Shown here piece by piece: positions 1 through 64,000 of a stretch of DNA of 64,000 nt (positions are counted from its first letter, which is position 1; every line of letters begins with the position of its first letter). The notes under the pieces are model-generated. The model did not search any database. It was not told where the DNA came from and saw nothing but the letters and a program-made list of their open reading frames with translations. A program made the position numbers and the translations under genes. Source of the DNA: an uncultured Chloroflexia bacterium (GTDB lineage: Bacteria > Chloroflexota > Limnocylindria > Limnocylindrales > CSP1-4); contig CAVPJO010000012.1 of the NCBI GenBank assembly GCA_963705425.1, positions 74,361 to 138,360 of the forward strand, read 5' to 3'.

Positions 1-333
1 GCCGCCGCCGTGATCATCCCCGTCGGCGAGGAGCTCTTCTTCCGCGGCTTCGCCCTGACCGCGTGGCTGCGGGACCTCGGTCCACGCTCGGCCCTCATCC
101 GCTCGTCGCTCTTCTTCGCGCTCGTGCACACCGCGAACATCAGCGGGGTCGGATTCGTGGAAGGGCTCAACCAGGCGGTGCTGCAGATGGTCGTCCTGGT
201 ACCGGTGGCCTTCATGCTGGGCTGGCTGTTCCTGCGCTACGGCATGGCCGGTGCCATCACCGGACACATCACCTACAACTCGTTGCTCTTGAGCCTGGCC
301 TACCTCGCGAGCAAGATCCCCGATCCCGTCTAG
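1..333 (+). CDS. CPBP-family intramembrane protease (CAAX protease/Abi family), C-terminal part; 5' end lies outside the window
   Basis: ORF 10..333 carries EELFFRG (EExxxR), FFALVHTAN (FxxxH) and GHITYN motifs in a hydrophobic context. The frame is open to the window edge. Confidence 0.75.
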   Translation, partial: AAAVIIPVGEELFFRGFALTAWLRDLGPRSALIRSSLFFALVHTANISGVGFVEGLNQAVLQMVVLVPVAFMLGWLFLRYGMAGAITGHITYNSLLLSLAYLASKIPDPV

Positions 334-522
334 CGCCCCGACTCGTCCCCATCACGCCCGCCAAGCGCGTGCGAAGTCCGCGTGAAGGGGCGCCGCCTAG
401 GCTGCGCGGTGCCTTCGGGATCGGGCGGCGGGGGAATTGGCGGGCTTCGTCGTCCGGACCCGGAGGCGCCAGCTTCGTCTGGTGGCTTGAAGTGCGCCCG
501 CCCGGCACGCGGGAGGAGCGGC

Positions 523-1242
523 ATGGCGAGCACGAGGGCGGAGCCGAGACGGCCAACGGTACGTGAGCTGCCCATGGCCGAGCGACCCCGCGAGCGCCTG
601 GCGGCGCGTGGCCCGGCAGGCCTCTCATCGGCCGAGCTCATCGGTCTGCTCTGGGCGTCCGGCTCACACGGGGCCTCGGTCGCGGCCATGGCTGAGGATG
701 CCCTGGTGCGCTGCGACGGCCTGGCCGGCCTGGCCACTGCGTCGCCACGTGAGCTGGAGCGCGTGCCTGGCATCGGTCCCGCGCGGGCTGCCCAGCTGAC
801 GGCCGCGTTCGAGCTGGGCCGACGTGCGGTCACCGATTGGCCGGCCGGCCGATGGACCATCCGTGGGCCCCGGGACCTGGCCGCGCGGCTCACCGTCGAG
901 CTCGGCCACCTGCCGCGCGAAGAGCTGCGGGTCGTGCTGCTCGACACGCGCAACGGCGTGCTGGCCATGCCCACCATCTATCGCGGCAACGTCTCCGCGG
1001 CCCTGGTGCGCACGGCCGAACTCTTCCGCGACGCCGTGCGGCTCCACGCATCGCGACTGATCCTCGCGCACAACCACCCGTCCGGAGATCCCACGCCCAG
1101 CCCGGATGACCTGCATATGACCGCTGAGGCCGTGGCTGCCGGGCGCCTGCTGGATATCGCGGTCCTCGATCATCTGGTCGTCGGCCATGGTGCCTGGGTC
1201 AGCCTGCGCGACCGGGGTGTCGCCTTCGAGCGCAGCGCCTGA
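523..1242 (+). CDS. radC: RadC-family JAMM-domain protein
   Basis: Frame of ORF 382..1242. N-terminal ELPMAERPRERL and HhH-like GIGPARAAQL, plus the JAMM motif HNHPSGDPTPSPDD. ATG at 523 is preceded by GGGAGGAG at 511-518. Classical radC-mreB-mreC synteny. Confidence 0.85.
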   Translation: MASTRAEPRRPTVRELPMAERPRERLAARGPAGLSSAELIGLLWASGSHGASVAAMAEDALVRCDGLAGLATASPRELERVPGIGPARAAQLTAAFELGRRAVTDWPAGRWTIRGPRDLAARLTVELGHLPREELRVVLLDTRNGVLAMPTIYRGNVSAALVRTAELFRDAVRLHASRLILAHNHPSGDPTPSPDDLHMTAEAVAAGRLLDIAVLDHLVVGHGAWVSLRDRGVAFERSA

Positions 1243-1469
1243 CGCCGGGAGGCCCGCTCCGTCGAGCCAGCCGTCCCTCGGGAAACGCGTAGGCCCGCGT
1301 ATACTCTCGGGCACTGGAGTCGGTAGTCGAGGAGGGCTGCCGACGGGGTCGCCGTGGCCCCTCCGGAGCGGTGCGCCACCCCCTTGCCGTGTCGGGCGTG
1401 GTCGTCACCACCGAGCCAGCATGCTCGTGGCCCGGCCGGGCCACCGATGGAGGCCGCCGTTCGCCAGAC

Positions 1470-2528
1470 ATGATCGATGCATTCTTCGGCGCGTTCTCCC
1501 GCGACATCGGGATGGACCTCGGCACGGCCAACACGCTCGTCCACGTGCGTGGCCGCGGCATCGTCATCAGTGAGCCCAGCATCGTCGCGGTCGACACCAA
1601 GACCCACAAGGTCATCGAGATCGGTGCCGAAGCCAAGCGCATGGTGGGCCGGACCCCGGCCAACATCACGGTCATCCGGCCCCTGCGTGACGGTGTCATC
1701 AGCGACTTCGACGTCACCGAACAGATGATCAAGTACTTCGTCCAGCGAGTGCATGACCGTGTCGGTCTGGTGCCGCGACCGCGCATGCTGCTGGGCATCC
1801 CCAGCGGTGTCACCGAGGTCGAACGGCGTGCCGTCCGGGACGCGGCCTTGAACGCAGGTGCGCGCTGGGCGCGGCTCATCGAGGAACCCATGGCTGCGGC
1901 CATCGGCGCCGGACTACCCATCAGCGAGCCCAGCGGCAACCTCATCGTCGACATCGGTGGCGGCACCACCGAAGTGGCCGTGATCTCGCTCGGCGGCATC
2001 GTCGTCAGCCGCAGCGTCCGCGTCGGTGGTGACGAGCTCGACGAGGACGTCATCGCCTACGCCCGTCGCGAATACAACCTGCTGGTGGGGGAGCGCACCG
2101 CCGAGGACATCAAGATCGCGGTCGGCTCCGCCTATCCCGGCGCCCACGACAAGCAACACGTGAGCATGCGTGGCCGTGATCTCCTGACCGGCTTGCCGCG
2201 CTTCGTGGAGATCACCGCGGAACAGGTGCGCGAAGCCATCGATGCCTCGCTGGCCCAGATCGTGAGCACCATCAAGGACACCATCGAGGAGACTCCTCCG
2301 GAGCTCGTGGCCGACATCGTCGACCAGGGCATCGTGCTCGCCGGCGGCGGCGCCCTGTTACAGGGTCTCGACCGTCGCATCGCCGAAGCGACGCAGATGC
2401 CCGTGCACATCGCCGACGACCCGCTGACCTGCGTGGCCCGCGGCACCGGTGTGGTGCTCGAGTCCATCGATGCCCCGTTCATGGAGCGAGCGCTCGTGGC
2501 CGAGACGTACTCGAGGCCACCGCGCTAG
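1470..2528 (+). CDS. mreB: Rod-shape-determining actin homologue MreB
   Basis: Frame of ORF 1371..2528. MIDAFFGAFSRDIGMDLGTANTLV, DIGGGTTEVAVISLGG and GIVLAGGGALL are canonical MreB phosphate/adenosine motifs. Start placed at ATG 1470 by N-terminal homology. Confidence 0.95.
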   Translation: MIDAFFGAFSRDIGMDLGTANTLVHVRGRGIVISEPSIVAVDTKTHKVIEIGAEAKRMVGRTPANITVIRPLRDGVISDFDVTEQMIKYFVQRVHDRVGLVPRPRMLLGIPSGVTEVERRAVRDAALNAGARWARLIEEPMAAAIGAGLPISEPSGNLIVDIGGGTTEVAVISLGGIVVSRSVRVGGDELDEDVIAYARREYNLLVGERTAEDIKIAVGSAYPGAHDKQHVSMRGRDLLTGLPRFVEITAEQVREAIDASLAQIVSTIKDTIEETPPELVADIVDQGIVLAGGGALLQGLDRRIAEATQMPVHIADDPLTCVARGTGVVLESIDAPFMERALVAETYSRPPR

Positions 2529-2535
2529 GCCGGCC

Positions 2536-3420
2536 ATGCTGCGCGACCGCCACGCCCGACGCCGCCTCATCGCCTTCGTGGTCCTGGTCGGTCTGAGCCT
2601 GGTCATGCTTGCGGTCAGCGGCAGTGGCCCGGTACGAGAGCTGCGCAATGGCGTGAAGTTCGCCATCGCCCCAGTACAGGACACGCTCTCGGATGGCACG
2701 CGCTCCATGACTTCGGTGTTGGGCGCCATCACCGAGGTCGACACCTTGCGTCGTGAGAACGAGGAGCTCTCCCAGGCGGTCTCCCGGCTCGAGGAGCAGC
2801 TCGCTTCGCTCGAGGCGCTGCGCGAGGAGAACCAGAAGCTTGCCAAGCAGCTACGCACCAAGAAGGACCTCGAGCCGGAGACCTCGACCGTGGCCGCCAC
2901 CGTGACCGCGCACAACGCCTCGCAGTTCGAGCGGCTGGTGACCATCGATCGTGGCTCCGAGTCGGGCATCCTCCAAGGCGACCCCATGCTCGGGTCGGGC
3001 GGAGCGCTGGCTGGCCGCGTCACGGAGGTGGGCCGAGGCTGGGCCGAGGTGATGCTCATCTCGGATTCGAGGTTCCTCGTGGCCGGACAGGACAACCGCA
3101 CCGGTGCCACCGGCAATGTCGTGGGCCGGCTCGCAGCACCGCTGGCCATGACCGAGATCCCCCGTGACGACAAGATCTCCGAGCGTGACCTGATCGTCAC
3201 GCTGGGGGCCCGGATCGGCAAGGGCTTCAGGCCGGCCTATCCCCCGGGGCTGCCCATCGGTCGCGTGGTCGATGTCATCGACCGTGCGGACAACGTGGTC
3301 AAGACCGCGCTGGTCGTGCCCCTGGCCGATCTCGAGCACCTCGAGCACGTGCTCGTGGTGGTAGAGGGCCGGGAATCCCGGCGCGCTGCCGGAGAGGGCG
3401 AGGCGGCGACGGAACAATGA
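2536..3420 (+). CDS. mreC: Rod-shape-determining protein MreC
   Basis: Frame of ORF 2449..3420. Basic N-terminus plus one TM (RRRLIAFVVLVGLSLVMLAV), a coiled coil (LRRENEELSQAVSRLEEQLASLEALREENQKL), then a beta-barrel region. Sits immediately downstream of mreB. Confidence 0.85.
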   Translation: MLRDRHARRRLIAFVVLVGLSLVMLAVSGSGPVRELRNGVKFAIAPVQDTLSDGTRSMTSVLGAITEVDTLRRENEELSQAVSRLEEQLASLEALREENQKLAKQLRTKKDLEPETSTVAATVTAHNASQFERLVTIDRGSESGILQGDPMLGSGGALAGRVTEVGRGWAEVMLISDSRFLVAGQDNRTGATGNVVGRLAAPLAMTEIPRDDKISERDLIVTLGARIGKGFRPAYPPGLPIGRVVDVIDRADNVVKTALVVPLADLEHLEHVLVVVEGRESRRAAGEGEAATEQ

Positions 3421-5454
3421 GGGCCGATATCGGGGGCCAGGTACGTCCACCGCTCGGGGTCGTTTGCGAGCGGGTTTGCGAGCCCTTGACGGTGGGACCA
3501 TCCGGACGCTCGGACGGTGACCTTCTCGGCATGGCCCAAGCTCGTGCAGTGGCACAACCTTGGCCGTACATGGCCGCACATCACCGTCCCGCCGCCCAGC
3601 CCTCGCGCTCGCATGGGACCGCGCGTCGCCGGGACGCGCTGCGGCTGCTCGCCGTGGTCCTCTCGGTGGTCGCGCTGATACTCACGAGCTCGGCGCTGAA
3701 CTGGGTGACCGAGGCCAGCGCCGCAGACGACCCGGCACCGCCCAAGAAGGCCGTCGTCGTCTCAGGCCCGGTGCACAGCTACACGGCCAAGTACAAGGGC
3801 TACGCCAAGGCCATCGCCAACGCAGCCGAGGCCCAGGGCATGGCCGTGACGCGGATCTTCCATCCATACGCGCCTGCCTCCCGTGTCAAGCAAGCCGCGC
3901 AGGGTGCCGACCTGTTCGTCTACGTCGGTCACGGCAACGGCTGGCCGAGCGCCTACGGCCCCTTCCAGGAGGACACCAAGAACGGACTCGGACTCGACGC
4001 CGCGGATCCTGCCAAGCGTGCCCCGGACAAGGTCATCTACAAGGGTGCCAACTGGCTGCGGGACAACATCGAGCTCGCGCCCGATGCCGTGGTCATCCTC
4101 TCCCACCTTTCCTACGCCTCTGGCAACGCCTCCTCGGGCATGGCCATCCCCACTCGCAAGGTGGCCGTCCAGCGCGTCGACAACTTCGCCAACGGCTTCC
4201 TGTCCATCGGCGCTCGCGTGGTCTGGGCGCTCGGCTGGCAGCCCGGTGCCGATGTCGTGGATGCGCTCTACGAGGAGGACGCCACCATGGACGCCGTCTT
4301 CATGACCCAGTACCGCAGCGGCGTCAACCCGCTCAACGGCTGGATCGGCCACGACCCCGGTTACTACGACTCGGCGCGCATCCCGGGTGCGCGGGTCCAC
4401 ATCGATCCCGATCCCAGCTACGGCTACCTGCGCGGCATCACCGGCGACCTGGGCTTCACCACCACCGAGTGGCGAGATGCCGCGGCGCTGCCCGAGGACA
4501 CGCAGGCGCCGGTCGTCAGCGGGGTCAGCGCCGACCAGGCCGCCGTCACCGTGGCCACGAGCGACCCGAGTGTGCCGGTCTTCACGCCCAACGGCGATGG
4601 CCTCAGCGACACCGTCACCATCTCGCACAAGCTCTCCGAGTCTGCCTTCCTGGAGGTCAAGATCAAGAGGGATGGCAAGGTCGTGCGCCTGTGGTCGACC
4701 TGGTCCCTGAAGGGTCGGGGCAGCGTCGTCTGGGATGGCCGCAGCGACGACGGGAGCTACGTGGACGAAGGCCGGTACCGGGTCTTCCTCAGGCCCACCG
4801 ACCGCGCCGGCAACCAGGGTGAGCAGGCCGAGACGTCGGTGCGCGTGCTCAATTCGATGCACTCTCCCACCGTCAAGCCGGCGCTGTTCTTCGCGGGCGA
4901 TGGCGACGAGCTGGCCTCCACCTCGGCGCTGAAGGCCAAGCTCACCCGCGACGCCACGGTCAGCTGGATCATTCGCGACCGGGCCGGCAAGGTCGTGCGT
5001 CGCGGCATCGACCAGGCGGACTGGGCGCCGGGCGATGTGCGTTTCGTGTGGGACGGCAAGGACGACAGCGGCGCCTACGTGCCCGAGGGTCGCTATCGCG
5101 CCCGCATCCGCGTGTCCCGTCCGCAGGGCAGCTACGCCCACGATGTGACCGTGCGCATGATGTCGTACCAGCTGTGGGCCTCGAGGTGGTCACTGCGCCG
5201 CGGTGAGACCGTGACCTTGACGTTCACCTCGGCCGAGCCCTTGAAGCGCAAGCCGACCGTGACCGCCAACCAGCCGGGCATCGCCAAGTACGCCGTGCCC
5301 GCCACCAAGATCTCGCAAGCTCAGCGCGACCAAGTTCAAGGTCACGCTCAAGACCCGCACGCAGGGCAAGGCCGGCGCCATGAAGGTCCGTATCCTGGGC
5401 ACCGACAGCGGTGGCCAGCAGCAGGCCCGGGTCTTCACGCTCAAATTGCGCTGA
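3417..5454 (+). CDS. Bitopic membrane/secreted protein with tandem FlgD-Ig-like repeats and an N-terminal gingipain-like (caspase-fold?) region; reading frame interrupted near 5314
   Basis: ATG 3417 overlaps the mreC stop (ATGA). TM segment LRLLAVVLSVVALILTS. Repeats of the type FTPNGDGLSDTVTISHKL...WDGRSDDGSYVDEGRYRV. The frame-0 tail after ...VPATKIS is junk-like. Frame 1 continues as KLSATKFKVTLKTRTQGKAGAMKVRILGTDSGGQQQARVFTLKLR and stops at 5452-5454. Alternative starts at 3531 and 3570. Confidence 0.6.
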
Positions 5455-5487
5455 GCTCAGGGCTCGCCCGACCCGCTGCAGCACCGA

Positions 5488-5493
5488 TAGACT
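5488..5493 (+). promoter_or_regulatory. TAGACT -10-like box upstream of ppm1
   Basis: TAGACT lies 9 nt before ATG 5503. The same hexamer recurs at 20271, 21441 and 23873 in front of rmlB, the PPIase gene and mazG. Confidence 0.3.
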
Positions 5494-5502
5494 GAATGTG
5501 CG

Positions 5503-6300
5503 ATGACCGAGCACGTTGACACCGACCGCTATGCCGGCACCTGGGTGGTGCTGCCGACCTATGACGAGGCCGAGAACCTGGCCGGGATCTCCGCCGCCAT
5601 CCTGAGCGCCCTGCCCGGCGCCACGCTGCTCGTCGTCGATGATGCTTCGCCTGATGGCACAGGTGTGCTGGCCGACGCCCTGGCTGCCGATGAGTCGCGC
5701 ATCAAGGTGCGCCACCGGACCGGCAAGGAGGGCCTGGGCAAGGCCTACATCGATGGCTTCGCGGTGGCCCTGGAGGGTGGCGCCCAGTACATCGTCCAGA
5801 TGGACGCCGATTGGTCTCACTCCCCCGACTACCTGCCCGCGCTCATCGCTCCGCTCGAACGAGGTGCCGACCTGGTCATCGGCTCGCGCTACACGCGCGG
5901 CGGCGGCGTCCGCGACTGGGGCGTCCTGCGGCGCATCGTCTCGCGCGGCGGCTCGCTCTTCGCCAAGATCGTGCTCCGCCTGCAGCCCGGCGACCTGACC
6001 GGTGGCTTCAAGGCCTGGCGACGAGCTGCACTCGAGGCTGTCGAGTGGGGTCGTCTCCACTCAGGCGGCTACGTCTTCCAGATCGAGACGACCTACCTGG
6101 CCACTCGAGCGGGCGCCGAGGTGACCGAGGTGCCCATCGTCTTCAAGGACCGTGAGGTCGGTACCAGCAAGATGTCCAAATCCATCATCGGCGAGGCCTT
6201 GCTGGTGGTCCTCCAGCTGCGCTGGGAGGAGCTGCGCGGCCGTGGGCCGACGGCCACGCTGGTCAAGGACGACGACGAGAGCCAGGCCGCCTCTGCCTAG
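5503..6300 (+). CDS. ppm1: Polyprenol-phosphate mannose synthase (GT2, Dpm1/Ppm1-like)
   Basis: VLPTYDEAENL, VVDDASPDGTG, GKEGLGKAYIDGF, VQMDADWSHSPDYLP and DLVIGSRY are typical of the dolichol/polyprenol-P-mannose synthase catalytic domain. Confidence 0.85.
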   Translation: MTEHVDTDRYAGTWVVLPTYDEAENLAGISAAILSALPGATLLVVDDASPDGTGVLADALAADESRIKVRHRTGKEGLGKAYIDGFAVALEGGAQYIVQMDADWSHSPDYLPALIAPLERGADLVIGSRYTRGGGVRDWGVLRRIVSRGGSLFAKIVLRLQPGDLTGGFKAWRRAALEAVEWGRLHSGGYVFQIETTYLATRAGAEVTEVPIVFKDREVGTSKMSKSIIGEALLVVLQLRWEELRGRGPTATLVKDDDESQAASA

Positions 6301-6377
6301 TTGTGCGGACCCGGTTAGGCTGGGTCGTAGAGCACCCCGGTTCGTCATGACCGGGCCGAACGTGGAGAACCTGCGCC

Positions 6378-7778
6378 GTGAGTGCCGACGCGCCGCAGCC
6401 GGGACGGCTGAACATCACCATCGTCGCCGCCAACCCCTTCGAGTTCGATTCGCGATTCCTGCGTTCGGCGACCTCGCTGGCGGCCGACGGCCATCGGTTG
6501 CGCATCCTGGGCTGGTCGGCTCCGGGTCTCCCTTCGCGGGAGGAACTGGCGCCCGGCGTGGAACTGACACGGCTCGACATCGACCGTCGCATCAGCAATG
6601 CCCTCAGGCCTCTGCCCGAGCGCGTCCGTCGCGGCGTCTGCCGGCTCATCCGCCTGGACTACGACGCGCAGGTACTGCCGCCCGACATGCCACACGGCTT
6701 CGACCGCCTGCTGCACCTGGCTCGGCGCAGCCTGGAGATGATGGCCAACGCCCGTCGGGCCGGGCCCTGGGCCGACGCTGTCGTCGAGGCTGCTCCCGAG
6801 ACCGACGTCTTCCACGCCCAGTCGCTCATCGTACTGCCGGTCGTGCGTGACGCTGCGGATCGGCTGGCGGGCCGCTTCGTCTATGACGTGGCCGACTACC
6901 ATACCGAGGCTGCGCGGCTGGCCCGGATGCCCTGGATCGTGCGTGAGGTAGTGCGCCGCCGTGAGCGCGACTGGGCCCGAGACGGCGCTGGCTTCCTGGC
7001 CGTGAGCGACGCGGTGGCCGACCTGGTGGTGCGCCGCTGGGGCGTGCCTCGTCCGACCATCCTCCTGAACTGCCCGCCCGCCTGGCGCCCCAACCAGCCC
7101 GGCATCGTCGACTCCGACCGCATCCGCGAGGCCACCGGCATCGAGGCCGAACGGCCCATCGTGCTCTACCAGGGCGGTTTCTCCGTGGACCGAGGGGTCG
7201 AGGAGCTGGTTGCCGCCGCCACTGACACGCGCCTGATGGAGCGCGGCGCCGCGGTGGTGTTCATGGGCTACGGCCGGCTGGAGTCGTTCATCGCCGAGGC
7301 CGTGACCGAACACCCCGGCCGTATCTACCTGCTGCCCGCCGTCCGCCCCGACGACCTCATGCCCTGGACGGCCAGCGCCGACGTCACCTTCGTGGGCCAG
7401 CCACCGCGCACGCTGAACCAGAAGATGAACCTGCCCAACAAGCTCTTCGAATCGATCATGGCAGGGGTACCCGTGGTGGTCAGCGAGGGCAACGAGCAGT
7501 GTCGCCTCACCCGCGAGGAAGGCATCGGCGTGTGTGTCGACGTGGACGATCCCGCCGCTATCGCATCCGCCTGCGGCGATCTGCTCAGCGCACCGCTCGA
7601 GGAGCGTCGCGAGCTGCGTCGGCACTGCCGTGAGGTGGCCCTTGGCAGGTACACCTGGGACCGCACGGCCGTGGGGCTCGTCGAGCTCTACCGCAAGCTG
7701 GCCCGCGAGAGCGCACCGCCCCCGCGGGGCCACTCCATCCGCGCGGGCGGTTCGCCGCGCGATGGTGACGAGGCATGA
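6378..7778 (+). CDS. Glycosyltransferase family 4 (GT-B fold)
   Basis: C-terminal GT1/GT4 signature: LYQGGFSVDRGVEEL, then NLPNKLFESIMAGVPVVVS (the EX7E-type region). Confidence 0.8.
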   Translation: MSADAPQPGRLNITIVAANPFEFDSRFLRSATSLAADGHRLRILGWSAPGLPSREELAPGVELTRLDIDRRISNALRPLPERVRRGVCRLIRLDYDAQVLPPDMPHGFDRLLHLARRSLEMMANARRAGPWADAVVEAAPETDVFHAQSLIVLPVVRDAADRLAGRFVYDVADYHTEAARLARMPWIVREVVRRRERDWARDGAGFLAVSDAVADLVVRRWGVPRPTILLNCPPAWRPNQPGIVDSDRIREATGIEAERPIVLYQGGFSVDRGVEELVAAATDTRLMERGAAVVFMGYGRLESFIAEAVTEHPGRIYLLPAVRPDDLMPWTASADVTFVGQPPRTLNQKMNLPNKLFESIMAGVPVVVSEGNEQCRLTREEGIGVCVDVDDPAAIASACGDLLSAPLEERRELRRHCREVALGRYTWDRTAVGLVELYRKLARESAPPPRGHSIRAGGSPRDGDEA

Positions 7779-8623
7779 TGCGCTGGGCCGTGCGCGCGTT
7801 GGTGTTCGCGGTCGTCGCCGGCCTGGCCCTGGGCTCCGGTCTGGGTGTGGCCCGGGCGGCCGAGGGCGATCGCTCCATGGTCAGCCGCAGCCAGCTCACG
7901 CAGCGTCCCTACCGCGGTATCACGCTGGTGACGGTCGGCGACCGGGTCGTCTGTTCCGGTTTCGTCGTGACTCCGCGCAAGGTCGTGACCGCGGCCCATT
8001 GCCTCACCCGGGACGCCTCCAACGGCAACTACAAGTTCCGCAGGGGCCTGCCCGGCCGGTTGCGTATCTACCGCGCCTTCAGCTCTCGCTACGGCGGCTC
8101 CCGCTTCCCATCGTGCGGCGTCGCCAGGGTGTGGGCGCATGCCAAGTTCATCAAGCGGGATTCGTCCGACCGTGAGTACGGCAGCCGGGCCCATGACTAC
8201 GCCGTGCTCACCACCGAGCGTGGCTGCTCCTTCCCGCTGAGCGCTGTGACGCGCATGTGGGGCACCGAGGCCTTCGACGGCAAGCTGAACGTGGGCCAGC
8301 GGGTCGCTCTCGCCGGCTATCCAGCCGACCCACGCTACTCGGGCATGAACGGCCTGACCATGTGGCGTACCGAGGGTCGCGTCCGCCCGGTCGGAGCGGA
8401 CCCGCGCATGCTGGTCACCACCGGCTTCGTGGCCCAGGGCATGAGCGGCGCGCCGGTGTGGCGCTCGTTCGGTGCCAACTCACCCTGTGGTCGGTCGCAG
8501 TGCGCGGTCGGCATCGTCACGGAGTGCGCGGTCAACGCCAAGGGGCTGTGCAAGGCTGGCAACAGCGACCGCCTGGCGGTGCGCATCACGCCCCAGGTCA
8601 AGCGCTCCATCAAGAGGCGCTAG
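7775..8623 (+). CDS. Secreted trypsin-like serine protease (S1 family, V8/Glu-endopeptidase-like)
   Basis: Signal peptide MMRWAVRALVFAVVAGLALGSGLGVARA. Catalytic triad contexts VVTAAHCL, HDYAVL and GMSGAPVW. Its start overlaps the GT4 stop (ATGATG/TGA). Confidence 0.8.
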   Translation: MMRWAVRALVFAVVAGLALGSGLGVARAAEGDRSMVSRSQLTQRPYRGITLVTVGDRVVCSGFVVTPRKVVTAAHCLTRDASNGNYKFRRGLPGRLRIYRAFSSRYGGSRFPSCGVARVWAHAKFIKRDSSDREYGSRAHDYAVLTTERGCSFPLSAVTRMWGTEAFDGKLNVGQRVALAGYPADPRYSGMNGLTMWRTEGRVRPVGADPRMLVTTGFVAQGMSGAPVWRSFGANSPCGRSQCAVGIVTECAVNAKGLCKAGNSDRLAVRITPQVKRSIKRR

Positions 8624-8688
8624 CGAGGTCGGGAACTGCCTCTTGCGCAGCGCCCCAGGCCTGCCCTGGAACGTCACAGGAGCTGTGG

Positions 8689-9699
8689 CTAGGTGCGCAG
8701 GATCTCCTCGGTGACCTCGTCGGCGATGGCCTCGAAGTGCGGCTCGAGCGGCTCGCGCTTGGCGATGACGAGGTCGTCGGCACGCTCCAGCACGCTCATG
8801 CGGCCCTGCTCGACCAGCTCGCGGTCGACGGCCCCGAGCTGGCCTGCGAACGTGGTCCAGGTGGGCACGCCCAGTACCGCCGCCTCGCGGTTCATGGTGC
8901 CGCCGGCACTGACCATGGCGTCGGCCGCCCAGACCAGCGACGGTCCATCGACCGGCCGCTCGGGGATGATGACCCCGGCCGCAGCGGCGAACGACGCGGC
9001 CTGCTCCGGGGTCCGCGGCAGGAGCACCACTTGCGCGTCACTGTCCAGCAGCCGAGCCAGCACGTCGTCGAACACGGTGTTCTCGATGCCGCGGTGGTAG
9101 AGGCTCATGGTGGCCGGCGGCCGCAACACCACGATGGGTCGCTCGCGGTCCAGCCCGAGCTCGTCGTAGACGCTCTCGTCGGGCGAGAAGTCGGCCAGGG
9201 CCACTTGCTCCTTGAGTCCGTGATACGGCCGGTAGCGTGCCTCCGACAGCCCGTAGCCCGACAACGCCGAGTAGGGGATGACGTCCGGGGTCATGACCTT
9301 GTCGGCCAGCCGGAAGTTGATGCGATGCATGCCCGCCGCGCCTTCGTAGTCGTGCAGCACCGTGCTGTGCAGCCGCAGCACACGCGCGGTGATGGCCAGG
9401 TCGTTGGATCCGTGGCTGACCGCCTGGCTGATGCCGCGTCCGCGTCCGAAACGCATCAGCGCCGTGGAGCGCCGCACCAGGCCCAGGCCCTTGCCGGTCA
9501 CCGATGCTCCACCGTGACGGCCGATGACGGTATGGGCCATGTCGAAGCGCTGCAGCAGGCCCAGCGTCTGGGCGAAGTCGCGGGCGGTCACGACCGTATC
9601 CACGCCGGCCTCGTCGAGGCGCCGCAGCACGGGCCGGAAGAAGAGCACGTGCGGGGAGTTGGTAAGGTCGATCCAGACCTTCCGCGAAGGGGTAGCCAC
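8689..9699 (-). CDS. DUF354-family protein (predicted GT-B-like glycan biosynthesis enzyme)
   Basis: N-terminus KVWIDLTNSPHVLFFRPVLRRLDEAGVDTVVTARD matches the characteristic DUF354 opening. Divergent from wecB. Confidence 0.65.
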   Translation of the reverse strand: MATPSRKVWIDLTNSPHVLFFRPVLRRLDEAGVDTVVTARDFAQTLGLLQRFDMAHTVIGRHGGASVTGKGLGLVRRSTALMRFGRGRGISQAVSHGSNDLAITARVLRLHSTVLHDYEGAAGMHRINFRLADKVMTPDVIPYSALSGYGLSEARYRPYHGLKEQVALADFSPDESVYDELGLDRERPIVVLRPPATMSLYHRGIENTVFDDVLARLLDSDAQVVLLPRTPEQAASFAAAAGVIIPERPVDGPSLVWAADAMVSAGGTMNREAAVLGVPTWTTFAGQLGAVDRELVEQGRMSVLERADDLVIAKREPLEPHFEAIADEVTEEILRT

Positions 9700-9856
9700 C
9701 GAGCCTAGAGAGCCCCGAGTGCAGCGTCGCGAACGACGCCATCCGCTGCGATGGGGCCGTCGCGGTCGATGGGGGTCCAGTGGTCAGTCACAGCCATCGC
9801 ACTCTAGCATCGGCCGAGTCCCGGATGCGGCGCCGACGCCTCGTCGTGGGGATGGC

Positions 9857-10969
9857 ATGCTTGCGCCTATGCCTGGACTCATCCACATCGTCGGCGCGAG
9901 ACCCAACTTCATCAAGGCTGCCCCCGTCATCGCGGCCCTGCGTGCCGCCGGCGCAGAGCAGCAGGTCATCCACACCGGACAGCACTACGACCGGGCCATG
10001 TCCGTGGTCTTCTTCGAGGAACTCGGCCTGCCCGAGCCGGACGTGAACTTGGGCGTAGGCTCGGGCTCGCACGGAACGCAGACCGCGGCCCTGCTGGTGG
10101 CCCTCGAGGAAACCTTGCTGGCGCGGTCGCCCGACCGCGTGATCGTCTATGGCGACGTCAACTCCACCCTCGCAGCCGCGCTGGTGTGCGCCAAGCTGCT
10201 CATCCCGGTGGCACACGTGGAGGCCGGGCTGCGCTCGTTCGACTCGACCATGCCCGAGGAGGTCAACCGCCGCGTCACCGACCTGCTCAGCGACCCGCTG
10301 TTCGTGACCGCGCCGGAAGGGGAGCAGAACCTCGCGCGTGAGGGCGTCACCGGAGAGCGTGTCGTGTTCGTGGGCAACCCCATGATCGACACGCTGCTCA
10401 AGCACCTCGATCGCTTCGTGCCGGAGCCGGTCAAGGCACGGCTCGGGATCACGTCGCCGTACGCGGTGGCCACCCTTCACCGCCCTGCCAACGTCGACAC
10501 CCCGGAGGCTGGGGCGGCATTGGTCGGTGCGCTGCGCGAAGCTACCGCCCGGTTGCCGGTGGTGCTGCCACTGCACCCGCGCGGCCGGGCCACCCTGGCC
10601 GCCGCCGGCCTCGACGAGGTGCCCGGTCTCCGCGTGGTGGACCCACTCGGCTACATCGACTTCCTCTCGCTGGTGCGTGGTGCGGCCGCGGTCATCACCG
10701 ATTCGGGCGGCATCCAGGAGGAGACCACCGTGCTGGACGTACCCTGCCTGACGATGCGACCCAACACCGAGCGACCCATCACCCTGACGGCCGGCACCAA
10801 CCGGCTGGTCTCGCCCGGCACACTGGGCCCGGCGCTCGATGGCGCCCTGGCCGGCGCCCAGTCCCGCATCGGTGCTGGCCCGCCCGGCTGGGACGGCCAT
10901 GCCGGCGAGCGCATCGCCGCTCACCTGCTACAGCTGCCCTCCCGGACGCCCGGGTCGGTCGAAGCATGA
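9857..10969 (+). CDS. wecB: UDP-N-acetylglucosamine 2-epimerase (non-hydrolysing)
   Basis: Frame of ORF 9524..10969. IHIVGARPNFIKAAPV, HTGQHYD, VYGDVNSTLAAAL, HVEAGLRSFD..MPEEVNR and ITDSGGIQEE. Start at ATG 9857 (or 9869). Confidence 0.9.
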   Translation: MLAPMPGLIHIVGARPNFIKAAPVIAALRAAGAEQQVIHTGQHYDRAMSVVFFEELGLPEPDVNLGVGSGSHGTQTAALLVALEETLLARSPDRVIVYGDVNSTLAAALVCAKLLIPVAHVEAGLRSFDSTMPEEVNRRVTDLLSDPLFVTAPEGEQNLAREGVTGERVVFVGNPMIDTLLKHLDRFVPEPVKARLGITSPYAVATLHRPANVDTPEAGAALVGALREATARLPVVLPLHPRGRATLAAAGLDEVPGLRVVDPLGYIDFLSLVRGAAAVITDSGGIQEETTVLDVPCLTMRPNTERPITLTAGTNRLVSPGTLGPALDGALAGAQSRIGAGPPGWDGHAGERIAAHLLQLPSRTPGSVEA

Positions 10970-12051
10970 GCCGGAGGCAGAAGTCGGTCCGCGCCATCCT
11001 CATGCCCTCGTACCAGTGGAATCCCTACCAGCGTCTGCTGGCGGCGGCCCTGGTCGAGGTCGGTGTGGAGGCCACGGCGGTCCACGAGTGGTCCGCACGA
11101 TCACCCATCCTCGGCACCTGGCTGGCCCAGGGCCGCCCTGACGTCATCCACATCCAGTGGATCCACAACTTCGTCGGTGGCCGTTCGGGCACGCCCAGCA
11201 GCCGTGAGGTGCGCTGGTTCGACTATCAGCTGCGCATCGTCAAGGCCCTCGGCGCGCGTGTCGTGTGGACCGTCCACAATCTCAAGTCGCACGATTCCTC
11301 GGGCGACGACCCGCTCGATGCCAGGGCTCACCGCATCATCATCGAACGGGCTGATGCGATCATCTTCCACTGCGACTACGCGCGCCAGGCGCTCACCGAG
11401 ATGTACGGCGCCAGCGAGGCGGCACAGGGGCGCATGCACGTCGTGCCTCACGGCAACTACGTGCGCCAGTACGACGTCGACCTGGACCAGGCAGAAGCGC
11501 GCGAGGCCCTGGGCCTGCCGGCCGGGGGCACCGTCTTCGCCTTCGTCGGCTCCATCCGTGGCTACAAGAACGTGGGCGAGCTGCTCGACGCGTTCGCGCG
11601 TGTGCCCGGGATCGGGCCCGACGACCGGCTACTCGTGTGTGGCAAGCCGTTGCCGCGGAAGCTCGGGCGTGACCTGGAGAAGACCGCCGGTGATGACCCG
11701 CGCATCGTGCTGCGCCTCGACCGCGTGCCGGAGGAGGACCTCTCGCGCATCCTGCGCGCCTCCGACGTGGCGGTCATGCCCTTCCGCGACATCCTCACCT
11801 CGGGCAGCGTCATCCTCGCGTTGAGCCACGGGCGACCGGTCATCGCCCCGGCCAAAGGCTGCCTGCCGGGTACCATGCCCCCCGACGCCACGTTCCTGTA
11901 CGACCCGGACGCTCCGGACGCGCTGCGTGATGCCATCAGCGCGGCCGCCGCGGCAGACCTCGCGGCCATGGGCGCGCGCGCGCGCGCCTTCGCCGATACC
12001 ATCGACTGGGGTCCCATCGCCGAAGAGACGGCTGCGCTGTATCGCGGCTAG
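10966..12051 (+). CDS. Glycosyltransferase family 4
   Basis: FAFVGSIRGYKNVGELLDAF and RASDVAVMPFRDILTSGSVILALSHGRPVIAP (GT-B C-terminal domain). ATGA overlap with the wecB stop. Confidence 0.8.
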   Translation: MSRRQKSVRAILMPSYQWNPYQRLLAAALVEVGVEATAVHEWSARSPILGTWLAQGRPDVIHIQWIHNFVGGRSGTPSSREVRWFDYQLRIVKALGARVVWTVHNLKSHDSSGDDPLDARAHRIIIERADAIIFHCDYARQALTEMYGASEAAQGRMHVVPHGNYVRQYDVDLDQAEAREALGLPAGGTVFAFVGSIRGYKNVGELLDAFARVPGIGPDDRLLVCGKPLPRKLGRDLEKTAGDDPRIVLRLDRVPEEDLSRILRASDVAVMPFRDILTSGSVILALSHGRPVIAPAKGCLPGTMPPDATFLYDPDAPDALRDAISAAAAADLAAMGARARAFADTIDWGPIAEETAALYRG

Positions 12052-12114
12052 CGACGCTCCACGCAGCGGGCCACTCGTCGCTGGGTCGCGCTCGAGGAGC
12101 GACGCGCCCCGCGG

Positions 12115-12921
12115 CTACGTGGTCCTGGCTGTGGCCGCCCTGCTCGCCCCGGTCTGCTCCCCCGCGATCTCGACGAGACGCTGGTAGGTCCGCTCCACCT
12201 CGTCCGGCAGCTTCATCTCCTTCGGCGCGCCGGGAGTGCGCAGCGAGCCGTCGAAGAAGGCGTTGCCCGCTTCCGGCGTCGGGAGGCGCAGCTCGGTGAT
12301 GAGCTCCTTGAGCCGCACCTGATACTTGTCGGTCGGCTGGCCGAAGTCGATGAGCGGCACATAGCGAGACTCGCACAGCTCGAGCATGGGCTTGCAGTAG
12401 TCGAGCCACACGCTCAGCCAGCGCTCGGGGCCATCGCTGCCGTGGCGGCGTGCCAGCGAGCGAGCCACCGCGGCCGGGTGCCGGAAGGTGGCCACCATCT
12501 CGAGATCGGGCAGCACCTCCAGCCAGTGCTCGATGACGAGGATGGTGCGTGGGTCCTTGAAGCCCCAGAGCGGCACCTTCGAACGACTCTCGATGAAGCG
12601 TTCCAGGCGCTTGCGGGTCGCTGCCGGCCAGGTGATGTGCTCGGGCACGCTCGACCAGCTGCCGCCGCTGTTGATGAGCACGTCATCGTGGATACGCATG
12701 AGGACGGGCGATTCGCGATTGCCCTTCTCGTTCCACTGGTTGCCGGTATCGACCGCACCCATGTCCAGGCCGGAGGCTTCGAGGCTGCCGGCCAGGCTGC
12801 TGGTACCGCTGCGATGCATGCCCAGGATGGCCAGCACGCGCGTGGGACCGTCGTATGCGGGCGCCCGCGAGCCGGCGGGGCGTCGCGCCAAACGCGTCAG
12901 TGAGCTGCGCAACGAACCCAT
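12115..12921 (-). CDS. PAPS-dependent sulfotransferase family protein
   Basis: 5'-PSB loop LAILGMHRSGTSSLAG and 3'-PB-like WGFKDPRT. Last gene of the wzm-wzt operon. Its ATG at 12921 lies 2 nt after the wzt stop. Confidence 0.8.
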   Translation of the reverse strand: MGSLRSSLTRLARRPAGSRAPAYDGPTRVLAILGMHRSGTSSLAGSLEASGLDMGAVDTGNQWNEKGNRESPVLMRIHDDVLINSGGSWSSVPEHITWPAATRKRLERFIESRSKVPLWGFKDPRTILVIEHWLEVLPDLEMVATFRHPAAVARSLARRHGSDGPERWLSVWLDYCKPMLELCESRYVPLIDFGQPTDKYQVRLKELITELRLPTPEAGNAFFDGSLRTPGAPKEMKLPDEVERTYQRLVEIAGEQTGASRAATARTT

Positions 12922-12923
12922 GG

Positions 12924-14234
12924 TCAAACGCTCCGGGTGGTGGAGTCGGCCGCCCCTGATGGTACGGCATCACCGTTCTCGTCGGCCTCAGGTCGCGCCG
13001 CAGCCACCACCTCGCCGCCACCCGGCGCCGCAGCCGCCGACTGGTCGCCCGCCGTCGATGCATCGCCGGCTGCAGCCGGCCGGCCGTCGTCTCGGGCGCC
13101 CGCGGCTGCCTGAGCGGCCTGAGCGGCCTGAGCCGCCTTCCTGGCCTTCCTGGCGGCACGCTTGGCGGCCCGGGCGTCCGCGACCTCCTTCGCCTTCTGC
13201 GCCTTGATCTCCTCGACTTGGTCCTCGTGCCCATCAAGGACGTCGTCGAGGGTGCCGTCCTTGCGCGCCTGTCGAACTACCGACTGGTCGACCTTGCCGT
13301 GCTTGAGCAGGAACTTGGTCTTGCGCTTCTGCTTCTTGCGCTTCTCGGCATCGTTCTCGTGCATGTCGGCGATCTCTTCAGGGTCGCCGTCGGCCACGAT
13401 CTGACCCTTGTCCATGAGGATGGCGCGGGTGCAGAAGGCGGTGATCCAGCTCATGTCGTGGGTCACCATGACCACGGCCTTGGCCGTCTGCAGCACCTCT
13501 GCGATGCGTTTGCGCGATTTCTGCTTGAACGTGTTGTCGCCGGTCTGGAGGACCTCGTCGAGCAGCAGGATGTCAGGGTCGACCGCGGTGGCCACGGAGA
13601 AGCCGACACGGGCGCGCATACCTGAGGAGTAGGTCTTCATGGGGGCATCGATGAAGGCGCCGATGTTGGCGAACTGGATGATGCCCGGCGTGATCTCCTC
13701 CATGACGTGCTCGTCGATGCCCATGAGCGCGCCGGCCAGGGCGATGTTGTCGCGGCCGGTGAGCTCGGAGTCGAAGCCGGCATTGAGGCTCAGCAGCGTG
13801 GAGACGTGGCCGTTGACCTCGACCACACCTTCGGTGGGCTGGAGGATGCCGGCCAGTGCCAGCAGCATCGTCGACTTGCCGGAGCCGTTCGCTCCGACGA
13901 TGCCCACGGCCTCACCACGTCGGACCTCGAAGTCCACACCACGGATCGCCCAGAAGTGACCTGCGTTGCGTCGTCGCGGGTCGAGGAGGTGGGCGAAGGT
14001 CGTGCGCAACTTGGTCTTCTTGGTGAAGTTGAGGTTGTAGCGCACGCCCAGGTTCTGGGCTCGGATGGCCAGGTCGCCGGTCGGGACGGCCACGCGCAGG
14101 CTGAAGTCATCTCGGTCGGGAGCCTCGTTCTCAGCCTCAGCGATGGCGGACAGGGCATGGTCGCTGTGGCGGTCCCACCCCGAATTGGTCGTCTTGCCGG
14201 CCTGCCCTGGTGTGGCGACGGGCTGCTCGCTCAT
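12924..14234 (-). CDS. wzt: Polysaccharide/teichoic-acid-type ABC exporter ATP-binding protein (Wzt/TagH-like) with a low-complexity K/A/Q-rich C-terminal tail
   Basis: Walker A GIVGANGSGKST, signature YSSGMRARVGFS, Walker B ILLLDEV. Tail ...KRKKQKRKTKF...AKRAARKARKAAQAAQAAQAA.... ATGA overlap with the wzm stop at 14234. Confidence 0.88.
   Translation of the reverse strand: MSEQPVATPGQAGKTTNSGWDRHSDHALSAIAEAENEAPDRDDFSLRVAVPTGDLAIRAQNLGVRYNLNFTKKTKLRTTFAHLLDPRRRNAGHFWAIRGVDFEVRRGEAVGIVGANGSGKSTMLLALAGILQPTEGVVEVNGHVSTLLSLNAGFDSELTGRDNIALAGALMGIDEHVMEEITPGIIQFANIGAFIDAPMKTYSSGMRARVGFSVATAVDPDILLLDEVLQTGDNTFKQKSRKRIAEVLQTAKAVVMVTHDMSWITAFCTRAILMDKGQIVADGDPEEIADMHENDAEKRKKQKRKTKFLLKHGKVDQSVVRQARKDGTLDDVLDGHEDQVEEIKAQKAKEVADARAAKRAARKARKAAQAAQAAQAAAGARDDGRPAAAGDASTAGDQSAAAAPGGGEVVAAARPEADENGDAVPSGAADSTTRSV
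13108..13152. repeat. Five consecutive 9-bp units (GCCTGAGCG x2, GCCTGAGCC, GCCTTCCTG x2) inside the wzt 3' region
   Basis: Read directly. On the coding (minus) strand they encode ARKARKAAQAAQAAQAA in the Wzt tail. Confidence 0.9.
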
Positions 14235-15214
14235 CACAGCACCTTCGTGAAGGCCGGCTCGAGTCGCTTGAAGACGATCGTGCCGATGACGGTGAAGACC
14301 ACGCCGCTGACCAAGATGACCGCGAGCACCTCGAAGTTGGGCAGGGTCGCCTCGGTCCATGCCAGCGTTTCCTCGCTCACGCCGGTCGCGGCGTCAGTGA
14401 CATCGATCCTGTCGAGATGGCCGTAGATCACCTTGCGGTAGGACTCCAGCAGGAGCGAGACGGGGTTGAGCGAGATGGCACCGAACAGCATGCCGGTGGG
14501 CAGGCCCAGGGCACGCTCGACACCCTCGAGGCCCACCTGCAGGCGCTGGCCACGGCCGGCTACCTCCATGAACGACCAGAGGATGGGGCTGATCCAGAAG
14601 AGCAGGCGCATGAAGTGGCTGATGATGATGCCGATGTCGCGATAGAAGACGGTCACGGCCGAGAGCATGAACGTGAAGCCCAGCACGAAGACGTACTGCA
14701 CCACGGCGATGAGCGGCACCCACACGACCTGCCATGTGACGTGGTCGTGATAGGCGAAGAACCACACGAACAACAGCACGGCCATGCCGAAGAGGAAGCC
14801 CACGATCTGGCTGAGGGTCATCGTCACCGGCAGGATGATCTTCGGAAAGAGGATCTGCTTGATCAGCGACTCTTTGCCGGTGACGGCGGTGGTGGAACTG
14901 CCGATGGTCGCGGTGAACCACTTGAAGGGCACCATCGCGCTGAGCAGGAAGAGCGGGAAGTCGGGCGTGCTGCGCTGGAAGATGACGGTCATCACGAGCA
15001 CGTAGATGAGCATCGTGATGAGCGGATCGAGCACCCACCAGACGTTGCCCAGTACGGTGTTGGCGCCGCGTTTCTTGACGTCGGCGCGGACCATATAGCG
15101 AATCAACCGACGGCGTGACCAGACGTCGGTGATCGCGTTGCGGATGAGGGCGACCGGGCCCGGTCGATCATTGCTGCTGCGGAAGGCAGCAGGTGCCTCG
15201 TTGACGACTCCCAT
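14234..15214 (-). CDS. wzm: ABC-2 type polysaccharide exporter permease (Wzm/TagG-like)
   Basis: Frame of ORF 14234..15418. Six predicted TM segments and an N-terminal IRYMVRADVKKRGANTVLGNVWWVLDPL typical of ABC-2 permeases. Start placed at ATG 15214. Confidence 0.85.
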   Translation of the reverse strand: MGVVNEAPAAFRSSNDRPGPVALIRNAITDVWSRRRLIRYMVRADVKKRGANTVLGNVWWVLDPLITMLIYVLVMTVIFQRSTPDFPLFLLSAMVPFKWFTATIGSSTTAVTGKESLIKQILFPKIILPVTMTLSQIVGFLFGMAVLLFVWFFAYHDHVTWQVVWVPLIAVVQYVFVLGFTFMLSAVTVFYRDIGIIISHFMRLLFWISPILWSFMEVAGRGQRLQVGLEGVERALGLPTGMLFGAISLNPVSLLLESYRKVIYGHLDRIDVTDAATGVSEETLAWTEATLPNFEVLAVILVSGVVFTVIGTIVFKRLEPAFTKVL

Positions 15215-15305
15215 GGACGGTCTAGACGGTAGCAGACGTGCGTCGATTCCCGTTGCCGCGCCTGCTACCGCCGGCGGTCGCTCGGATGTGCTCAGGTGTG
15301 TTCGA

Positions 15306-16667
15306 CTATGGTTTCCACATCCACAGCTCCCGGCCGTGGACGCCGTCATCAGCGCTGAAGAAGAGCCGCTTGCCGACTCTGGCCAGCCAGGTCGGCCAGC
15401 CATCGTCCTTGCCCGCATCGATGTCGGCCACGCGCCAGGCTCTTGAGCCGACGGCCTTCCAGAGTTCTCGGCCGTGCGCCGGGTCGGTCGCGGCGAAGAA
15501 CACGGCCCGGCCCACCGTGGTCAACTCGGTCGGATCCGAGCCCGTGCCGGCCGGTGCGATGTTCCTGACCAGCTTGGTGCTGGCGTAGGTTCCCTTGGTC
15601 ATCCATGGCTCCTGCCCCGCGAGGGGCGTCCATGCTGCGAAGTAGAGCCGCTCATCGGCCTGCACAGCTCCCCGAGGGAAGGAGTCGAGGGGGCCGCTTG
15701 CGATGTTCCGAACCTGTCTCGTGCCGGCCTTCGTACCGTCGCTCCTCCACAGCTCGGCCCCCGAGGACTCCGTGGCCGCCCGGAAGTAGAGCTTGCCCTT
15801 GAGGCCGGCCATGGGCAGCGCACCCGAGGAGGTCTTGCCCTTGATGATGTCGCGGACGAGCTTGGTACCCCACCTCGTGCCGTTGGTCTTGTGCAGCTCG
15901 CCGCCGGTCGAGGTCGTGGCGGCTCCGAAGTAGATCTTGTCGCCGACCTTGACGAAGTCATCCGTCCCCGACCCGGCCGCGCCCGGGACGATGTCCTTGA
16001 GCACCCTAGTGCCCTTCCAGGTCCCGTCACTGATCCATGGCTCCCGCCCCAGGCCGGTCACATCTGCGGCGAAGACGAGCTTGCCCCGGAGCGGCCCGGC
16101 GATGCCGATCGAGGAACCCGCCGGGCCGGGCTGGACGTCCCGCACCAGCCTGGCGTCGTTCCGTTTGCCCCGGCTGACGAACAGCTCCGCGCCCTTGGTA
16201 GGGTGCCGCGCGACGAAGAAGATGCGCTTGCCGACCTTGGTCATGGAGTACGGATCGGAGTTACCGTTTCCCGGATCGATGTCGGTGATGCGCCAGGTGC
16301 CCTTGGCCGTGCCGTTGGTGCGCCAGACCTCGCGGCCGCGACTGGGATCGGTGGCCGCGAAGTAGAGGATGCCGTCGATGACGACCAGCCCCCACGGATC
16401 GCTCGAGCCTGGCCCCGGCCAGATGTCCCGGACGACCCTGGTGCCCTTGGCAGTACCGTCGCTCCTCCACAGCTCCTTGCCCTTGGCCGGCGTCTCCGCG
16501 ACGTAGAAGGCCTTGCCCTGGTAGGCGGTCACAAGCTGGGGACTGGCGCTCCCCGGCAGGTCCCTGACCAGCTTCGTCGTGCCCGCCTGCACGACACCGA
16601 CCAGCGCCACCGACAGGACCATGGCCATGCCCACCAGTAACGCGAGCATCCGTGCGAGCCTCATCAT
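15306..16667 (-). CDS. Secreted ELWxxDGT-repeat protein (about nine ~47-aa repeats, beta-propeller-like)
   Basis: Signal peptide MMRLARMLALLVGMAMVLSVALVGVVQA. Repeated units of the type G.ELWRSDGTAKGTRVVRDI.PG..SS.P....V...LYF.A. Confidence 0.8.
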   Translation of the reverse strand: MMRLARMLALLVGMAMVLSVALVGVVQAGTTKLVRDLPGSASPQLVTAYQGKAFYVAETPAKGKELWRSDGTAKGTRVVRDIWPGPGSSDPWGLVVIDGILYFAATDPSRGREVWRTNGTAKGTWRITDIDPGNGNSDPYSMTKVGKRIFFVARHPTKGAELFVSRGKRNDARLVRDVQPGPAGSSIGIAGPLRGKLVFAADVTGLGREPWISDGTWKGTRVLKDIVPGAAGSGTDDFVKVGDKIYFGAATTSTGGELHKTNGTRWGTKLVRDIIKGKTSSGALPMAGLKGKLYFRAATESSGAELWRSDGTKAGTRQVRNIASGPLDSFPRGAVQADERLYFAAWTPLAGQEPWMTKGTYASTKLVRNIAPAGTGSDPTELTTVGRAVFFAATDPAHGRELWKAVGSRAWRVADIDAGKDDGWPTWLARVGKRLFFSADDGVHGRELWMWKP

Positions 16668-16759
16668 CTGCCCCCCTTCGAGACGAGTGTCCTGCTCACG
16701 ATTATCCGCCTCGTGTCTGCCCCCGACCCTCCACGGCGCCGCGTCGCATCCGGCCCTGA

Positions 16760-16765
16760 TACAGT
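16760..16765 (+). promoter_or_regulatory. TAnnnT -10 box (TACAGT) positioned for a leaderless sulfotransferase transcript
   Basis: TACAGT, then 7 nt, then GTG 16773. No SD in between. Confidence 0.3.
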
Positions 16766-16772
16766 CGGCCGC

Positions 16773-18062
16773 GTGACCAGCCCGACCTCCCAGCCCGTGT
16801 TCGTGGTCGGCGGCCCGCGATCAGGAACGACGCTGCTATCAGCCATGCTGGCCGCGCACTCGGCCTTCGACTGTGGCCCCGAGACGCACTTCCTTTCGCG
16901 CTGGGCGCGCATGGCCCGCAGCGAGCGCGAGCACATCCTCGATCCCGCCGACTGGCCCGAGCGGGCCACCGCCTACGTGGCCAGCCTGTCACTGGGCAAG
17001 CGGCCCGTCTACCCGATGTATGACCTCGCGCTCGAGGAGGTCCGTGCCTGGCTGGCTGTGCGGCCGCCGTCGCTGACGGCCATGCTCGAGTCACTGACGG
17101 CGCAGCGGGCCTTGCGCAACGGCGCCCTGCGCTGGGTCGAGAAGACGCCGCGCCACCTCGAGGTGCCAGAGCTCATCGTCGAGACCTGGCCGGGGGCGCG
17201 CATCGTGCGCATCGTGCGCGATCCTCGCGATGCTGCCGTGTCGCTCACCAAGGTGCCTTTCGGTACGCCTTCGCTGCTCACCAATCTGTCCGTGCTCGCG
17301 CGTATGAACGAGGCCGCGGCCGACTTCTATCGCGAGTCGAGCCGGGCCTTGACGGTCCGATACGAGGACCTCGTGGCCTCGCCCGAGCACGAGCTGCATC
17401 GCATCTGTGAGTTCGTGGACGTCGACTTCGAGCCCCGCATGGTCGAGGACCGCAGCAGCGCGACGGGCGTGGCCGCAGTCCACGAGTGGTGGAAGGGCGA
17501 CGCCACCGGGCCTCTCGACCGCTCTCGTTCGGGCCGCTGGGCCGAGGAGATGCCGCCCGAGGTGCAGCACTACGCGGCGCTCAACCTGGGGCCCATGCTC
17601 GAGGAGCACGGCTACGCCACGGCGGTGCCGCCCAAGCGGCAGCTGGCCATCGTGCCCGCCGGCGACGCCCTCAACGCCCGCTATGACCACGTCCTGCTGC
17701 AGCTGGCCGCGGCCGACGTGGCCATCCGCCGGCCCATTCCCGCCACCATCGACGAGCTGCACCTGCAGCAGCCGCTGGTCTTCTTCGGTGTCGTCGGCCA
17801 GCTCGATCCTCATCGGGACCGCTCGGCCGAGCGACGCGTCGTCGATATCGCACGACTCACGCTCCTGCTGCTGACCCGTCGATTGCAGCGCCGGCCCGTG
17901 GTCTGGGTGCGTCGCCTCAGCCTCATCCGCCGCCACCCCAACGACGGCGGGGAGCGCTTCATCGCCCGCCTGCTGCAGATGCTGGCGGTGTCCGCGGAGG
18001 CCGGCGATCTGCCTGGCCTGGTGGGTGCTGAGACCGAGGTGCAGGGCACGGCCAGTGACTGA
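16773..18062 (+). CDS. Sulfotransferase (Sulfotransfer_3-like) with a ~170-aa C-terminal extension of unknown function
   Basis: VFVVGGPRSGTTLLSAML (PAPS 5'-phosphosulfate loop) and VRIVRDPRDAAVS. GTG at 16773 lies 7 nt after a TACAGT -10-like box. ORF track start 16713 is the alternative. Confidence 0.8.
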   Translation: MTSPTSQPVFVVGGPRSGTTLLSAMLAAHSAFDCGPETHFLSRWARMARSEREHILDPADWPERATAYVASLSLGKRPVYPMYDLALEEVRAWLAVRPPSLTAMLESLTAQRALRNGALRWVEKTPRHLEVPELIVETWPGARIVRIVRDPRDAAVSLTKVPFGTPSLLTNLSVLARMNEAAADFYRESSRALTVRYEDLVASPEHELHRICEFVDVDFEPRMVEDRSSATGVAAVHEWWKGDATGPLDRSRSGRWAEEMPPEVQHYAALNLGPMLEEHGYATAVPPKRQLAIVPAGDALNARYDHVLLQLAAADVAIRRPIPATIDELHLQQPLVFFGVVGQLDPHRDRSAERRVVDIARLTLLLLTRRLQRRPVVWVRRLSLIRRHPNDGGERFIARLLQMLAVSAEAGDLPGLVGAETEVQGTASD

Positions 18063-19317
18063 CGCTCCCATCTTCGTGGTCGGCGTGCCCCGTTCGGGGA
18101 CGACGCTGCTGGCCGCCATGCTGGCGGCCCACTCACGGCTCGACTGTGGTCCCGAGTCCCGGTTCTTCGCTCGCTACCGCCACCTTGGGCCCAGGCAGCG
18201 GGCGCGCATCCTCGATCCCATGGAGTGGCCGCGGCCGGCGGTCGACTTCATCGCCTCGCTGCGCAACCAGGACCATCCCATCTCCGAGCTCTTCGGCCTC
18301 GGGTTGCCCCAGATCGGCTCGTTCCTGGCCGAGCGCCAGCCCTCGGAGGTGGCCATGCTCGAGGCGCTCACCGTGCTGCATGCGCGCGGGGCCGGCAAGG
18401 CACGCTGGATCGAGAAGACGCCACGCCACCTGCTCATGACCGAGTGGCTGCGGCGGCTCTGGCCCGAGGCCTTCATCGTGCGCATCGTGCGCGACCCGCG
18501 CGACGTGGCGCTGTCGCTCTCGGGCGTGCCCTTCGGCAAGGAGTCAGTGGTCGGCAACCTGGTCCGCATCGACGCGGACGACCGCGCCTCCGCTGAGCGT
18601 ATCGAGACCGACCCGCTGGCCATGACCCTGCGCTACGAGGACCTCGTCACCGATCCCGAGCGCGAGCTGCGACGCGTCTGCGACTTCGTGGGTGAGGACT
18701 TCGAGCCGGCCATGCTCGACTCGAGTGCGTCAGGCGCCGGGGTGGCCGGCGAGCACGAGTGGTGGAAGGCGTCCGTTTCCGGGCCGCTCCACACCAGCAG
18801 CGTGGGCCGATGGCGCGAGGAGATGTCCGCCGACGCTCGCCGGTTCGCAGCGCTGCACCTGGCCGGCTACCTGCGGATCCATGGCTACGAGGGTGCGCGC
18901 GAAGCCCGTGCCCAGCTGGCCGTGCTGCCGGTGTCCGGCGAGGTCGGGCCACAGAACGAGGTGCTGCTGCTGGAGCTGGCCCGCCGCGACATGACCGTCG
19001 TCCGCCCGGCACCATCGACCCCCTCCGCGCAACATGCACAGCGGCATCTCGTCTTCGTCGGCGTCAAGGGCCAGCTCGACCCGACCCGTGGTCAGCCGGC
19101 CGCCCGGCGCGTCCTGGGCACGGCCATGCTCAGCGCAGGCCTGCTCGCGCGCCGGCTCCAGCGCCGGCCCGTGCTTTGGGTCCGCCGGGCCACGCTTCGT
19201 GAGCGTAGCCAAACCGACCCCGCCGAGCGACTCCTGGCGCTGCTGCTGCGGCCGCTGGCCCGCACCGTCGCCCTCGATGCGGTCCCGTCGCTCGTCGACG
19301 ATGCTCCCCTCGAGTAG
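18055..19317 (+). CDS. Sulfotransferase paralogue (tandem duplicate of the 16773 gene) with the same C-terminal extension
   Basis: IFVVGVPRSGTTLLAAML and VRIVRDPRDVALS. The C-terminal region aligns with its neighbour (GQLDP..., RRLQRRPVLWVRR). GTG 18055 overlaps the upstream stop by 8 nt. Confidence 0.8.
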   Translation: MTDAPIFVVGVPRSGTTLLAAMLAAHSRLDCGPESRFFARYRHLGPRQRARILDPMEWPRPAVDFIASLRNQDHPISELFGLGLPQIGSFLAERQPSEVAMLEALTVLHARGAGKARWIEKTPRHLLMTEWLRRLWPEAFIVRIVRDPRDVALSLSGVPFGKESVVGNLVRIDADDRASAERIETDPLAMTLRYEDLVTDPERELRRVCDFVGEDFEPAMLDSSASGAGVAGEHEWWKASVSGPLHTSSVGRWREEMSADARRFAALHLAGYLRIHGYEGAREARAQLAVLPVSGEVGPQNEVLLLELARRDMTVVRPAPSTPSAQHAQRHLVFVGVKGQLDPTRGQPAARRVLGTAMLSAGLLARRLQRRPVLWVRRATLRERSQTDPAERLLALLLRPLARTVALDAVPSLVDDAPLE

Positions 19318-20337
19318 GTGGACGACCTGCTCACGAGCGATGACCTCTTCGAGGCGTCCGGTCGCTACGGCTACCTGCACCCGGGCTATGCCGAGGCCTA
19401 CCTGGAAGCCGGCGAGGTCCGACACCTCCGCCGCAGCGGGGCCTGGATGCTCACCCGCGCCATCCCCGGCAGCGAGCGCAAGGACGCGCTCATCGGCCAC
19501 CCCAAGCTTGTCTGCCGCGACTGGTCTGCCCTGTCGGATGACCTCATCGAGACGGCAGCGCTGGCCGACGTGGTGACCGTCAGCGCGCTGACCGATCCGC
19601 TCGCCCAGGTCAGCGAGCAAGCACTGCGGGAGGCCTTCCCCGATGTGCTGCGCATCCACGCCCAGCACTACGTGGTCGATCTGGCCACCTTCTGGCCAGC
19701 TCGGGCCCACCGCCGGGCCATGCGCCGCGCGATGCAGCTCGTGGACATCGACATCGAGGACTCGGCCGAGGGCCGGCTCGACGACTGGGCTCGCCTCCGG
19801 CACCGGCTCGGCACGACTGGCGAGGGGGCCGCCGCCATCGAGCTCTCGCGTGAGGCCCTCGAGCGCCAGGTCGGCGTGCCCGGTTGCGTCGGCCTCACCG
19901 CGCTGGCCGAGGACGGGCCGGTCGCCTTCGCCATCGTCTACGTCAGCGGTGACGACGCCCATCTACACACCATGGCCAGCAGCGACCGAGGCGAGGAGCT
20001 GGGCGCGCGCTTCGCCTTGATCGGGGCAGCGGTGGAGGACATGGCCGGTCGCGGGCTGCGCTGCCTTGACCTGGGTACCATCCCGACGAGCGCGAACGCC
20101 GACGCGGCGGCGACCGCGGCGGCTGCCGCCTTCATGGACGGCTGGACCGAGCTGCTGCGGCCGTCGTACCTCTGCGGCCGCATCGTCGATCGCCTCGCCT
20201 ACGACGAGCTGGCGGCCGGGGCCGGCACCGTCGGCAGTGCCGCCTTTCCGGCCTACCGCGACCGCGACGCTAGACTCGGCGCGGGTGCGACCCACGAGCC
20301 CGGCCCTGACGAGCCAGACGATGGAGGACGTGCATGA
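19318..20337 (+). CDS. FemAB/CelD-like GNAT-fold acyl- or aminoacyl-transferase (Acetyltransf_6-like), tentative
   Basis: Weak family-level resemblance (ARAHRRAMRRAMQLVDIDIE; HLHTMASSDRGEELGARFALIGAAVEDMAGRGLRCLDLG). GTG start directly follows the sulfotransferase stop. The 3' end overlaps rmlB (ATGA). Confidence 0.4.
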   Translation: MDDLLTSDDLFEASGRYGYLHPGYAEAYLEAGEVRHLRRSGAWMLTRAIPGSERKDALIGHPKLVCRDWSALSDDLIETAALADVVTVSALTDPLAQVSEQALREAFPDVLRIHAQHYVVDLATFWPARAHRRAMRRAMQLVDIDIEDSAEGRLDDWARLRHRLGTTGEGAAAIELSREALERQVGVPGCVGLTALAEDGPVAFAIVYVSGDDAHLHTMASSDRGEELGARFALIGAAVEDMAGRGLRCLDLGTIPTSANADAAATAAAAAFMDGWTELLRPSYLCGRIVDRLAYDELAAGAGTVGSAAFPAYRDRDARLGAGATHEPGPDEPDDGGRA

Positions 20338-21380
20338 GGATCCTGGTCACCGGCGGGGCCGGCTTCATCGGCTCCACCTTCGTGCATCGCCGCCTGGCCG
20401 GTACGGACGACTCGATCATCGTGGTCGACAAGCTCACTTACGCCGGCAACCCGGCCAACCTGACCGGCCTCGCCGACGACGCTGCCACCCGCGAGCGGTA
20501 CCGCTTCGTCCAGGCCGACATCGCCGACGGGCCCCTGATGAAGGAGCTTGCGGCCGAATGCGATGCCATCGTCAACTTCGCCGCCGAATCGCACGTCGAC
20601 CGCTCCATCCTCGAGCCCACCGCGTTCCTGCGTACCGGCGTCATGGGTGTGTATGCCCTGCTCGAGGCTGCCCGCACGCAGTCGGCGGAGCGCGACGGGG
20701 CCTTCCGCCTGCTGCAGGTCTCGACCGACGAGGTCTACGGCCCGGTCGCGGAGGGGCTCTCTGTGGAGACCGATCCCATCCGGCCGACCAGCCCATACAG
20801 TGCGGCCAAGGCCGCCGGCGAGCACCTGGTAGCGGCCTATCACGAGACCTACGGCCTGGACACCGTCATCACCCGTGGGGCCAACACCTACGGGCCCTAC
20901 CAATACCCCGAGAAGCTCATCCCGCTGTTCATCACCAACGCGCTCGACGACGAGCCCCTGCCCATGTATGGCGACGGCATGCAGCGCCGCGACTGGCTGT
21001 TCGCGGCCGACCACGCCGACGGCATCGGCGTGGCGCTCGATGAAGGCGAGCCCGGTACCGCCTACAACGTCTGTGGTGATGGCATCGAGCGGCCCAACCG
21101 GGCCGTGACCGAGGCCATCCTCGAGCACCTCGGCAAGCCCTGGTCGTTGGTGCGCACGGTGCCCGACCGGCCGGGGCACGATCGCCGCTATGCGCTCGAC
21201 GGCTCACGGTTGCGTGGGCTGGGTTGGGAACCGCGCACCTCGTTCGGGGACGGCATCGCACTCACCATCGACTGGTACGCGGCGCGGCGCGATTGGTGGG
21301 AGCCCATCAAGAGCGGCGACTGGCACGACTACTACCGGCAGCAGTACGCCTGGCGCCTCGAGCAGTCGGAGGACGCCTGA
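20334..21380 (+). CDS. rfbB: dTDP-glucose 4,6-dehydratase
   Basis: MRILVTGGAGFIGSTFV, STDEVYG, YSAAKAAGEHL, and C-terminal PGHDRRYALD. GGAGG lies 7 nt upstream of the ATG. Confidence 0.93.
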   Translation: MRILVTGGAGFIGSTFVHRRLAGTDDSIIVVDKLTYAGNPANLTGLADDAATRERYRFVQADIADGPLMKELAAECDAIVNFAAESHVDRSILEPTAFLRTGVMGVYALLEAARTQSAERDGAFRLLQVSTDEVYGPVAEGLSVETDPIRPTSPYSAAKAAGEHLVAAYHETYGLDTVITRGANTYGPYQYPEKLIPLFITNALDDEPLPMYGDGMQRRDWLFAADHADGIGVALDEGEPGTAYNVCGDGIERPNRAVTEAILEHLGKPWSLVRTVPDRPGHDRRYALDGSRLRGLGWEPRTSFGDGIALTIDWYAARRDWWEPIKSGDWHDYYRQQYAWRLEQSEDA

Positions 21381-21506
21381 GCGAGGTCCGCTGTCGCCTC
21401 CGCCAGCCCAGCGGGCACGCCTGACGCGGGCGTGAGGCGCTAGACTGCGGCGGCGTGCCCGAGCGTCGCAGATGCCCTTTCCGAGTGGCGCCCCTCGGAC
21501 GCGCCC

Positions 21507-23331
21507 GTGACACGACCGACACCGGAGAATCGTCCTCGCATGACCTCGCCGAAAGAACCACCGAAGGAGTCACTCCGTGACCGCGTCTCGACCCGTCTTT
21601 CGACGGACAAGAGAGGTCGTGCCATCGATGCCGATGCGCGTCATACGCGCAACGTGTCGTGGATGTTCTACGGGATCATCGTGGTCGTCGTGGTCATCAT
21701 CGTCGGTGGCCTCATCTACGGCTTCTATGAAGCCAATATCAAGCCCCTCGCCAACGTCGATGGCACCGAGGTCGCCCGTGGCGAGTGGCAAGACCGCCAG
21801 AAGCTCGAGCAGTTCCGGGCCGATCGCGCCGAGTCGGTGATCAGCCGGGGCATCGCCGAGGGCAGCATCGACGCCGACCTCGCCAACCGCCGCTTCACGA
21901 ACGCGCAGAACGGGCTCCCGGCCACCAACGCCGAGATCATGGCCGAGCTGGTCGACCTGATCTACGCGAAGCAGCTCGCGGCTGAGGCGGGTGTCGTGCT
22001 CAGCGAGGCCGACCTGGAAGAGGCGCTGGCCGCCGACGGCACGTTCCCCGAGGCGCGCCTGGTCGAGCTGCTGGTCGTGCTCACCCCTGAGCAGGAGGCC
22101 GGAGCCGCAGCCACGGATGCCGGCATCGCCGACGCGCGCGAGCGCGCCACGGCCATCGTCGCCGAGCTGGAGGCGGGCGGCGAATCCCGAGGCGGCCGTC
22201 GAGACCTACGGGCCGGCCAACTACGAGTCCGGGGCCATCACCAAGGACGATGTCAGCGACGCGGCCTGGGCCGCCGAGGTCTTCACCCTCGAAGAAGACG
22301 GCATCAGCTCCGTCATCGAGGCCGACACCGGTGAGCAGCTCATCGGCATCGTGACCACCATCTACCCGGCCGAGGCCGATCCCGGCTTCCTCGAGGCGGT
22401 CAACGATGAGGTCGGTGAGGAGATACACCGCCGCAACGTCGAGCTCGAGGCCACGGCCGCCACGCTCGAGGAACGGATCACCGCGGAGGCGCTGGCGGCC
22501 GAGTACGACCAGGTCAAGCTGGCCGAGATCTTCATCGAGCGCAGCTCCAGCAGCACCGATGACACGGCCGCTGAGGCTCACGTCAGCCACATCCTGTACC
22601 AGCCCGAGACCCCTCTCGACGAGGAGGGCAACCCCACCGCGCTGGACGATCTTCCCGCCGACGATCCGGCGTGGGCCGATGCCCAGCTCGAGGCCGAGCG
22701 GGCCGCCCGACAGCTGGCCGCCGTCGACGACATCGAGGCGCGCATGGACGCATTCGCCCAGCGCGCCCGGCGCGACAGTGACGGTCCCACTGCGCCCCAG
22801 GGCGGCGACCTCGGCTACTTCCCCGAGGGCTTCATGGTCACCGAGTTCAACGACGCCATCTGGGACTCGATGGACGCGCAGCGAGGCGACATCATCGGCC
22901 CGGTACGTACCCCGTTCGGCTGGCACGTCATCCTCTTCGATGAGTTCCGCTCCTCGCTCGACGTCCGAGTCGCCGAGGCGCAGGCGGCCCTGGCCGAAGA
23001 TGGTGCTGATTTCGCGACGGTCGCAGCAGAGCACTCCGACGGTCCGGAGGCCGCTGCCGGTGGCGAGATCGGCTGGCAGCTCGTCGACGAGCTCGATGAT
23101 CTGACGGTGCTGGCGCTGTCCGCCATCGAGATCGGTGAGACCACTGAGCCCTCTGACGAAGGCTTCGGCTACCGCATCTACCAGAAGCAGGACGAGGGCA
23201 CCCGCCCGCTGGAGCCGGCCGACGCCGCCGACGTGGCCGAGACCGCCTACGTCGAGTGGTTCGACGAGCGCTTCTTCGCTGCCGAGGAGGAGGGCCGCAT
23301 CAGCATCGACGACTCCGTCTATGAGCAGTAG
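21507..23331 (+). CDS. Membrane-anchored PpiC/parvulin-type peptidyl-prolyl isomerase (SurA/PrsA-like); frame interrupted near 22180
   Basis: ORF 21507..22334 supplies the TM (YGIIVVVVVIIVGGLIYGF) and a SurA_N-like region up to ...IVAELEAGG. ORF 21991..23331 continues as NPEAAVETYGP... and holds the parvulin core GGDLGYFPEGFMVTEFNDAIW...GPVRTPFGWHVILFDE. Start could be ATG 21540. Confidence 0.75.
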
Positions 23332-23875
23332 CGAAGTGGCCGAGCGCGGCGCCTGCATCTGGTTCACGGGGCTCTCCGGCTCCGGCAAGTCGACCACCGC
23401 GGAGGCGCTGGTGCCGCTGCTGGAGGCGCGTGGCCGCACGGTCACCGTGCTCGACGGCGACGTGGTGCGCACCCACCTCACCAGCGAGCTGGGCTTCTCC
23501 AGGGAGGATCGCGACACCAACGTGCGCCGTGTCGGCTACGTGGCCGCCCAGATCGTGCGCCACGGCGGCCTGGTCGTGGCCGCGCTGGTGAGCCCCTATC
23601 GCGAGACCCGCGCGGAGGTCCGCGAGATGGTCGGCGAGGGCTACATCGAGGTCTTCGTGGACACGCCGCTGACGATCGTCGAGGAGCGCGACGTGAAGGG
23701 CTGGTACGCCAAGGCGCGCAGCGGCGAGGTCGAGGGGTTCACCGGGGTGTCCGATCCCTACGAGCCGCCGCTCGACCCCGAGATCACGCTGCTCACGACC
23801 GAGACCACGCCGGGAGCCAACGCGCAGCTGGTGGTGGAGTACCTGGAGTCGCGCCGCATCCTCGTCCCGGCCTAG
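23321..23875 (+). CDS. cysC: Adenylylsulfate (APS) kinase
   Basis: Frame of ORF 23135..23875. ERGACIWFTGLSGSGKSTTAEAL (P-loop), LDGDVVRTHL, FSREDRDTNVRRVGYVA and SPYRETR. Confidence 0.92.
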   Translation: MSSSEVAERGACIWFTGLSGSGKSTTAEALVPLLEARGRTVTVLDGDVVRTHLTSELGFSREDRDTNVRRVGYVAAQIVRHGGLVVAALVSPYRETRAEVREMVGEGYIEVFVDTPLTIVEERDVKGWYAKARSGEVEGFTGVSDPYEPPLDPEITLLTTETTPGANAQLVVEYLESRRILVPA

Positions 23876-23891
23876 ACTGCGACCGAGCTCA

Positions 23892-25055
23892 GTGTCCACC
23901 CTGCTGACCGACCCCGTGCTCACGTCGCTGCTCGAGCGCGCCGAGGTCGATCCTGCCGAGGGGCTGCAGATCATGGCCCTCGACCGTCTCGTGTCGCGAC
24001 CGTTCGACGCGGGCATGGCACTGCTCGTGCTGCCGCCGGTCGGCGCTGCACCCGACGGCGATGACCCCTACACCATGCTGCCCGGGCGCCACGGCCACGG
24101 CAGGGATGCCGTCTCGCTGCTGCACCGCTTCTATCCTGCCGACCACCCCGTCCTCGGGGCCAGGGCCGACCTGACCGTGGGCACGCTGGGCCCCGAGGAG
24201 CTCGCGGCCGGCCCGCATGTGCTGCCCCCCCTCGACCCCGTCCTCAACCCGGCCGGTGCCTTCGGGCTGGCCTGGCTGGTGCATCGGCTGCGGCAGCCCG
24301 ACGGTTGCCCCTGGGACAGGGAGCAGGACCACCAGACTCTGAAGCCCTTCCTGCTCGAAGAGACGTACGAGGTCTACGACGCCCTCGACGATGGCGCCAC
24401 GCCCGAACTCGCCGAGGAGCTCGGGGACCTGCTCCTGCAGATCGTGCTCCATGCGCAGTACGCCGCCGAGGCTGGTGTCTTCGACCTCTCCGATGTACAG
24501 CGCGGCATCACCACCAAGATCATCAGCCGCCATCCCCACGTCTTCGGCGATGTGCAGGCCGATACGCCCGGCGAGGTGATGCGCAACTGGGAGCAGCTCA
24601 AGGCAGCCGAGCGTGCCGCCAACGGCGCGCGACCCGCGCGCGATGCCGAGATGCCCGAGGCCTTCAAGGGGCTCAGCAAGTCATTGCCGGCCCTGGCCTA
24701 CGCCGACGAGATGCAGGGCCGCGCGGCCAGCCTGGGATACGACTGGCCCGACCTCGAGGGCGTCATCGACAAGATCGCCGAGGAGGCCTCCGAGCTGCTG
24801 GCCGCCGACAACGAGGCCGACCGGCACGAGGAGTACGGCGATCTCCTGTTCGTGCTCGTCAACATGGGACGCAAGCTGGCCATCGACCCCGAAGCCGCGC
24901 TACGGTCTGCCAGCCGGAAGTTCGCTTCGCGCTTCGCACGGGTCGAACGGCTAGCCGACGATCAGGGGGTGCAGCTCAAGGCACTGGGACTCGACGCGCT
25001 CGACGACCTGTGGCAGCTGGCCAAACGAGAAGAGATCGATCGAGAAGGAGGGTCT
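23892..25055 (+). CDS. mazG: MazG-family nucleoside triphosphate pyrophosphohydrolase with an N-terminal extension; no stop codon before rph
   Basis: CPWDREQDHQTLKPFLLEETYEVYDALDDG and EELGDLLLQIVLHAQ, plus a second MazG repeat EEASELL...EYGDLLFVLVNMGRKL. The frame runs straight into rph. Confidence 0.8.
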
Positions 25056-25799
25056 ATGAGCATCGGTGGAGGGCGCTTCCGCGCCGATGGACGGACGCCG
25101 GGCCAGATGCGCCCGGTGTCGATCGAGATGAACGTGCAGAAGTGGGCGGCTGCGTCGCTCATCTACAAGCAGGGTGATACCCACGTGATCTGCTCGGCCA
25201 CCGTCGAGGACCGTGTGCCGCCGCACCTGCGCGGCAAGGGCACCGGCTGGGTCACCGCCGAATACGCCATGCTCCCGGCGGCCACGTCCGAGCGCATGCA
25301 GCGCGAATCGGTGCGCGGCAAGCTGGGCGGCCGCACCTACGAGATCCAGCGGCTCGTGGGCCGCTCGCTGCGCGGCGTCGTCAACACCTCGGTCATGGGC
25401 GAGAAGACGGTGGTCGTCGACTGCGACGTGCTCCAGGCCGACGGCGGCACTCGCTGCGCGTCGATCACCGGCGGCTACATCGCGCTGGTGCTGGCGCTGC
25501 GCAAGGCCAACCTGGAACGCGCCATCGCCGGCAAGATCGCGGCCATCAGCGTGGGCATCGTGGACGACGCGCCGCTGCTCGACCTCGAGTACCGCGAGGA
25601 CTCGGGCGCCGAGGTCGACTTCAACGTCATCGGCACCGACGCCGGCACCTACGTCGAGCTGCAGGGCACCGCCGAGGGCAAGCCCTTCGACCGGACGCAG
25701 ATGGAGGCGCTGCTGAACCTGGCCGACGGTGGCCTCAGGAAGCTCTTCGAGATCCAGGAAGCCGTGCTCGCGGGCGAGGCGGCCAAGGCCGGCGAATGA
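25056..25799 (+). CDS. rph: Ribonuclease PH
   Basis: RADGRTPGQMRPVSIEMNVQKWAAASLIYKQGDTHVICSATVE, GWVTAEYAMLPAAT and GGRTYEIQRLVGRSLR. GAAGGAGGG lies 4 nt upstream of ATG 25056. Same frame as mazG. Confidence 0.9.
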   Translation: MSIGGGRFRADGRTPGQMRPVSIEMNVQKWAAASLIYKQGDTHVICSATVEDRVPPHLRGKGTGWVTAEYAMLPAATSERMQRESVRGKLGGRTYEIQRLVGRSLRGVVNTSVMGEKTVVVDCDVLQADGGTRCASITGGYIALVLALRKANLERAIAGKIAAISVGIVDDAPLLDLEYREDSGAEVDFNVIGTDAGTYVELQGTAEGKPFDRTQMEALLNLADGGLRKLFEIQEAVLAGEAAKAGE

Positions 25800-26411
25800 C
25801 CCGCCGCCTGCTGCTGGCCACGCGCGCTCGTCACAAGGTGGCCGAACTGGAGGAGCTGCTGGACCTCGACGATGTCGTGCTGGTGACGCCCAGACGAGGT
25901 CGGCATCGAGGGCGAGCCCGTCGAGGACGCAGCCACCTTCGAGGGCAACGCCGAGATCAAGGCGCGCTACTACGCCGAGCGTTCGGGCCTGCCCACCCTG
26001 GCCGATGACTCCGGCCTCGAGGTGGACGCGCTCGATGGACGACCGGGCGTGTACACCCGCCGCTACGCCGGCGCTGATCCGACCGACGCGGAGAACAACA
26101 GCAAGCTGTTGAGTGAGCTCGACGGGCTGCCAGCGGAGCAGCGTGGCGCGCGCTACCAGTGCGTGCTGGCCTTCATCGATCCCGGGGTGGGCGCTGATCC
26201 GGTCTTCCGCAGCGGCGCGTTCGAGGGCCGCATCGCGACCGCTCCACGTGGCCACGGAGGCTTCGGCTACGACCCCATCTTCGAGCCCGAGTCAGAGCCG
26301 CCCGGGGCGCGTACAGTCGGGCAGATGAGTGCCGCGGAGAAGCACGCGCTCTCACATCGTGGCAAGGCCACGCGGGCCATGGCCGAATACCTGGAGGGGG
26401 AGGGCTGGTAG
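25796..26411 (+). CDS. rdgB: dITP/XTP pyrophosphatase (RdgB/HAM1 family); frame interrupted near 25892
   Basis: ORF 25796..26008 gives LLLATRARHKVAELEELL. A one-base frame change then gives DEVGIEGEPVEDAATFEGNAEIKARYYAERSGLPTLADDSGLEVDALDGRPGVYTRRYAG, joining ORF 26022..26411 (GFGYDPIFEP, SHRGKA). ATGA overlap with the rph stop. Confidence 0.85.
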
Positions 26412-27348
26412 ATGGGCAAGGCAGGTCGGCCGCGGGTCGTCATCGCCGGCGAGGCGCTCATCGACCTCATCATCGGCCGGGACGGCGCAGTCATCCCGGC
26501 TGCGGGCGGCGGACAGTACAACGCTGCGCGCGCCGTGGCGCGACTCGGTGGCGACGTCCACTTCCTGGGGCGCATCAGCGATGACTGGTTCGGGAATGCT
26601 GCTGCGCTCGAAGCTCGAGGCTGATGGCGTGGGCACCGACCTGGTCGTCGATACGGCCGACCCGACCACGCTCGTGCTGGCCGAGATCGACGCGGCCGGC
26701 GTGGCCCACTACCACTGGTACATCGAGAAGACGACCGTGCCCGGGCTGGACCTCGCTGACGCGCGACGGGGCCTGGCGCCCGCACCCGACGCCCTGCATG
26801 TGGGCACGCTCGGCCTGGCCATGGAGCCCATCGCCGACTCACTCGCGGCCGTGGTCGCGGAGGTGCCCGACGACACCTTGGTGATGGTCGATCCCAACTG
26901 CCGGCCCACGGCCACTCCGGACTTCGAGCGCTATCGGGCACGCATGCGCCGGGTCATCGCGCGCGCCGATGTGGTCAAGGGCAGCGACGAGGACTTCGAG
27001 TACCTGGACCTCGCGCCCACCCCGGAGGCCACCGCGCGCATGCTCGTGGAGGAGGGCGTGGGTGCGGTGCTCGTGACGCAGGGCGGTGACGTCGCTCGCG
27101 GCTACTGCGAGCGTGGCGAGTTCGCCGTGCCCGTGCCGGTGGTCGAGGTGGTCGATACGGTCGGTGCCGGCGACACGTTCGGTGGCGCGTTCCTGGCCTA
27201 CTGGCTGGAGCACGGCTTCGGGCGCGATGAGTTGTGCCGGCGAGATGAGCTGCAGCGCGCCGTCGAGTTCGCCGTCCGCGCCGCGGCCATCAACTGCACG
27301 CGCGCCGGTGCCGAACCACCCACCCGTGCCGAGATGGGCCTGGCCTAG
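26412..27348 (+). CDS. PfkB-family carbohydrate kinase (fructokinase-like); frame interrupted near 26595
   Basis: ORF 26412..26624 (VVIAGEALIDLI...GGGQYNAARAVARLGG..FLGRISDDWFG) continues in the frame of ORF 26329..27348 (MLLRSKLEADGV...DPNCRP...DTVGAGDTFGGAFL). Confidence 0.8.
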
Positions 27349-27448
27349 CATCCAGGCATCACGCGCGGCTGAGGAGGCTCTACGCGCGGCTGAGGTCGCC
27401 GGCCAGATGTCGCGCCTGTGACCACTGACGGTGGTAGCCCCGTTCCTT

Positions 27449-27629
27449 GAGGACAGATGTCGCCCCCGGGGCCGTTAGCCACCTCGGACCGGCCCGCGCG
27501 GCGCAGTGCGCGCCACCATCGGCAGATGCCAAGCGGGGCCGGGCATAAGACCGGGACAGGGACGAGACCCTGGATGACACCCGGTGTCCTGGAGTACGCC
27601 TTACGGCTCCCGGGCCGACATCTGTCCTC
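27449..27629. ncRNA. Candidate structured RNA or MITE-like element: ~181-nt imperfect rod closed by a perfect 14-bp stem
   Basis: GAGGACAGATGTCG (27449-27462) is the exact reverse complement of CGACATCTGTCCTC (27616-27629). Further pairings continue inward: 27464-66 with 27612-14, 27471-78 with 27600-07, and CTCGGAC with GTCC..GAG. Internal hairpins CAGGGacgagaCCCTG and GACACccgGTGTC. Lies in a 344-nt gap with no convincing ORF. Confidence 0.25.
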
Positions 27630-27677
27630 TTGCCTTGCCCCAAGCCCTGCGACCGGGTATGCGCGGGAGCGCGCGCT

Positions 27678-27686
27678 TGCTAGAGT
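27678..27686 (+). promoter_or_regulatory. Extended -10 promoter element (TGcTAGAGT) for an apparently leaderless pip
   Basis: TGC-TAGAGT ends 6 nt before ATG 27693 and no SD is present. The geometry matches actinobacterial leaderless transcripts. Confidence 0.4.
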
Positions 27687-27692
27687 CTGCCC

Positions 27693-28655
27693 ATGGCGAG
27701 TCTCTACCCCGAGCTCGAGGCCGACGCCAGCGGCAGGCTTGACGTCGGTGACGGGCACTCGATGTACTGGGAGACCTGCGGGAACCCGCTCGGCAAGCCT
27801 GCCCTCGTGCTCCATGGAGGCCCGGGCTCGGGCTGCGCGCCGTGGCAGCGACAGCTCTTCGATCCGGGCCGCTACCGCGTCGTGCTCTTCGACCAGCGCA
27901 ACTGCGGTCGGAGCACCCCCCACGCCAGCATCCCGGACGTGGACCTGAGCACCAACACGACCCACCATCTGCTGGCCGACATCGAGCAGCTGCGGGAGAG
28001 CCTGGCCATCGACCGCTGGCTCGTCCTCGGCGGCTCGTGGGGCAGCACGCTCGCCCTGGCCTATGCGGAGGCGCATCCGGTCAGGGTCACGGAGCTCGTG
28101 CTGCACGGCGTGACGGCTGGTCTGCACCGCGAGTTCGAGACCGTCTTTCGGGGTGGCCTCGCCGACCTGTTCCCGGCTCAATGGCGCCGACTGCGCGAAG
28201 CGGTCCTGGCCGACCCCGAGGCTGATGGCGACGTTCTCGAGGCGACCCATCAGCTGCTGTTCGATCCCGATCCCTCGGTCAGGGCGGACGCGGCTTACGA
28301 ATGGTGCCTGTGGGAGTCCGCCACACCCGAGTGGCCGCCGACCTCGCAGCTCCAGACCCGCTTCCGCGACCCAGACTATGCCCTGGCCTTCGCGCGCATC
28401 GTGACGCACTACGCCCGCCACTACGCCTGGCTCGACGACGGCGTCCTTCTCGACGGCTTCATGCGCATCGTGAGCAAGCCCATGATGCTCATCGACGGCC
28501 GGCATGACCCGCAGTCCACGGCCACCGCGGAGGAGCTCAGCCGGCGCTTGCCGCTGGCCACGCACATCGTCGTCGATGACGGGGGCCATTCCGCGGGCAA
28601 CGAGGGCATCGCCACTGAGCTGGTCCGCGTCACTGACCGCTTCGTCGCTCACTAG
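27693..28655 (+). CDS. pip: Prolyl aminopeptidase (proline iminopeptidase, alpha/beta hydrolase S33)
   Basis: GKPALVLHGGPGSG, DQRNCGRS, nucleophile elbow LGGSWGSTLALAYA, and C-terminal GGHSA. Confidence 0.88.
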   Translation: MASLYPELEADASGRLDVGDGHSMYWETCGNPLGKPALVLHGGPGSGCAPWQRQLFDPGRYRVVLFDQRNCGRSTPHASIPDVDLSTNTTHHLLADIEQLRESLAIDRWLVLGGSWGSTLALAYAEAHPVRVTELVLHGVTAGLHREFETVFRGGLADLFPAQWRRLREAVLADPEADGDVLEATHQLLFDPDPSVRADAAYEWCLWESATPEWPPTSQLQTRFRDPDYALAFARIVTHYARHYAWLDDGVLLDGFMRIVSKPMMLIDGRHDPQSTATAEELSRRLPLATHIVVDDGGHSAGNEGIATELVRVTDRFVAH

Positions 28656-28730
28656 AGTCCGCCGCAGGTCTCCGCACCAACCGGCACGCTCAGCTCGGCA
28701 GCGAACCGGACTGCAGGTTGGTGAGCCAGG

Positions 28731-29795
28731 CTACTGAGCGAGGCTCCCGTCGGGCATGTAGCGGCCCCATCGATGCCCGGCCTCGACCAGCGCGTGGAGG
28801 TTGTCGGCCGGGGTCTCCGGTGGTAGCGCGCAGCCGGCGCCGAGGATGAGCCCAGCGCCCGGGCCCAGGATGGCCAGCTCTTCGCGAGCTGCTTCGGTGA
28901 CGATCTCGGGCGTGCCCCTGGACACGACCTCCGAGGGGTCGATGGTGCCCAGGATGGTGGCGCGACCGCGGGCGGCCTCCTTGATGACGGCCAGATCGCA
29001 CTTGTAGTCGAGTCCCAGGACCGTGGCGCCGGTGTCGACCATGTCCGCGACGATGCGCGTGGCATCGCCGCAGATGTGGTTCTGGAGGCGCACGCCCTCG
29101 CGCAGCAGCCGCTGCGTGACACGCTGCTCGTGGGGGAAGGCGATCTGGCGGTAGATGGCCGGTGAGCAGACGTCGGGCCCGGCGATGGACTCGCCCATCG
29201 AGCTGAGCGCAGCGCCGGCCTCGATCTGCGCGGTGGCGAAGCGGTAGAAGGCCTCTTCGCAGAAGTCGAGCAGCCGGTGGAGCTGGTCCTGGCTCTCGGG
29301 CAGCATCTGGGCCACCAGGAACTCCTCCATGCCCAGGATCATGGAGGCCAGCGAGAAGGGGCCCTGGTCGGCCACGCCGATGACGAATCCGTCGTCGCCG
29401 ACCGTCTCGGCCACGATGCGCGTGGCCTTGAGGTTCTCGACCAGCGGCTTGGAGGTGGCTGGGTCGGGCAGCACCAGCCGGTCGATGTCATCGAGGCTCT
29501 TGATGGCCGGCTCCAGCGACACGGGGGCCGAGTCTTCGAGCAGCTCGACGCCGACACCGCAGGCCTCGGCCAGGGTGGCCGTGCCGCTCTCGACGAGCAG
29601 CACGTCGTGGCCGAACTCCCGCCACGAAGCGATCAGGCCCTCGGCGATGGCCTCGCCGTCGCGCATGAACTCGGGAAAGGGCAGTCGCGAGGCGTGCGCC
29701 GCCACCAGGAAGTCGTGCAGGTCCACCGGCACGCGGTCGGGGATGCCACCGGCCAACACCGTCTCGGTTCGCTCTACCGCGGTCATCTTGCTCAT
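28731..29795 (-). CDS. Uroporphyrinogen decarboxylase (URO-D/MtaA-CmuA) family protein
   Basis: N-terminal MTAVERTETVLAGGIPDRVPVDLHDF, then ...MGESIAGPDVCSPAIY...ICGDAT...DPSE. TIM-barrel URO-D-like family. Divergent from the LacI regulator. Confidence 0.7.
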   Translation of the reverse strand: MSKMTAVERTETVLAGGIPDRVPVDLHDFLVAAHASRLPFPEFMRDGEAIAEGLIASWREFGHDVLLVESGTATLAEACGVGVELLEDSAPVSLEPAIKSLDDIDRLVLPDPATSKPLVENLKATRIVAETVGDDGFVIGVADQGPFSLASMILGMEEFLVAQMLPESQDQLHRLLDFCEEAFYRFATAQIEAGAALSSMGESIAGPDVCSPAIYRQIAFPHEQRVTQRLLREGVRLQNHICGDATRIVADMVDTGATVLGLDYKCDLAVIKEAARGRATILGTIDPSEVVSRGTPEIVTEAAREELAILGPGAGLILGAGCALPPETPADNLHALVEAGHRWGRYMPDGSLAQ

Positions 29796-29964
29796 GGCGC
29801 GATGGTAGTGCCTGGGCGCTGCCTTGCGGATGCGCTTCGCTCACGATGCCGTGGTCGCGATTCGACATGGCCAGCTGGCGGATGCCCGACCGGCAGGAGC
29901 CCTGAGGCCGGGGTGGTGCCCTCGATCGGGAGCGCTACCGATCGCGATCTCGTGGAGAACCCCC

Positions 29965-29994
29965 TTGACAAGCCGGCGCCCCAGGGCACAGTAT
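29965..29994 (+). promoter_or_regulatory. Candidate sigma-70-type promoter (TTGACA-N18-CAGTAT) upstream of the lacI-type regulator and sugar ABC operon
   Basis: TTGACA at 29965-29970 and CAGTAT at 29989-29994. Followed by ATCGATTTACTGAAACGATTGA, which contains a CGATT direct repeat and a LacI-operator-like TGAAACG core. Confidence 0.3.
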
Positions 29995-30168
29995 CGATTT
30001 ACTGAAACGATTGAGTGAAGGACTCGCCGCGGCCAGGGAGGGTCGCAGCGATGCTTGATCGGCAGGAGGAGATGGGACGTTGACCCAGGACCCAACGGTC
30101 ATGAGGGGAACTCCGGCGCGGTGCCGTCCGTGACCCCGACCCGCCCACCGCGTGGACGCCGAGCGCGC

Positions 30169-31212
30169 ATGGCCGACGTGGCCGCGGCCGCCGGCGTCTC
30201 GACCACCACCGTCTCGGTCGTGCTCAGCGGCAAGGCCGGTACCTCGATCCCCGACATCACCCAGGAACGCGTCTTCGAGGCCAGCCGCGCGCTGGGCTAC
30301 CGCGCCAACACCGTGGCCCGCAACCTGCGCCGGCAGAGCAGCGAGACCATCGGCCTCATCTCCGACACCATCGCCTCCACACCCTTCGCCGGAGCCATGA
30401 TCCACGGCGCCGACCAGGTCGCGGCTGCGGCCGGCATGACGCTCATGATCATCAACACCGAGCGCGACCCCGACGTCGAGGCGAGGGCCATCGACACGCT
30501 GCTTGGCCGGCAGGTGGACGCCATCATCTACGCCACCATGTGGCATCAGGTCGTGGAGTTGCCCGAGGGCCTCAAGGACGTTAACTGCGTCATCCTGGAC
30601 TCGCGCACCGACGACCCCAGCGACTCCTGGGTGGTGCCCGACGAGGAGCTCGGCGGCTACATGGCTGCCTGTCATCTCATCGAACGCGGCCATCGGCGCA
30701 TCGGCTACCTGCGCGAGGCCAACCCGTACCCGGCTGATTCCGAACGCTTCGCCGGCTACCGCCGAGCTCTCCGGGAGCACGGCATCGACTTCGAGCCGGA
30801 GCTCGTGGCGGTCGACCAGAACGACCCCTTCGGTGGTGCCATCGCCGCCGCCAAGCTGCTCGAGCTGGCCGAACCACCCACCGCCATCCAGTGCTACACC
30901 GACCGCATGGCCATGGGCGCCTACCGCGCCATCCGCCGTGCCGGCTTGACCGTCCCTGACGACGTCTCTGTCATCGGGTTCGACAACCAGGACCAGATCG
31001 CGCCCTGGCTCGACCCGCCGCTCACCACCATGAAGCTGCCCCATGAAGCCATGGGCCGCTGGGCGGTCGAGCACCTACTTCGAGTCCTCAGCGGTGAGGC
31101 CGAGGGACCACGGCAACAGCGGATGGATTGTCCGCTGGTGGTCCGCGATTCGGTCGCACCGCCCCGCGACGGGGCGGGAGTGCCGCCCCGCCCTAGGCGG
31201 GGGACGTCGTGA
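30169..31212 (+). CDS. LacI-family transcriptional regulator
   Basis: Frame of ORF 30055..31212. HTH MADVAAAAGVSTTTVSVVLSGK, then YRANTVARNLRR and a periplasmic-binding-fold sugar domain. An upstream GTG start is possible. Confidence 0.88.
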   Translation: MADVAAAAGVSTTTVSVVLSGKAGTSIPDITQERVFEASRALGYRANTVARNLRRQSSETIGLISDTIASTPFAGAMIHGADQVAAAAGMTLMIINTERDPDVEARAIDTLLGRQVDAIIYATMWHQVVELPEGLKDVNCVILDSRTDDPSDSWVVPDEELGGYMAACHLIERGHRRIGYLREANPYPADSERFAGYRRALREHGIDFEPELVAVDQNDPFGGAIAAAKLLELAEPPTAIQCYTDRMAMGAYRAIRRAGLTVPDDVSVIGFDNQDQIAPWLDPPLTTMKLPHEAMGRWAVEHLLRVLSGEAEGPRQQRMDCPLVVRDSVAPPRDGAGVPPRPRRGTS

Positions 31213-31267
31213 TCGCATGCGCCCCGCGACGGTCACGGATGGTTCATACGGGGCAAGGAGGAAGGAT

Positions 31268-32669
31268 ATGATCCATTCCAACACCAGTCGCAAGGTGGCC
31301 CTGCTGGCCTCTGCCGCGCTGGTCGGTACCGCCTTCGCCGCCGCACCCGTGGCGGCACAGGGCGACCCGAACGTCTGCGACGGCGTCATCGAGGGTCCCT
31401 TGACCCTGCAGATGACGATGCACACCGGCTCGAACCCGGGTGCGGAGATGGCGACCGTCGAGGCCTTCAATGCCGGGCCGGGCGCCGAGCTGGGCGTGAC
31501 CGTCGACGTCATCCCCATCGGCGAGACGGCCTACGAGACGGCCATCACCAGTGCTGCGGCGGCCGGCGAGATGCCGGACCTCGTGGACATGGATGGCCCG
31601 ACCCTCTATCCGTTCGCGTTCAACGGCTTGCTGCGACCCATCACCAGCTGCGCGGATGCCGAGAAGCTCGGCTATTTCCTCAACTCGATCATCGAGCAGG
31701 GAACCTACAACGGCGAGCTCTACTCGCTGGGCAGCTTCGAGTCCGGCATGGGCATCTGGACCCACAAGTCCATGCTTGAAGCCATCGGGGCACGGATCCA
31801 CCGGGATCGACGATGCCTGGACGGGCGATGAGTTCGACCAGATCCTGCGCGACCTCCAGGCGGCAGGCTATGGCGCCAATGGTCCACTCGACATCAAGTG
31901 GCACTACGGTGCCGGCGAGTGGCGCGCCTACGGTTTCGCGCCCATCATCCAGTCGGCGGGCGGTGACCTCATCGACCGCTCGACCATGAAGAGCTCCAGC
32001 GGCGTGCTCAACGGCCCCGAGTCCGTGGGTGCCCTGTCCCAGTTCCAGACCTGGGTCAGCGACGGCCTGATCGACCTCATCGCCGAGGACGACAACAACT
32101 TCACCGTTGGTCCAGACGGCGCGCCCAACACCGGCGACGAGACGCCGCTTTCGTGGGTGGGTCACTGGATGTTCACGCTCTACGACGAGAACCTGGGAGA
32201 CGACCTCGTCCTCCTGCCGCTGCCGGACTTCGGCACGGGTAGCAAGGGAGCCATGGGTTCGTGGAACTGGGCTGTCTCAAGCGGTGCTGACGGCATCCCC
32301 GGCAGCGGTGACGAGGTCGATCTGGACGCAGCCTGGGCGTTCATCGATTACGCGACCAGCCCTGAGTCGGTGCTGCGTTTCGTGAACGGCTATGGCGCTG
32401 TTCCGCCGACGCCCGACCTGACCGATTTCCCCGGCTTCGAGCCGGGCGCAGAGCGAGCCGTGTATATCGATTACCTGGCCAACGCGATGTCGGACCCGCA
32501 AGCGACGGCGAACGGGTCGGTGGCGCGACCGGCGACGGCCGCCTATCTGTTCATCCGTGACCGCTTCTCGGAGGCTCTCGCGGACATCGTGGCAGGCGCT
32601 GATGTCCAGTCCACATTGGACAACATCGCCATGCAGATCGATCAGGAGATCGAGGACGTCGGCTACTAG
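31268..32669 (+). CDS. Carbohydrate ABC transporter substrate-binding protein; frame interrupted near 31799
   Basis: AAGGAGGAAGGAT precedes ATG 31268. Signal peptide MIHSNTSRKVALLASAALVGTAFAAAPVAAQG. ORF 31043..31831 (to ...MLEAIGARI) continues in the frame of ORF 31551..32669 (TGIDDAWTGDEF...). Confidence 0.78.
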
Positions 32670-32745
32670 CCGATAGCGTCATCGGGTGCGGGGCATGTCC
32701 GATGCTCTGCACCCGATGTTCCACCGAGGGAAGGGTGAGGCGAAG

Positions 32746-33702
32746 ATGAGCGTGGTATCAAGTGGCGCTGCCCGCGCAGGGGGCACAGGTTCCCCTGGGC
32801 AAGGACGGCCCAGGTTCGGAGGGGACTCGGTCGCTGGCTGGCTGTTCTCAGCACCGGCACTCATCCTCATCACCTGCTTCATCATCCTGCCGTTCGTGCT
32901 GGCGTTCTACTTCTCGTTCACCAACGAGCGACTGCTGTCGCCGCCCGGACGAGAGACGCAGTGGATCGGCTTCGACAACTACGCGCGCGTCTTCAACAAC
33001 CCGCGGTTCTGGACGGCCCTGACCAACAACGTCGCGTTCAGCCTCGTGGTGGTCCCACTGCAGACCTTCTTCGCCCTCTTCCTGGCCATCCTCGTGAACC
33101 AGAAGCTACGGGGCGTGGTCGTGTTTCGCACGATCTTCTTCATCCCCATCACGGTGGTCATGGCAGCGACTGCGGTCATCTGGATCGTGCTGCTGAATCC
33201 CCAGGGGCTCATCAACGCGTTCTTCGAGATCATCACCTTCGGCAACTTCTCGCCGGACTGGCTGGGTGACCCGGCATACGCACTCGCCGGCATCATCATG
33301 GTGTCCATCTGGGCCAGTGTCGGCTTCCAGATGGTCATCCTCCTTGCCGCCCTGCAGGACGTGCCCGAGTCGCTCTATGAGGCGGCACGCCTCGACGGCG
33401 CCAACAACTGGCAGCAGTTCCTCCACGTCACGTTGCCCGGCATCCGCAACCCGCTGCTCTTCGTGCTGACCATCACCACGATCCTGGCGTTCCGCCTGTT
33501 CGATCAGGTCTGGATCATGCCCGACAGACCGGGCGGGCCGCTCGATGCCACTCGCACCCTGATGGTCGACATCGTCGACACCGGTCTCAATCAACAGAAC
33601 GTGGGCCGCGGTTCGGCACTCTCGGTCATCTTCCTGTTCATCGTGCTCGCCGTGACCATCGTCCAGCGCCGGTTGGTCAAGCAGGAAGGAGAGGTCAAGT
33701 GA
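32746..33702 (+). CDS. Carbohydrate ABC transporter permease (MalF/UgpA-like)
   Basis: Frame of ORF 32686..33702. Multi-TM with the EAA loop region LYEAARLDGANNWQQFLHVTLPGIRNPL. Confidence 0.85.
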   Translation: MSVVSSGAARAGGTGSPGQGRPRFGGDSVAGWLFSAPALILITCFIILPFVLAFYFSFTNERLLSPPGRETQWIGFDNYARVFNNPRFWTALTNNVAFSLVVVPLQTFFALFLAILVNQKLRGVVVFRTIFFIPITVVMAATAVIWIVLLNPQGLINAFFEIITFGNFSPDWLGDPAYALAGIIMVSIWASVGFQMVILLAALQDVPESLYEAARLDGANNWQQFLHVTLPGIRNPLLFVLTITTILAFRLFDQVWIMPDRPGGPLDATRTLMVDIVDTGLNQQNVGRGSALSVIFLFIVLAVTIVQRRLVKQEGEVK

Positions 33703-34604
33703 GCGCCGCCACGAATCGCGCCCCTGCGGGCCAAGGCGCCACGCTCAAGGAGGCCAACGCCTCCATCCGCCGTCAGCACATCCGCCACTATGCCCTGGGG
33801 TACGGGATCCTGATCCTGCTGGCGCTGTTCTTCATCTTTCCCATCGCCTTCATGATCGTGGGCGCGTTCAAGGCCGACACGTCGGTCATCGCCGACAGCG
33901 GCAGCCTCAAGGCCTTCATCCCGCAGCCCTTCGTGGGGCTGGAGAACTTCCAGCAGGCAGCCGAACGAGGCAACTTCTGGATCTCGTTCCGCAATTCCGC
34001 CGTCATCTCGGCGGGCATCGTCTTCGGCGGGCTGCTCGTCAACAGCCTCTTCGGCTACGCGCTCGCTCGCGTGCCGTTCCGGGGCAGGAGAGTGATCCTC
34101 CTGCTCGTCGTGGCGCTGATCATCGTGCCCTTCGAGACGCTGGCGGTGCCGCTGCTGTTGATCATGGCGGAGCTCGGCTGGACAGACACGCTGCACGCCC
34201 AGATCATCCCGTTCCTCGCACAGCCGTTGTACATCTTCCTGTTCTACTCGTTCTTCCTGGGCATCCCCAGGGAGCTCGAAGAAGCGGCCAAGATCGACGG
34301 TGCCGGGGCAGTCACCACGTTCTTCCGCATCGCGGCGCCGCTGGCCAAGCCCGCCTATGCGGCCGCCGGCATCCTCATGTTCCTGGCCTCGTGGGGTCAA
34401 TACCTGTGGCCGGTCATGGTCACGCGAAGCGTCGAGGCCCGACCACTACCGATGGGCATCGCGGAGTTCCAGGGACTGCCACCGCGCGACTGGGGCGACA
34501 TCATGGCCTACGCGGCGATGATGGTCATTCCGCTGCTGATCGTGTTCATCATCTTCCAGCGCCAGTTCGTGCGTGGCGTGGCCACCAGCGGCCTGAAGGG
34601 CTAG
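33699..34604 (+). CDS. Carbohydrate ABC transporter permease (MalG/UgpE-like)
   Basis: EAA loop ELEEAAKIDGAGAVTTFFRIAAPLAKPA. GTGA overlap with the upstream permease. Confidence 0.85.
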   Translation: MSAATNRAPAGQGATLKEANASIRRQHIRHYALGYGILILLALFFIFPIAFMIVGAFKADTSVIADSGSLKAFIPQPFVGLENFQQAAERGNFWISFRNSAVISAGIVFGGLLVNSLFGYALARVPFRGRRVILLLVVALIIVPFETLAVPLLLIMAELGWTDTLHAQIIPFLAQPLYIFLFYSFFLGIPRELEEAAKIDGAGAVTTFFRIAAPLAKPAYAAAGILMFLASWGQYLWPVMVTRSVEARPLPMGIAEFQGLPPRDWGDIMAYAAMMVIPLLIVFIIFQRQFVRGVATSGLKG

Positions 34605-34607
34605 GTA

Positions 34608-35546
34608 GTGCTACGACTCCCTGACAAGTGGGTGTGGGACTTCTGGATCGCTGATACCGGCTCGGAGTTCCACATCTTCTTCCTGCAAGCGCCGAAGTCC
34701 CTCGGTGCGCAGATCGAACGACACTGGAATGCCACGGTCGGCCACGCGGTCTCGATCGACCTTCGTCAGTGGGAAGTGCTGGGAACGGCCCTCGAGCCGG
34801 GCCCCGTGGGGTCATGGGAGGGGATGGCCACCTGGACCGGCTCGGTGCTGGAAGACGGTGGCACGTGGTATTGCTTCTACACGGGCACCAAGCAGACCCG
34901 ATCGGGAGTGGAGCAGCGCATCGCCCTCGCCACTTCGACGGACTTGGTCTCGTGGGCCAGGCATCCGTCGAACCCGCTGATCGAGTTCGACCCTCGCTGG
35001 TACGAGCTCGTGGAGTTTGATGCGTGGCGTGACCCATGGGTCACACGCGACCCTGACGGAGACGGATTCCACGCCCTGATCACAGCCCGCGCCAGGACGG
35101 GCGAACTCGACGCGCGTGGCGTCATCGGTCACGCTTGGTCGGCGGACCTGACCCACTGGGAGGTCCGCCCCCCACTGTCGGAGCCGGGCGATTTCGGGCA
35201 TCTGGAGGTTCCACAGGTCGAGGTCGTGGACGGGACGCCCGTGCTGCTGTTCTCGGTCGGGGCCGATCGATTCAGCGCTGCGCGTCAGGCACGACACCCC
35301 GGCGAGCCACCAGCCACTTTCGTGGCCGTCGGTGAGTCCCTGCTCGGTCCGTGGGACATCGCTGGGGCTCGGCGGATCCCGGTGCCCGACCTGTACTCGG
35401 CGCGCCTCGTCCGTGACCGGGCCGGCGAGTGGCAGGTACTCGGCTTCTTCGACGGCGGTGTCCACGGCGCTTTCATCGGCGAGATCAGCGACCCCATCCC
35501 ATTCAAGGAGTTGGACCTCATCTCCGCGCCCATCACGGAAGGCTGA
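34608..35546 (+). CDS. Cytoplasmic clan GH-J (GH32/GH68-like) five-bladed propeller glycosidase or fructosyl-transferase-like enzyme
   Basis: Nucleophile-type motif DKWVWDFW, RDP motif AWRDPWVTRDPDG, and later HLEVPQV. No signal peptide. Confidence 0.55.
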   Translation: MLRLPDKWVWDFWIADTGSEFHIFFLQAPKSLGAQIERHWNATVGHAVSIDLRQWEVLGTALEPGPVGSWEGMATWTGSVLEDGGTWYCFYTGTKQTRSGVEQRIALATSTDLVSWARHPSNPLIEFDPRWYELVEFDAWRDPWVTRDPDGDGFHALITARARTGELDARGVIGHAWSADLTHWEVRPPLSEPGDFGHLEVPQVEVVDGTPVLLFSVGADRFSAARQARHPGEPPATFVAVGESLLGPWDIAGARRIPVPDLYSARLVRDRAGEWQVLGFFDGGVHGAFIGEISDPIPFKELDLISAPITEG

Positions 35547-35563
35547 CGGGATGGTGACCTGAC

Positions 35564-36756
35564 GTGGCGATTCGTGACCTGGGACCGCGTGGCGCCATCG
35601 AGGGCCAGGCTGATGGGAGTTTCGGGCCCGTGGTCGATATCTTCGTGGCCAACTTCCTCGAGCGCGGCGATGTCGGCGCGGCGCTCTCGCTCTTCGTAGA
35701 TGGAGCGCGCGTGGTCGATCTATGGGGTGGTCTGGCGGACCCACGGACGGGACGCGCGTGGACAGCGGAGACGCCCACCCCTGTCTTCTCGTGCAGCAAG
35801 GGCATCCTGGCCATCTGCGCCTATCTGCTCGTCCAGGACGGCCGTCTCGACCTCGATGCCCCGGTGGTCGATTACTGGCCTGAGTTCGGCCAGCAGGGCA
35901 AGGCCGGCATCCCTGTCCGTTGGCTCTTCAGCCATAGGGCGGGCCTCTTGTCGCTCCAACAGCCCTTGACCCGCGCCGAGGTCCTCGCCTGGATCCGGTC
36001 ATCCGAGCCATCGAGCGCCAGCCACCGCTGTGGCCCCCCGGCAGCGACCACACGTATCACCCGCTGACGTACGGCTGGCTCACCGGCGAGATCATCCGCA
36101 TCATCACGGGACAGACGCCGGGTGCGTTCTTTCGCGAGCGGCTCGCGGGGCCACTGGGGCTCCGCACCTGGATCGGCCTGCCGGCGGAGGAGCGCCACGC
36201 CGTCGCCTGGATGCTGCCGTCGTTGTCCGACAGCGATCTCGAGGCTGCCCGCGCCAACGCCGAGATGCTCTCCGACCCAGTGGTCATTCGCGGGTTCACG
36301 ATGGGCGGCGCCTTCGGCCCCATCGTGGACGGGGACTACGTCACGTTCAACGACCCCGATATCCAGGCCGCCGAGGTGCCGGCGGCCAACGGCATCACGG
36401 ACGCGCGCTCGCTCGCCCGACTGTACGCCAGTTGCGTCAGCGAGATCGACGGCCCGACGGTTCTGAGCAAAGCCTCGATCGAGGACGCTCTCGTCGAGCG
36501 CTCACGGGGCCGGCAGCGGCTCGGCGGCCCCGATCGCGGGGAGCGCTGGGGCACGGGCTTCCTCCTCGATTCGCGACCGGCCTGTCCGATGCTCGGGCCT
36601 CGCAGCTTCGGCCACCCCGGGGCGGGCGGCGCGCTCGCCTTCGCCGATGACGAACACCACGTGGGCTTCGCCTACGTCAACAACCAGATGGGCGGCATGC
36701 CCGACGATCGCGCGAGCCTGCTCGTGGCGGCCGTCCGTGAGTGCGTCGGTGACTGA
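35564..36756 (+). CDS. Beta-lactamase-fold serine hydrolase/esterase (class C/EstB-like); frame interrupted near 35991
   Basis: SxxK motif FSCSKGI in ORF 35564..36067. After ...AEVLAW the sequence continues one frame back as DPVIRAIERQPPLWPPGSDHTYHPLTYGWLTGEIIRIITG..., joining ORF 36211..36756 (GHPGAGGALAFAD). Confidence 0.75.
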
Positions 36757-36796
36757 CGGATCTCATCCCAGTGCTAGGCCTCGGCCTGCTCTTTAG

Positions 36797-38759
36797 GTGC
36801 TTGCCCGCAGGTCGGCGAGGGATGCGACACTCAGACGCGTGAAGCAGCCTGACACATTCCCCAGCGGCCAGACCTTCCGTGGCGTGGTGGTCGTGCCCTA
36901 CACGCAGCTGCTGGACCGCTGGAACGACGGTGACTGGCATCGCGGCGGTCCCATCTGGCCCCACTGGGAGTCGCAAGTCGGAGCGCGGCACTGCCGGGCC
37001 GGCAAGCCCATCGATGTGCCGCCCGATGCACCCGAGGGCGTGCCCGACCACGTCGACGCGCTGGCCTGGGGTGGCGGCATCGATCCGGTCTTCGGACACC
37101 AGATCGCCGACTTCTCGGCGCGGCTGCTGGCCACCATGCTGGCACGCCCCGAGCTGCCCATCGCCTTCGCCACCAAGCCCGAGTTCGGCTGGCGGACCAT
37201 CGACGAGGCACCGGGCTTCTTCCGGGCCATCCTCGACTGGTTCGGCCTGCCGTCGGAGCGCGTCCACATCGTCAACGAGCCCACGATCGTCGGCGAGCTC
37301 TTCGTGGCTCCGCAGGCTGAGCAGCTCTACGGCCCGGGCCCCGACGCCGCCTACCTCGAGGCGCTCGATGAGCTGACCGTCCGCCGGCTGGGCGAGCCGC
37401 CGGCCGGCAGCGACGTCCCGCTCTACGTCTCGCGCGCCGGGATCTCCACGCCGTTCGCGGGTGAGGCCTACCTGGAGCGCGCCCTGGAGGCCGCCGGTGC
37501 CCGGGTCATGCGACCCGAGTCGCATGCGCTGCTGACGCAGATCCGCACCTACCGGGACTCGCGCCATATCATCTATGCGGAGGGTTCGGCGCTGCATACG
37601 CTGCAGCTATTGGGCCATATCGACACGCAGGTCGACGTGCTCGTGCGGCGCCCGGGCGTCCGTGTCGCCGAGGCCAGCCTGGCACCGCGGGTTCGCGGCC
37701 TGACCTACGTGGAGGGCACCGAGCACCTGCTCCACAGCCTGGCTCCGAGTGGCCGCCAATCCCACCACCGCGGCCTGCCCCTGCTGCGCGAAGACGACAT
37801 CCCCGCGATGTTCGGCCGCCTCGGTGTCGACCTCGCCGGGCACTGGGACGCGGCCGCCTTCCGCCGCTCGCGCGACGAGGCCGTGCTGGCCTGGATCGAC
37901 GTGCAGGCCACCGAGATCGACCGCCACGGCCACGGCTCGGTCGAATACATGCTCGACGGCCTCGGCTCCATGGGCCTGGCTCACCTCGTCGACGAGGCCG
38001 CGCTCCGGCTCGAACCGCTGCGCGACCATCTCGATTCGATCGTGGTCCAGCGGCGGCCACGCGATCCCGACCGGCCGACGGTGCTGCTCCTGCACATCCC
38101 GCGCACGGCGGGCACGGCCGTCCGCGAGGCGCTCGAGACCGTCGTGCCCGAGGACGAGCGGCGCTACGTCTACGACGACATGGCGGTCGAGGGGGCCATC
38201 AGCTCCGCGGACTTCGTGCAGCTGCGCACCGAGGAGCGCTCCGGCCTGGCGCTGGTGATGGGCGACTTCGCCTACGGCCTGCATGAGCACCTCCCGGGCC
38301 CGGCACGCTATGTGGCCCTCATGCGCCATCCCATCAGCCGCGTCATCTCCCTTTATCATGCCCGTGCCCGCGAGGCCGCCGCGGGGGGCCTGACCCCCGC
38401 GCCGCTGGCCGAGTGGGTCTTCAGCGACCGTCGCATCGAAGCCGACAACGCCATGGTGCGGGCCATCTCCGGCCGGCCGGGCGTGCCCTTCGGATCATGC
38501 ACCGACGACATGCTCGAGGAGGCCATCGCCCACATCGAGGCCGACTTCGAGGCCGTCCTCGTGCGCGGCTCCATGCAGCGCAGCACGGTCGTGCTGGGCC
38601 GGGCCATAGGGGCCACCCTGCCCCTCGTTCGCGTCGTCAACGCCGATTCCCGAGGGCCTCGATGCGACGTCGGTGGAGAAGCCGCTGCGCAAGCGCATCC
38701 GAGAACTCAACCACCTCGACGTGGCGCTCTTCCGTCACTATTCCGACACGCTCCACTGA
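36797..38759 (+). CDS. Two-domain protein: GT61/DUF563-like glycosyltransferase fused to a Sulfotransfer_2-type sulfotransferase; frame interrupted near 38650
   Basis: N-terminal half: PLYVSRAGISTPFAGEAYLERALEAAGARVMRPESHALLTQIRTYRDSRHIIYAEGSALHTL (DUF563 pattern). C-terminal half: TVLLLHIPRTAGTAVREALE and YVALMRHPISRVISLYH. The frame-2 tail is junk. Frame 0 reads EGLDATSVEKPLRKRIRELNHLDVALFRHYSDTLH and stops at 38757-38759. Confidence 0.65.
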
Positions 38760-38760
38760 G

Positions 38761-38803
38761 CCAGGCTGACCACTGGGCCAGGCTGACCACTGGGTCAGGC
38801 TGA
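38761..38803. repeat. 17-bp tandem repeat CCAGGCTGACCACTGGG x2 plus a partial third copy
   Basis: Exact copies at 38761-38777 and 38778-38794. A degenerate third copy TCAGGCTGA contains the rfbD stop codon (complement of 38795-38797). Each unit is itself a small hairpin (CCAG...CTGG). Confidence 0.9.
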
Positions 38804-39662
38804 GAGGTACTCCGCCAGCGCCTCCGGCCACGGCCGCATGACCACGCCGGCCTCGGCGGCGCGCGACGTGTCGAGCACGCCCCAGGGGGGCGGATCGGAG
38901 TGGCGTTCGAACTCGGCCAGCGTGATGGGTCGCAGCTCACGACCCGGGCGCCGCACGTCCAGGATCGCACGGGCCCACTCGAACCGCGAGGCCGAGCCGT
39001 CGTTGACCAGGTGGAAGATGCCGCCGTCGGTGCGCTCCACCAGCTGAAACAAGGCGCGCGCCAGGTCGAGCGTGTACGTCGGCGAGCCGATCTCGTCGCT
39101 GACCACGGTCAAGCGGTCCGGTCGGCGAAGCGATCGGACGCGGCGGTGATCTTCTCCGGGAAGTCGGCACCGGGCGGGCCGAAGAGCCAGGCCGTGCGCA
39201 CGATCCACAGGCCCCCGGCTCCGTCGTAGGCCTCCAGCGCCGCCTCCTCACCGGCGCGCTTGCTGCGGCCGTAGGGGTTGCGCGGGCCCGTCGCGTCGTC
39301 CTCGACGGTAGCCACGGCCATCGACGCGCTCGCCGTCGAAGACCTCGTTGGTGGAGATGAGCAGGAAGCCGGCGCCGGCGTCCCGGCAGGCTCGGGCGAT
39401 GGCGCCCACCGCCTCACCGTTGCGGCGCAAGCGCCACCCCGGGCTCCCGTGCGGCCTGGTCGACCGCGGTCATGGCCGCGGTGTGGATGACCAGCCGGGG
39501 GTGGTGCTGCCCCACCAGCGCTGCGCCGCTGGCCGGGTCGTCGAGGTCGAGGTCCGGGCGGTCCCAGCCTTCGATGGGGCCGGGTGCCGTGGCCATCAGC
39601 GCCCGACCCAGCCGGCCCTCGTGGCCGGAGATGACGATGCCGGGGCGCGTGGGGTCGATCAT
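38795..39662 (-). pseudogene. rfbD: dTDP-4-dehydrorhamnose reductase, disrupted by three frame changes
   Basis: Four collinear pieces in different frames. (1) MIDPTRPGIVISGHEGRLGRAL...VIHTAAMTAVDQAAREPG. (2) NGEAVGAIARACRDAGAGFLLISTNEVFDGERVDGRGY. (3) VEDDATGPRNPYGRSKRAGEEAALEAY..WIVRTAWLFGP. (4) DRLTVVSDEIGSPTYTLDLARAL...EALAEYLSA. Junctions near 39423, 39310 and 39119. The last coincides with a CGGTC-CGGTC tandem duplication at 39114-39123. Confidence 0.85.
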
Positions 39663-39684
39663 CGGCGTCGCTGCTCACGCGGGC

Positions 39685-40276
39685 TCAGCTGCCAGCTTCG
39701 TAGCGGAAGTGCTGCGCCTCCGGCCGGGCCAGCCATTCGGCGAACGACTGGGCCGAAGCCGTCGCGAGCCGAGAGGATGGGCTCCTTGATGGGCCAGTCG
39801 ATGCCGATGTCCGGGTCGTTCCAGGCGACGCCCGATTCGGCGAGCGCCGTTGTAGGTGCCGGTGGTGAGGTACTCGACATCGGCGACGTCCGAGAGCGTG
39901 GCAGAAGCCGCGCGCGAACGAGGCCGGCGCCCACAGCTGCAGGTGGTTCTCGTCGCTGGCGACGATCGATTCGTAGCGCCCGAGCGTGGGCGAGCCGGGC
40001 CGGATGTCGACGGCCACGATGAAGGCCTCGCCGACGCGCCACGCGCATGAGCTTGCCCATCGGTGGCTCCCACTGGAAGTGCAGGCCGCGGGTCACGCCC
40101 CGCGCGCTGCGGCTGTGGTTGAGCTGCACGAACGAGCTGGGCAGCCCCAGCTCGGCGTACTCGGCGAAGTGGTCGGCCCGGAAGACCTCCATGAAGAAGC
40201 CGCGCTCGTCCTGGAACGTCTCGTGCTCGACGATGAGCACCTCGGGGATGGTCGTACGGCGAACGGACATCTTCAT
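39685..40276 (-). pseudogene. rfbC: dTDP-4-dehydrorhamnose 3,5-epimerase, disrupted by four frame changes
   Basis: Five pieces. (1) MKMSVRRTTIPEVLIVEHETFQDERGFFMEVF...RGLHFQWEPPMGKLMRVA. (2) GEAFIVAVDIRPGSPTLGRYESIVASDENHLQLWAPASFARGFC. (3) TLSDVADVEYLTTGTYNG. (4) AESGVAWNDPDIGIDWPIKEPILSARDGFG. (5) SFAEWLARPEAQHFRYEAGS. Junctions near 40034, 39900, 39845 and 39750. Each needs removal of one base. Confidence 0.85.
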
Positions 40277-40515
40277 GGCAACAACGATCGCGGAGCCTCT
40301 TTGTGCCATGTCGCTTCTCGCTTGACCATTCGGCAGACCCTCGGGGTCGGCAGGTTCGGCTTCCGGCCGAGCCTGCGAGTGGCTGATCGGTGACGTCCGC
40401 CAGCATACCCGCGCCGATGACTGGATGGGACGGCCGACGCATCCGCTTCGAGGCTGACTTCGAGCAGGACATGACACTCTGGATCGTATGCGAGCTCGCT
40501 GCGTAGCAGACGGCG

Positions 40516-41259
40516 TCAGTCCTCGGTGGGGAGCCCAGGCCCACCTTTCTCCGCGGCCATCACGGCTGCTTCCAGGAGCGCCTCGATGGTGCCCGCATCT
40601 GCCCAATCCCCCTGATAGTGGGCCGCGAAGAGCCCACCCGAGCCGACGTAGTGGTTGAGGACGTCGGTGATCTCGAACTCACCGCGACCTGACGGTGAGA
40701 GGTGCTCGATGACTCCGAACGCATCGGGCCGCAGGAAGTAGACGCCGATCGGGATGGAATCGCTCTTGGGTTCGTCCGGCTTCTCCTCGAAGCCGACGAC
40801 GTTGCCGTCATCGTCGAACTCGGCCACGCCGAAGCGCTGCGGGTCCGGGACCTTGTACAGGAGCGTGCCGCCGCCGCACTCGCTGGCCTCGAACTCCTGG
40901 GCGATGTCAGCCAGTGGCTCACCGAGCAGGATGTTGTCACCGAGGACCACGCAGAAGCTGTGGTCACCCACGAAATCGCGCGTCAAGCCGATGGCGTGGG
41001 CGATGCCCAGCGAGCCACGCTGATAGCGATAGGTGAGGTCGAGGCCGAAATCGTTCCCGTCGGAAAGGAGCTCCACGATGTCGCCGATACTCCGCCCGCC
41101 GAGGATGACCATGACCTCGCGGATGCCCATGCTGGCCAGGGTCTGGAGCGGGAAGTAGATCATGGGCCGATCGTGCACCGGCATGAGGTGCTTGTTGGTG
41201 ACTTGGGTCAGGGGGAACAGGCGCGACCCCGTTCCGCCCGCGAGGACGACGCCCTTCAG
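40516..41259 (-). CDS. rfbA: Glucose-1-phosphate thymidylyltransferase
   Basis: ORF 40516..41184 starts only at MPVHDRPMIYFPL. The same frame continues upstream as KGVVLAGGTGSRLFPLTQVTNKHL (the G-A-G-G-x-G-[ST]-R-L motif). The codon before K is CTG (41257-41259) with GGAGGG 7 nt upstream, and there is no in-frame ATG/GTG/TTG. Confidence 0.85.
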   Translation of the reverse strand: MKGVVLAGGTGSRLFPLTQVTNKHLMPVHDRPMIYFPLQTLASMGIREVMVILGGRSIGDIVELLSDGNDFGLDLTYRYQRGSLGIAHAIGLTRDFVGDHSFCVVLGDNILLGEPLADIAQEFEASECGGGTLLYKVPDPQRFGVAEFDDDGNVVGFEEKPDEPKSDSIPIGVYFLRPDAFGVIEHLSPSGRGEFEITDVLNHYVGSGGLFAAHYQGDWADAGTIEALLEAAVMAAEKGGPGLPTED

Positions 41260-41544
41260 TGGACAACCCTCCGATGTGTTCGAGTAGGCTCATCGGATGG
41301 TAGTCGACACGAGTCGTGACGATGCGAGCATCACCGCACGAGGGGCTCAGGGCAGGCTGAGTGTCCCTTGCTGCGCTACCACTCAGCAACGCTCCACGAT
41401 CTCGGACTCCAAGTGCTAGGAGTCGAGAGCTGCGTGACCTTCAGTGAGACGATGATGCTCCATCGAAGGCGCGGTGGCGCGCACGCTTGAAGCGATCCGC
41501 CATCCTGAACCACGAACATGGGACTCTGCAGAGGGGAGACAGCG

Positions 41545-42312
41545 GTGGATCTGGAGCTGAAGGGCAAACGTGCACTGGTGGGGGGTGGCAGCTCCGGCAT
41601 CGGGGCCGGCATCTCCAGGGTGATCGCGGCGGAGGGCGCTCGAGTCGCGATCGTGGGTCGAACCTGGGAACGCCTGCAGGCGGCGGCGATCGACATCGAC
41701 GCGGCCACCGTGGTGGCGGATCTCTCCACGCCGGACGGCCCCGCATCGGCCGTCGAGTCGGCCGTCGATCAGCTCGGTGGTCTGGACCTGCTCGTGGTCA
41801 ACTCCGGCGGTCCGCCCGCGGGGACGTTCGAAGCGCTTGGCGAGGACGAATGGGCCCGCGCCATCGCAGGCACCCTGCAGTCGACCCTGCGGCTCATCCG
41901 CTCAGCGCTCCCGCATCTGCGCGAGGGGAGCGACCCGGCCATCGTCATCAACCTCAGCTCGTCCGTTCGTGAACCGATTCCCGGCTTGACCACCAGCAAC
42001 GTGTTGCGACCCGGCCTGGCTGGCCTCATCAAGAACCTGAGCTTCGAGATCGCGCCCATCCGCATCAACGGCGTGGCTCCCGGCCGTTTCGCGACCGATC
42101 GCGTTCGTCAGCTCGATGCCGCGCGGTCCGAGTCCAGCGGACTCAGCATCGCTGAGGTCCAGCGCCAGACCAAGGCCAAGATCCCGCTCGGTCGCTACGG
42201 CGACACCGCGGAGATCGGTCGCGTCGCTGCGTTCTTGCTTTCGCCGGCGGCCTCGTATGTGACTGGCGCGATCGTGCCCGTCGATGGCGGCATGGTCCGC
42301 GCACTTCCCTAG
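41545..42312 (+). CDS. Short-chain dehydrogenase/reductase (SDR)
   Basis: Frame of ORF 41518..42312. LKGKRALVGGGSSGIGAGIS (TGxxxGxG-type) and NSGGPP. GGGGAG precedes GTG 41545. Confidence 0.8.
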   Translation: MDLELKGKRALVGGGSSGIGAGISRVIAAEGARVAIVGRTWERLQAAAIDIDAATVVADLSTPDGPASAVESAVDQLGGLDLLVVNSGGPPAGTFEALGEDEWARAIAGTLQSTLRLIRSALPHLREGSDPAIVINLSSSVREPIPGLTTSNVLRPGLAGLIKNLSFEIAPIRINGVAPGRFATDRVRQLDAARSESSGLSIAEVQRQTKAKIPLGRYGDTAEIGRVAAFLLSPAASYVTGAIVPVDGGMVRALP

Positions 42313-42338
42313 TCCATCGTCCACTCCAGGGGGTATCC

Positions 42339-43241
42339 ATGCAAGGTATCTACAACATCGTGCCCACGCCCTTCGACGAGTCGGGCGCCGTCGACGGGAC
42401 CAGCCTGCGTCGCCTCATCGACTTCGTCATCGGCACCGGCGTGGACGGTCTGACCATCCTTGGCTTCCTCGGTGAGGCCGCCAAGCTCTCCGAATCAGAG
42501 CGCTCACAGGTCATCGACATCACCGTGGCCACGGCCGATGGGCGCTTGCCCGTGGTCGTCGGCGCGACCGCTCCGGCCACCGACCCGAGCGTGGCCTTTG
42601 CCCGCGATGCCGTGTCGCGTGGTGCCGCCGGCCTGCTGGTCGCTCCGCCACGCATGGCCCGGCCCAACGAGGTCGCGGTGCAGCGTCACTACCAGGTGCT
42701 GGCCGAGGCGGTCGATGTGCCCATCGTGGTGCAGGACTTCCCGACCAGCTCGGGCGTGTTCATGACCCCGGCCTTCATCGGGCGCCTGGCCACCGAGGTG
42801 CCGTCATGCCGCTACCTGAAGCTCGAGGACGATCCCACCGCGCAGAAGGTCACGGCCATCCTGGCGGTCAAGCCCGACATCGCCATCTTCGGCGGCCTCG
42901 GCGGCAACTTCATGCTCGAGGAGCTGCAGCGTGGCGCCGTCGGCATGATGACCGGCTTCGGCTTCCCGGAGATCTTCGTCTCGATCTATCGCGCCTTCCG
43001 TACCGGCGAGGTCGAGCGGGCGCGCGACACGTTCTACCGCTACCTGCCGCTCATCCGCTACGAGAACCAGCCCGGGCTGAACCTGCCGCTGCGCAAGCTC
43101 ATCTACACCAAGCGCGGGGCCATGGACCACGCCGCGCCGCGCCGGCCGTATCCGCCGCTCGACGAGGTGACTCCCGTCGAGCTCGAGGCGATCCTCGAAC
43201 ACCTGGGCCTGACCGTGCCGGGACCCGTCACCATCGGGTAG
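42339..43241 (+). CDS. Dihydrodipicolinate synthase/N-acetylneuraminate lyase family (DapA-like) aldolase
   Basis: GIYNIVPTPFDESGAVDGTSLRRLIDFVIGTGVDGLTILGFLGEAAKLSESER is typical of the class I aldolase DapA family N-terminus. Confidence 0.7.
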   Translation: MQGIYNIVPTPFDESGAVDGTSLRRLIDFVIGTGVDGLTILGFLGEAAKLSESERSQVIDITVATADGRLPVVVGATAPATDPSVAFARDAVSRGAAGLLVAPPRMARPNEVAVQRHYQVLAEAVDVPIVVQDFPTSSGVFMTPAFIGRLATEVPSCRYLKLEDDPTAQKVTAILAVKPDIAIFGGLGGNFMLEELQRGAVGMMTGFGFPEIFVSIYRAFRTGEVERARDTFYRYLPLIRYENQPGLNLPLRKLIYTKRGAMDHAAPRRPYPPLDEVTPVELEAILEHLGLTVPGPVTIG

Positions 43242-43740
43242 CGGAGCGAACCGACGGGTGCGCTGGCTGTCGTTCCCGGGCTTCGTGGGACAGCGGTCCT
43301 CGCGACTTGGCGTCTGGTCATCCGACGCCCGCAGTGGAGAGCCCAACGACCGCGGGCCTCGTCACCCGCCAAGGGTGAGGTCGCCGTCGCGGTCTGGGAG
43401 CTGGTCGCGCCACCCTTGCCGCCTCGCGATGGTCTTGCCCAGCGGCCCGCTCATCAGGCCCGGCCAGCGGGCCCGGTCTGTGCAGCCCACGAGCGAACTC
43501 GACCGACGTGACGTGACTCCACCGAACCCAGGGCAGCAGGGTCTCCATCAAACCCACTACGACTCATGTCCAGCACGTCGCGTTGGCTCTCCCTGTGAGC
43601 AGCGTGGCCCGCGATGATGTCTCACCAGCCTCAGCAACTACATCTAGCTGAACGACATCCAGCGCGTGAGGGAGGGACCGTGGTCGTGAGCCGGATGGCA
43701 CTTGGCCAGGACCGGCGGAACTCCTAGCCTCTTCAGGCCG

Positions 43741-44502
43741 ATGCCGCACCGTCGTGGCCCGCTGCTCCTGCTCAGCGCCCTTCTGCTGCTTCCGGCCGCC
43801 CCGGCGTCCGCCTCTGAGGCGCCGCGCTACCAGACCGCGCTCTTGCCCGGCTTGCCCATGCGCTTCGAGGTCGTGGGCGATGGACAGCGACTCCTTGGCT
43901 ATCGCGTGGGCACGTCCGCCCGCGAGTGGCAGCTCCCGGCGGGCGATGCCGTGCTCGTCGATGAGCGGTGGTGGACCCCGCTGCGGCCGCTGGAAGCGGT
44001 GGCCGGACCGGTGCCGGGGCCGGCCACGATGGAGGCCGTCCGCGCCATGGTCGCCCCCGCGGCGACCCGTCGGCTGCCCGACCGGCTCAGCGCGTTCGCC
44101 CTTGGCGACGTCACGCTCGACGGCGCGGAGGACCTCGTCGTCTCGTTCCGCCGGCCCTTCAAGCGCAATCTCATCAACGTCACCCGGCCGCGCCGAGCCT
44201 GGGCCGATGCGTACGGCCTCAGCGCGCACCTCGGCCTCTTCCGGCCTGCTGACCTCACCTCGATCTGGGTGGCGGGCACGCTGGTTCGCCCGGTGACCGC
44301 GGTAGCTGCCTGCAACGGCGCCCTCGCGGTGGCCTACGGCAGGCTCGACGAGCCAGGCACCTTCGAGACCGGGGCCTGGCGCTGGGTCGTCTTCGGGTTC
44401 CTGCCGGTCGATCCCCTCCCGGGACCGGGCACCCCTGTTTGTGTCGACATCGATGGCGACGGCCGGACCGAACCGGCCATCACGGGAAGGAGCGTTCCAT
44501 GA
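43741..44502 (+). CDS. Secreted hypothetical protein with a C-terminal FG-GAP/VCBS-like Ca-binding motif
   Basis: Frame of ORF 43702..44502. Signal peptide MPHRRGPLLLLSALLLLPAAPASA. VCVDIDGDGRTEPAI near the C-terminus. The stop overlaps the next gene's ATG (ATGA). Confidence 0.5.
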   Translation: MPHRRGPLLLLSALLLLPAAPASASEAPRYQTALLPGLPMRFEVVGDGQRLLGYRVGTSAREWQLPAGDAVLVDERWWTPLRPLEAVAGPVPGPATMEAVRAMVAPAATRRLPDRLSAFALGDVTLDGAEDLVVSFRRPFKRNLINVTRPRRAWADAYGLSAHLGLFRPADLTSIWVAGTLVRPVTAVAACNGALAVAYGRLDEPGTFETGAWRWVVFGFLPVDPLPGPGTPVCVDIDGDGRTEPAITGRSVP

Positions 44503-46622
44503 AACGGACAAGGCCTCAGCTGCGGTATCTGCTGGCCATGGTGCTCATGGCCACGTTGGTGGCCGTCGGTGTTCCGGCTCGGGCAGCGGACGATCTGCCC
44601 GCCGTGGACTCCGGCTTCGGCGACTACGCCCTGGTCCCCATGCTGGGCGACGAGGCCGCGTACGCGGGCCCCGTGACCCCCACTTCGCTTGACGAGGTGA
44701 CGCTCACCGACCAGGTCGAGGAGCTGCTCGGCCCTGAGGCACGGGCAAAGATGGCCGAGCAGGGCTTCGTCATCGTGCCCGAGGAGTTCCGGCTCTTCCA
44801 TCATGCGTATGACGAGCAGTTCTACGCGGGCACACCGGTCTTCGTGACCACCGATGCCGCCTACCACGCCTGGCACCAGGTCTTCGACAAGACCCTCCGC
44901 GACCTCGAGACGAGGAAGCTCACGCCGGCCCTGGCATCGTTGCTGAAGGGCATGGGCAAGCATGCGGTCGCGCAGCAGCAAGCCCTCACGGGCACCGAGC
45001 TGGAGGATGACGCCGCCCGCGTGGTCGACCTCCTTGCCGTGGCCGCCGCCGAGCTGGGCCCGAAGTCGGGCAAGCTGACCAGGCGCGCCAAGGCGGAGAA
45101 GGCGCTCATCGATGAGCACTCGGCATCGACCGAGTCTCCCATCCTGGGCACCGAGACCGACTACTCGCTGTTCACCCCGCGCGGTCACTACACGCGCACC
45201 AAGGCGCTGACGCGTTACTTCGTGGCCATGTCCGTGCTCGGTCAGCACGCGTTTCGCCTGCCCGGCTCGGTCCAGACCGACGCGACCATCGTGCAGGACA
45301 CCGACAACCTGCGCCTCGCGCTGCTGGCCTCGCGCACGTTGGTCGGGCATCCCAGGCTGGAAGCGTTGTGGCGTGACATCTTCGAGCCGACCGCTTTCCT
45401 GGTCGGTGTCTCCGATGACTACACGCCCTTCGAGCTGGCCGCAGCCGTGGAGGCCACGGTCCCCGGGGGCATGGACGACCCGCTAGCCGCCGCGCAACCC
45501 GACGTGCTCCTTGGTATCGCCGACACCCTGATCACCACGCGGCCGGTGCGCATCGATCCCGAGCGGCCATCGGTCCGGCTGATGGGCACGCGTTTCGTCA
45601 TCGACTCCTGGATCTACGACCAGCTCATCGCCCCCAACGTGAGCGAGCCCCCTGATCTGCGGGTCTTGGCCTCGCCACTCGACCTGGCCGCCGCCTTCGG
45701 CTCCGAGTTCGCGCTGGCCATCCAGGACGAGGCCGGGCAGACGGCATACCTGCACTACCCCGAGCAGATGGCGGCTATGCAGGCAGCCCTGGCGGCCCGG
45801 CCCGACGAGGCCTGGGGCCAGACGGTCTACGACGCCTGGTTGGCCGCAGTCGAGCCCATGTGGCTGCCACACGGCGCCGCCTTCCCGGACTTCATGCAGA
45901 CCGACGCCTGGAAGGCCAAGGCTCAGCAGGCGGGCTTCGGTTCCTATGCCGAACTCAGGCATGACACCATCCTCTATACCAAGCAGTTCGTCGGTGAGAT
46001 GGGCGACGTGGCGGTTGACCTGCCCAGGGTGCGCAACTGGGTGGAGCCGGATCCGGTGGCGTTCCAGCGGCTTTCGGCCATGGCCACGCTGACGCGTGAC
46101 GGCCTGGCTGCACGGGAGCTGCTGCCCAAGGAGGACCGGCGCTTGCTGGACGACTACATCGAGTTCGTGGATCGCCTCGCGGTGCTCGCGGCCGACGAGC
46201 TGGCCGGGGAGCCCATCGAGCAGGGTGAAGGTCAGCAGAAGTGGTGGAAGGCCGACAACGAGTGGCTGCGCACCATCGGCGGCGTGCTAGAGGGCTTCTG
46301 GTGGCGTAGCGGCGACCAGGTCAGGACGTCCCACCCCATCCGTGATGACGATGCCGCGATCATCGCCGACATCGGGCGCGGCATCGACCTTGAGAAGGGC
46401 ATCGACGAGGTGCTCGAGATCGGCACCGGGCGCATCGACCGCATCTTCGTCATCGTGCCCGACGACGAGGGCGAGTTCCACGTGGCTACTGGCGGGGTCT
46501 ACTCGTACTACGAGTTCCCCTGGCCGACGTCGGACCGCCTCTCCGACGAGCAGTGGTGGCAGATGCTGAGGAGAGGTGAGGCTCCAGCCCGGCCGGCCTG
46601 GCAGGATCCGCTCTTCCCGTAG
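44499..46622 (+). CDS. Large secreted hypothetical protein (possibly DUF3160 family)
   Basis: Frame of ORF 44439..46622. Signal peptide MKRTRPQLRYLLAMVLMATLVAVGVPARA. Good coding periodicity. The family name comes from memory of motifs such as FTPRGHYT and is unverified. Confidence 0.55.
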   Translation: MKRTRPQLRYLLAMVLMATLVAVGVPARAADDLPAVDSGFGDYALVPMLGDEAAYAGPVTPTSLDEVTLTDQVEELLGPEARAKMAEQGFVIVPEEFRLFHHAYDEQFYAGTPVFVTTDAAYHAWHQVFDKTLRDLETRKLTPALASLLKGMGKHAVAQQQALTGTELEDDAARVVDLLAVAAAELGPKSGKLTRRAKAEKALIDEHSASTESPILGTETDYSLFTPRGHYTRTKALTRYFVAMSVLGQHAFRLPGSVQTDATIVQDTDNLRLALLASRTLVGHPRLEALWRDIFEPTAFLVGVSDDYTPFELAAAVEATVPGGMDDPLAAAQPDVLLGIADTLITTRPVRIDPERPSVRLMGTRFVIDSWIYDQLIAPNVSEPPDLRVLASPLDLAAAFGSEFALAIQDEAGQTAYLHYPEQMAAMQAALAARPDEAWGQTVYDAWLAAVEPMWLPHGAAFPDFMQTDAWKAKAQQAGFGSYAELRHDTILYTKQFVGEMGDVAVDLPRVRNWVEPDPVAFQRLSAMATLTRDGLAARELLPKEDRRLLDDYIEFVDRLAVLAADELAGEPIEQGEGQQKWWKADNEWLRTIGGVLEGFWWRSGDQVRTSHPIRDDDAAIIADIGRGIDLEKGIDEVLEIGTGRIDRIFVIVPDDEGEFHVATGGVYSYYEFPWPTSDRLSDEQWWQMLRRGEAPARPAWQDPLFP

Positions 46623-46696
46623 GCGATCGTCCCGTAGGCCCTCGGCGTGCCCGTGCTGGGTGCACAGCCGGGGAACCGTACCTCTGCAGTAGGGCC

Positions 46697-48343
46697 TCAG
46701 CTCGTGGCGATGCGTCTCTGTTTGATGCGGCCGGCGTCGGCGGCGAAGGGCCCGCTGCCCAGCTCGTAGGTCTCGACGATGGGCATCATGGCCTCCGGGT
46801 ATTCATCGAGCGAGGTGCGATAGTCGCGGCTGAGCGAGGCGATGCCGTCGCGGATGCGTTCGGCGTGATCGGTTCGCCAGGCGGCGTCGACGGTCACGCC
46901 ATCGTTCAGCTCGAGCAGCACACCGGGCCGTGGTGTCTGCCCCTCGTCGTGAACGACCGCCAGCTGGAACGAGCGGACCGCGGCGGCCATGGCCGGCTCG
47001 CCGTAGATGGTGGCCTCGACGTCCTCGGGATAGATGTTGGCACCCATGATGCTGATAGTGGCGTCGCGGCGCCCGAAGATCCACAGGAAGGGGAGCGGCA
47101 CCGGGTCGGTCCAGGGCAGCGGACCACGTGGCCCGTAGACGGCGGGGTCACGGCCCAGCCGGCCCAGGTCATGGCCATGGACCTTGAGCAGTCGGCGCAC
47201 GCGGTGGTACCTCGCGAGTCCGCCCTCGTCGTGGACGTTGTAGCGGATGCGTGGGGCCAGCGGGTCCAGTCGGCTGACCGTGGCCACCACTTCCGAGGCC
47301 GCGTTCACCTCCATGTAGTGGATGAGCGGGTTGTACTGGAAGACCATCGGCAGCCGTGAGCGATCGCCGAAGAGGGCGGCCCGGATCTCCGGGTCGGCGC
47401 GAGCCAGGCGTCTGACGGCCACGCTTACCGGCGTCTCGGCCGCCATACCCACCTCGAGGTCGGTCGCTCCGTAGCCGGAGTAGACCGACGCGAAGCGTTG
47501 CAGCAGGTAGTCACGCAGTCCTTCGGCCATGCCCTCGCCGCCGACGAGGCCGTGGAGCTCGTACTCCTCCCAGGGGAATCCGCTGGCATCGCCGACGTCC
47601 AGCATCAGCTTGAGGAACGGCGGGTAGCCGCAGATGGTGAAGCGGTAGCTGGGACCCAGCAGCCGCAGCGTCGAGAAGATCTTGTCCAGATCGGGCCCGG
47701 TGGACTTGACGATGCCGTGGCGGTTCATGCCCTGTGCGGTGTTGATGCCCGCGGCCCAGGCGCCCATCGAGAAGGCGTTGATGGTCACCAGCGGCTCGCC
47801 CCCGAAGATATACCGCGCGAAGAAGCCGATGTTCCGATGGGCGATGCCGCGCTCGCGCTGGCCCCGGACCCAGTCGTAGGGCCGGCCGGTCGAGCCGCTC
47901 GATTCATCGATGGTGGTACCGACGAAGGTGAGGCGCCCGTCGACGCAGCGATCCTCCATCGAGTAGCGGTCGATGTAGCTGGACTTGTCCGTCTCGGGCA
48001 ACGTGTTCAGGATGCCCAGCGGCCAGGCGGTGTCGGCGTGGATGCCATGCTCGCGCAGCATGCGTCGGTAGGCCGGGACCCGGCGGATGGCGCGGAAGGC
48101 AGCCCGTTCGGCGCGGAGCCTACCCAGGAACTCGAGCGCGCCCGGGGGGACGTAGCTGAACAGTGCCCTGAGCCAGGCGTAGCGCAGACCGAAGACCCGG
48201 AAGGCCACGTCCAACGGGAACAGCCAGACGGCCCGCAGATACCCGCCCAGCGCTGGCGATGTCAGGGCCGCGGGGATCCTCGATGCGCGTCTCGCGTTCG
48301 ATCCCTGGTTCCTGACTTGCGGTCGCATCATCTGCTCCCTCAT
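46697..48343 (-). CDS. PaaK/coenzyme-F390-synthetase-like adenylate-forming enzyme
   Basis: DESSGSTGRPYDW (the P-loop-like SSG[ST]TG[KR]P of the phenylacetate-CoA ligase clade), overall length, and C-terminal NIYPEDVE. Confidence 0.6.
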   Translation of the reverse strand: MREQMMRPQVRNQGSNARRASRIPAALTSPALGGYLRAVWLFPLDVAFRVFGLRYAWLRALFSYVPPGALEFLGRLRAERAAFRAIRRVPAYRRMLREHGIHADTAWPLGILNTLPETDKSSYIDRYSMEDRCVDGRLTFVGTTIDESSGSTGRPYDWVRGQRERGIAHRNIGFFARYIFGGEPLVTINAFSMGAWAAGINTAQGMNRHGIVKSTGPDLDKIFSTLRLLGPSYRFTICGYPPFLKLMLDVGDASGFPWEEYELHGLVGGEGMAEGLRDYLLQRFASVYSGYGATDLEVGMAAETPVSVAVRRLARADPEIRAALFGDRSRLPMVFQYNPLIHYMEVNAASEVVATVSRLDPLAPRIRYNVHDEGGLARYHRVRRLLKVHGHDLGRLGRDPAVYGPRGPLPWTDPVPLPFLWIFGRRDATISIMGANIYPEDVEATIYGEPAMAAAVRSFQLAVVHDEGQTPRPGVLLELNDGVTVDAAWRTDHAERIRDGIASLSRDYRTSLDEYPEAMMPIVETYELGSGPFAADAGRIKQRRIATS

Positions 48344-48666
48344 CCGGCTACCAGCATGGTCGTCCTTTCATGTGCCAGGTCAAGTGTCGGACGGCCTGCC
48401 ATCCGAGCCGAGCGTGCGACCACTCCGTGGACTTGGCCCAGATGGCCGGAATCCCACGTAGAGCGAACAGAACCCTGGGAGCTGACGACTTCCCGCCGCT
48501 TGTGATGGCCAGTCGCAGTCAGCCCGGGGACGTTTCAGTCACGAACAGTGACTGGCCTGTGCCCACAGGTGCCTCGAATGTGGGCCCAACCGCGTCGGGA
48601 GCCGCCGATCGCGCGCGACAGCCTGGTGATCCGGCCGGATCTGTTCGGTCTATGTGGCAAGTCGGG

Positions 48667-48735
48667 CAGCGAGGGCGGCGGCGGGTCAGCAGCGAGGGCG
48701 GCGGCGACCGGTCATTGGCGGCGACCGGTCATTGG
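48667..48735. repeat. Two adjacent short tandem duplications in an intergenic region
   Basis: CAGCGAGGGCGGCGGCG occurs at 48667-48683 and 48690-48706 (period 23). CGGCGACCGGTCATTGG is an exact tandem pair at 48702-48718 and 48719-48735. Confidence 0.9.
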
Positions 48736-48902
48736 CCAGCGACCAGAGCGCAGAGTCAGCCAGTGGCCGCGGCCTACGCGTAGCCAGCCAGCGGCGACAG
48801 GCGACGATGCCCTGCGACACCACGTCGTAGGCCTCGATTGGGCCGTCGCTGAGCCGATGCTGGAGACGGAGCCCGAGCATCCACTTCCCCGGATCGCAGT
48901 CC

Positions 48903-50228
48903 TCAGCTCCCGGCGCAGTCGTCCGGCTGGTTGTGACGGACGTTCCCGCCGCAGACGACACCAACGAGGGTGCCGCTGCTCGCCACCCCACCCCCGGGCG
49001 AGGCTGCGCTGTTGCCGGTGACCGAGCTGGAGCCGCTCATGGTCAGCGTGCCGCTGTTGGCGATCCCTCCGCCCTGGGCCTTGGCCGTGTTGCTGCGGAC
49101 CGAGCTGGTGCCGGCCAGCTCGAGGCTGCCGCTGTTGATGATGCCACCGCCCGCGCCGGTGGCCCTGTTGCCTCGGACGACCACGTTCCGTAGCTTGAGC
49201 GCTCCCCGGTTGACGATGCCACCGCCTTGCTTGCTCGCCCCGGCCCGGATGGTCAGGGCCCCGATCGTGACCGACACGCCAGCGGGGATGCTCACCACGG
49301 TGCCTCGATCCATGCCCGCGAGGGTGGGCTCACCGGAGCCCTTGGTGCGGATGCCGCTGATGGCGAGGTCCTTGCCCACGGTGCTGAGGCCACGGCAGAT
49401 ACCACGCACGGTGAGCCGGTCGCCGGCCCGGGCAGCCTCGACCGCCTTCTGCAGGCTGGTCCTGGTCTTGCCGCTATCGATGTTGCGTACACGGCAGGCC
49501 TTGCGTGGCGGCGCGAGACCGAGCATCTTGCCCAGGTCCACGAGCTTGTAGCCGCGCGACCGGTAGCTGTCGATGATCGGACCCACTGCCGATGGGGTGA
49601 CGCTGGGTCCGCAATGCAGCAGCACGATGGCGCCACGGCCACCCCGGATGGCGTTGTGGATGACGCTGCTTCTGGTGGCTCCGGGCCGAGTGTCTCCGCT
49701 GTCCGTATCCCACAGAACCGTGTGGTAGCCCAAGCCTTTGGCGATGCCAAGCACCTGGTTGTCGTAGGCGCCGTACGGGGGTCTCAGCAGGCGCAGCATC
49801 GGCCGACGGAGTGCGTGCTCGATGGCCTGCTCATTGGTCCGGATCTCGGCACGGACCCGTGTCGCGCTGAGGCGGTTCAGCCAGGCGTGTGTCAGCGTGT
49901 GGTTGGCGACCGCGAAACCGCTGAGCATGCGGCGCCACTGGCTCGGATCGCGCCTGATGACCGAGCCGTTGATGAAGAACGTCGCGGTGGCGCGCTTGGC
50001 TCTCAGCGTCCGGACGATCTGCCCGCATCGATCCGCACTCCAGCCGTCGTCGAAGGTGAGCGCCACCCAGGGACGTTCGCGCGAGCCATGCCTGATGACT
50101 GACGCTGCCTCCGCCTCGAGCCCGACCACGAGGACCATGACCAAGCACAGCAGCACCGATCCGAAGCGCAGCCCATGCCAGCCGATCCCAGCCTCGTCGC
50201 TGGACTCGCGGCTGAGAGCTCGCTGCAT
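48903..50228 (-). CDS. Secreted/membrane-anchored NodB-type polysaccharide deacetylase fused to a right-handed beta-helix (GGGI-x-N-x-G repeat) domain
   Basis: Frame of ORF 48903..50462. NodB motifs TFDDGW, NHTLTH, LLRPPYGAYD, VLWDTDSGD and IVLLHC. C-terminal repeats GGGIVNRGALKL, GGGIINSGSLEL, GGGIANSGTLTM and GGGVASSGTLVG. Start uncertain (ATG 50228 or 50294). Confidence 0.8.
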   Translation of the reverse strand: MQRALSRESSDEAGIGWHGLRFGSVLLCLVMVLVVGLEAEAASVIRHGSRERPWVALTFDDGWSADRCGQIVRTLRAKRATATFFINGSVIRRDPSQWRRMLSGFAVANHTLTHAWLNRLSATRVRAEIRTNEQAIEHALRRPMLRLLRPPYGAYDNQVLGIAKGLGYHTVLWDTDSGDTRPGATRSSVIHNAIRGGRGAIVLLHCGPSVTPSAVGPIIDSYRSRGYKLVDLGKMLGLAPPRKACRVRNIDSGKTRTSLQKAVEAARAGDRLTVRGICRGLSTVGKDLAISGIRTKGSGEPTLAGMDRGTVVSIPAGVSVTIGALTIRAGASKQGGGIVNRGALKLRNVVVRGNRATGAGGGIINSGSLELAGTSSVRSNTAKAQGGGIANSGTLTMSGSSSVTGNSAASPGGGVASSGTLVGVVCGGNVRHNQPDDCAGS

Positions 50229-50477
50229 CCGCGTCTCCTCGGTAGCGTTGCGCCGCGCCTGCGAGATCGCGTGGCTGGTAACCGAGAGTAGCATCGCCGA
50301 CCCGCCATTCTTGCGCGTGCGTGCGCTGAGCGGGCCGGCTCCCGGGACGAGCGGACCGGTCCGTCGTCGGCGATGAGCACACGCCCGACCTCGAGCAAGG
50401 TGGCCGTGACAAGTGTCAGACCGTCTGCCATCCGCGCCGGGAAGAGGACCAGGCTCGCGCACCTGTGGCCGGTCGGC

Positions 50478-50624
50478 TCAGACCGTCCCGGATATCGCTG
50501 CGAAGACGTAGGCGAACGCGGCCATGAACAAGTAGGCGATGAGCGCCATGTCCGGAGGGCCATGTTCGGAGGATCGCCCCCGATCGTCTGCGGCCGAATG
50601 CCCGTGGTCGTCGGTGCCGTTCAT
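50478..50624 (-). CDS. Candidate 48-aa small membrane protein (not in the ORF track)
   Basis: GGAGG (complement of 50633-50637) sits 8 nt upstream of ATG (50624). Translation: MNGTDDHGHSAADDRGRSSEHGPPDMALIAYLFMAAFAYVFAAISGTV. It has a His/Asp-rich head and one TM helix. Confidence 0.3.
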   Translation of the reverse strand: MNGTDDHGHSAADDRGRSSEHGPPDMALIAYLFMAAFAYVFAAISGTV

Positions 50625-50822
50625 GTGCCTGACCTCCGATGTGTCGCTGTGTCGTCGATGAGCACACCTTCAACCTGGGCGGGCGCCCACGCATCGGGCT
50701 GGGCCTTAGCGGCTGACTCATTTGGCGCGTGGGCCCTGCTTCCCGCGACGGGCGCGCGAAATGAGGCGGCATCTAAGGACCAGCCCGATGACATGCACGC
50801 GGGTGAGCCTCAGTCTGCGGTC

Positions 50823-53546
50823 ATGAACACCTCGACGACGGCCCACGAACCGGCGAGCAGGGTCGCGACCGGGCCGCCCCTCGACCCTCGGATCGCTGAG
50901 CTCAGCGGCGAGACGCTCGTGGAGCTGCTGAACCGCGCGGTGGCGCGCACACCGGAATCGGTAGCCATGGTCATCCGGCGCGGCATGGCCGATGAGCGCT
51001 GGACCTACCGACAGCTGTCCGAGCGTACCGAGCGCATCGCTCGGAACCTGCAGCGTGCCGGAGTCGGCCCCGGCGACCGGGTCCTGACCTGGTCGCAGAA
51101 CGACCCCTGGTTGGTCGCGGCCTACTTCGCGGTGTGGCGCTGCGGCGCTGCCATCGTGCCGCTCGACCTGCGCATGCAGACCGACGTGGCTATCCGCATC
51201 GGCAAGAGGACCCGGCCCGCGCTCCTGCTCGCCGGGCCGGACGCGGATGGCGAGGCCGCGGCGGCACTTGGTGTGACCGTCCTCAGCGTCGATGAAGCAG
51301 GCCTCGACCCAGAGGCCCATCGCACCACCCAGACCGCGGACACCTGCGACGCGCCGGAACCTCCGCTGCACACGCTGCCCTTCCCGAAGGTCGTGAGCGG
51401 GAACACCGCCGAGGTCATCTGCACCAGTGGCACGACGTCAGACCCCAAGGGTGTCGTCCTGACCCATGGCCAGATCGTGCACACCGCGCGAGCCATCACC
51501 CAGACCGGCCGCGGCAAGCGACCGGACCGCGCCCTGGCCATCGTGCCCATGTCGCATATGTACGGCCAGACCGTGCCCCTGCTGGCGGGCTTCATGTCTG
51601 GCTCGACGCTCGTATTCCTGCAGGCCCTCACGCCCAAGGTCATGACGGCCACGATGCAGCGAGAGCGCATCACCGCCATCACGCTCGCACCACAGGTGAT
51701 CAGCATCCTGCTCCAAAGCGTGGAGAACGAGGCTCGGCGCAGCGGTCAGGAAGCGAAGCTGCGGCGTGCCCAGCGCGTCGCTCGCTGGCTGCCTTTCCCG
51801 CTGCGGCGCCTGCTGTTCCGCTCGGTGCTGGAACGACTCGGAGGAGCTCTCGAGGTCATCACCAGCGGTGGAGCCATGCTCAGTGAGGAACTGCAGCGGT
51901 CCTGGGAGACATTCGGTATCCGCATCGTCCAGGGCTATGGCACGACCGAGTGCGCAGCGGTCTGCGGCCATGAGCGCGCGCGACAACGCACAGGCACCGT
52001 CGGCCCGCCGCTGGCCGGCATCGAGGTGCGCATCGCCGAAGACGGGGAGCTGCTGGTCCGCGGCCCCAACGTCATGCGCGGCTACTGGGAAGCCCCCGAG
52101 GCCACCGCCGAGGTGCTCGATGCTGAGGGCTGGTTGCATACCGGCGACGCCGCGCGGATCGACCATCGAGGCGAGGTGGTGATCTTGGGCCGGACCCGCG
52201 ACCGCATTTCCCTGCCCAGCGGCCTGAACGTCTATCCCGAGGATGTGCAGGCGGCGCTGGTCGACACGGGCGCGGTGCGTGCAGCGGTGGTCTTCGAGCC
52301 GACTGCGGGTCGCCTGGCCGCTGTGCTCGTGCCCAATGACCGGGGCTCGGAGGAGGCCGTTCTGGACGCAGCGGTGCGGCAGGCCAATGCGGCGCTCGCG
52401 CCTCACCAGCGGGTCGGCACCTGGCGGCGCTGGCCGGAGGATGACTTCCCACGTACCCATACGCGCAAGGTCCGTCCCGGACCCGTGAAGGCGTGGTATG
52501 CGCAGGCTGCCGCCGGGTCGAGCGGGGCCGAAAGCACGCCGAGCGCCACCGGGACTCGACCGACCGGCCCACCGGGATCGACAGAGATCACGCTGGACGC
52601 GGTCGCGGCCATCCTGTCGGCGGTCATCGCCGATGCTCGCGGAGGCCAGGTGCCGAGCATCACGCATCGCACCACGTTGCCCTCGCTCGAGCTGGAGTCC
52701 CTGACCGTGGTGACGCTTGCCCTGCGACTCGACGAGGCCTTCGGTGCGCCGCTCTCGGACGACGAGATCGTGAGCGCCACTGACGTTGCGGCCCTGCACG
52801 CGCTGGTGGCGCTCCGCCAGGGGCAGCCGCCCGCTCCGCCACCGTCTCGCTGGGCCTTCACGCGACCGGCGCGGCTGCTGCGTCGGGTGCTGGACGCAGC
52901 CTTCACCAACCTCGCCATCCGCATGGTCACGAGGCTCCGGGTCGAGGGTTCCCGGAACCTGGCAGCCCTGCCTGGCCCGGTGCTCATCTGTCCCAACCAC
53001 ACCAGCCACCTCGACGCCCCGGTCGTGCGTGCCGCCTTGCCCCAGGCTTTGCGCGATCGGACCGCCATCGCCGCCGCCGCCGACGTCTGGTTCGACGGCA
53101 GTCCCTGGGGTCCCGCCACCGAGCTGGCCCTGGGCGCCATTCCCTTCGGGCGGTCAGCGGACATCCGGGCCTCGCTCGAGCGTGTGGCCGACCTGGTGAA
53201 TGCCGGTTTCAACGTCATCATCTTCCCCGAGGGCACGCGCTCAGCCGATGGCCACCTGGGCCCCATGCGCGAGGGCATCGGCCTGCTGGCCACGAACCTT
53301 GGTGTCCCGGTCGTGCCGGTCAACATCGAGGGCGCTCATGTGATCTTGCCCAAGGGCGCGTGGATGCCCCGCCGCCGGCGTGGCGGAGGCGTGCGCGTCC
53401 GGTTCGGGATGCCGTTGGACCCCGACCCTGCGGCTGGCGTCAAGGAGTCGACCGTTCGGGTCGGACGTGCCATCGAGAAGCTGGCCGGTCAGGTCGGGAC
53501 GGCCACGAGCCCGGAGCGATCTAGCCGCCGTCCACGGCGGCCGTAG
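50823..53546 (+). CDS. Tri-domain fatty-acyl-AMP ligase / acyl carrier domain / PlsC-type lysophospholipid acyltransferase
   Basis: Frame of ORF 50373..53546. AMP-binding motifs ICTSGTTSDPKGVVLTHGQI, GYGTTEC and GDAARIDHRGEVVILGRTRDRI. Carrier-domain Ser context LELESLTVVTLALRLDEAFG. PlsC motifs CPNHTSHLDAPV (HX4D) and IFPEGTRS. Start uncertain (ATG 50793 or 50823). Confidence 0.85.
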   Translation: MNTSTTAHEPASRVATGPPLDPRIAELSGETLVELLNRAVARTPESVAMVIRRGMADERWTYRQLSERTERIARNLQRAGVGPGDRVLTWSQNDPWLVAAYFAVWRCGAAIVPLDLRMQTDVAIRIGKRTRPALLLAGPDADGEAAAALGVTVLSVDEAGLDPEAHRTTQTADTCDAPEPPLHTLPFPKVVSGNTAEVICTSGTTSDPKGVVLTHGQIVHTARAITQTGRGKRPDRALAIVPMSHMYGQTVPLLAGFMSGSTLVFLQALTPKVMTATMQRERITAITLAPQVISILLQSVENEARRSGQEAKLRRAQRVARWLPFPLRRLLFRSVLERLGGALEVITSGGAMLSEELQRSWETFGIRIVQGYGTTECAAVCGHERARQRTGTVGPPLAGIEVRIAEDGELLVRGPNVMRGYWEAPEATAEVLDAEGWLHTGDAARIDHRGEVVILGRTRDRISLPSGLNVYPEDVQAALVDTGAVRAAVVFEPTAGRLAAVLVPNDRGSEEAVLDAAVRQANAALAPHQRVGTWRRWPEDDFPRTHTRKVRPGPVKAWYAQAAAGSSGAESTPSATGTRPTGPPGSTEITLDAVAAILSAVIADARGGQVPSITHRTTLPSLELESLTVVTLALRLDEAFGAPLSDDEIVSATDVAALHALVALRQGQPPAPPPSRWAFTRPARLLRRVLDAAFTNLAIRMVTRLRVEGSRNLAALPGPVLICPNHTSHLDAPVVRAALPQALRDRTAIAAAADVWFDGSPWGPATELALGAIPFGRSADIRASLERVADLVNAGFNVIIFPEGTRSADGHLGPMREGIGLLATNLGVPVVPVNIEGAHVILPKGAWMPRRRRGGGVRVRFGMPLDPDPAAGVKESTVRVGRAIEKLAGQVGTATSPERSSRRPRRP

Positions 53547-53829
53547 AGTGACCCGTTCGTGCCGATCCTGGCTAGTCCCAGGCTCGCCAAACTAGCCTTC
53601 GAACCGGGGGCTCGTGCAAACCAGCGACGAGGCCTGAGGCCCTTGCCGCGATGGCCTGGAGCAGCCATGCCATGCTTGTCCAAGCCACAGGCTCGGAGGC
53701 GGCTATCCGTGATTACCCGGATAGCTGAAGAACACCATATGTACAGGGAGATGCGATGACAGACGACCAGCAGACCCCCAGGACGTAGACGCCGCAGTAG
53801 CCAGCCAAGTCGACGACACCGGCGCGACC

Positions 53830-54387
53830 GTGGTGGCCGCTGTCGGCGACGACACCGGCGTGCAGGCCGCAGGTGCGGTCGTGACCGATTACGACTCCGC
53901 GGCCATCGTGGCCGTCTTCAACGACGAGGACGCGGCCATCGCGGCATACGGCAACCTCCAGGATGCCGAGTCGAACAGCGGCCTCGGCATCGAGGGCGTG
54001 CTCGTCATCAAGACCGATGACCAGGGCAAGGTCAAGATCCAGAAGATGACCGATCACTCCACCAAGACCGGTGTCAAGTGGGGCGTGGTCGGCGGCATCG
54101 TGCTGGGTATCTTCTTCCCGCCCACGATCATCGCGGGTGCGGTCGGTGCCGGCATCGCCGGCGGCGTGCTCGGCAAGATCCGTAACGAGTGGCACAAGTC
54201 CGAGGCCAGTGAGGCCCTGACCGGTGCCCTCGGGCCCAACCAGTCGGGCATCCTCGCCCTCGTCAGGGCCAACGACGTCGCGGCCGTCACGGCCAAGATG
54301 CCAGCCGCCACCAGCGTGCGCAGCGCCGGTGTCGATGACAAGACCGCCCAGTCCATCAATGACGCGGTCGCCCAGGCCTCGTCCTGA
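53830..54387 (+). CDS. DUF1269-like membrane protein (glycine-zipper TM region)
   Basis: AIVAVFNDEDAAIAAYGNLQ...GVLVIKTDDQGKVKIQK...GVVGGIVLGIFFPPTIIAGAVGAGIAGGVLG. A better-placed SD+ATG at 53756 is out of frame by one base across a C5 run (53775-53779), so the true start may be 53756. Confidence 0.6.
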   Translation: MVAAVGDDTGVQAAGAVVTDYDSAAIVAVFNDEDAAIAAYGNLQDAESNSGLGIEGVLVIKTDDQGKVKIQKMTDHSTKTGVKWGVVGGIVLGIFFPPTIIAGAVGAGIAGGVLGKIRNEWHKSEASEALTGALGPNQSGILALVRANDVAAVTAKMPAATSVRSAGVDDKTAQSINDAVAQASS

Positions 54388-54472
54388 CAAGCTGAACCAG
54401 AACGAGCCCCCGGCCCGGATGTACCGGCCGGGGGCTCGTTGCATCCTGGGCAGGGCAGCGGCGTGTAGGGCC

Positions 54473-55645
54473 TCAGTCGCGCTCGACGGGCCCGGCACCA
54501 GGGGAGGCCTCGACGGCAAAGACGCTCGGTTCGATGCCCGTAGCCCCCGCATACGTTCGCTCGACCCGCGCAGCGAAGGCTTCGACCCGAGCGCGCTCGA
54601 CGATGGCCACCAGGCAGCCCCCGAACCCGGCGCCGGCCTGGCGCCGCGCGATGAGCCCAGGTGCGCCGGTCATGGCCTCATGCATCGCGGTCATCGACGG
54701 CGCCCCGATCTCGAACAGCCGGGTGGCGCCTTCGAACGAAGCCTCGAAGAGTCGGTGCAGTTCGTCGTGGTCTCCGCGGGTCAGAGCATCGGCCAGGTCC
54801 AGCACGCGCTGGTTCTCCTCGATGATGAAGCGGCAGCGCCGGGCCACCACCGGCGGCAGTTCCGCCTCGTGGGCCTCGAAGAGCTCCAGGCTCACGTCAC
54901 GCAAAGCCGTGACGCCGGGTTCGGATCGGGCGATGTGGTGCACGCCGGCCTCGCACTGTGTCCGGCGCTCGTCGTACTCGCTGCCGGCCAGCTGTCGCGG
55001 CGCCCGAGTGTCGCAGATGACGACGGCGAGCTCGGGAGCGATGCTCACCGGGCGGCTGCTGAGCGCCCGGCAGTCGAGCAGCAGGGCATGGCCGGCCGTG
55101 CCCAGCACCGAGGTGTACTGGTCGAGGATGCCGCAGCTCACGCCCACGAACTCGTTCTCGACCCGCTGGCCCAGGAGAGCCAGCGCCAACGGCTCGAACT
55201 CGATGTCGCTGACCGATCCAAAGGCCAGCAACGTGGCCGTCTCGATGGCCGCCGACGAGGAAAGGCCGCTGCCGAAAGGGACGGTGCTGTGCAGCAGCCC
55301 ATCGAAGCCGGCGAGGTCCGCGCCGTCGTCGAGGAGGATCCGCGCCGCGCCGCGCACGTAGTCCGTCCAGGGCACAGCCGCGTCGTGCTCGATAGCGTCG
55401 AGGCCGAAGTCGGCCGTCCCCGCCAGGTTGAGCGAGGCGATGCGCACACGACGGTCATCACGCGGCCGGATGGCGATCCAGGTGTCCCGGTCGACCGTCA
55501 TGGTGGCCACGTAGCCGTCGTTGTAGTCGGTATGACTGCCCATCAGGTCGACCCGCCCCGGTGCCCGGAACCAGGCTGCCGGCTGCTCACCGTAGAGCTT
55601 CGCGAACTCGAGGCTGAGCGCTTCCTTCCGCCGCGCCTGGTCCAT
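54473..55645 (-). CDS. galK: Galactokinase
   Basis: APGRVDLMGSHTDYNDG, GLSSSAA and GAGFGGCLVA are GHMP-kinase/galactokinase signatures. Confidence 0.92.
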   Translation of the reverse strand: MDQARRKEALSLEFAKLYGEQPAAWFRAPGRVDLMGSHTDYNDGYVATMTVDRDTWIAIRPRDDRRVRIASLNLAGTADFGLDAIEHDAAVPWTDYVRGAARILLDDGADLAGFDGLLHSTVPFGSGLSSSAAIETATLLAFGSVSDIEFEPLALALLGQRVENEFVGVSCGILDQYTSVLGTAGHALLLDCRALSSRPVSIAPELAVVICDTRAPRQLAGSEYDERRTQCEAGVHHIARSEPGVTALRDVSLELFEAHEAELPPVVARRCRFIIEENQRVLDLADALTRGDHDELHRLFEASFEGATRLFEIGAPSMTAMHEAMTGAPGLIARRQAGAGFGGCLVAIVERARVEAFAARVERTYAGATGIEPSVFAVEASPGAGPVERD

Positions 55646-55648
55646 GGC

Positions 55649-56668
55649 TCAGCCGAGCTCCGCCATCACGTCGAGGAGGGCCTCGATGTTGCCCATGGGT
55701 ACGTCGCTCATGATGCGGTGTGACGGTGCCAGCATCAGACCGGTGCCCTCCGGCGCGAGGGTCGCCACGCACGTGCGCGCCGCCTCGCGTACCTCGGCGG
55801 GCGTGCCGTAGGGCAGCACGGTCTGGGTGGAGACGCCGCCGTAGAAGGCGAGCCTGCGGTCGAACTCTGCGTGCAACCACTGATGGTCGACGACCTCCGG
55901 CTGGACCGGGTTGAGCGCCGTGAGGCCGATCTCGACGAGGTCGGGCACGATCGGCCCGATGTCACCGTCGGAGTGCATCATCACGGGCAGGCCACGCTCG
56001 AGGAACGGGGCGAAGAGCCGGGCCAGGCGCGGCTTGACGAGCTCCCGCCAGGTCACCGGAGAGAAGAGCGTGCTCACCTGGGCCCCGTAGTCGTCGCCGA
56101 AGTAGCCACCGTCGACTCCGAGCTCGAGGTAGCGCTCGATGACCACCAGACGGATGTCCACGATGCGGTCCATCAGCTCCCCGATGTAGCCCGGATCGAG
56201 GGCCAGCTCGAGGAGCGTGGACTCGAAGCCACGCAGCGACCAGGCGCGCTCGAAGAGGGCCCAGCCGATGTTGGGCACCACGAAGGCGCTGTCGCCGACC
56301 TCGGCCCGGATGCGCCGGGCATCGTCGAGCAGATGGGCATCGTGCGGGTCGGGCCAGTCGTAGGCGTCGAGGTCCTTGTCGTCACCGAGGGGTGCGACGC
56401 GGATGTAGTAGCCCTCCTCCTCGGTATCGTGCCCGGCGCCCCACCAGTCGAAGCGGGCCCTGCCGTCTTCGCTGAAGCGTTGCGGGTAGGTCATGTCCAG
56501 ACGCCGGAGGTGGTTGTCGAGCCGTTCGGGCAGATCGGCGACGTCGACGCCGAAGTGCGCGGCCATGGCCTGACCCATCGAGGCGGTGTAGTTGAACTGC
56601 GTGGGCAGCCGGTCCAGCGGCTGGTAGGTGAGGGCTCGCCGCACTCGTTCGCTCCGGGTCAGTTCCAT
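55649..56668 (-). CDS. Uroporphyrinogen decarboxylase (URO-D) family protein, second copy
   Basis: Frame of ORF 55649..57256. Start at ATG 56668 (MELTRSERVRRALTYQPLDRLP). ...FGDDYGAQ...MHSDGDI...NPVQPE. The stop lies 3 nt before the galK ATG. Confidence 0.7.
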   Translation of the reverse strand: MELTRSERVRRALTYQPLDRLPTQFNYTASMGQAMAAHFGVDVADLPERLDNHLRRLDMTYPQRFSEDGRARFDWWGAGHDTEEEGYYIRVAPLGDDKDLDAYDWPDPHDAHLLDDARRIRAEVGDSAFVVPNIGWALFERAWSLRGFESTLLELALDPGYIGELMDRIVDIRLVVIERYLELGVDGGYFGDDYGAQVSTLFSPVTWRELVKPRLARLFAPFLERGLPVMMHSDGDIGPIVPDLVEIGLTALNPVQPEVVDHQWLHAEFDRRLAFYGGVSTQTVLPYGTPAEVREAARTCVATLAPEGTGLMLAPSHRIMSDVPMGNIEALLDVMAELG

Positions 56669-56766
56669 GCGTCCTCGTCCTGGTCGTCCTGCACTGACAC
56701 TACTACCAGAGCGGAAGCTGGCTCGACGCGCCAACGGTCCCGACGCCGCGCCCTGCCCTTCGGCCC

Positions 56767-56794
56767 TTGACCGCATCACCTGACGATCTAGCAT
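56767..56794 (+). promoter_or_regulatory. Candidate sigma-70-type promoter TTGACC-N16-TAGCAT
   Basis: TTGACC at 56767-56772 and TAGCAT at 56789-56794, about 38 nt upstream of ATG 56832. That ATG has an AGGGGG SD. Confidence 0.4.
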
Positions 56795-56831
56795 CGGGTA
56801 GTGCCTGCGAGCATGCACATAGGGGGCTTCG

Positions 56832-57983
56832 ATGAGCGCTGTCATGAATCGATCCAGGGCTGGTTTGCGCCCGGCGTTGGCCTGGGGCCTGGCAGGGGCG
56901 ATCTCCATGGGCATGGTGCTGGGCACGGCTCCGCCTGAGGTGCAGGCAGCCGGTCCCACCATCACCTTCCGGGCCTGGCTCGACAACGACTGCGTCAGCG
57001 GCACGGCACCGCGAGCCTCGAAGGTGCGGGTCACCTGGAAGAGCGCCGCTGGGGGCCTCAAGAAGAAAGGCCTGGTTCGCGCCGGGAAGAACGGCGAGTG
57101 GTCGATGTGCTCCAGCAGCACGGTGAGGCGGGGGGACAGGCTCAAGGCCAGGGTCGGCAAGGTCGGTCGCACCGTGCGTGTGCCGCGGCTCGACTTCGAG
57201 GTCGATCGTGACGCGGACGCCGTGAGCGGCGTGACCAAGGCCCGAAGAACGCTCATCGTCCAGTATTGCTACTGGTCCGAGCGCTACCGGCGCACCCGGT
57301 GCGACATCCTGGAGGGGAGGTCTGCGGGTGACGGCCGGTTCTCCGTGGACACGGACGACAGCGTCACCGCATACGGCGACATCCGTGGTGGCGACCGGGT
57401 CACGGTCTTCCTGCTCGGAGGCAAGGACCTCTTCGGTCGCGACCAGCTGACCCCATACGTGGGCGTTCGATCGGGTGGTTCGCAGCTGGCCGGCGCCTAC
57501 CGACCGGCGGCCACGCTGGCGGTGCACCTGCTGGACGAAGATGGTGACCCAAAGGCCGACTGGAGTGGACCCGCCAACGGACACAAGAAGGCCTGGTCAC
57601 GGATCTACAAGGGCTATGTCCGCATCGCCGGCCAGTTCAGCGGGAACTTCCAACCTGGTGGGCAGCCGGTCGCGGTCGGTGACATGTTCACCTCACCCGC
57701 GTTGCCACCGACGCCCGGGCGGACGGTCCTGGACCTCCAGGTCTCCGGCGACGCTGCGACCGATGTCGTGCAGGGAACCTGTGCCACCAGGACACGCTTC
57801 GTGTTGACTGCAACCTCACCTGGCGGTGCGAAGCACGCATATCCGATGGCCGTCAGCGGACAGGACGGACAGTTCACGCGAGATCTCACCGGGAAGCTGA
57901 ACCTCGTGGAGGGCTCGGTGATCCGGCTGACGTGTCACGAGTGGACCGGCGACCGGGTCATGCTCCGGGTCGTGGTCGACTGA
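56832..57983 (+). CDS. Secreted hypothetical protein
   Basis: Signal peptide ...LAWGLAGAISMGMVLGTAPPEVQAAG. Consistent GC3-rich coding frame. No family recognised. Confidence 0.55.
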   Translation: MSAVMNRSRAGLRPALAWGLAGAISMGMVLGTAPPEVQAAGPTITFRAWLDNDCVSGTAPRASKVRVTWKSAAGGLKKKGLVRAGKNGEWSMCSSSTVRRGDRLKARVGKVGRTVRVPRLDFEVDRDADAVSGVTKARRTLIVQYCYWSERYRRTRCDILEGRSAGDGRFSVDTDDSVTAYGDIRGGDRVTVFLLGGKDLFGRDQLTPYVGVRSGGSQLAGAYRPAATLAVHLLDEDGDPKADWSGPANGHKKAWSRIYKGYVRIAGQFSGNFQPGGQPVAVGDMFTSPALPPTPGRTVLDLQVSGDAATDVVQGTCATRTRFVLTATSPGGAKHAYPMAVSGQDGQFTRDLTGKLNLVEGSVIRLTCHEWTGDRVMLRVVVD

Positions 57984-58003
57984 GCGCCTTTTCGGCGGAG
58001 GTC

Positions 58004-58034
58004 AGCGCATGTGTATATCACATACACATGCGCT
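58004..58034. promoter_or_regulatory. Perfect inverted repeat (12-13 bp arms): probable VapB operator overlapping the vapBC promoter
   Basis: AGCGCATGTGTA (58004-58015) and TACACATGCGCT (58023-58034) are exact reverse complements. A third half-site ATACACATG (58041-58049) overlaps the vapB ATG. TATTCT (58034-58039) is a TAnnnT -10 box 7 nt before ATG 58047. Confidence 0.6.
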
Positions 58035-58046
58035 ATTCTGATACAC

Positions 58047-58319
58047 ATGACCGGCCGCATCCACCTCGTCATCGACGATCGAGAACGCGAGGCCTTCCGC
58101 GCCAGGGCCGCCGCCGAAGGGGTCAGCCTCTCGGAATGGCTGCGTGAAGCTGCCCGCGAGCGACTCGACCGGGAACGGCCAACGGTCATCGCGAACGTCG
58201 AGGACCTGGACCGTTTCTTCGCTGCACAAGCGCAGGCAGAGACGGGTCCCGAGCCGGACTGGGAGCAGCACATCACCGTGATGGGGCAGTCTCGACGCCA
58301 CGGGCTCGAAGCGGGCTGA
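58047..58319 (+). CDS. vapB: Ribbon-helix-helix (CopG/VapB-type) antitoxin
   Basis: Frame of ORF 58011..58319. MTGRIHLVIDDREREAFRARAAAEGVSLSEWLREAARERL fits a beta-strand plus two helices RHH fold. The stop overlaps the vapC ATG. Confidence 0.75.
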   Translation: MTGRIHLVIDDREREAFRARAAAEGVSLSEWLREAARERLDRERPTVIANVEDLDRFFAAQAQAETGPEPDWEQHITVMGQSRRHGLEAG

Positions 58320-58711
58320 TGCCGTCGACGTTCGTGGACACGAACATCTTCGTCTACGCCGTCGGGCGCGAGCATCCGCTTCGTGAGGCGGCCCAGACGA
58401 TGCTGCGCGAGCGTCTCGAGCAGCAGGTGCCCATGGCGACGTCAGCAGAGGTCCTGCAGGAGCTGCTGCACGTCTACCTTCCGGTGGGACGGATGGCGAC
58501 GCTCGAAGCTGCGCTCCGCCTTGCGCTGGACCTGACGGTCACCTGGCCGGTCGACGCCAGCGACGTCTACGCCGCGCGAGATCTGGCCAGCGCGCAGCCG
58601 GGGCTGGGTGCGCGTGACCTCCTGCATCTCGCCGTCTGCCGTCGCCATGGCGCTAGCGAACTGCTCTCGTTTGACCGAGCCCTGGTGGCAGCCTTCACCT
58701 CCGGCTCCTGA
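58319..58711 (+). CDS. vapC: PIN-domain ribonuclease toxin
   Basis: FVDTNIFVYA (first acidic residue), ...SAEVLQELLHVY..., and ARDLLHLAVCRRHGASELLSFDRAL (conserved D...D). 130 aa. Confidence 0.85.
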   Translation: MPSTFVDTNIFVYAVGREHPLREAAQTMLRERLEQQVPMATSAEVLQELLHVYLPVGRMATLEAALRLALDLTVTWPVDASDVYAARDLASAQPGLGARDLLHLAVCRRHGASELLSFDRALVAAFTSGS

Positions 58712-58828
58712 GCGGCTATGCAGCCGTGCTCGTGTCCGGCGCTTCATGACCAATGCCACTTGGCCGGCCGCTCAACTCGGCGCCACCCTCCTGTTGCGCG
58801 AGGCACGTCCCGCGAATCGGAGGTGGCC

Positions 58829-61631
58829 ATGGGGGCCTTGAGCTCATGTTCGGCGATCATCGCCGCGGCGCTACTCCTGACATCGACTCCCGCGCTGGCG
58901 ACCGACGCGGAGGCCACCGGCGCCGGCAGACCTGCCTCGACAGCGAGGCCGTCGATGGTCGGTCTACCGGCCAAGGACTCGGCGTCAAGTCTGCCCATCG
59001 GCTGGATGGAGTTCGTTGCGGTCGGCGACGAGGCCTACTTCGTCGCGGAAGGCCAGCGGCCGGGCGAGCTGTGGCGAACCGATGGGACCGCAGGGGGCAC
59101 GGTGCTCGTCACTGATCGGCTTGCGACCGAGCGAGAGGACCCCATCACGCACATGACGGCCGTCGGAGATGAGCTGTACTTCTCGGGTGAACACCGCAAG
59201 ACCGGTGCGGAGCTGTGGCGCACGGACGGCACGGCCGAGGGCACGGCCCTGGTGGTCGATCTCATGCCCGGCGAGGCCAACTCCTACCCCGGCAGCATCG
59301 TGGCTCTCGACGACCTCGTCCTCTTCTGGGCCAAGGGCGCCGGTCACAGCTGTGGTTTGTGGCGCACCGACGGCACGCCAGCCGGGACCACGCTGGTCCG
59401 TGGTGTGGAGGGCTTCGAGGTGCGGTCACCGGACAGCCATCATTGTCCCTATCCAGAGACGGCACTCCGCATCGGCGATGCTGCCGTCCTCTGGTTCAAC
59501 ACGGGTGGGCAGCACGAGGTATGGCGATCCGACGGCAGCGACGAGGGCACCACGCTCCTTCGCGCGTTTCCACATCGCTCGGATTGGCGGGAATGGGTGC
59601 TGCAGGCTGATGGCCGTGCGTACTTCACGGCCGATGACGGCGAGCACGGGCGTGAGCTGTGGCGCACCGATGGCACCGCTGACGGCACCACGCTGTTCGC
59701 AGACGTGGCGCGCGGACCGACGGGCGCCGATCCGGAACCGGTCGCAGTCGTCGCTGGCACCGTCTTCTTCGTCGCCGACGCCCCCAGGGGAAGACGGGCG
59801 CTGTGGGTCAGCGATGGCACCGAAGACGGCACCACGATGCTGAGGAAGCTCGACTCAGGGTGGCGATATGACTGGGAGCCCGGCGTTTCGCTGTTCTACT
59901 TCTGGGCTGACGACGGCCGTCACGGCAGCGAGCTGTGGCGCTCCGACGGCACGCGGAAGGGGACCTGGATGGTCCGCGACATCGCCAAGGGCCGCAAGTC
60001 GGCCGGACCCCAGGGCTACAGTGAGATCGCGACCGTCGGAGACACCGCGTTCTTCGCCGCCAGGGACGGGAAACACGGCACCGAACTGTGGGCCAGCGAC
60101 GGCACGCGCGAGACGACTCGCCTCGTCTCAGACATCGGCCCCGGTGAGGGTGGTACCGGTCCCAACATGATCACGCGACTCGGAGACGTGGTCTTGTTCG
60201 GCGCAGACGATCGCGAGCACGGCCAGGAGTTGTGGCGATCGGACGGCACGCCCGAGGGTACGCAACTGGTCCGCGACATCGGCGCACGCATGGCAAGTCT
60301 CACCGTCTACGACGCTACCGAGGTCGGCTCTGACCTCGCTCATGTCGGCAGCAGGGGAGGACGAGGCGCGTCGCTCTCATGGATCGATGCCACCACCGGG
60401 CAGGAGCGTCGTCTGGCAACGGTGATGACCGGTGATTTCAGCCTCGGGGTCGAGGCCTTGGGGAAGCACGTGGTCTTCACTGGCTACAAGACGCGCACAG
60501 GAGCTGAGCCATGGATCGAGCCGGGGCACGGTGAAGGGCACGCGGCTGCTCAAGGACATCGCGCGTGGGCGTACTCCCAACCTCTGCACTTCAGCCGAGG
60601 GCTGCGGGACACATGCGGCCGATTCCGGCCCGGACTCGTTCGTCACCATGGGCGACGTCACGTACTTCGCGGCGTATGGCCCCGAGCACGGACGTGAGCT
60701 GTGGCGCACCGATGGCACCCGCGCCGGCACGCGCCTGGTCAAGGACGTCCGTCCCGGTCGAGAGTCCGGCCTCGCAGGGGGCGTTGCCAACGGCCTGGTG
60801 GCGGTCAGTGGTCATCTCTATTTCGTCGCTGACGATGGACGTCACGGGTCCGAGCTCTGGCGCAGTGACGGCACGCGGGCAGGTACGAAGATGATCGCCG
60901 ACATCGGCCCAGGCTGGTCCGTGCAGTGGTGGGACACGCCCGTCGCAGCTGGCGACTACGTCTACTTCGGTGCTACGACGGAGGGTGAGGGCCTTGAGCT
61001 GTGGCGCACCGATGGAACTGCCGCCGGCACGGCCATAGTCAGGGACATCCGTCCCGGGCCCAAGGCCTCCAAGCCACAGGACCTCACTGCCGTCGGGGAC
61101 ATGCTCTTCTTCACGGCGATCGACCGGCAACACGGTCGTGAGCTGTGGCGTACCGACGGCACCTCCGAGGGCACGGTCCTCGTCAGGGACCTCGCGCCCG
61201 CCGGGGCGAGCTCGTTGCTGGGCGATATCTCAGCGCTCGGTGGAGATCTCTTCTTCACGGTCTGGGACGGTCCCGATGAACTGGTGATTCCTGGGACCAT
61301 GTACCGCAGCGACGGCACCGCAGAAGGCACGCAGCCGTTTGGCCCCGCTCAGAACGGCGCCGAGGGGATCCGGCGGTTCTGGGCCGAGTACCCATCTTCG
61401 GTGGTCGCTGACGACTGCCTGTTCTTTGCCGCCGACGATGGCATCCGCGGCGTGGAGCTGTGGTCCACCGACGGCACAGCAGAAGGTACGCGACTCGTCG
61501 ACGACCTGCGGCCGGGATCCAAGGGCTCCGCTCCGGAGTGGTTCGTGGCCGCGGACAGCCACCTCTACTTCACCGCTGACGACGGCAAGAGCGGTCGGCA
61601 GTTCTGGCAGCTCCCGTTGGCTGGCACGTAG
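58829..61631 (+). CDS. Large secreted ELWxxDGT-repeat protein (~930 aa, ~18 repeats); frame interrupted near 60520
   Basis: GGAGGTGG precedes ATG 58829. Signal peptide MGALSSCSAIIAAALLLTSTPALA. Repeats G.ELWRTDGT..GT.LV.D. ORF 58718..60697 becomes junk after ...TGAEPWIE. The frame of ORF 60432..61631 continues as GTVKGTRLLKDIARG.... Confidence 0.8.
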
Positions 61632-61700
61632 GCGACCAAGTGGCCCATCGGACCCGGTGAGGTCACCGTGCGCATGCGCGGCCTGCGCTAGGCTGCAGCC

Positions 61701-64000
61701 ATGTCCCCGTGGAGGCCGCATCTGCTCATCCTGCTGGTCCTCGCCCTCGTGGCGGTGCCGTCTGCATCGGTGGCTGCCGAGGACGGCGGCAGCGAGGCAT
61801 CGGGGTTCGTGTTCGTGCAGATCGACGGGCTGTCCGAACCTGTGTTGCGCACGGCCCTCGAGTCGGGAGCCATGCCCTTCCTCAGCAGCCTGATCGACGA
61901 CGGCACACACACCCTGGAGGGCTGGGGCACGACGGCCGCCAGCACGACGACCGTGATGCAGGCCGGCCTCCTGCATGGGCGCTGGCGTGACATCCCGGGT
62001 TTCCGCTGGTGGGATCGCGAAACGGGTCAGCTCCTCGACTTCCTCGATCGCGAGCAGGCACGGCTGTTCGAGCAGCGGATCGACGGCCCCGCGGATCTTC
62101 TGGCCGAGGGCGGCGCCAGCATCACCAATCTATTCGCCGGCGGGGCACCTCGCGTGGTCCTCACCGCCGCCCACTTCGACGGGGCGGCGCTGCCCTGGGA
62201 AGTGGTGCGCTACCTCGCCGATGTGCCCAAGGTGCTGCACGTCGTGGCCGGCTTCGGGGATGGGGTGGTCGCAGCCGTCGGGCGCATGTTCCGTGGTGAG
62301 GACGCGCCCATCTCCGCGGCCATCAAGCGCAAGGCTCCCGTGCCCATCGTGGGACCCGCCCTGGAATGGGCCCTGGTCGAAGTGACCGCCGCAGCCATGG
62401 TCCGGGAACTCCAACAGGACACGCCGCTCATGTATGCGACCTTCACCACGTTCGACGAGGTCGGCCACTACGCCGGGCCCGACCACCCTGCGGCCATGGA
62501 CGCCCTCTCGCACATCGATGAGTCGCTCAGCTTCGTCGCTGCCGCCGCTGAGCAGGCACCGCGGCGCTATCGGCTCGTGGTCCTGTCCGACCACGGTCAG
62601 ACCGCAGGCGAGCCATTCGAGCTGCGCTACGGCGAGACCCTGACCGAGGTGGTGCGCCCGCTCCTGTCCGCTGCTGCCAGCGACAGCCGCCCGGCCGTTC
62701 CCCCGGACCTCGTCGTCGCGGAGTCGGGCAACCTCGCGCATGTCTACCTGCCGGCACTGGGGGAGCGCCTCGACGCCACCGAGATCGAGGCACGACATCC
62801 CCGGCTGCTGGCGGGGTTGGTGGCGCACCGGGGTGTGGGCGTCGTCGTGGTGCAGACCGCTGACGGCGGGCTGCTGGCGCTCGGCCGCCGGGGCAGTCAT
62901 GAGCTCACCAGCGGGCACATCGAGGGACATGACCCGGTCGGTCACTACGGCCCGCTCGCGGCAGAGAGCCTGCTGAACATCGCGAGCTCTCCGAATGCGG
63001 GCGACCTGGTGGTCATCTCCATCTACGATCCCGTCGCCGACGAGGTCGCCTCCTTCGAGCCGCAGATCAGCTCCCACGGTGGCATCGGCGGGCCCCAGAT
63101 GCAGCCGTTCCTGCTCTATCCGAGCGAGCTCGAGGGCGACTCCGATCTGCTCTCGCTCGAAGGCGTCGACGCCCTGCGCGCCAAGCTCGACGAGTGGCTG
63201 GAAGCAGACGCCGTGACCGCCACCGACGCACCCACCCGCCCTGCCGAGATGTCCGCTCAGGATTCCCGACCCTCGCCCGAGGCATCGTCGACAGCACCGA
63301 CCTCACCGCCCCCAGCGGCGCACATCGGGGCGCCGGTGTGTGTGTCCGCCCGGGTCACCGGCGCCCTGGGGAAGGCCTGCGCGCGCCGCGATCGCTTCGG
63401 CGCCAGATGGACGCTCCAGGCGACCGATACCCAGGCCGACGATCGAACGGTCAAGGCGACCATCAGGCTCGAGGTCTTCGATGCTCGCGACGAGACCGCG
63501 ACACTCGAGCACGACCTAGGCGTGGGTGACACTGCGAGCACGAATGGGTCGTTCAGCCCCAGGATCGGCAGCGCCCTCGGTGACATCTCCATCACGACCT
63601 GCGTCGTCGAGCGGTTCCGGCCCGATCGGTGCGAGACGACGTCAGCGACCCTTCCCCAGCTTGCCGGTCGCGCGAGTCCGGCCCAGTCGGCGCGGCTGGA
63701 GAGTCTGGTGTTCGACGAGCCTCTCGAGTCCTTCATGGCCATCTGGGAGCAGGAGGAGCACCGCGGTATCGATGCCGACTTCGACTGGGACAGCAACGGC
63801 TGCTCGGCTGGACGCCTCGCTGGGCTCTTCGACGAGCGCCTGGGGCCCGCCTGCATCCGGCACGACTTCGCCTACCGCAACTACGGCCACCTGCTCTATG
63901 TCCCCACGGACTCGATGCACCGGCGTGTGAATGAGCAGCTGGCCGCAGATGCCATCGCGCTGGGCTATGCCGACCTTGCGCCGGGCCTGCGCCAGACGCT
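61701..64000 (+). CDS. Secreted alkaline-phosphatase-superfamily phosphodiesterase (NPP/type I phosphodiesterase-like) fused to a C-terminal prokaryotic phospholipase A2 domain; 3' end lies outside the window
   Basis: My own frame-0 translation shows no stop from ATG 61701 to 64000. It is absent from the ORF track because it is open-ended. Signal peptide MSPWRPHLLILLVLALVAVPSASVAA. AlkP-core motifs VFVQIDGLS, TFDEVGHYAGPDHP and LVVLSDHGQT. C-terminus from about 63771: DFDWDSNGCSAG...GPACIRHDFAYRNYGHLL, matching the Streptomyces PLA2 signature (FDWSxDxC...C.RHDFGYRNY). Confidence 0.8.
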   Translation, partial: MSPWRPHLLILLVLALVAVPSASVAAEDGGSEASGFVFVQIDGLSEPVLRTALESGAMPFLSSLIDDGTHTLEGWGTTAASTTTVMQAGLLHGRWRDIPGFRWWDRETGQLLDFLDREQARLFEQRIDGPADLLAEGGASITNLFAGGAPRVVLTAAHFDGAALPWEVVRYLADVPKVLHVVAGFGDGVVAAVGRMFRGEDAPISAAIKRKAPVPIVGPALEWALVEVTAAAMVRELQQDTPLMYATFTTFDEVGHYAGPDHPAAMDALSHIDESLSFVAAAAEQAPRRYRLVVLSDHGQTAGEPFELRYGETLTEVVRPLLSAAASDSRPAVPPDLVVAESGNLAHVYLPALGERLDATEIEARHPRLLAGLVAHRGVGVVVVQTADGGLLALGRRGSHELTSGHIEGHDPVGHYGPLAAESLLNIASSPNAGDLVVISIYDPVADEVASFEPQISSHGGIGGPQMQPFLLYPSELEGDSDLLSLEGVDALRAKLDEWLEADAVTATDAPTRPAEMSAQDSRPSPEASSTAPTSPPPAAHIGAPVCVSARVTGALGKACARRDRFGARWTLQATDTQADDRTVKATIRLEVFDARDETATLEHDLGVGDTASTNGSFSPRIGSALGDISITTCVVERFRPDRCETTSATLPQLAGRASPAQSARLESLVFDEPLESFMAIWEQEEHRGIDADFDWDSNGCSAGRLAGLFDERLGPACIRHDFAYRNYGHLLYVPTDSMHRRVNEQLAADAIALGYADLAPGLRQT

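Follow-up and report, generated by a model that had tools for sequence, protein, structure and literature searches.

The question raised by this locus is whether a Wzm/Wzt exporter and a group of sulfotransferase genes in an uncultured bacterium together form a pathway for a sulfated envelope glycan, as an earlier note on the DNA had proposed. The window, a stretch of 64,000 nucleotides, belongs to a member of the Chloroflexota, class Limnocylindria, an uncultured soil and freshwater lineage that to our knowledge has no cultured members. For this lineage, a single membrane has been predicted (bioRxiv 10.1101/2021.08.23.457424). The earlier note had reasoned from actinobacteria that use APS reductase, with mycobacterial sulfolipids as the example, an argument that is not transferable because the host is a chloroflexotan and not an actinobacterium. 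We called genes from third-codon-position GC together with Pfam and NCBIfam scans, and found every gene that had been listed at its given position. Since the assembly contains several indel-type defects, the state of any single gene is uncertain. Judged from the sequence, the product of the locus is probably a sulfated envelope glycan, made by a pathway that depends on an ABC transporter.

A conserved cluster with sugar-related genes

The first of the listed genes is a GT2 gene of the polyprenyl-phosphate sugar synthase type (5503..6300, plus strand; PF00535, 94 bits; median identity 84% in six related loci). The gene is present as claimed, but its label "ppm1" is not established: the NCBIfam matches, to AglJ (58 bits), PpgS (49 bits) and ArnC, are weak and far below cutoffs. 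Downstream on the same strand lies the core glycosyltransferase GT4a (6378..7778; PF13692 and PF00534), with a median identity of 85% across 12 loci. A trypsin-like serine peptidase with an N-terminal hydrophobic segment at residues 1–29 is encoded at 7775..8623 (plus strand; PF13365, 49.7 bits); its position is conserved in 15 loci, with 62% median identity, and also in L029.

The DUF354 gene (8689..9699, minus strand; PF04007, 169 bits; median identity 85% in 19 loci) is a conserved neighbor of wecB. The protein has no PDB relative by sequence; a glycosyltransferase-like fold is predicted for its family, whose function is obscure (PMC4520260). WecB, a non-hydrolyzing UDP-GlcNAc 2-epimerase for UDP-ManNAc supply (9524..10969, plus strand), scores 281 bits on TIGR00236 (cutoff 210) and 318 bits on PF02350; the TIGR00236 alignment begins at residue 120, and translation probably starts only near 9870. 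Between these two genes most relatives carry a WecC-like dehydrogenase gene that is absent here. GT4b (10966..12051, plus strand; PF13692, PF00534 and PF13439) follows, with 70% median identity in 21 loci.

In the synteny comparison with related genomes that had been suggested beforehand, the cluster proved syntenic in about 23 species-level genomes, with the kept order GT4a, peptidase, DUF354, (WecC), WecB, GT4b, Wzt, Wzm, ST1, ST2 and, after intervening genes, PPIase and CysC. Because this order recurs so widely, chance does not account for the arrangement. A lineage at 61% identity has the same order, with PPIase and CysC directly after ST2, and the core genes, at 81–85% median identity, equal or exceed their housekeeping neighbors (77–80%).

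Four sulfotransferase candidates and their probable acceptors

ST1 (16713..18062, plus strand) is a core Sulfotransfer_3 protein, predicted to be PAPS-dependent, with an extra C-terminal alpha/beta domain; its PF13469 match of 120 bits passes the Pfam cutoff, and across 24 loci it has a median identity of 81%. The AF2 model of ST1 (pLDDT 81) has a sulfotransferase fold: all 68 significant Foldseek matches to the model are sulfotransferases, the best being TPST2 (3e-10). Across 30 homologs, the residues of PSB and PB and the catalytic Glu do not vary. The tandem paralog ST2 (18025..19317, plus strand; PF13469, 108 bits, above the Pfam cutoff) shares the architecture of ST1, with roughly 50% identity and conserved motifs in a pairwise alignment, and matches NoeE weakly (52 bits). 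The gene for ST2 occurs in 24 loci, at 69% median identity, and has undergone duplication in L008, L012 and L014.

Among solved structures, those closest to ST1 and ST2 belong to protein-tyrosine sulfotransferases and to sulfotransferase domains of polyketide pathways rather than to carbohydrate sulfotransferases, and it is the context alone that suggests a sugar acceptor for the pair. The distant homologs of the pair in L024 and L026 also stand in a sugar context, interspersed with ManC, PMM and PGI.

ST3w (12115..12927, minus strand), which closes the wzm-wzt operon, encodes a divergent Sulfotransfer_3-type protein whose PF13469 score of 24.3 bits lies below the Pfam cutoff of 27. Its placement in the sulfotransferase family comes from its homologs, which number 1,105; among the 120 listed, about one-third have a PF13469 match and two bear the NCBI name sulfotransferase. 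The protein contains a PSB-like motif (GMHRSGTSS) and a PB-like motif (FRHPAAVARS). ST3w is an accessory gene, variable among relatives and found in nine loci with one or two copies each.

The fourth candidate (36797..38803, plus strand), identified by Pfam and profile searches and frameshifted at its 3′ end in the assembly, combines an N-terminal GT61 domain with a C-terminal domain of the Sulfotransfer_2/Gal-3-O-sulfotransferase type (residues ~420–620). The GT61 score of the protein is 25.6 bits, and PF04577 occurs in almost every homolog listed for it. The C-terminal domain has no direct Pfam match; its profile matches HS6ST3 (E = 3e-4), 73 of 81 sampled members among its 9,574 relatives match PF03567 and PF06990, and hhalign gives a probability of 100% (E = 8e-67). 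Among related GT61 proteins, the fusion partner is PF03567, PF13469 or a methyltransferase domain, and where relatives have GT61 and ST3w as separate genes, these adjoin each other beside wzt. Because a carbohydrate-type sulfotransferase domain is fused here to a GT61 glycosyltransferase, sulfation is tied to a sugar acceptor.

All four candidates accordingly fall in sulfotransferase families, ST1 and ST2 by Pfam, ST3w by its homologs and the fusion by profile searches; none was placed elsewhere by profile, the outcome that the earlier note had named as speaking against its reading. No membrane or signal segments were predicted in any of them, which fits with action in the cytoplasm, and no membrane segment was predicted in CysC.

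Next to the fusion, on the minus strand, lie rmlD (~38795-39680; Pfam RmlD_sub_bind), rmlC (~39697-40280) and rmlA (40516-~41289; Pfam NTP_transferase), the last without a canonical start codon. The first two, intact in L032, are frameshifted in this assembly and, in a three-frame reading, can be followed only across several frames; in tblastn searches with the L032 proteins, RmlD and RmlC each fall in at least two frames.

Predicted export, PAPS supply and decoration

The exporter consists of a Wzm/TagG-like ABC-2 permease (14234..~15214, minus strand; PF01061, 34.9 bits, cutoff 26.9) and a Wzt/TagH-like ATPase (12924..14234, minus strand; PF00005) that starts at Met43 of a long open reading frame. 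Wzm, 306 residues long in L029, matches galactan Wzm and KpsM weakly in NCBIfam; the best NCBIfam matches of Wzt, to TagH (210 bits) and galactan Wzt/RfbE (173 bits), are both below cutoffs. The claimed wzm-wzt-sulfotransferase operon is borne out by stop and start codons that overlap at the wzm-wzt and wzt-ST3w junctions; ST1 is transcribed divergently from it. Wzt ends in a tail of about 130 residues, basic, of low complexity and rich in Lys, Arg and Ala, which is conserved in relatives, and neither a Wzt_C match nor a carbohydrate-binding domain was found by Pfam scan and sequence reading. Because Wzt lacks such a domain, the suggestion that sulfate acts as a chain-terminating or export signal is unsupported.

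The gene cysC (23321..23875, plus strand, true start 23321) is a genuine APS kinase gene, as had been claimed, with 199 bits on PF01583 and 207 bits on TIGR00455 (cutoff 138.7), and would supply PAPS. It lies about 4 kb from ST2, separated by the genes for a GNAT, RmlB and a PPIase. The GNAT, an accessory FemAB/CelD-type protein (Acetyltransf_6; 19318..20337, plus strand; PF13480, 31.7 bits, cutoff 22), probably attaches acyl or aminoacyl groups as a decoration; its gene starts directly after ST2 (0 nt), and the gene's end overlaps the start of rmlB by 4 nt. RmlB, a dTDP-glucose 4,6-dehydratase (20334..21380, plus strand; TIGR01181, 404 bits, cutoff 365), has a median identity of 84%. The GNAT gene occurs in 15 of about 23 loci, and both genes are missing from the L029/L030 lineage.

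The PPIase (21507..23331, plus strand), PrsA-like with SurA_N and parvulin domains, is predicted to be membrane-anchored through a hydrophobic anchor and has a positional link to the cluster. Its gene is split here by a frameshift (two frames in tblastn, Pfam matches on both pieces) and is a single 587-residue reading frame in L029 and L030. Its stop codon overlaps the cysC start codon at the junction ATGAGCAGTAG, and cysC occupies the same position in 21 loci and L030. The adjacency of cysC to the cluster may, however, reflect shared ancestry rather than function: cysC sits within a same-strand housekeeping run (PPIase, MazG, RNase PH and Ham1) that keeps its synteny to the same degree. Pfam and NCBIfam scans of the window detected no sat, cysD/N or cysH gene.

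A proposed pathway for a sulfated glycan

The most likely product of the conserved cluster is a sugar polymer of the cell envelope that carries sulfate. The gene content is as expected for a PAPS- and ABC-transporter-dependent pathway, so that the earlier proposal of a sulfated envelope pathway around Wzm/Wzt is partly supported: the sulfate signal is not, and a role of cysC dedicated to sulfation would be a possibility. We infer as follows what the acceptor is, which sugars the product contains, in which order the steps run and where the product ends up; the best reading is a glycan containing ManNAc or ManNAcA that is assembled and sulfated in the cytoplasm before export.

Enzymes encoded beyond the window would activate sulfate to APS, from which CysC would make PAPS. 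WecB would provide UDP-ManNAc, which the WecC-like dehydrogenase of most relatives, lacking here, would turn into UDP-ManNAcA, and RmlA and RmlB, with RmlC and RmlD, would yield a dTDP-6-deoxyhexose. No initiating transferase, ligase or ATP sulfurylase was found within the window; in relatives a Bac_transf gene, a possible priming transferase, lies nearby. The chain would be built at the cytoplasmic face of the membrane on a polyprenyl-phosphate carrier by GT4a, GT4b, the GT61 enzyme and probably DUF354. The core enzymes ST1 and ST2, the accessory ST3w and the GT61 fusion would carry out PAPS-dependent O-sulfation of the sugars, and the GNAT may add a further decoration. The TagG/TagH-like Wzm/Wzt pair would then export the finished lipid-linked glycan, which presumably becomes linked to the wall or stays on a lipid anchor.

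Such an architecture had been called poorly described, which is partly true. Vibrio sp. KMM 8419, whose sulfated capsule was solved by NMR, has a cluster with an ABC transporter, cysC/N/D, three sulfotransferases, GT61 and rml genes (PMC11641403), and sulfotransferases have been noted in ABC-type clusters of cyanobacteria (PMC8205485). The Limnocylindria locus follows the same logic as that of Vibrio, whose product is solved. Limnocylindria would be a new host for a type of pathway already described in a few other bacteria.

Gene content and conservation of the locus

Because the GC content of the window is ~69%, genes were called by third-codon-position GC, and their products were scanned against Pfam and NCBIfam. 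The earlier note had read a PAPS-dependent sulfated envelope glycoconjugate pathway around a Wzm/Wzt exporter into this stretch, and every gene that it listed was recovered by the scans where it had been placed. The cluster opens with a GT2 gene (5503–6300), followed by a first GT4 gene, GT4a (6378–7778), a gene for a secreted trypsin-like peptidase (7775–8623), a DUF354 gene (8689–9699, minus strand), an open reading frame for WecB (9524–10969; 281 bits against a cutoff of 210) and a second GT4 gene, GT4b (10966–12051). On the minus strand, wzm (14234–~15214; PF01061, 34.9 bits against 26.9), wzt (12924–14234; PF00005) and the sulfotransferase-like gene ST3w (12115–12927; PF13469 at 24.3 bits, just below the cutoff of 27) are joined by overlapping stop and start codons. 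On the plus strand lie the tandem sulfotransferase genes ST1 (16713–18062; PF13469, 120.3 bits) and ST2 (18025–19317; 107.6 bits, cutoff 27 for both), a FemAB/CelD-type acetyltransferase gene of the Acetyltransf_6 family (GNAT; 19318–20337), rmlB (20334–21380; 404 bits against 365), a gene for a SurA_N-parvulin peptidyl-prolyl isomerase (PPIase; 21507–23331) and cysC. A GT61-sulfotransferase fusion of 668 residues, with GT61 in its N-terminal half, is encoded at 36797–38803 (plus strand) and is adjoined by rmlD, rmlC and rmlA on the minus strand. Between wzm and ST1, an ELWxxDGT-repeat gene for a secreted protein (15306–16667, minus strand; TIGR04534, nine repeats, 406 bits) was considered as a pathway component and rejected, as it occurs only in the window and in one other (L001) of ~25 related loci.

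Neither sat, cysD/N, cysH or cysQ, nor an initiating transferase or LCP ligase, was found in the window by the Pfam and NCBIfam scans. Pfam scans of the window detected no Wzx/Wzy flippase, polymerase or co-polymerase families, and Rfam and tRNA scans of it gave no matches.

Several genes are broken or fused: the PPIase gene lies in two frames; the genes for a solute-binding protein (31043–32669) and a beta-lactamase-family protein (35564–36756) are split; frameshifts affect rmlD, rmlC and the 3' end of the GT61 fusion; a canonical start is missing from rmlA; and mazG and rph, two distinct genes overlapping by ATGA in the related contig L030, are here fused in frame (23892–25799). Such splits and fusions are typical of consensus indels. 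The defects are especially dense at 38.6–41.3 kb, where either genuine decay or a poor consensus across a region that varies between strains could account for them. Since the breaks are of the indel type, and split hits are also seen in many related loci from metagenome-assembled genomes (MAGs), pseudogene calls would be unsafe here.

Elsewhere in the window, mreB and mreC are immediately followed by a gene at 3417–5495 (plus strand) that precedes the glycan cluster; its 692-residue product has an N-terminal hydrophobic segment in addition to FlgD_ig, CHU_C-like and PKD-like domains. At 48903–53546 a polysaccharide deacetylase gene (minus strand) adjoins a gene for a 1,057-residue AMP-binding/carrier-protein/acyltransferase fusion, a pair that could serve an envelope lipid or acylation function. 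At 61701–63998 (plus strand), an open reading frame running past the window end combines type I phosphodiesterase/nucleotide pyrophosphatase and prokaryotic phospholipase A2 domains.

We compared the locus with ST1-bearing contigs, taking one genome per species, and searched the window proteins by tblastn against these related loci. All ST1 relatives are Chloroflexota MAGs, labelled "uncultured Chloroflexia" or "Candidatus Limnocylindrales", with ST1 identities of 65–87%; NCBI places Candidatus Limnocylindrales in the class Candidatus Limnocylindria of the phylum Chloroflexota. The actinobacterial premise of the earlier note thus gives way to Limnocylindria as the host lineage, and its cysC argument, drawn from mycobacteria, is not simply transferable. 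The gene order is shared by ~23 genomes: GT2, GT4a, peptidase, DUF354, WecB, GT4b, a variable slot, Wzt and Wzm, then ST1, ST2, GNAT (in some), RmlB, PPIase, CysC, MazG, RNase PH, Ham1 and PfkB. ST1 is divergently paired with wzm-wzt in every genome examined. Median identity to the window is 81–85% for the core genes GT2, GT4a, DUF354, WecB, ST1 and RmlB; 77–80% for the housekeeping neighbours CysC, MazG/RNase PH, Ham1 and PfkB; 69–74% for Wzm, Wzt, GT4b and ST2; and 61% and 55% for the accessory GNAT (15 loci) and ST3w (9 loci), respectively. A cleaner contig, with a 61%-identical ST1, carries GT4a, peptidase, DUF354, a WecC-like dehydrogenase, WecB, GT4b, Wzt (336 aa), Wzm, ST1, ST2, PPIase (587 aa), CysC, MazG, RNase PH, Ham1, Bac_transf, an uncharacterised gene and a sortase.

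The WecC-like UDP-sugar dehydrogenase (450 aa) occupies the interval between DUF354 and wecB in ~15 related loci (L002, L004, L005, L007, L011, L013, L015–L022 and L029). It is absent from the window (~9700–9870) and from L003, L009, L010 and L012, and L008 retains a 54-residue remnant. As the dehydrogenase is found in most relatives and not in the window, the sugar is probably ManNAcA there and ManNAc here, which implies a predicted ManNAcA/ManNAc polymorphism of the polymer among relatives. The slot between GT4b and wzt varies too: six relatives have one or two ST3w genes beside a GT61 gene (31–44 bits against a cutoff of 27), and in three others (L008 3180–7420; L012 3480–7470; L014 2580–7470) the GT61/sulfotransferase genes in the slot beside wzt give way to an unrelated island that encodes ArsR, an ArsP-type permease, an SBF/ACR3-like transporter and a TauE/SafE family protein. 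A conserved trio lies near the glycan genes of two relatives (L030 10774–14203; L032 17327–21875): Bac_transf (an initiating phosphoglycosyl transferase), a sortase and an NMT1-like protein of ~500 aa. L032 adds DUF4012, and the trio is absent from the window.

Outer-membrane synthesis genes are reported to be absent from the Limnocylindria lineage, which is probably monoderm (preprint 10.1101/2021.08.23.457424). An outer-membrane setting with an O-antigen or capsule, at which the SurA_N, FlgD_ig and CHU_C domains might hint, was set aside on this ground, and also on account of the sortases nearby in relatives and of the PPIase, which has the appearance of an anchored PrsA-type protein.

Sulfotransferase families and the fold of ST1

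Profile searches placed all four sulfotransferase candidates within sulfotransferase families, as the earlier note had supposed. ST1 and ST2 are paralogs (~50% identity) with the same architecture. The motifs of ST1 are invariant in 30 homologs, the search having returned only close relatives at 61–100% identity: the PSB loop R36-S37-G38-T39-T40; E57, which sits in a TPST-like "CGPET" motif; and R169...S177 of the PB motif. ST2 has the same PSB, catalytic Glu and PB motifs, and its sole NCBIfam match, a weak one, is to the Nod-factor sulfotransferase NoeE. The fold was checked on an AlphaFold model of ST1 (pLDDT 81, pTM 0.80). In a Foldseek search against the PDB, all 68 hits at E ≤ 1e-3 are sulfotransferases (top hit 3e-10), with TM-scores, normalised by target length, of up to 0.67. 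TPST2 comes first, and the other matches include the OLS and CurM sulfotransferase domains, TPST1 and the mycobacterial Stf9 and Stf1; identity to the TPSTs is just 20–22%. Both paralogs carry an extra C-terminal alpha/beta domain, which in ST1 (residues ~309–436; window 17635–18020) has five strands and is confidently modelled, with no family assignment and no match seen beyond the sulfotransferase core.

ST3w has a PSB-like "HRSGTSS" and a PB-like "RHPAAVARS" motif. Its search detected 1,105 homologs, and among the 120 listed about one third carry PF13469 and two are named sulfotransferases. The four sulfotransferases and CysC have no hydrophobic segment, which fits cytoplasmic action.

A second sulfotransferase locus is present in distant Chloroflexota/Limnocylindrales MAGs (L024 9896–17118; L026 763–8387). 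Here three Sulfotransfer_3 genes, distant homologs of ST1/ST2, are interleaved with ManC, phosphomannomutase and PGI genes and adjoin SAM synthetase, with SAH hydrolase also present in L024. This arrangement points to a sulfated product that contains mannose.

The C-terminal half of the GT61 fusion gave no direct match in Pfam (even at E ≤ 10, searched as domain or whole protein), in NCBIfam or by phmmer against the PDB, and pairwise BLASTP with a PF03567-bearing relative matched the PB motif alone (E = 0.039). A profile of 16 close homologs matched heparan sulfate 6-O-sulfotransferase HS6ST3 in the PDB in three collinear motif blocks (E = 3.2e-4). An exhaustive profile search collected 9,574 cluster representatives, mostly stand-alone proteins of 240–290 aa; 73 of the 81 sampled match both PF03567 (Sulfotransfer_2) and PF06990 (galactose-3-O-sulfotransferase), and hhalign aligns the fusion domain with these relatives over 225 columns (probability 100%, E = 7.7e-67). 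A model of the domain, truncated at its C-terminal end (pLDDT 80), gave just weak P-loop kinase-like matches in Foldseek (E ≥ 2e-3), with no sulfotransferase among the 50 matches listed. By profile-search homology, the domain joins the Sulfotransfer_2/galactose-3-O-sulfotransferase families.

The fusion occurs in relatives too, 13–20 kb downstream of cysC, and its neighbours in one of them (L032) are rmlD and rmlC, both intact, together with GH26 genes, Bac_transf and a sortase. In other organisms, GT61 domains related to that of the window are fused to Methyltransf_24, to an N-terminal Sulfotransfer_3 or to a different Sulfotransfer_2 domain (proteins P0041, P0053, P0095, P0067, P0068, P0096, P0028, P0029 and P0119). 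The coupling of GT61 to a modifying domain appears to be a modular scheme that recurs.

The proposed pathway and its alternatives

Based on the observed family identities, ST1 fold, motifs, gene packing and synteny, we propose that the locus probably encodes an ABC-transporter-dependent glycan pathway with cytoplasmic PAPS-dependent sulfation, for which the acceptor, composition and final location are predictions. To this extent the earlier sulfated-glycan interpretation is upheld by the gene content, its packing and the sulfotransferase families, whereas its actinobacterial premise and its view of sulfate as a cap or export signal are not. CysC would convert APS, supplied by genes outside the window, to PAPS, and WecB, aided by WecC in relatives, would provide sugars together with the Rml enzymes. 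The chain would be assembled on a polyprenyl carrier by GT4a, GT4b, probably DUF354 and a GT61 enzyme, starting from a primer transferase that would be encoded outside the window. ST1 and ST2 would act as core sulfotransferases, with ST3w and the GT61 fusion as accessory ones; GNAT may decorate the glycan, and Wzm/Wzt would export it. The strongest single argument for a sugar acceptor is that carbohydrate-type sulfotransferases are fused or adjacent to GT61 glycosyltransferases.

The alternative that survives best, and to which we give close to an even chance, leaves the sulfated glycan in place and concerns cysC, which would be a general APS kinase for assimilation through PAPS reductase rather than a dedicated enzyme, owing its position to a conserved PPIase-cysC-mazG-rph-rdgB housekeeping block. 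CysC itself is a well-matched APS kinase (TIGR00455, 207.4 bits against 138.7; PF01583, 198.7 bits) with an intact P-loop, "GLSGSGKST". The start codon of cysC (ATG at 23321, plus strand) overlaps the stop codon of the PPIase gene, to which it is translationally coupled; mazG starts 16 nt after cysC, and synteny is as well kept across this block, as far as PfkB, as across the glycan genes. The window contains no further gene of the PAPS pathway (sat, cysD/N or cysQ), and ATP sulfurylase (sat or cysD/N) was found neither there nor in the 10-kb flanks of the relatives; in a Vibrio capsule cluster, by contrast, cysC, cysN and cysD are all present as second copies (PMC11641403). Assimilatory sulfate reduction genes, as well as sat and assimilatory sulfite reduction genes, are moreover reported to be common in this lineage (10.1101/2021.08.23.457424). 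Against a purely general role, PPIase and CysC directly follow ST2 in the most divergent lineage examined, that of the 61%-identical ST1, so the link outlives the loss of the intervening genes, and cysC could be dispensable for assimilation.

A second alternative concerns the acceptor: ST1 and ST2 may be TPST-like enzymes that sulfate the tyrosines of a protein or peptide, either secreted or located in the envelope, or else a lipid or small molecule, their glycan neighbourhood being a conserved accident of gene order. TPST1/2 give the best sequence and fold matches, followed by the CurM and OLS sulfotransferase domains; they are the closest solved structures to ST1/ST2 and share with them a "PRSGTT" PSB motif and a Glu-containing "CGxET" motif, here "CGPET". 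The secreted trypsin-like peptidase and the anchored PrsA-like PPIase, both conserved in the cluster, would fit a protein-maturation theme, and the extra C-terminal domain of both paralogs also speaks for this reading. However, PF13469 includes carbohydrate sulfotransferases such as NodH (PMC11625862), and ST2 matches NoeE. The divergent pairing of ST1 with wzm-wzt holds throughout the genomes examined, genes for GDP-mannose synthesis alternate with those of distant homologs, and fusion or adjacency links the remaining two sulfotransferases to GT61; nor does the locus conserve any Tyr-rich gene that might encode a substrate. Whereas ST1/ST2 are encoded among genes for assembling and exporting a glycan, TPSTs act on peptides in the Golgi of eukaryotes. 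An acceptor that is a protein or peptide is a live but less likely rival to a sugar, and we regard this reading as a whole as improbable.

The remaining alternatives bear on what is exported. Wzm and Wzt are encoded by adjacent genes for an ABC-2 permease and an ATPase inside a glycosyltransferase cluster, the arrangement looked for in an exporter of this type, and the Wzm translation shows hydrophobic segments. The best NCBIfam match of Wzt is TagH (210 bits against a cutoff of 538), followed by galactan Wzt (173 against 400), and Wzm matches galactan Wzm (40 against 380); the predicted likeness to TagH, galactan Wzt and KpsT/M exporters thus holds only at class level, below equivalog. Should just a short glycan on a lipid be flipped by this ABC-2 transporter to the outer leaflet, the product would be a sulfated glycolipid. 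In its favour, the candidates for chain building number just three or four transferases, and no polymerase or chain-length regulator was found; GT2 shows a resemblance to synthases of polyprenyl-phosphate sugars; some PF06990-type domains belong to glycolipid sulfotransferases; and the AMP-binding/carrier/acyltransferase fusion is encoded at 50373–53546. Nevertheless, Wzm/Wzt are closest to exporters of teichoic acid and galactan polymers, no lipid-synthesis gene is conserved inside the cluster, and a few processive GT4-type enzymes commonly suffice to build ABC-dependent polymers. We consider a glycolipid unlikely, about on a par with the TPST-like reading.

The C-terminal tail of Wzt (window 12924–~13320, minus strand) is basic and ~130 residues long, rich in Lys, Arg and Ala, and in it a conserved "KRKxKQLxKHGK...ARKxGTL" segment is followed by a variable Ala/Gln/Asp-rich low-complexity part; a tail of this kind is kept across relatives at varying length, and is much shorter in L029. 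It was rejected as a cap-binding domain, being low-complexity and basic and not a folded beta-sandwich. In E. coli O9a and Klebsiella O-antigen synthesis, as predicted here, a Wzm/Wzt exporter takes up a glycan finished in the cytoplasm, and modification genes adjoin wzm-wzt. There, the cap is recognised by a C-terminal carbohydrate-binding domain of Wzt, and chain length is controlled by a WbdD-type terminator. The idea that sulfate serves as such a chain-terminating cap or export signal, in the manner of the methyl and phosphate caps read by O9a-type Wzt, could draw on ST3w, which is last in the wzm-wzt operon in a variable slot also holding GT61 genes that could act on chain ends, and on the basic tail, which could in principle contact an anionic chain, but it is very improbable, since Pfam/NCBIfam scans and reading of the sequence found no Wzt_C-type, other beta-sandwich or any further domain after the ATPase, no coiled-coil terminator of the WbdD type was found, and over half of the related genomes lack ST3w, while all of them have wzm and wzt.

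Relation to known systems and significance

The closest published system to the sulfated-glycan pathway proposed here is the capsule cluster of Vibrio sp. KMM 8419, which combines an ABC transporter, GT2, GT4 and GT61 (DUF563) glycosyltransferases, rmlABCD, three sulfotransferases and second-copy cysC, cysN and cysD, and whose sulfated product was solved by NMR (PMC11641403). Its authors regard PAPS genes and sulfotransferases in a polysaccharide cluster as the hallmark of sulfated polysaccharide synthesis; at our locus sulfotransferases and cysC are both present, although cysC may be housekeeping and ATP sulfurylase was not found in the window. The two clusters have in common ABC export, GT2/GT4/GT61, rml genes, several sulfotransferases and cysC. 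They differ in that the Vibrio cluster belongs to a cell with two membranes, is strain-variable, carries mobile elements, uses KpsMTDE export and includes cysN and cysD, whereas the window comes from a host with a predicted single membrane and has a TagGH/Wzm-Wzt-like exporter, cysC alone, a sulfotransferase-GT61 fusion, a product predicted from genes and a core conserved across the whole lineage.

The synechan (xss) cluster of Synechocystis PCC 6803, described by Maeda et al., is of the Wzx/Wzy type with two sulfotransferases, and ABC-type clusters with sulfotransferases are also predicted in cyanobacteria (PMC8205485). The window shares with these clusters PF13469, PF03567 or PF00685 sulfotransferases among glycosyltransferases, but synechan synthesis relies on Wzx/Wzy/PCP/OPX, is plasmid-borne and is under two-component regulation, and the window shows no flippase, polymerase or co-polymerase. 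In Actinoplanes, a Wzx/Wzy cluster carries two sulfotransferases, its product being unverified (PMC13390465). Cytoplasmic PAPS-dependent sulfation of envelope glycolipids or polysaccharides is also the predicted likeness to NodH (a PF13469 member, PMC11625862), NoeE, KpsS and Stf0/Stf1/Stf9; identity to the rhizobial and mycobacterial enzymes is low, however, with scores far under equivalog cutoffs, and these lack the extra C-terminal domain of ST1/ST2.

With the wall teichoic acid pathway the locus would share cytoplasmic assembly on a polyprenyl carrier, an MnaA/WecB epimerase, a TagG/TagH-class exporter and a predicted monoderm host. Unlike that pathway, the window has no TagO, TagA, TagB/F, TagD or LCP ligase by Pfam and NCBIfam scans, and its anionic groups would be sulfate esters rather than phosphodiesters. 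A bolder and rather doubtful extension is that Limnocylindria make, as a lineage-wide core-genome trait, a ManNAc/ManNAcA wall glycopolymer whose negative charge comes from sulfate esters instead of teichoic phosphodiesters; such a "sulfo-teichoic" polymer might spare phosphorus, and the accessory slot of GT61 and sulfotransferase genes might diversify the surface, which we hold to be equally speculative.

A literature search gave no direct precedent for Limnocylindria with sulfotransferases, for Wzt with sulfotransferases or for sulfated secondary cell wall polymers. The pathway logic is known; the novelty lies in the host phylum, in a TagGH-like exporter within a predicted monoderm setting, in the core-locus conservation and in the GT61-sulfotransferase fusion. 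Taken together, we regard the locus as a credible sulfated-glycan cluster of a known class in an uncultured Chloroflexota lineage. Its significance depends on chemical proof of a sulfated product and is moderate until then, the product being predicted from genes alone.

Among the GT61-sulfotransferase fusions and the stand-alone family of ~9,600 cluster representatives, biotechnology may find candidate carbohydrate sulfotransferases. Outside cyanobacteria, it is still common to call sulfated polysaccharides rare in bacteria (PMC8205485, PMC13390465). If the proposed pathway is correct, they extend to the Chloroflexota, where, instead of a capsule that differs between strains, they would form part of the conserved core of an uncultured lineage abundant in soil and freshwater. 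Should the product be linked to the wall, it would also be relevant to the way in which single-membrane bacteria that have no classical teichoic acids come by an anionic wall, and to how phosphorus is spared where nutrients are scarce.
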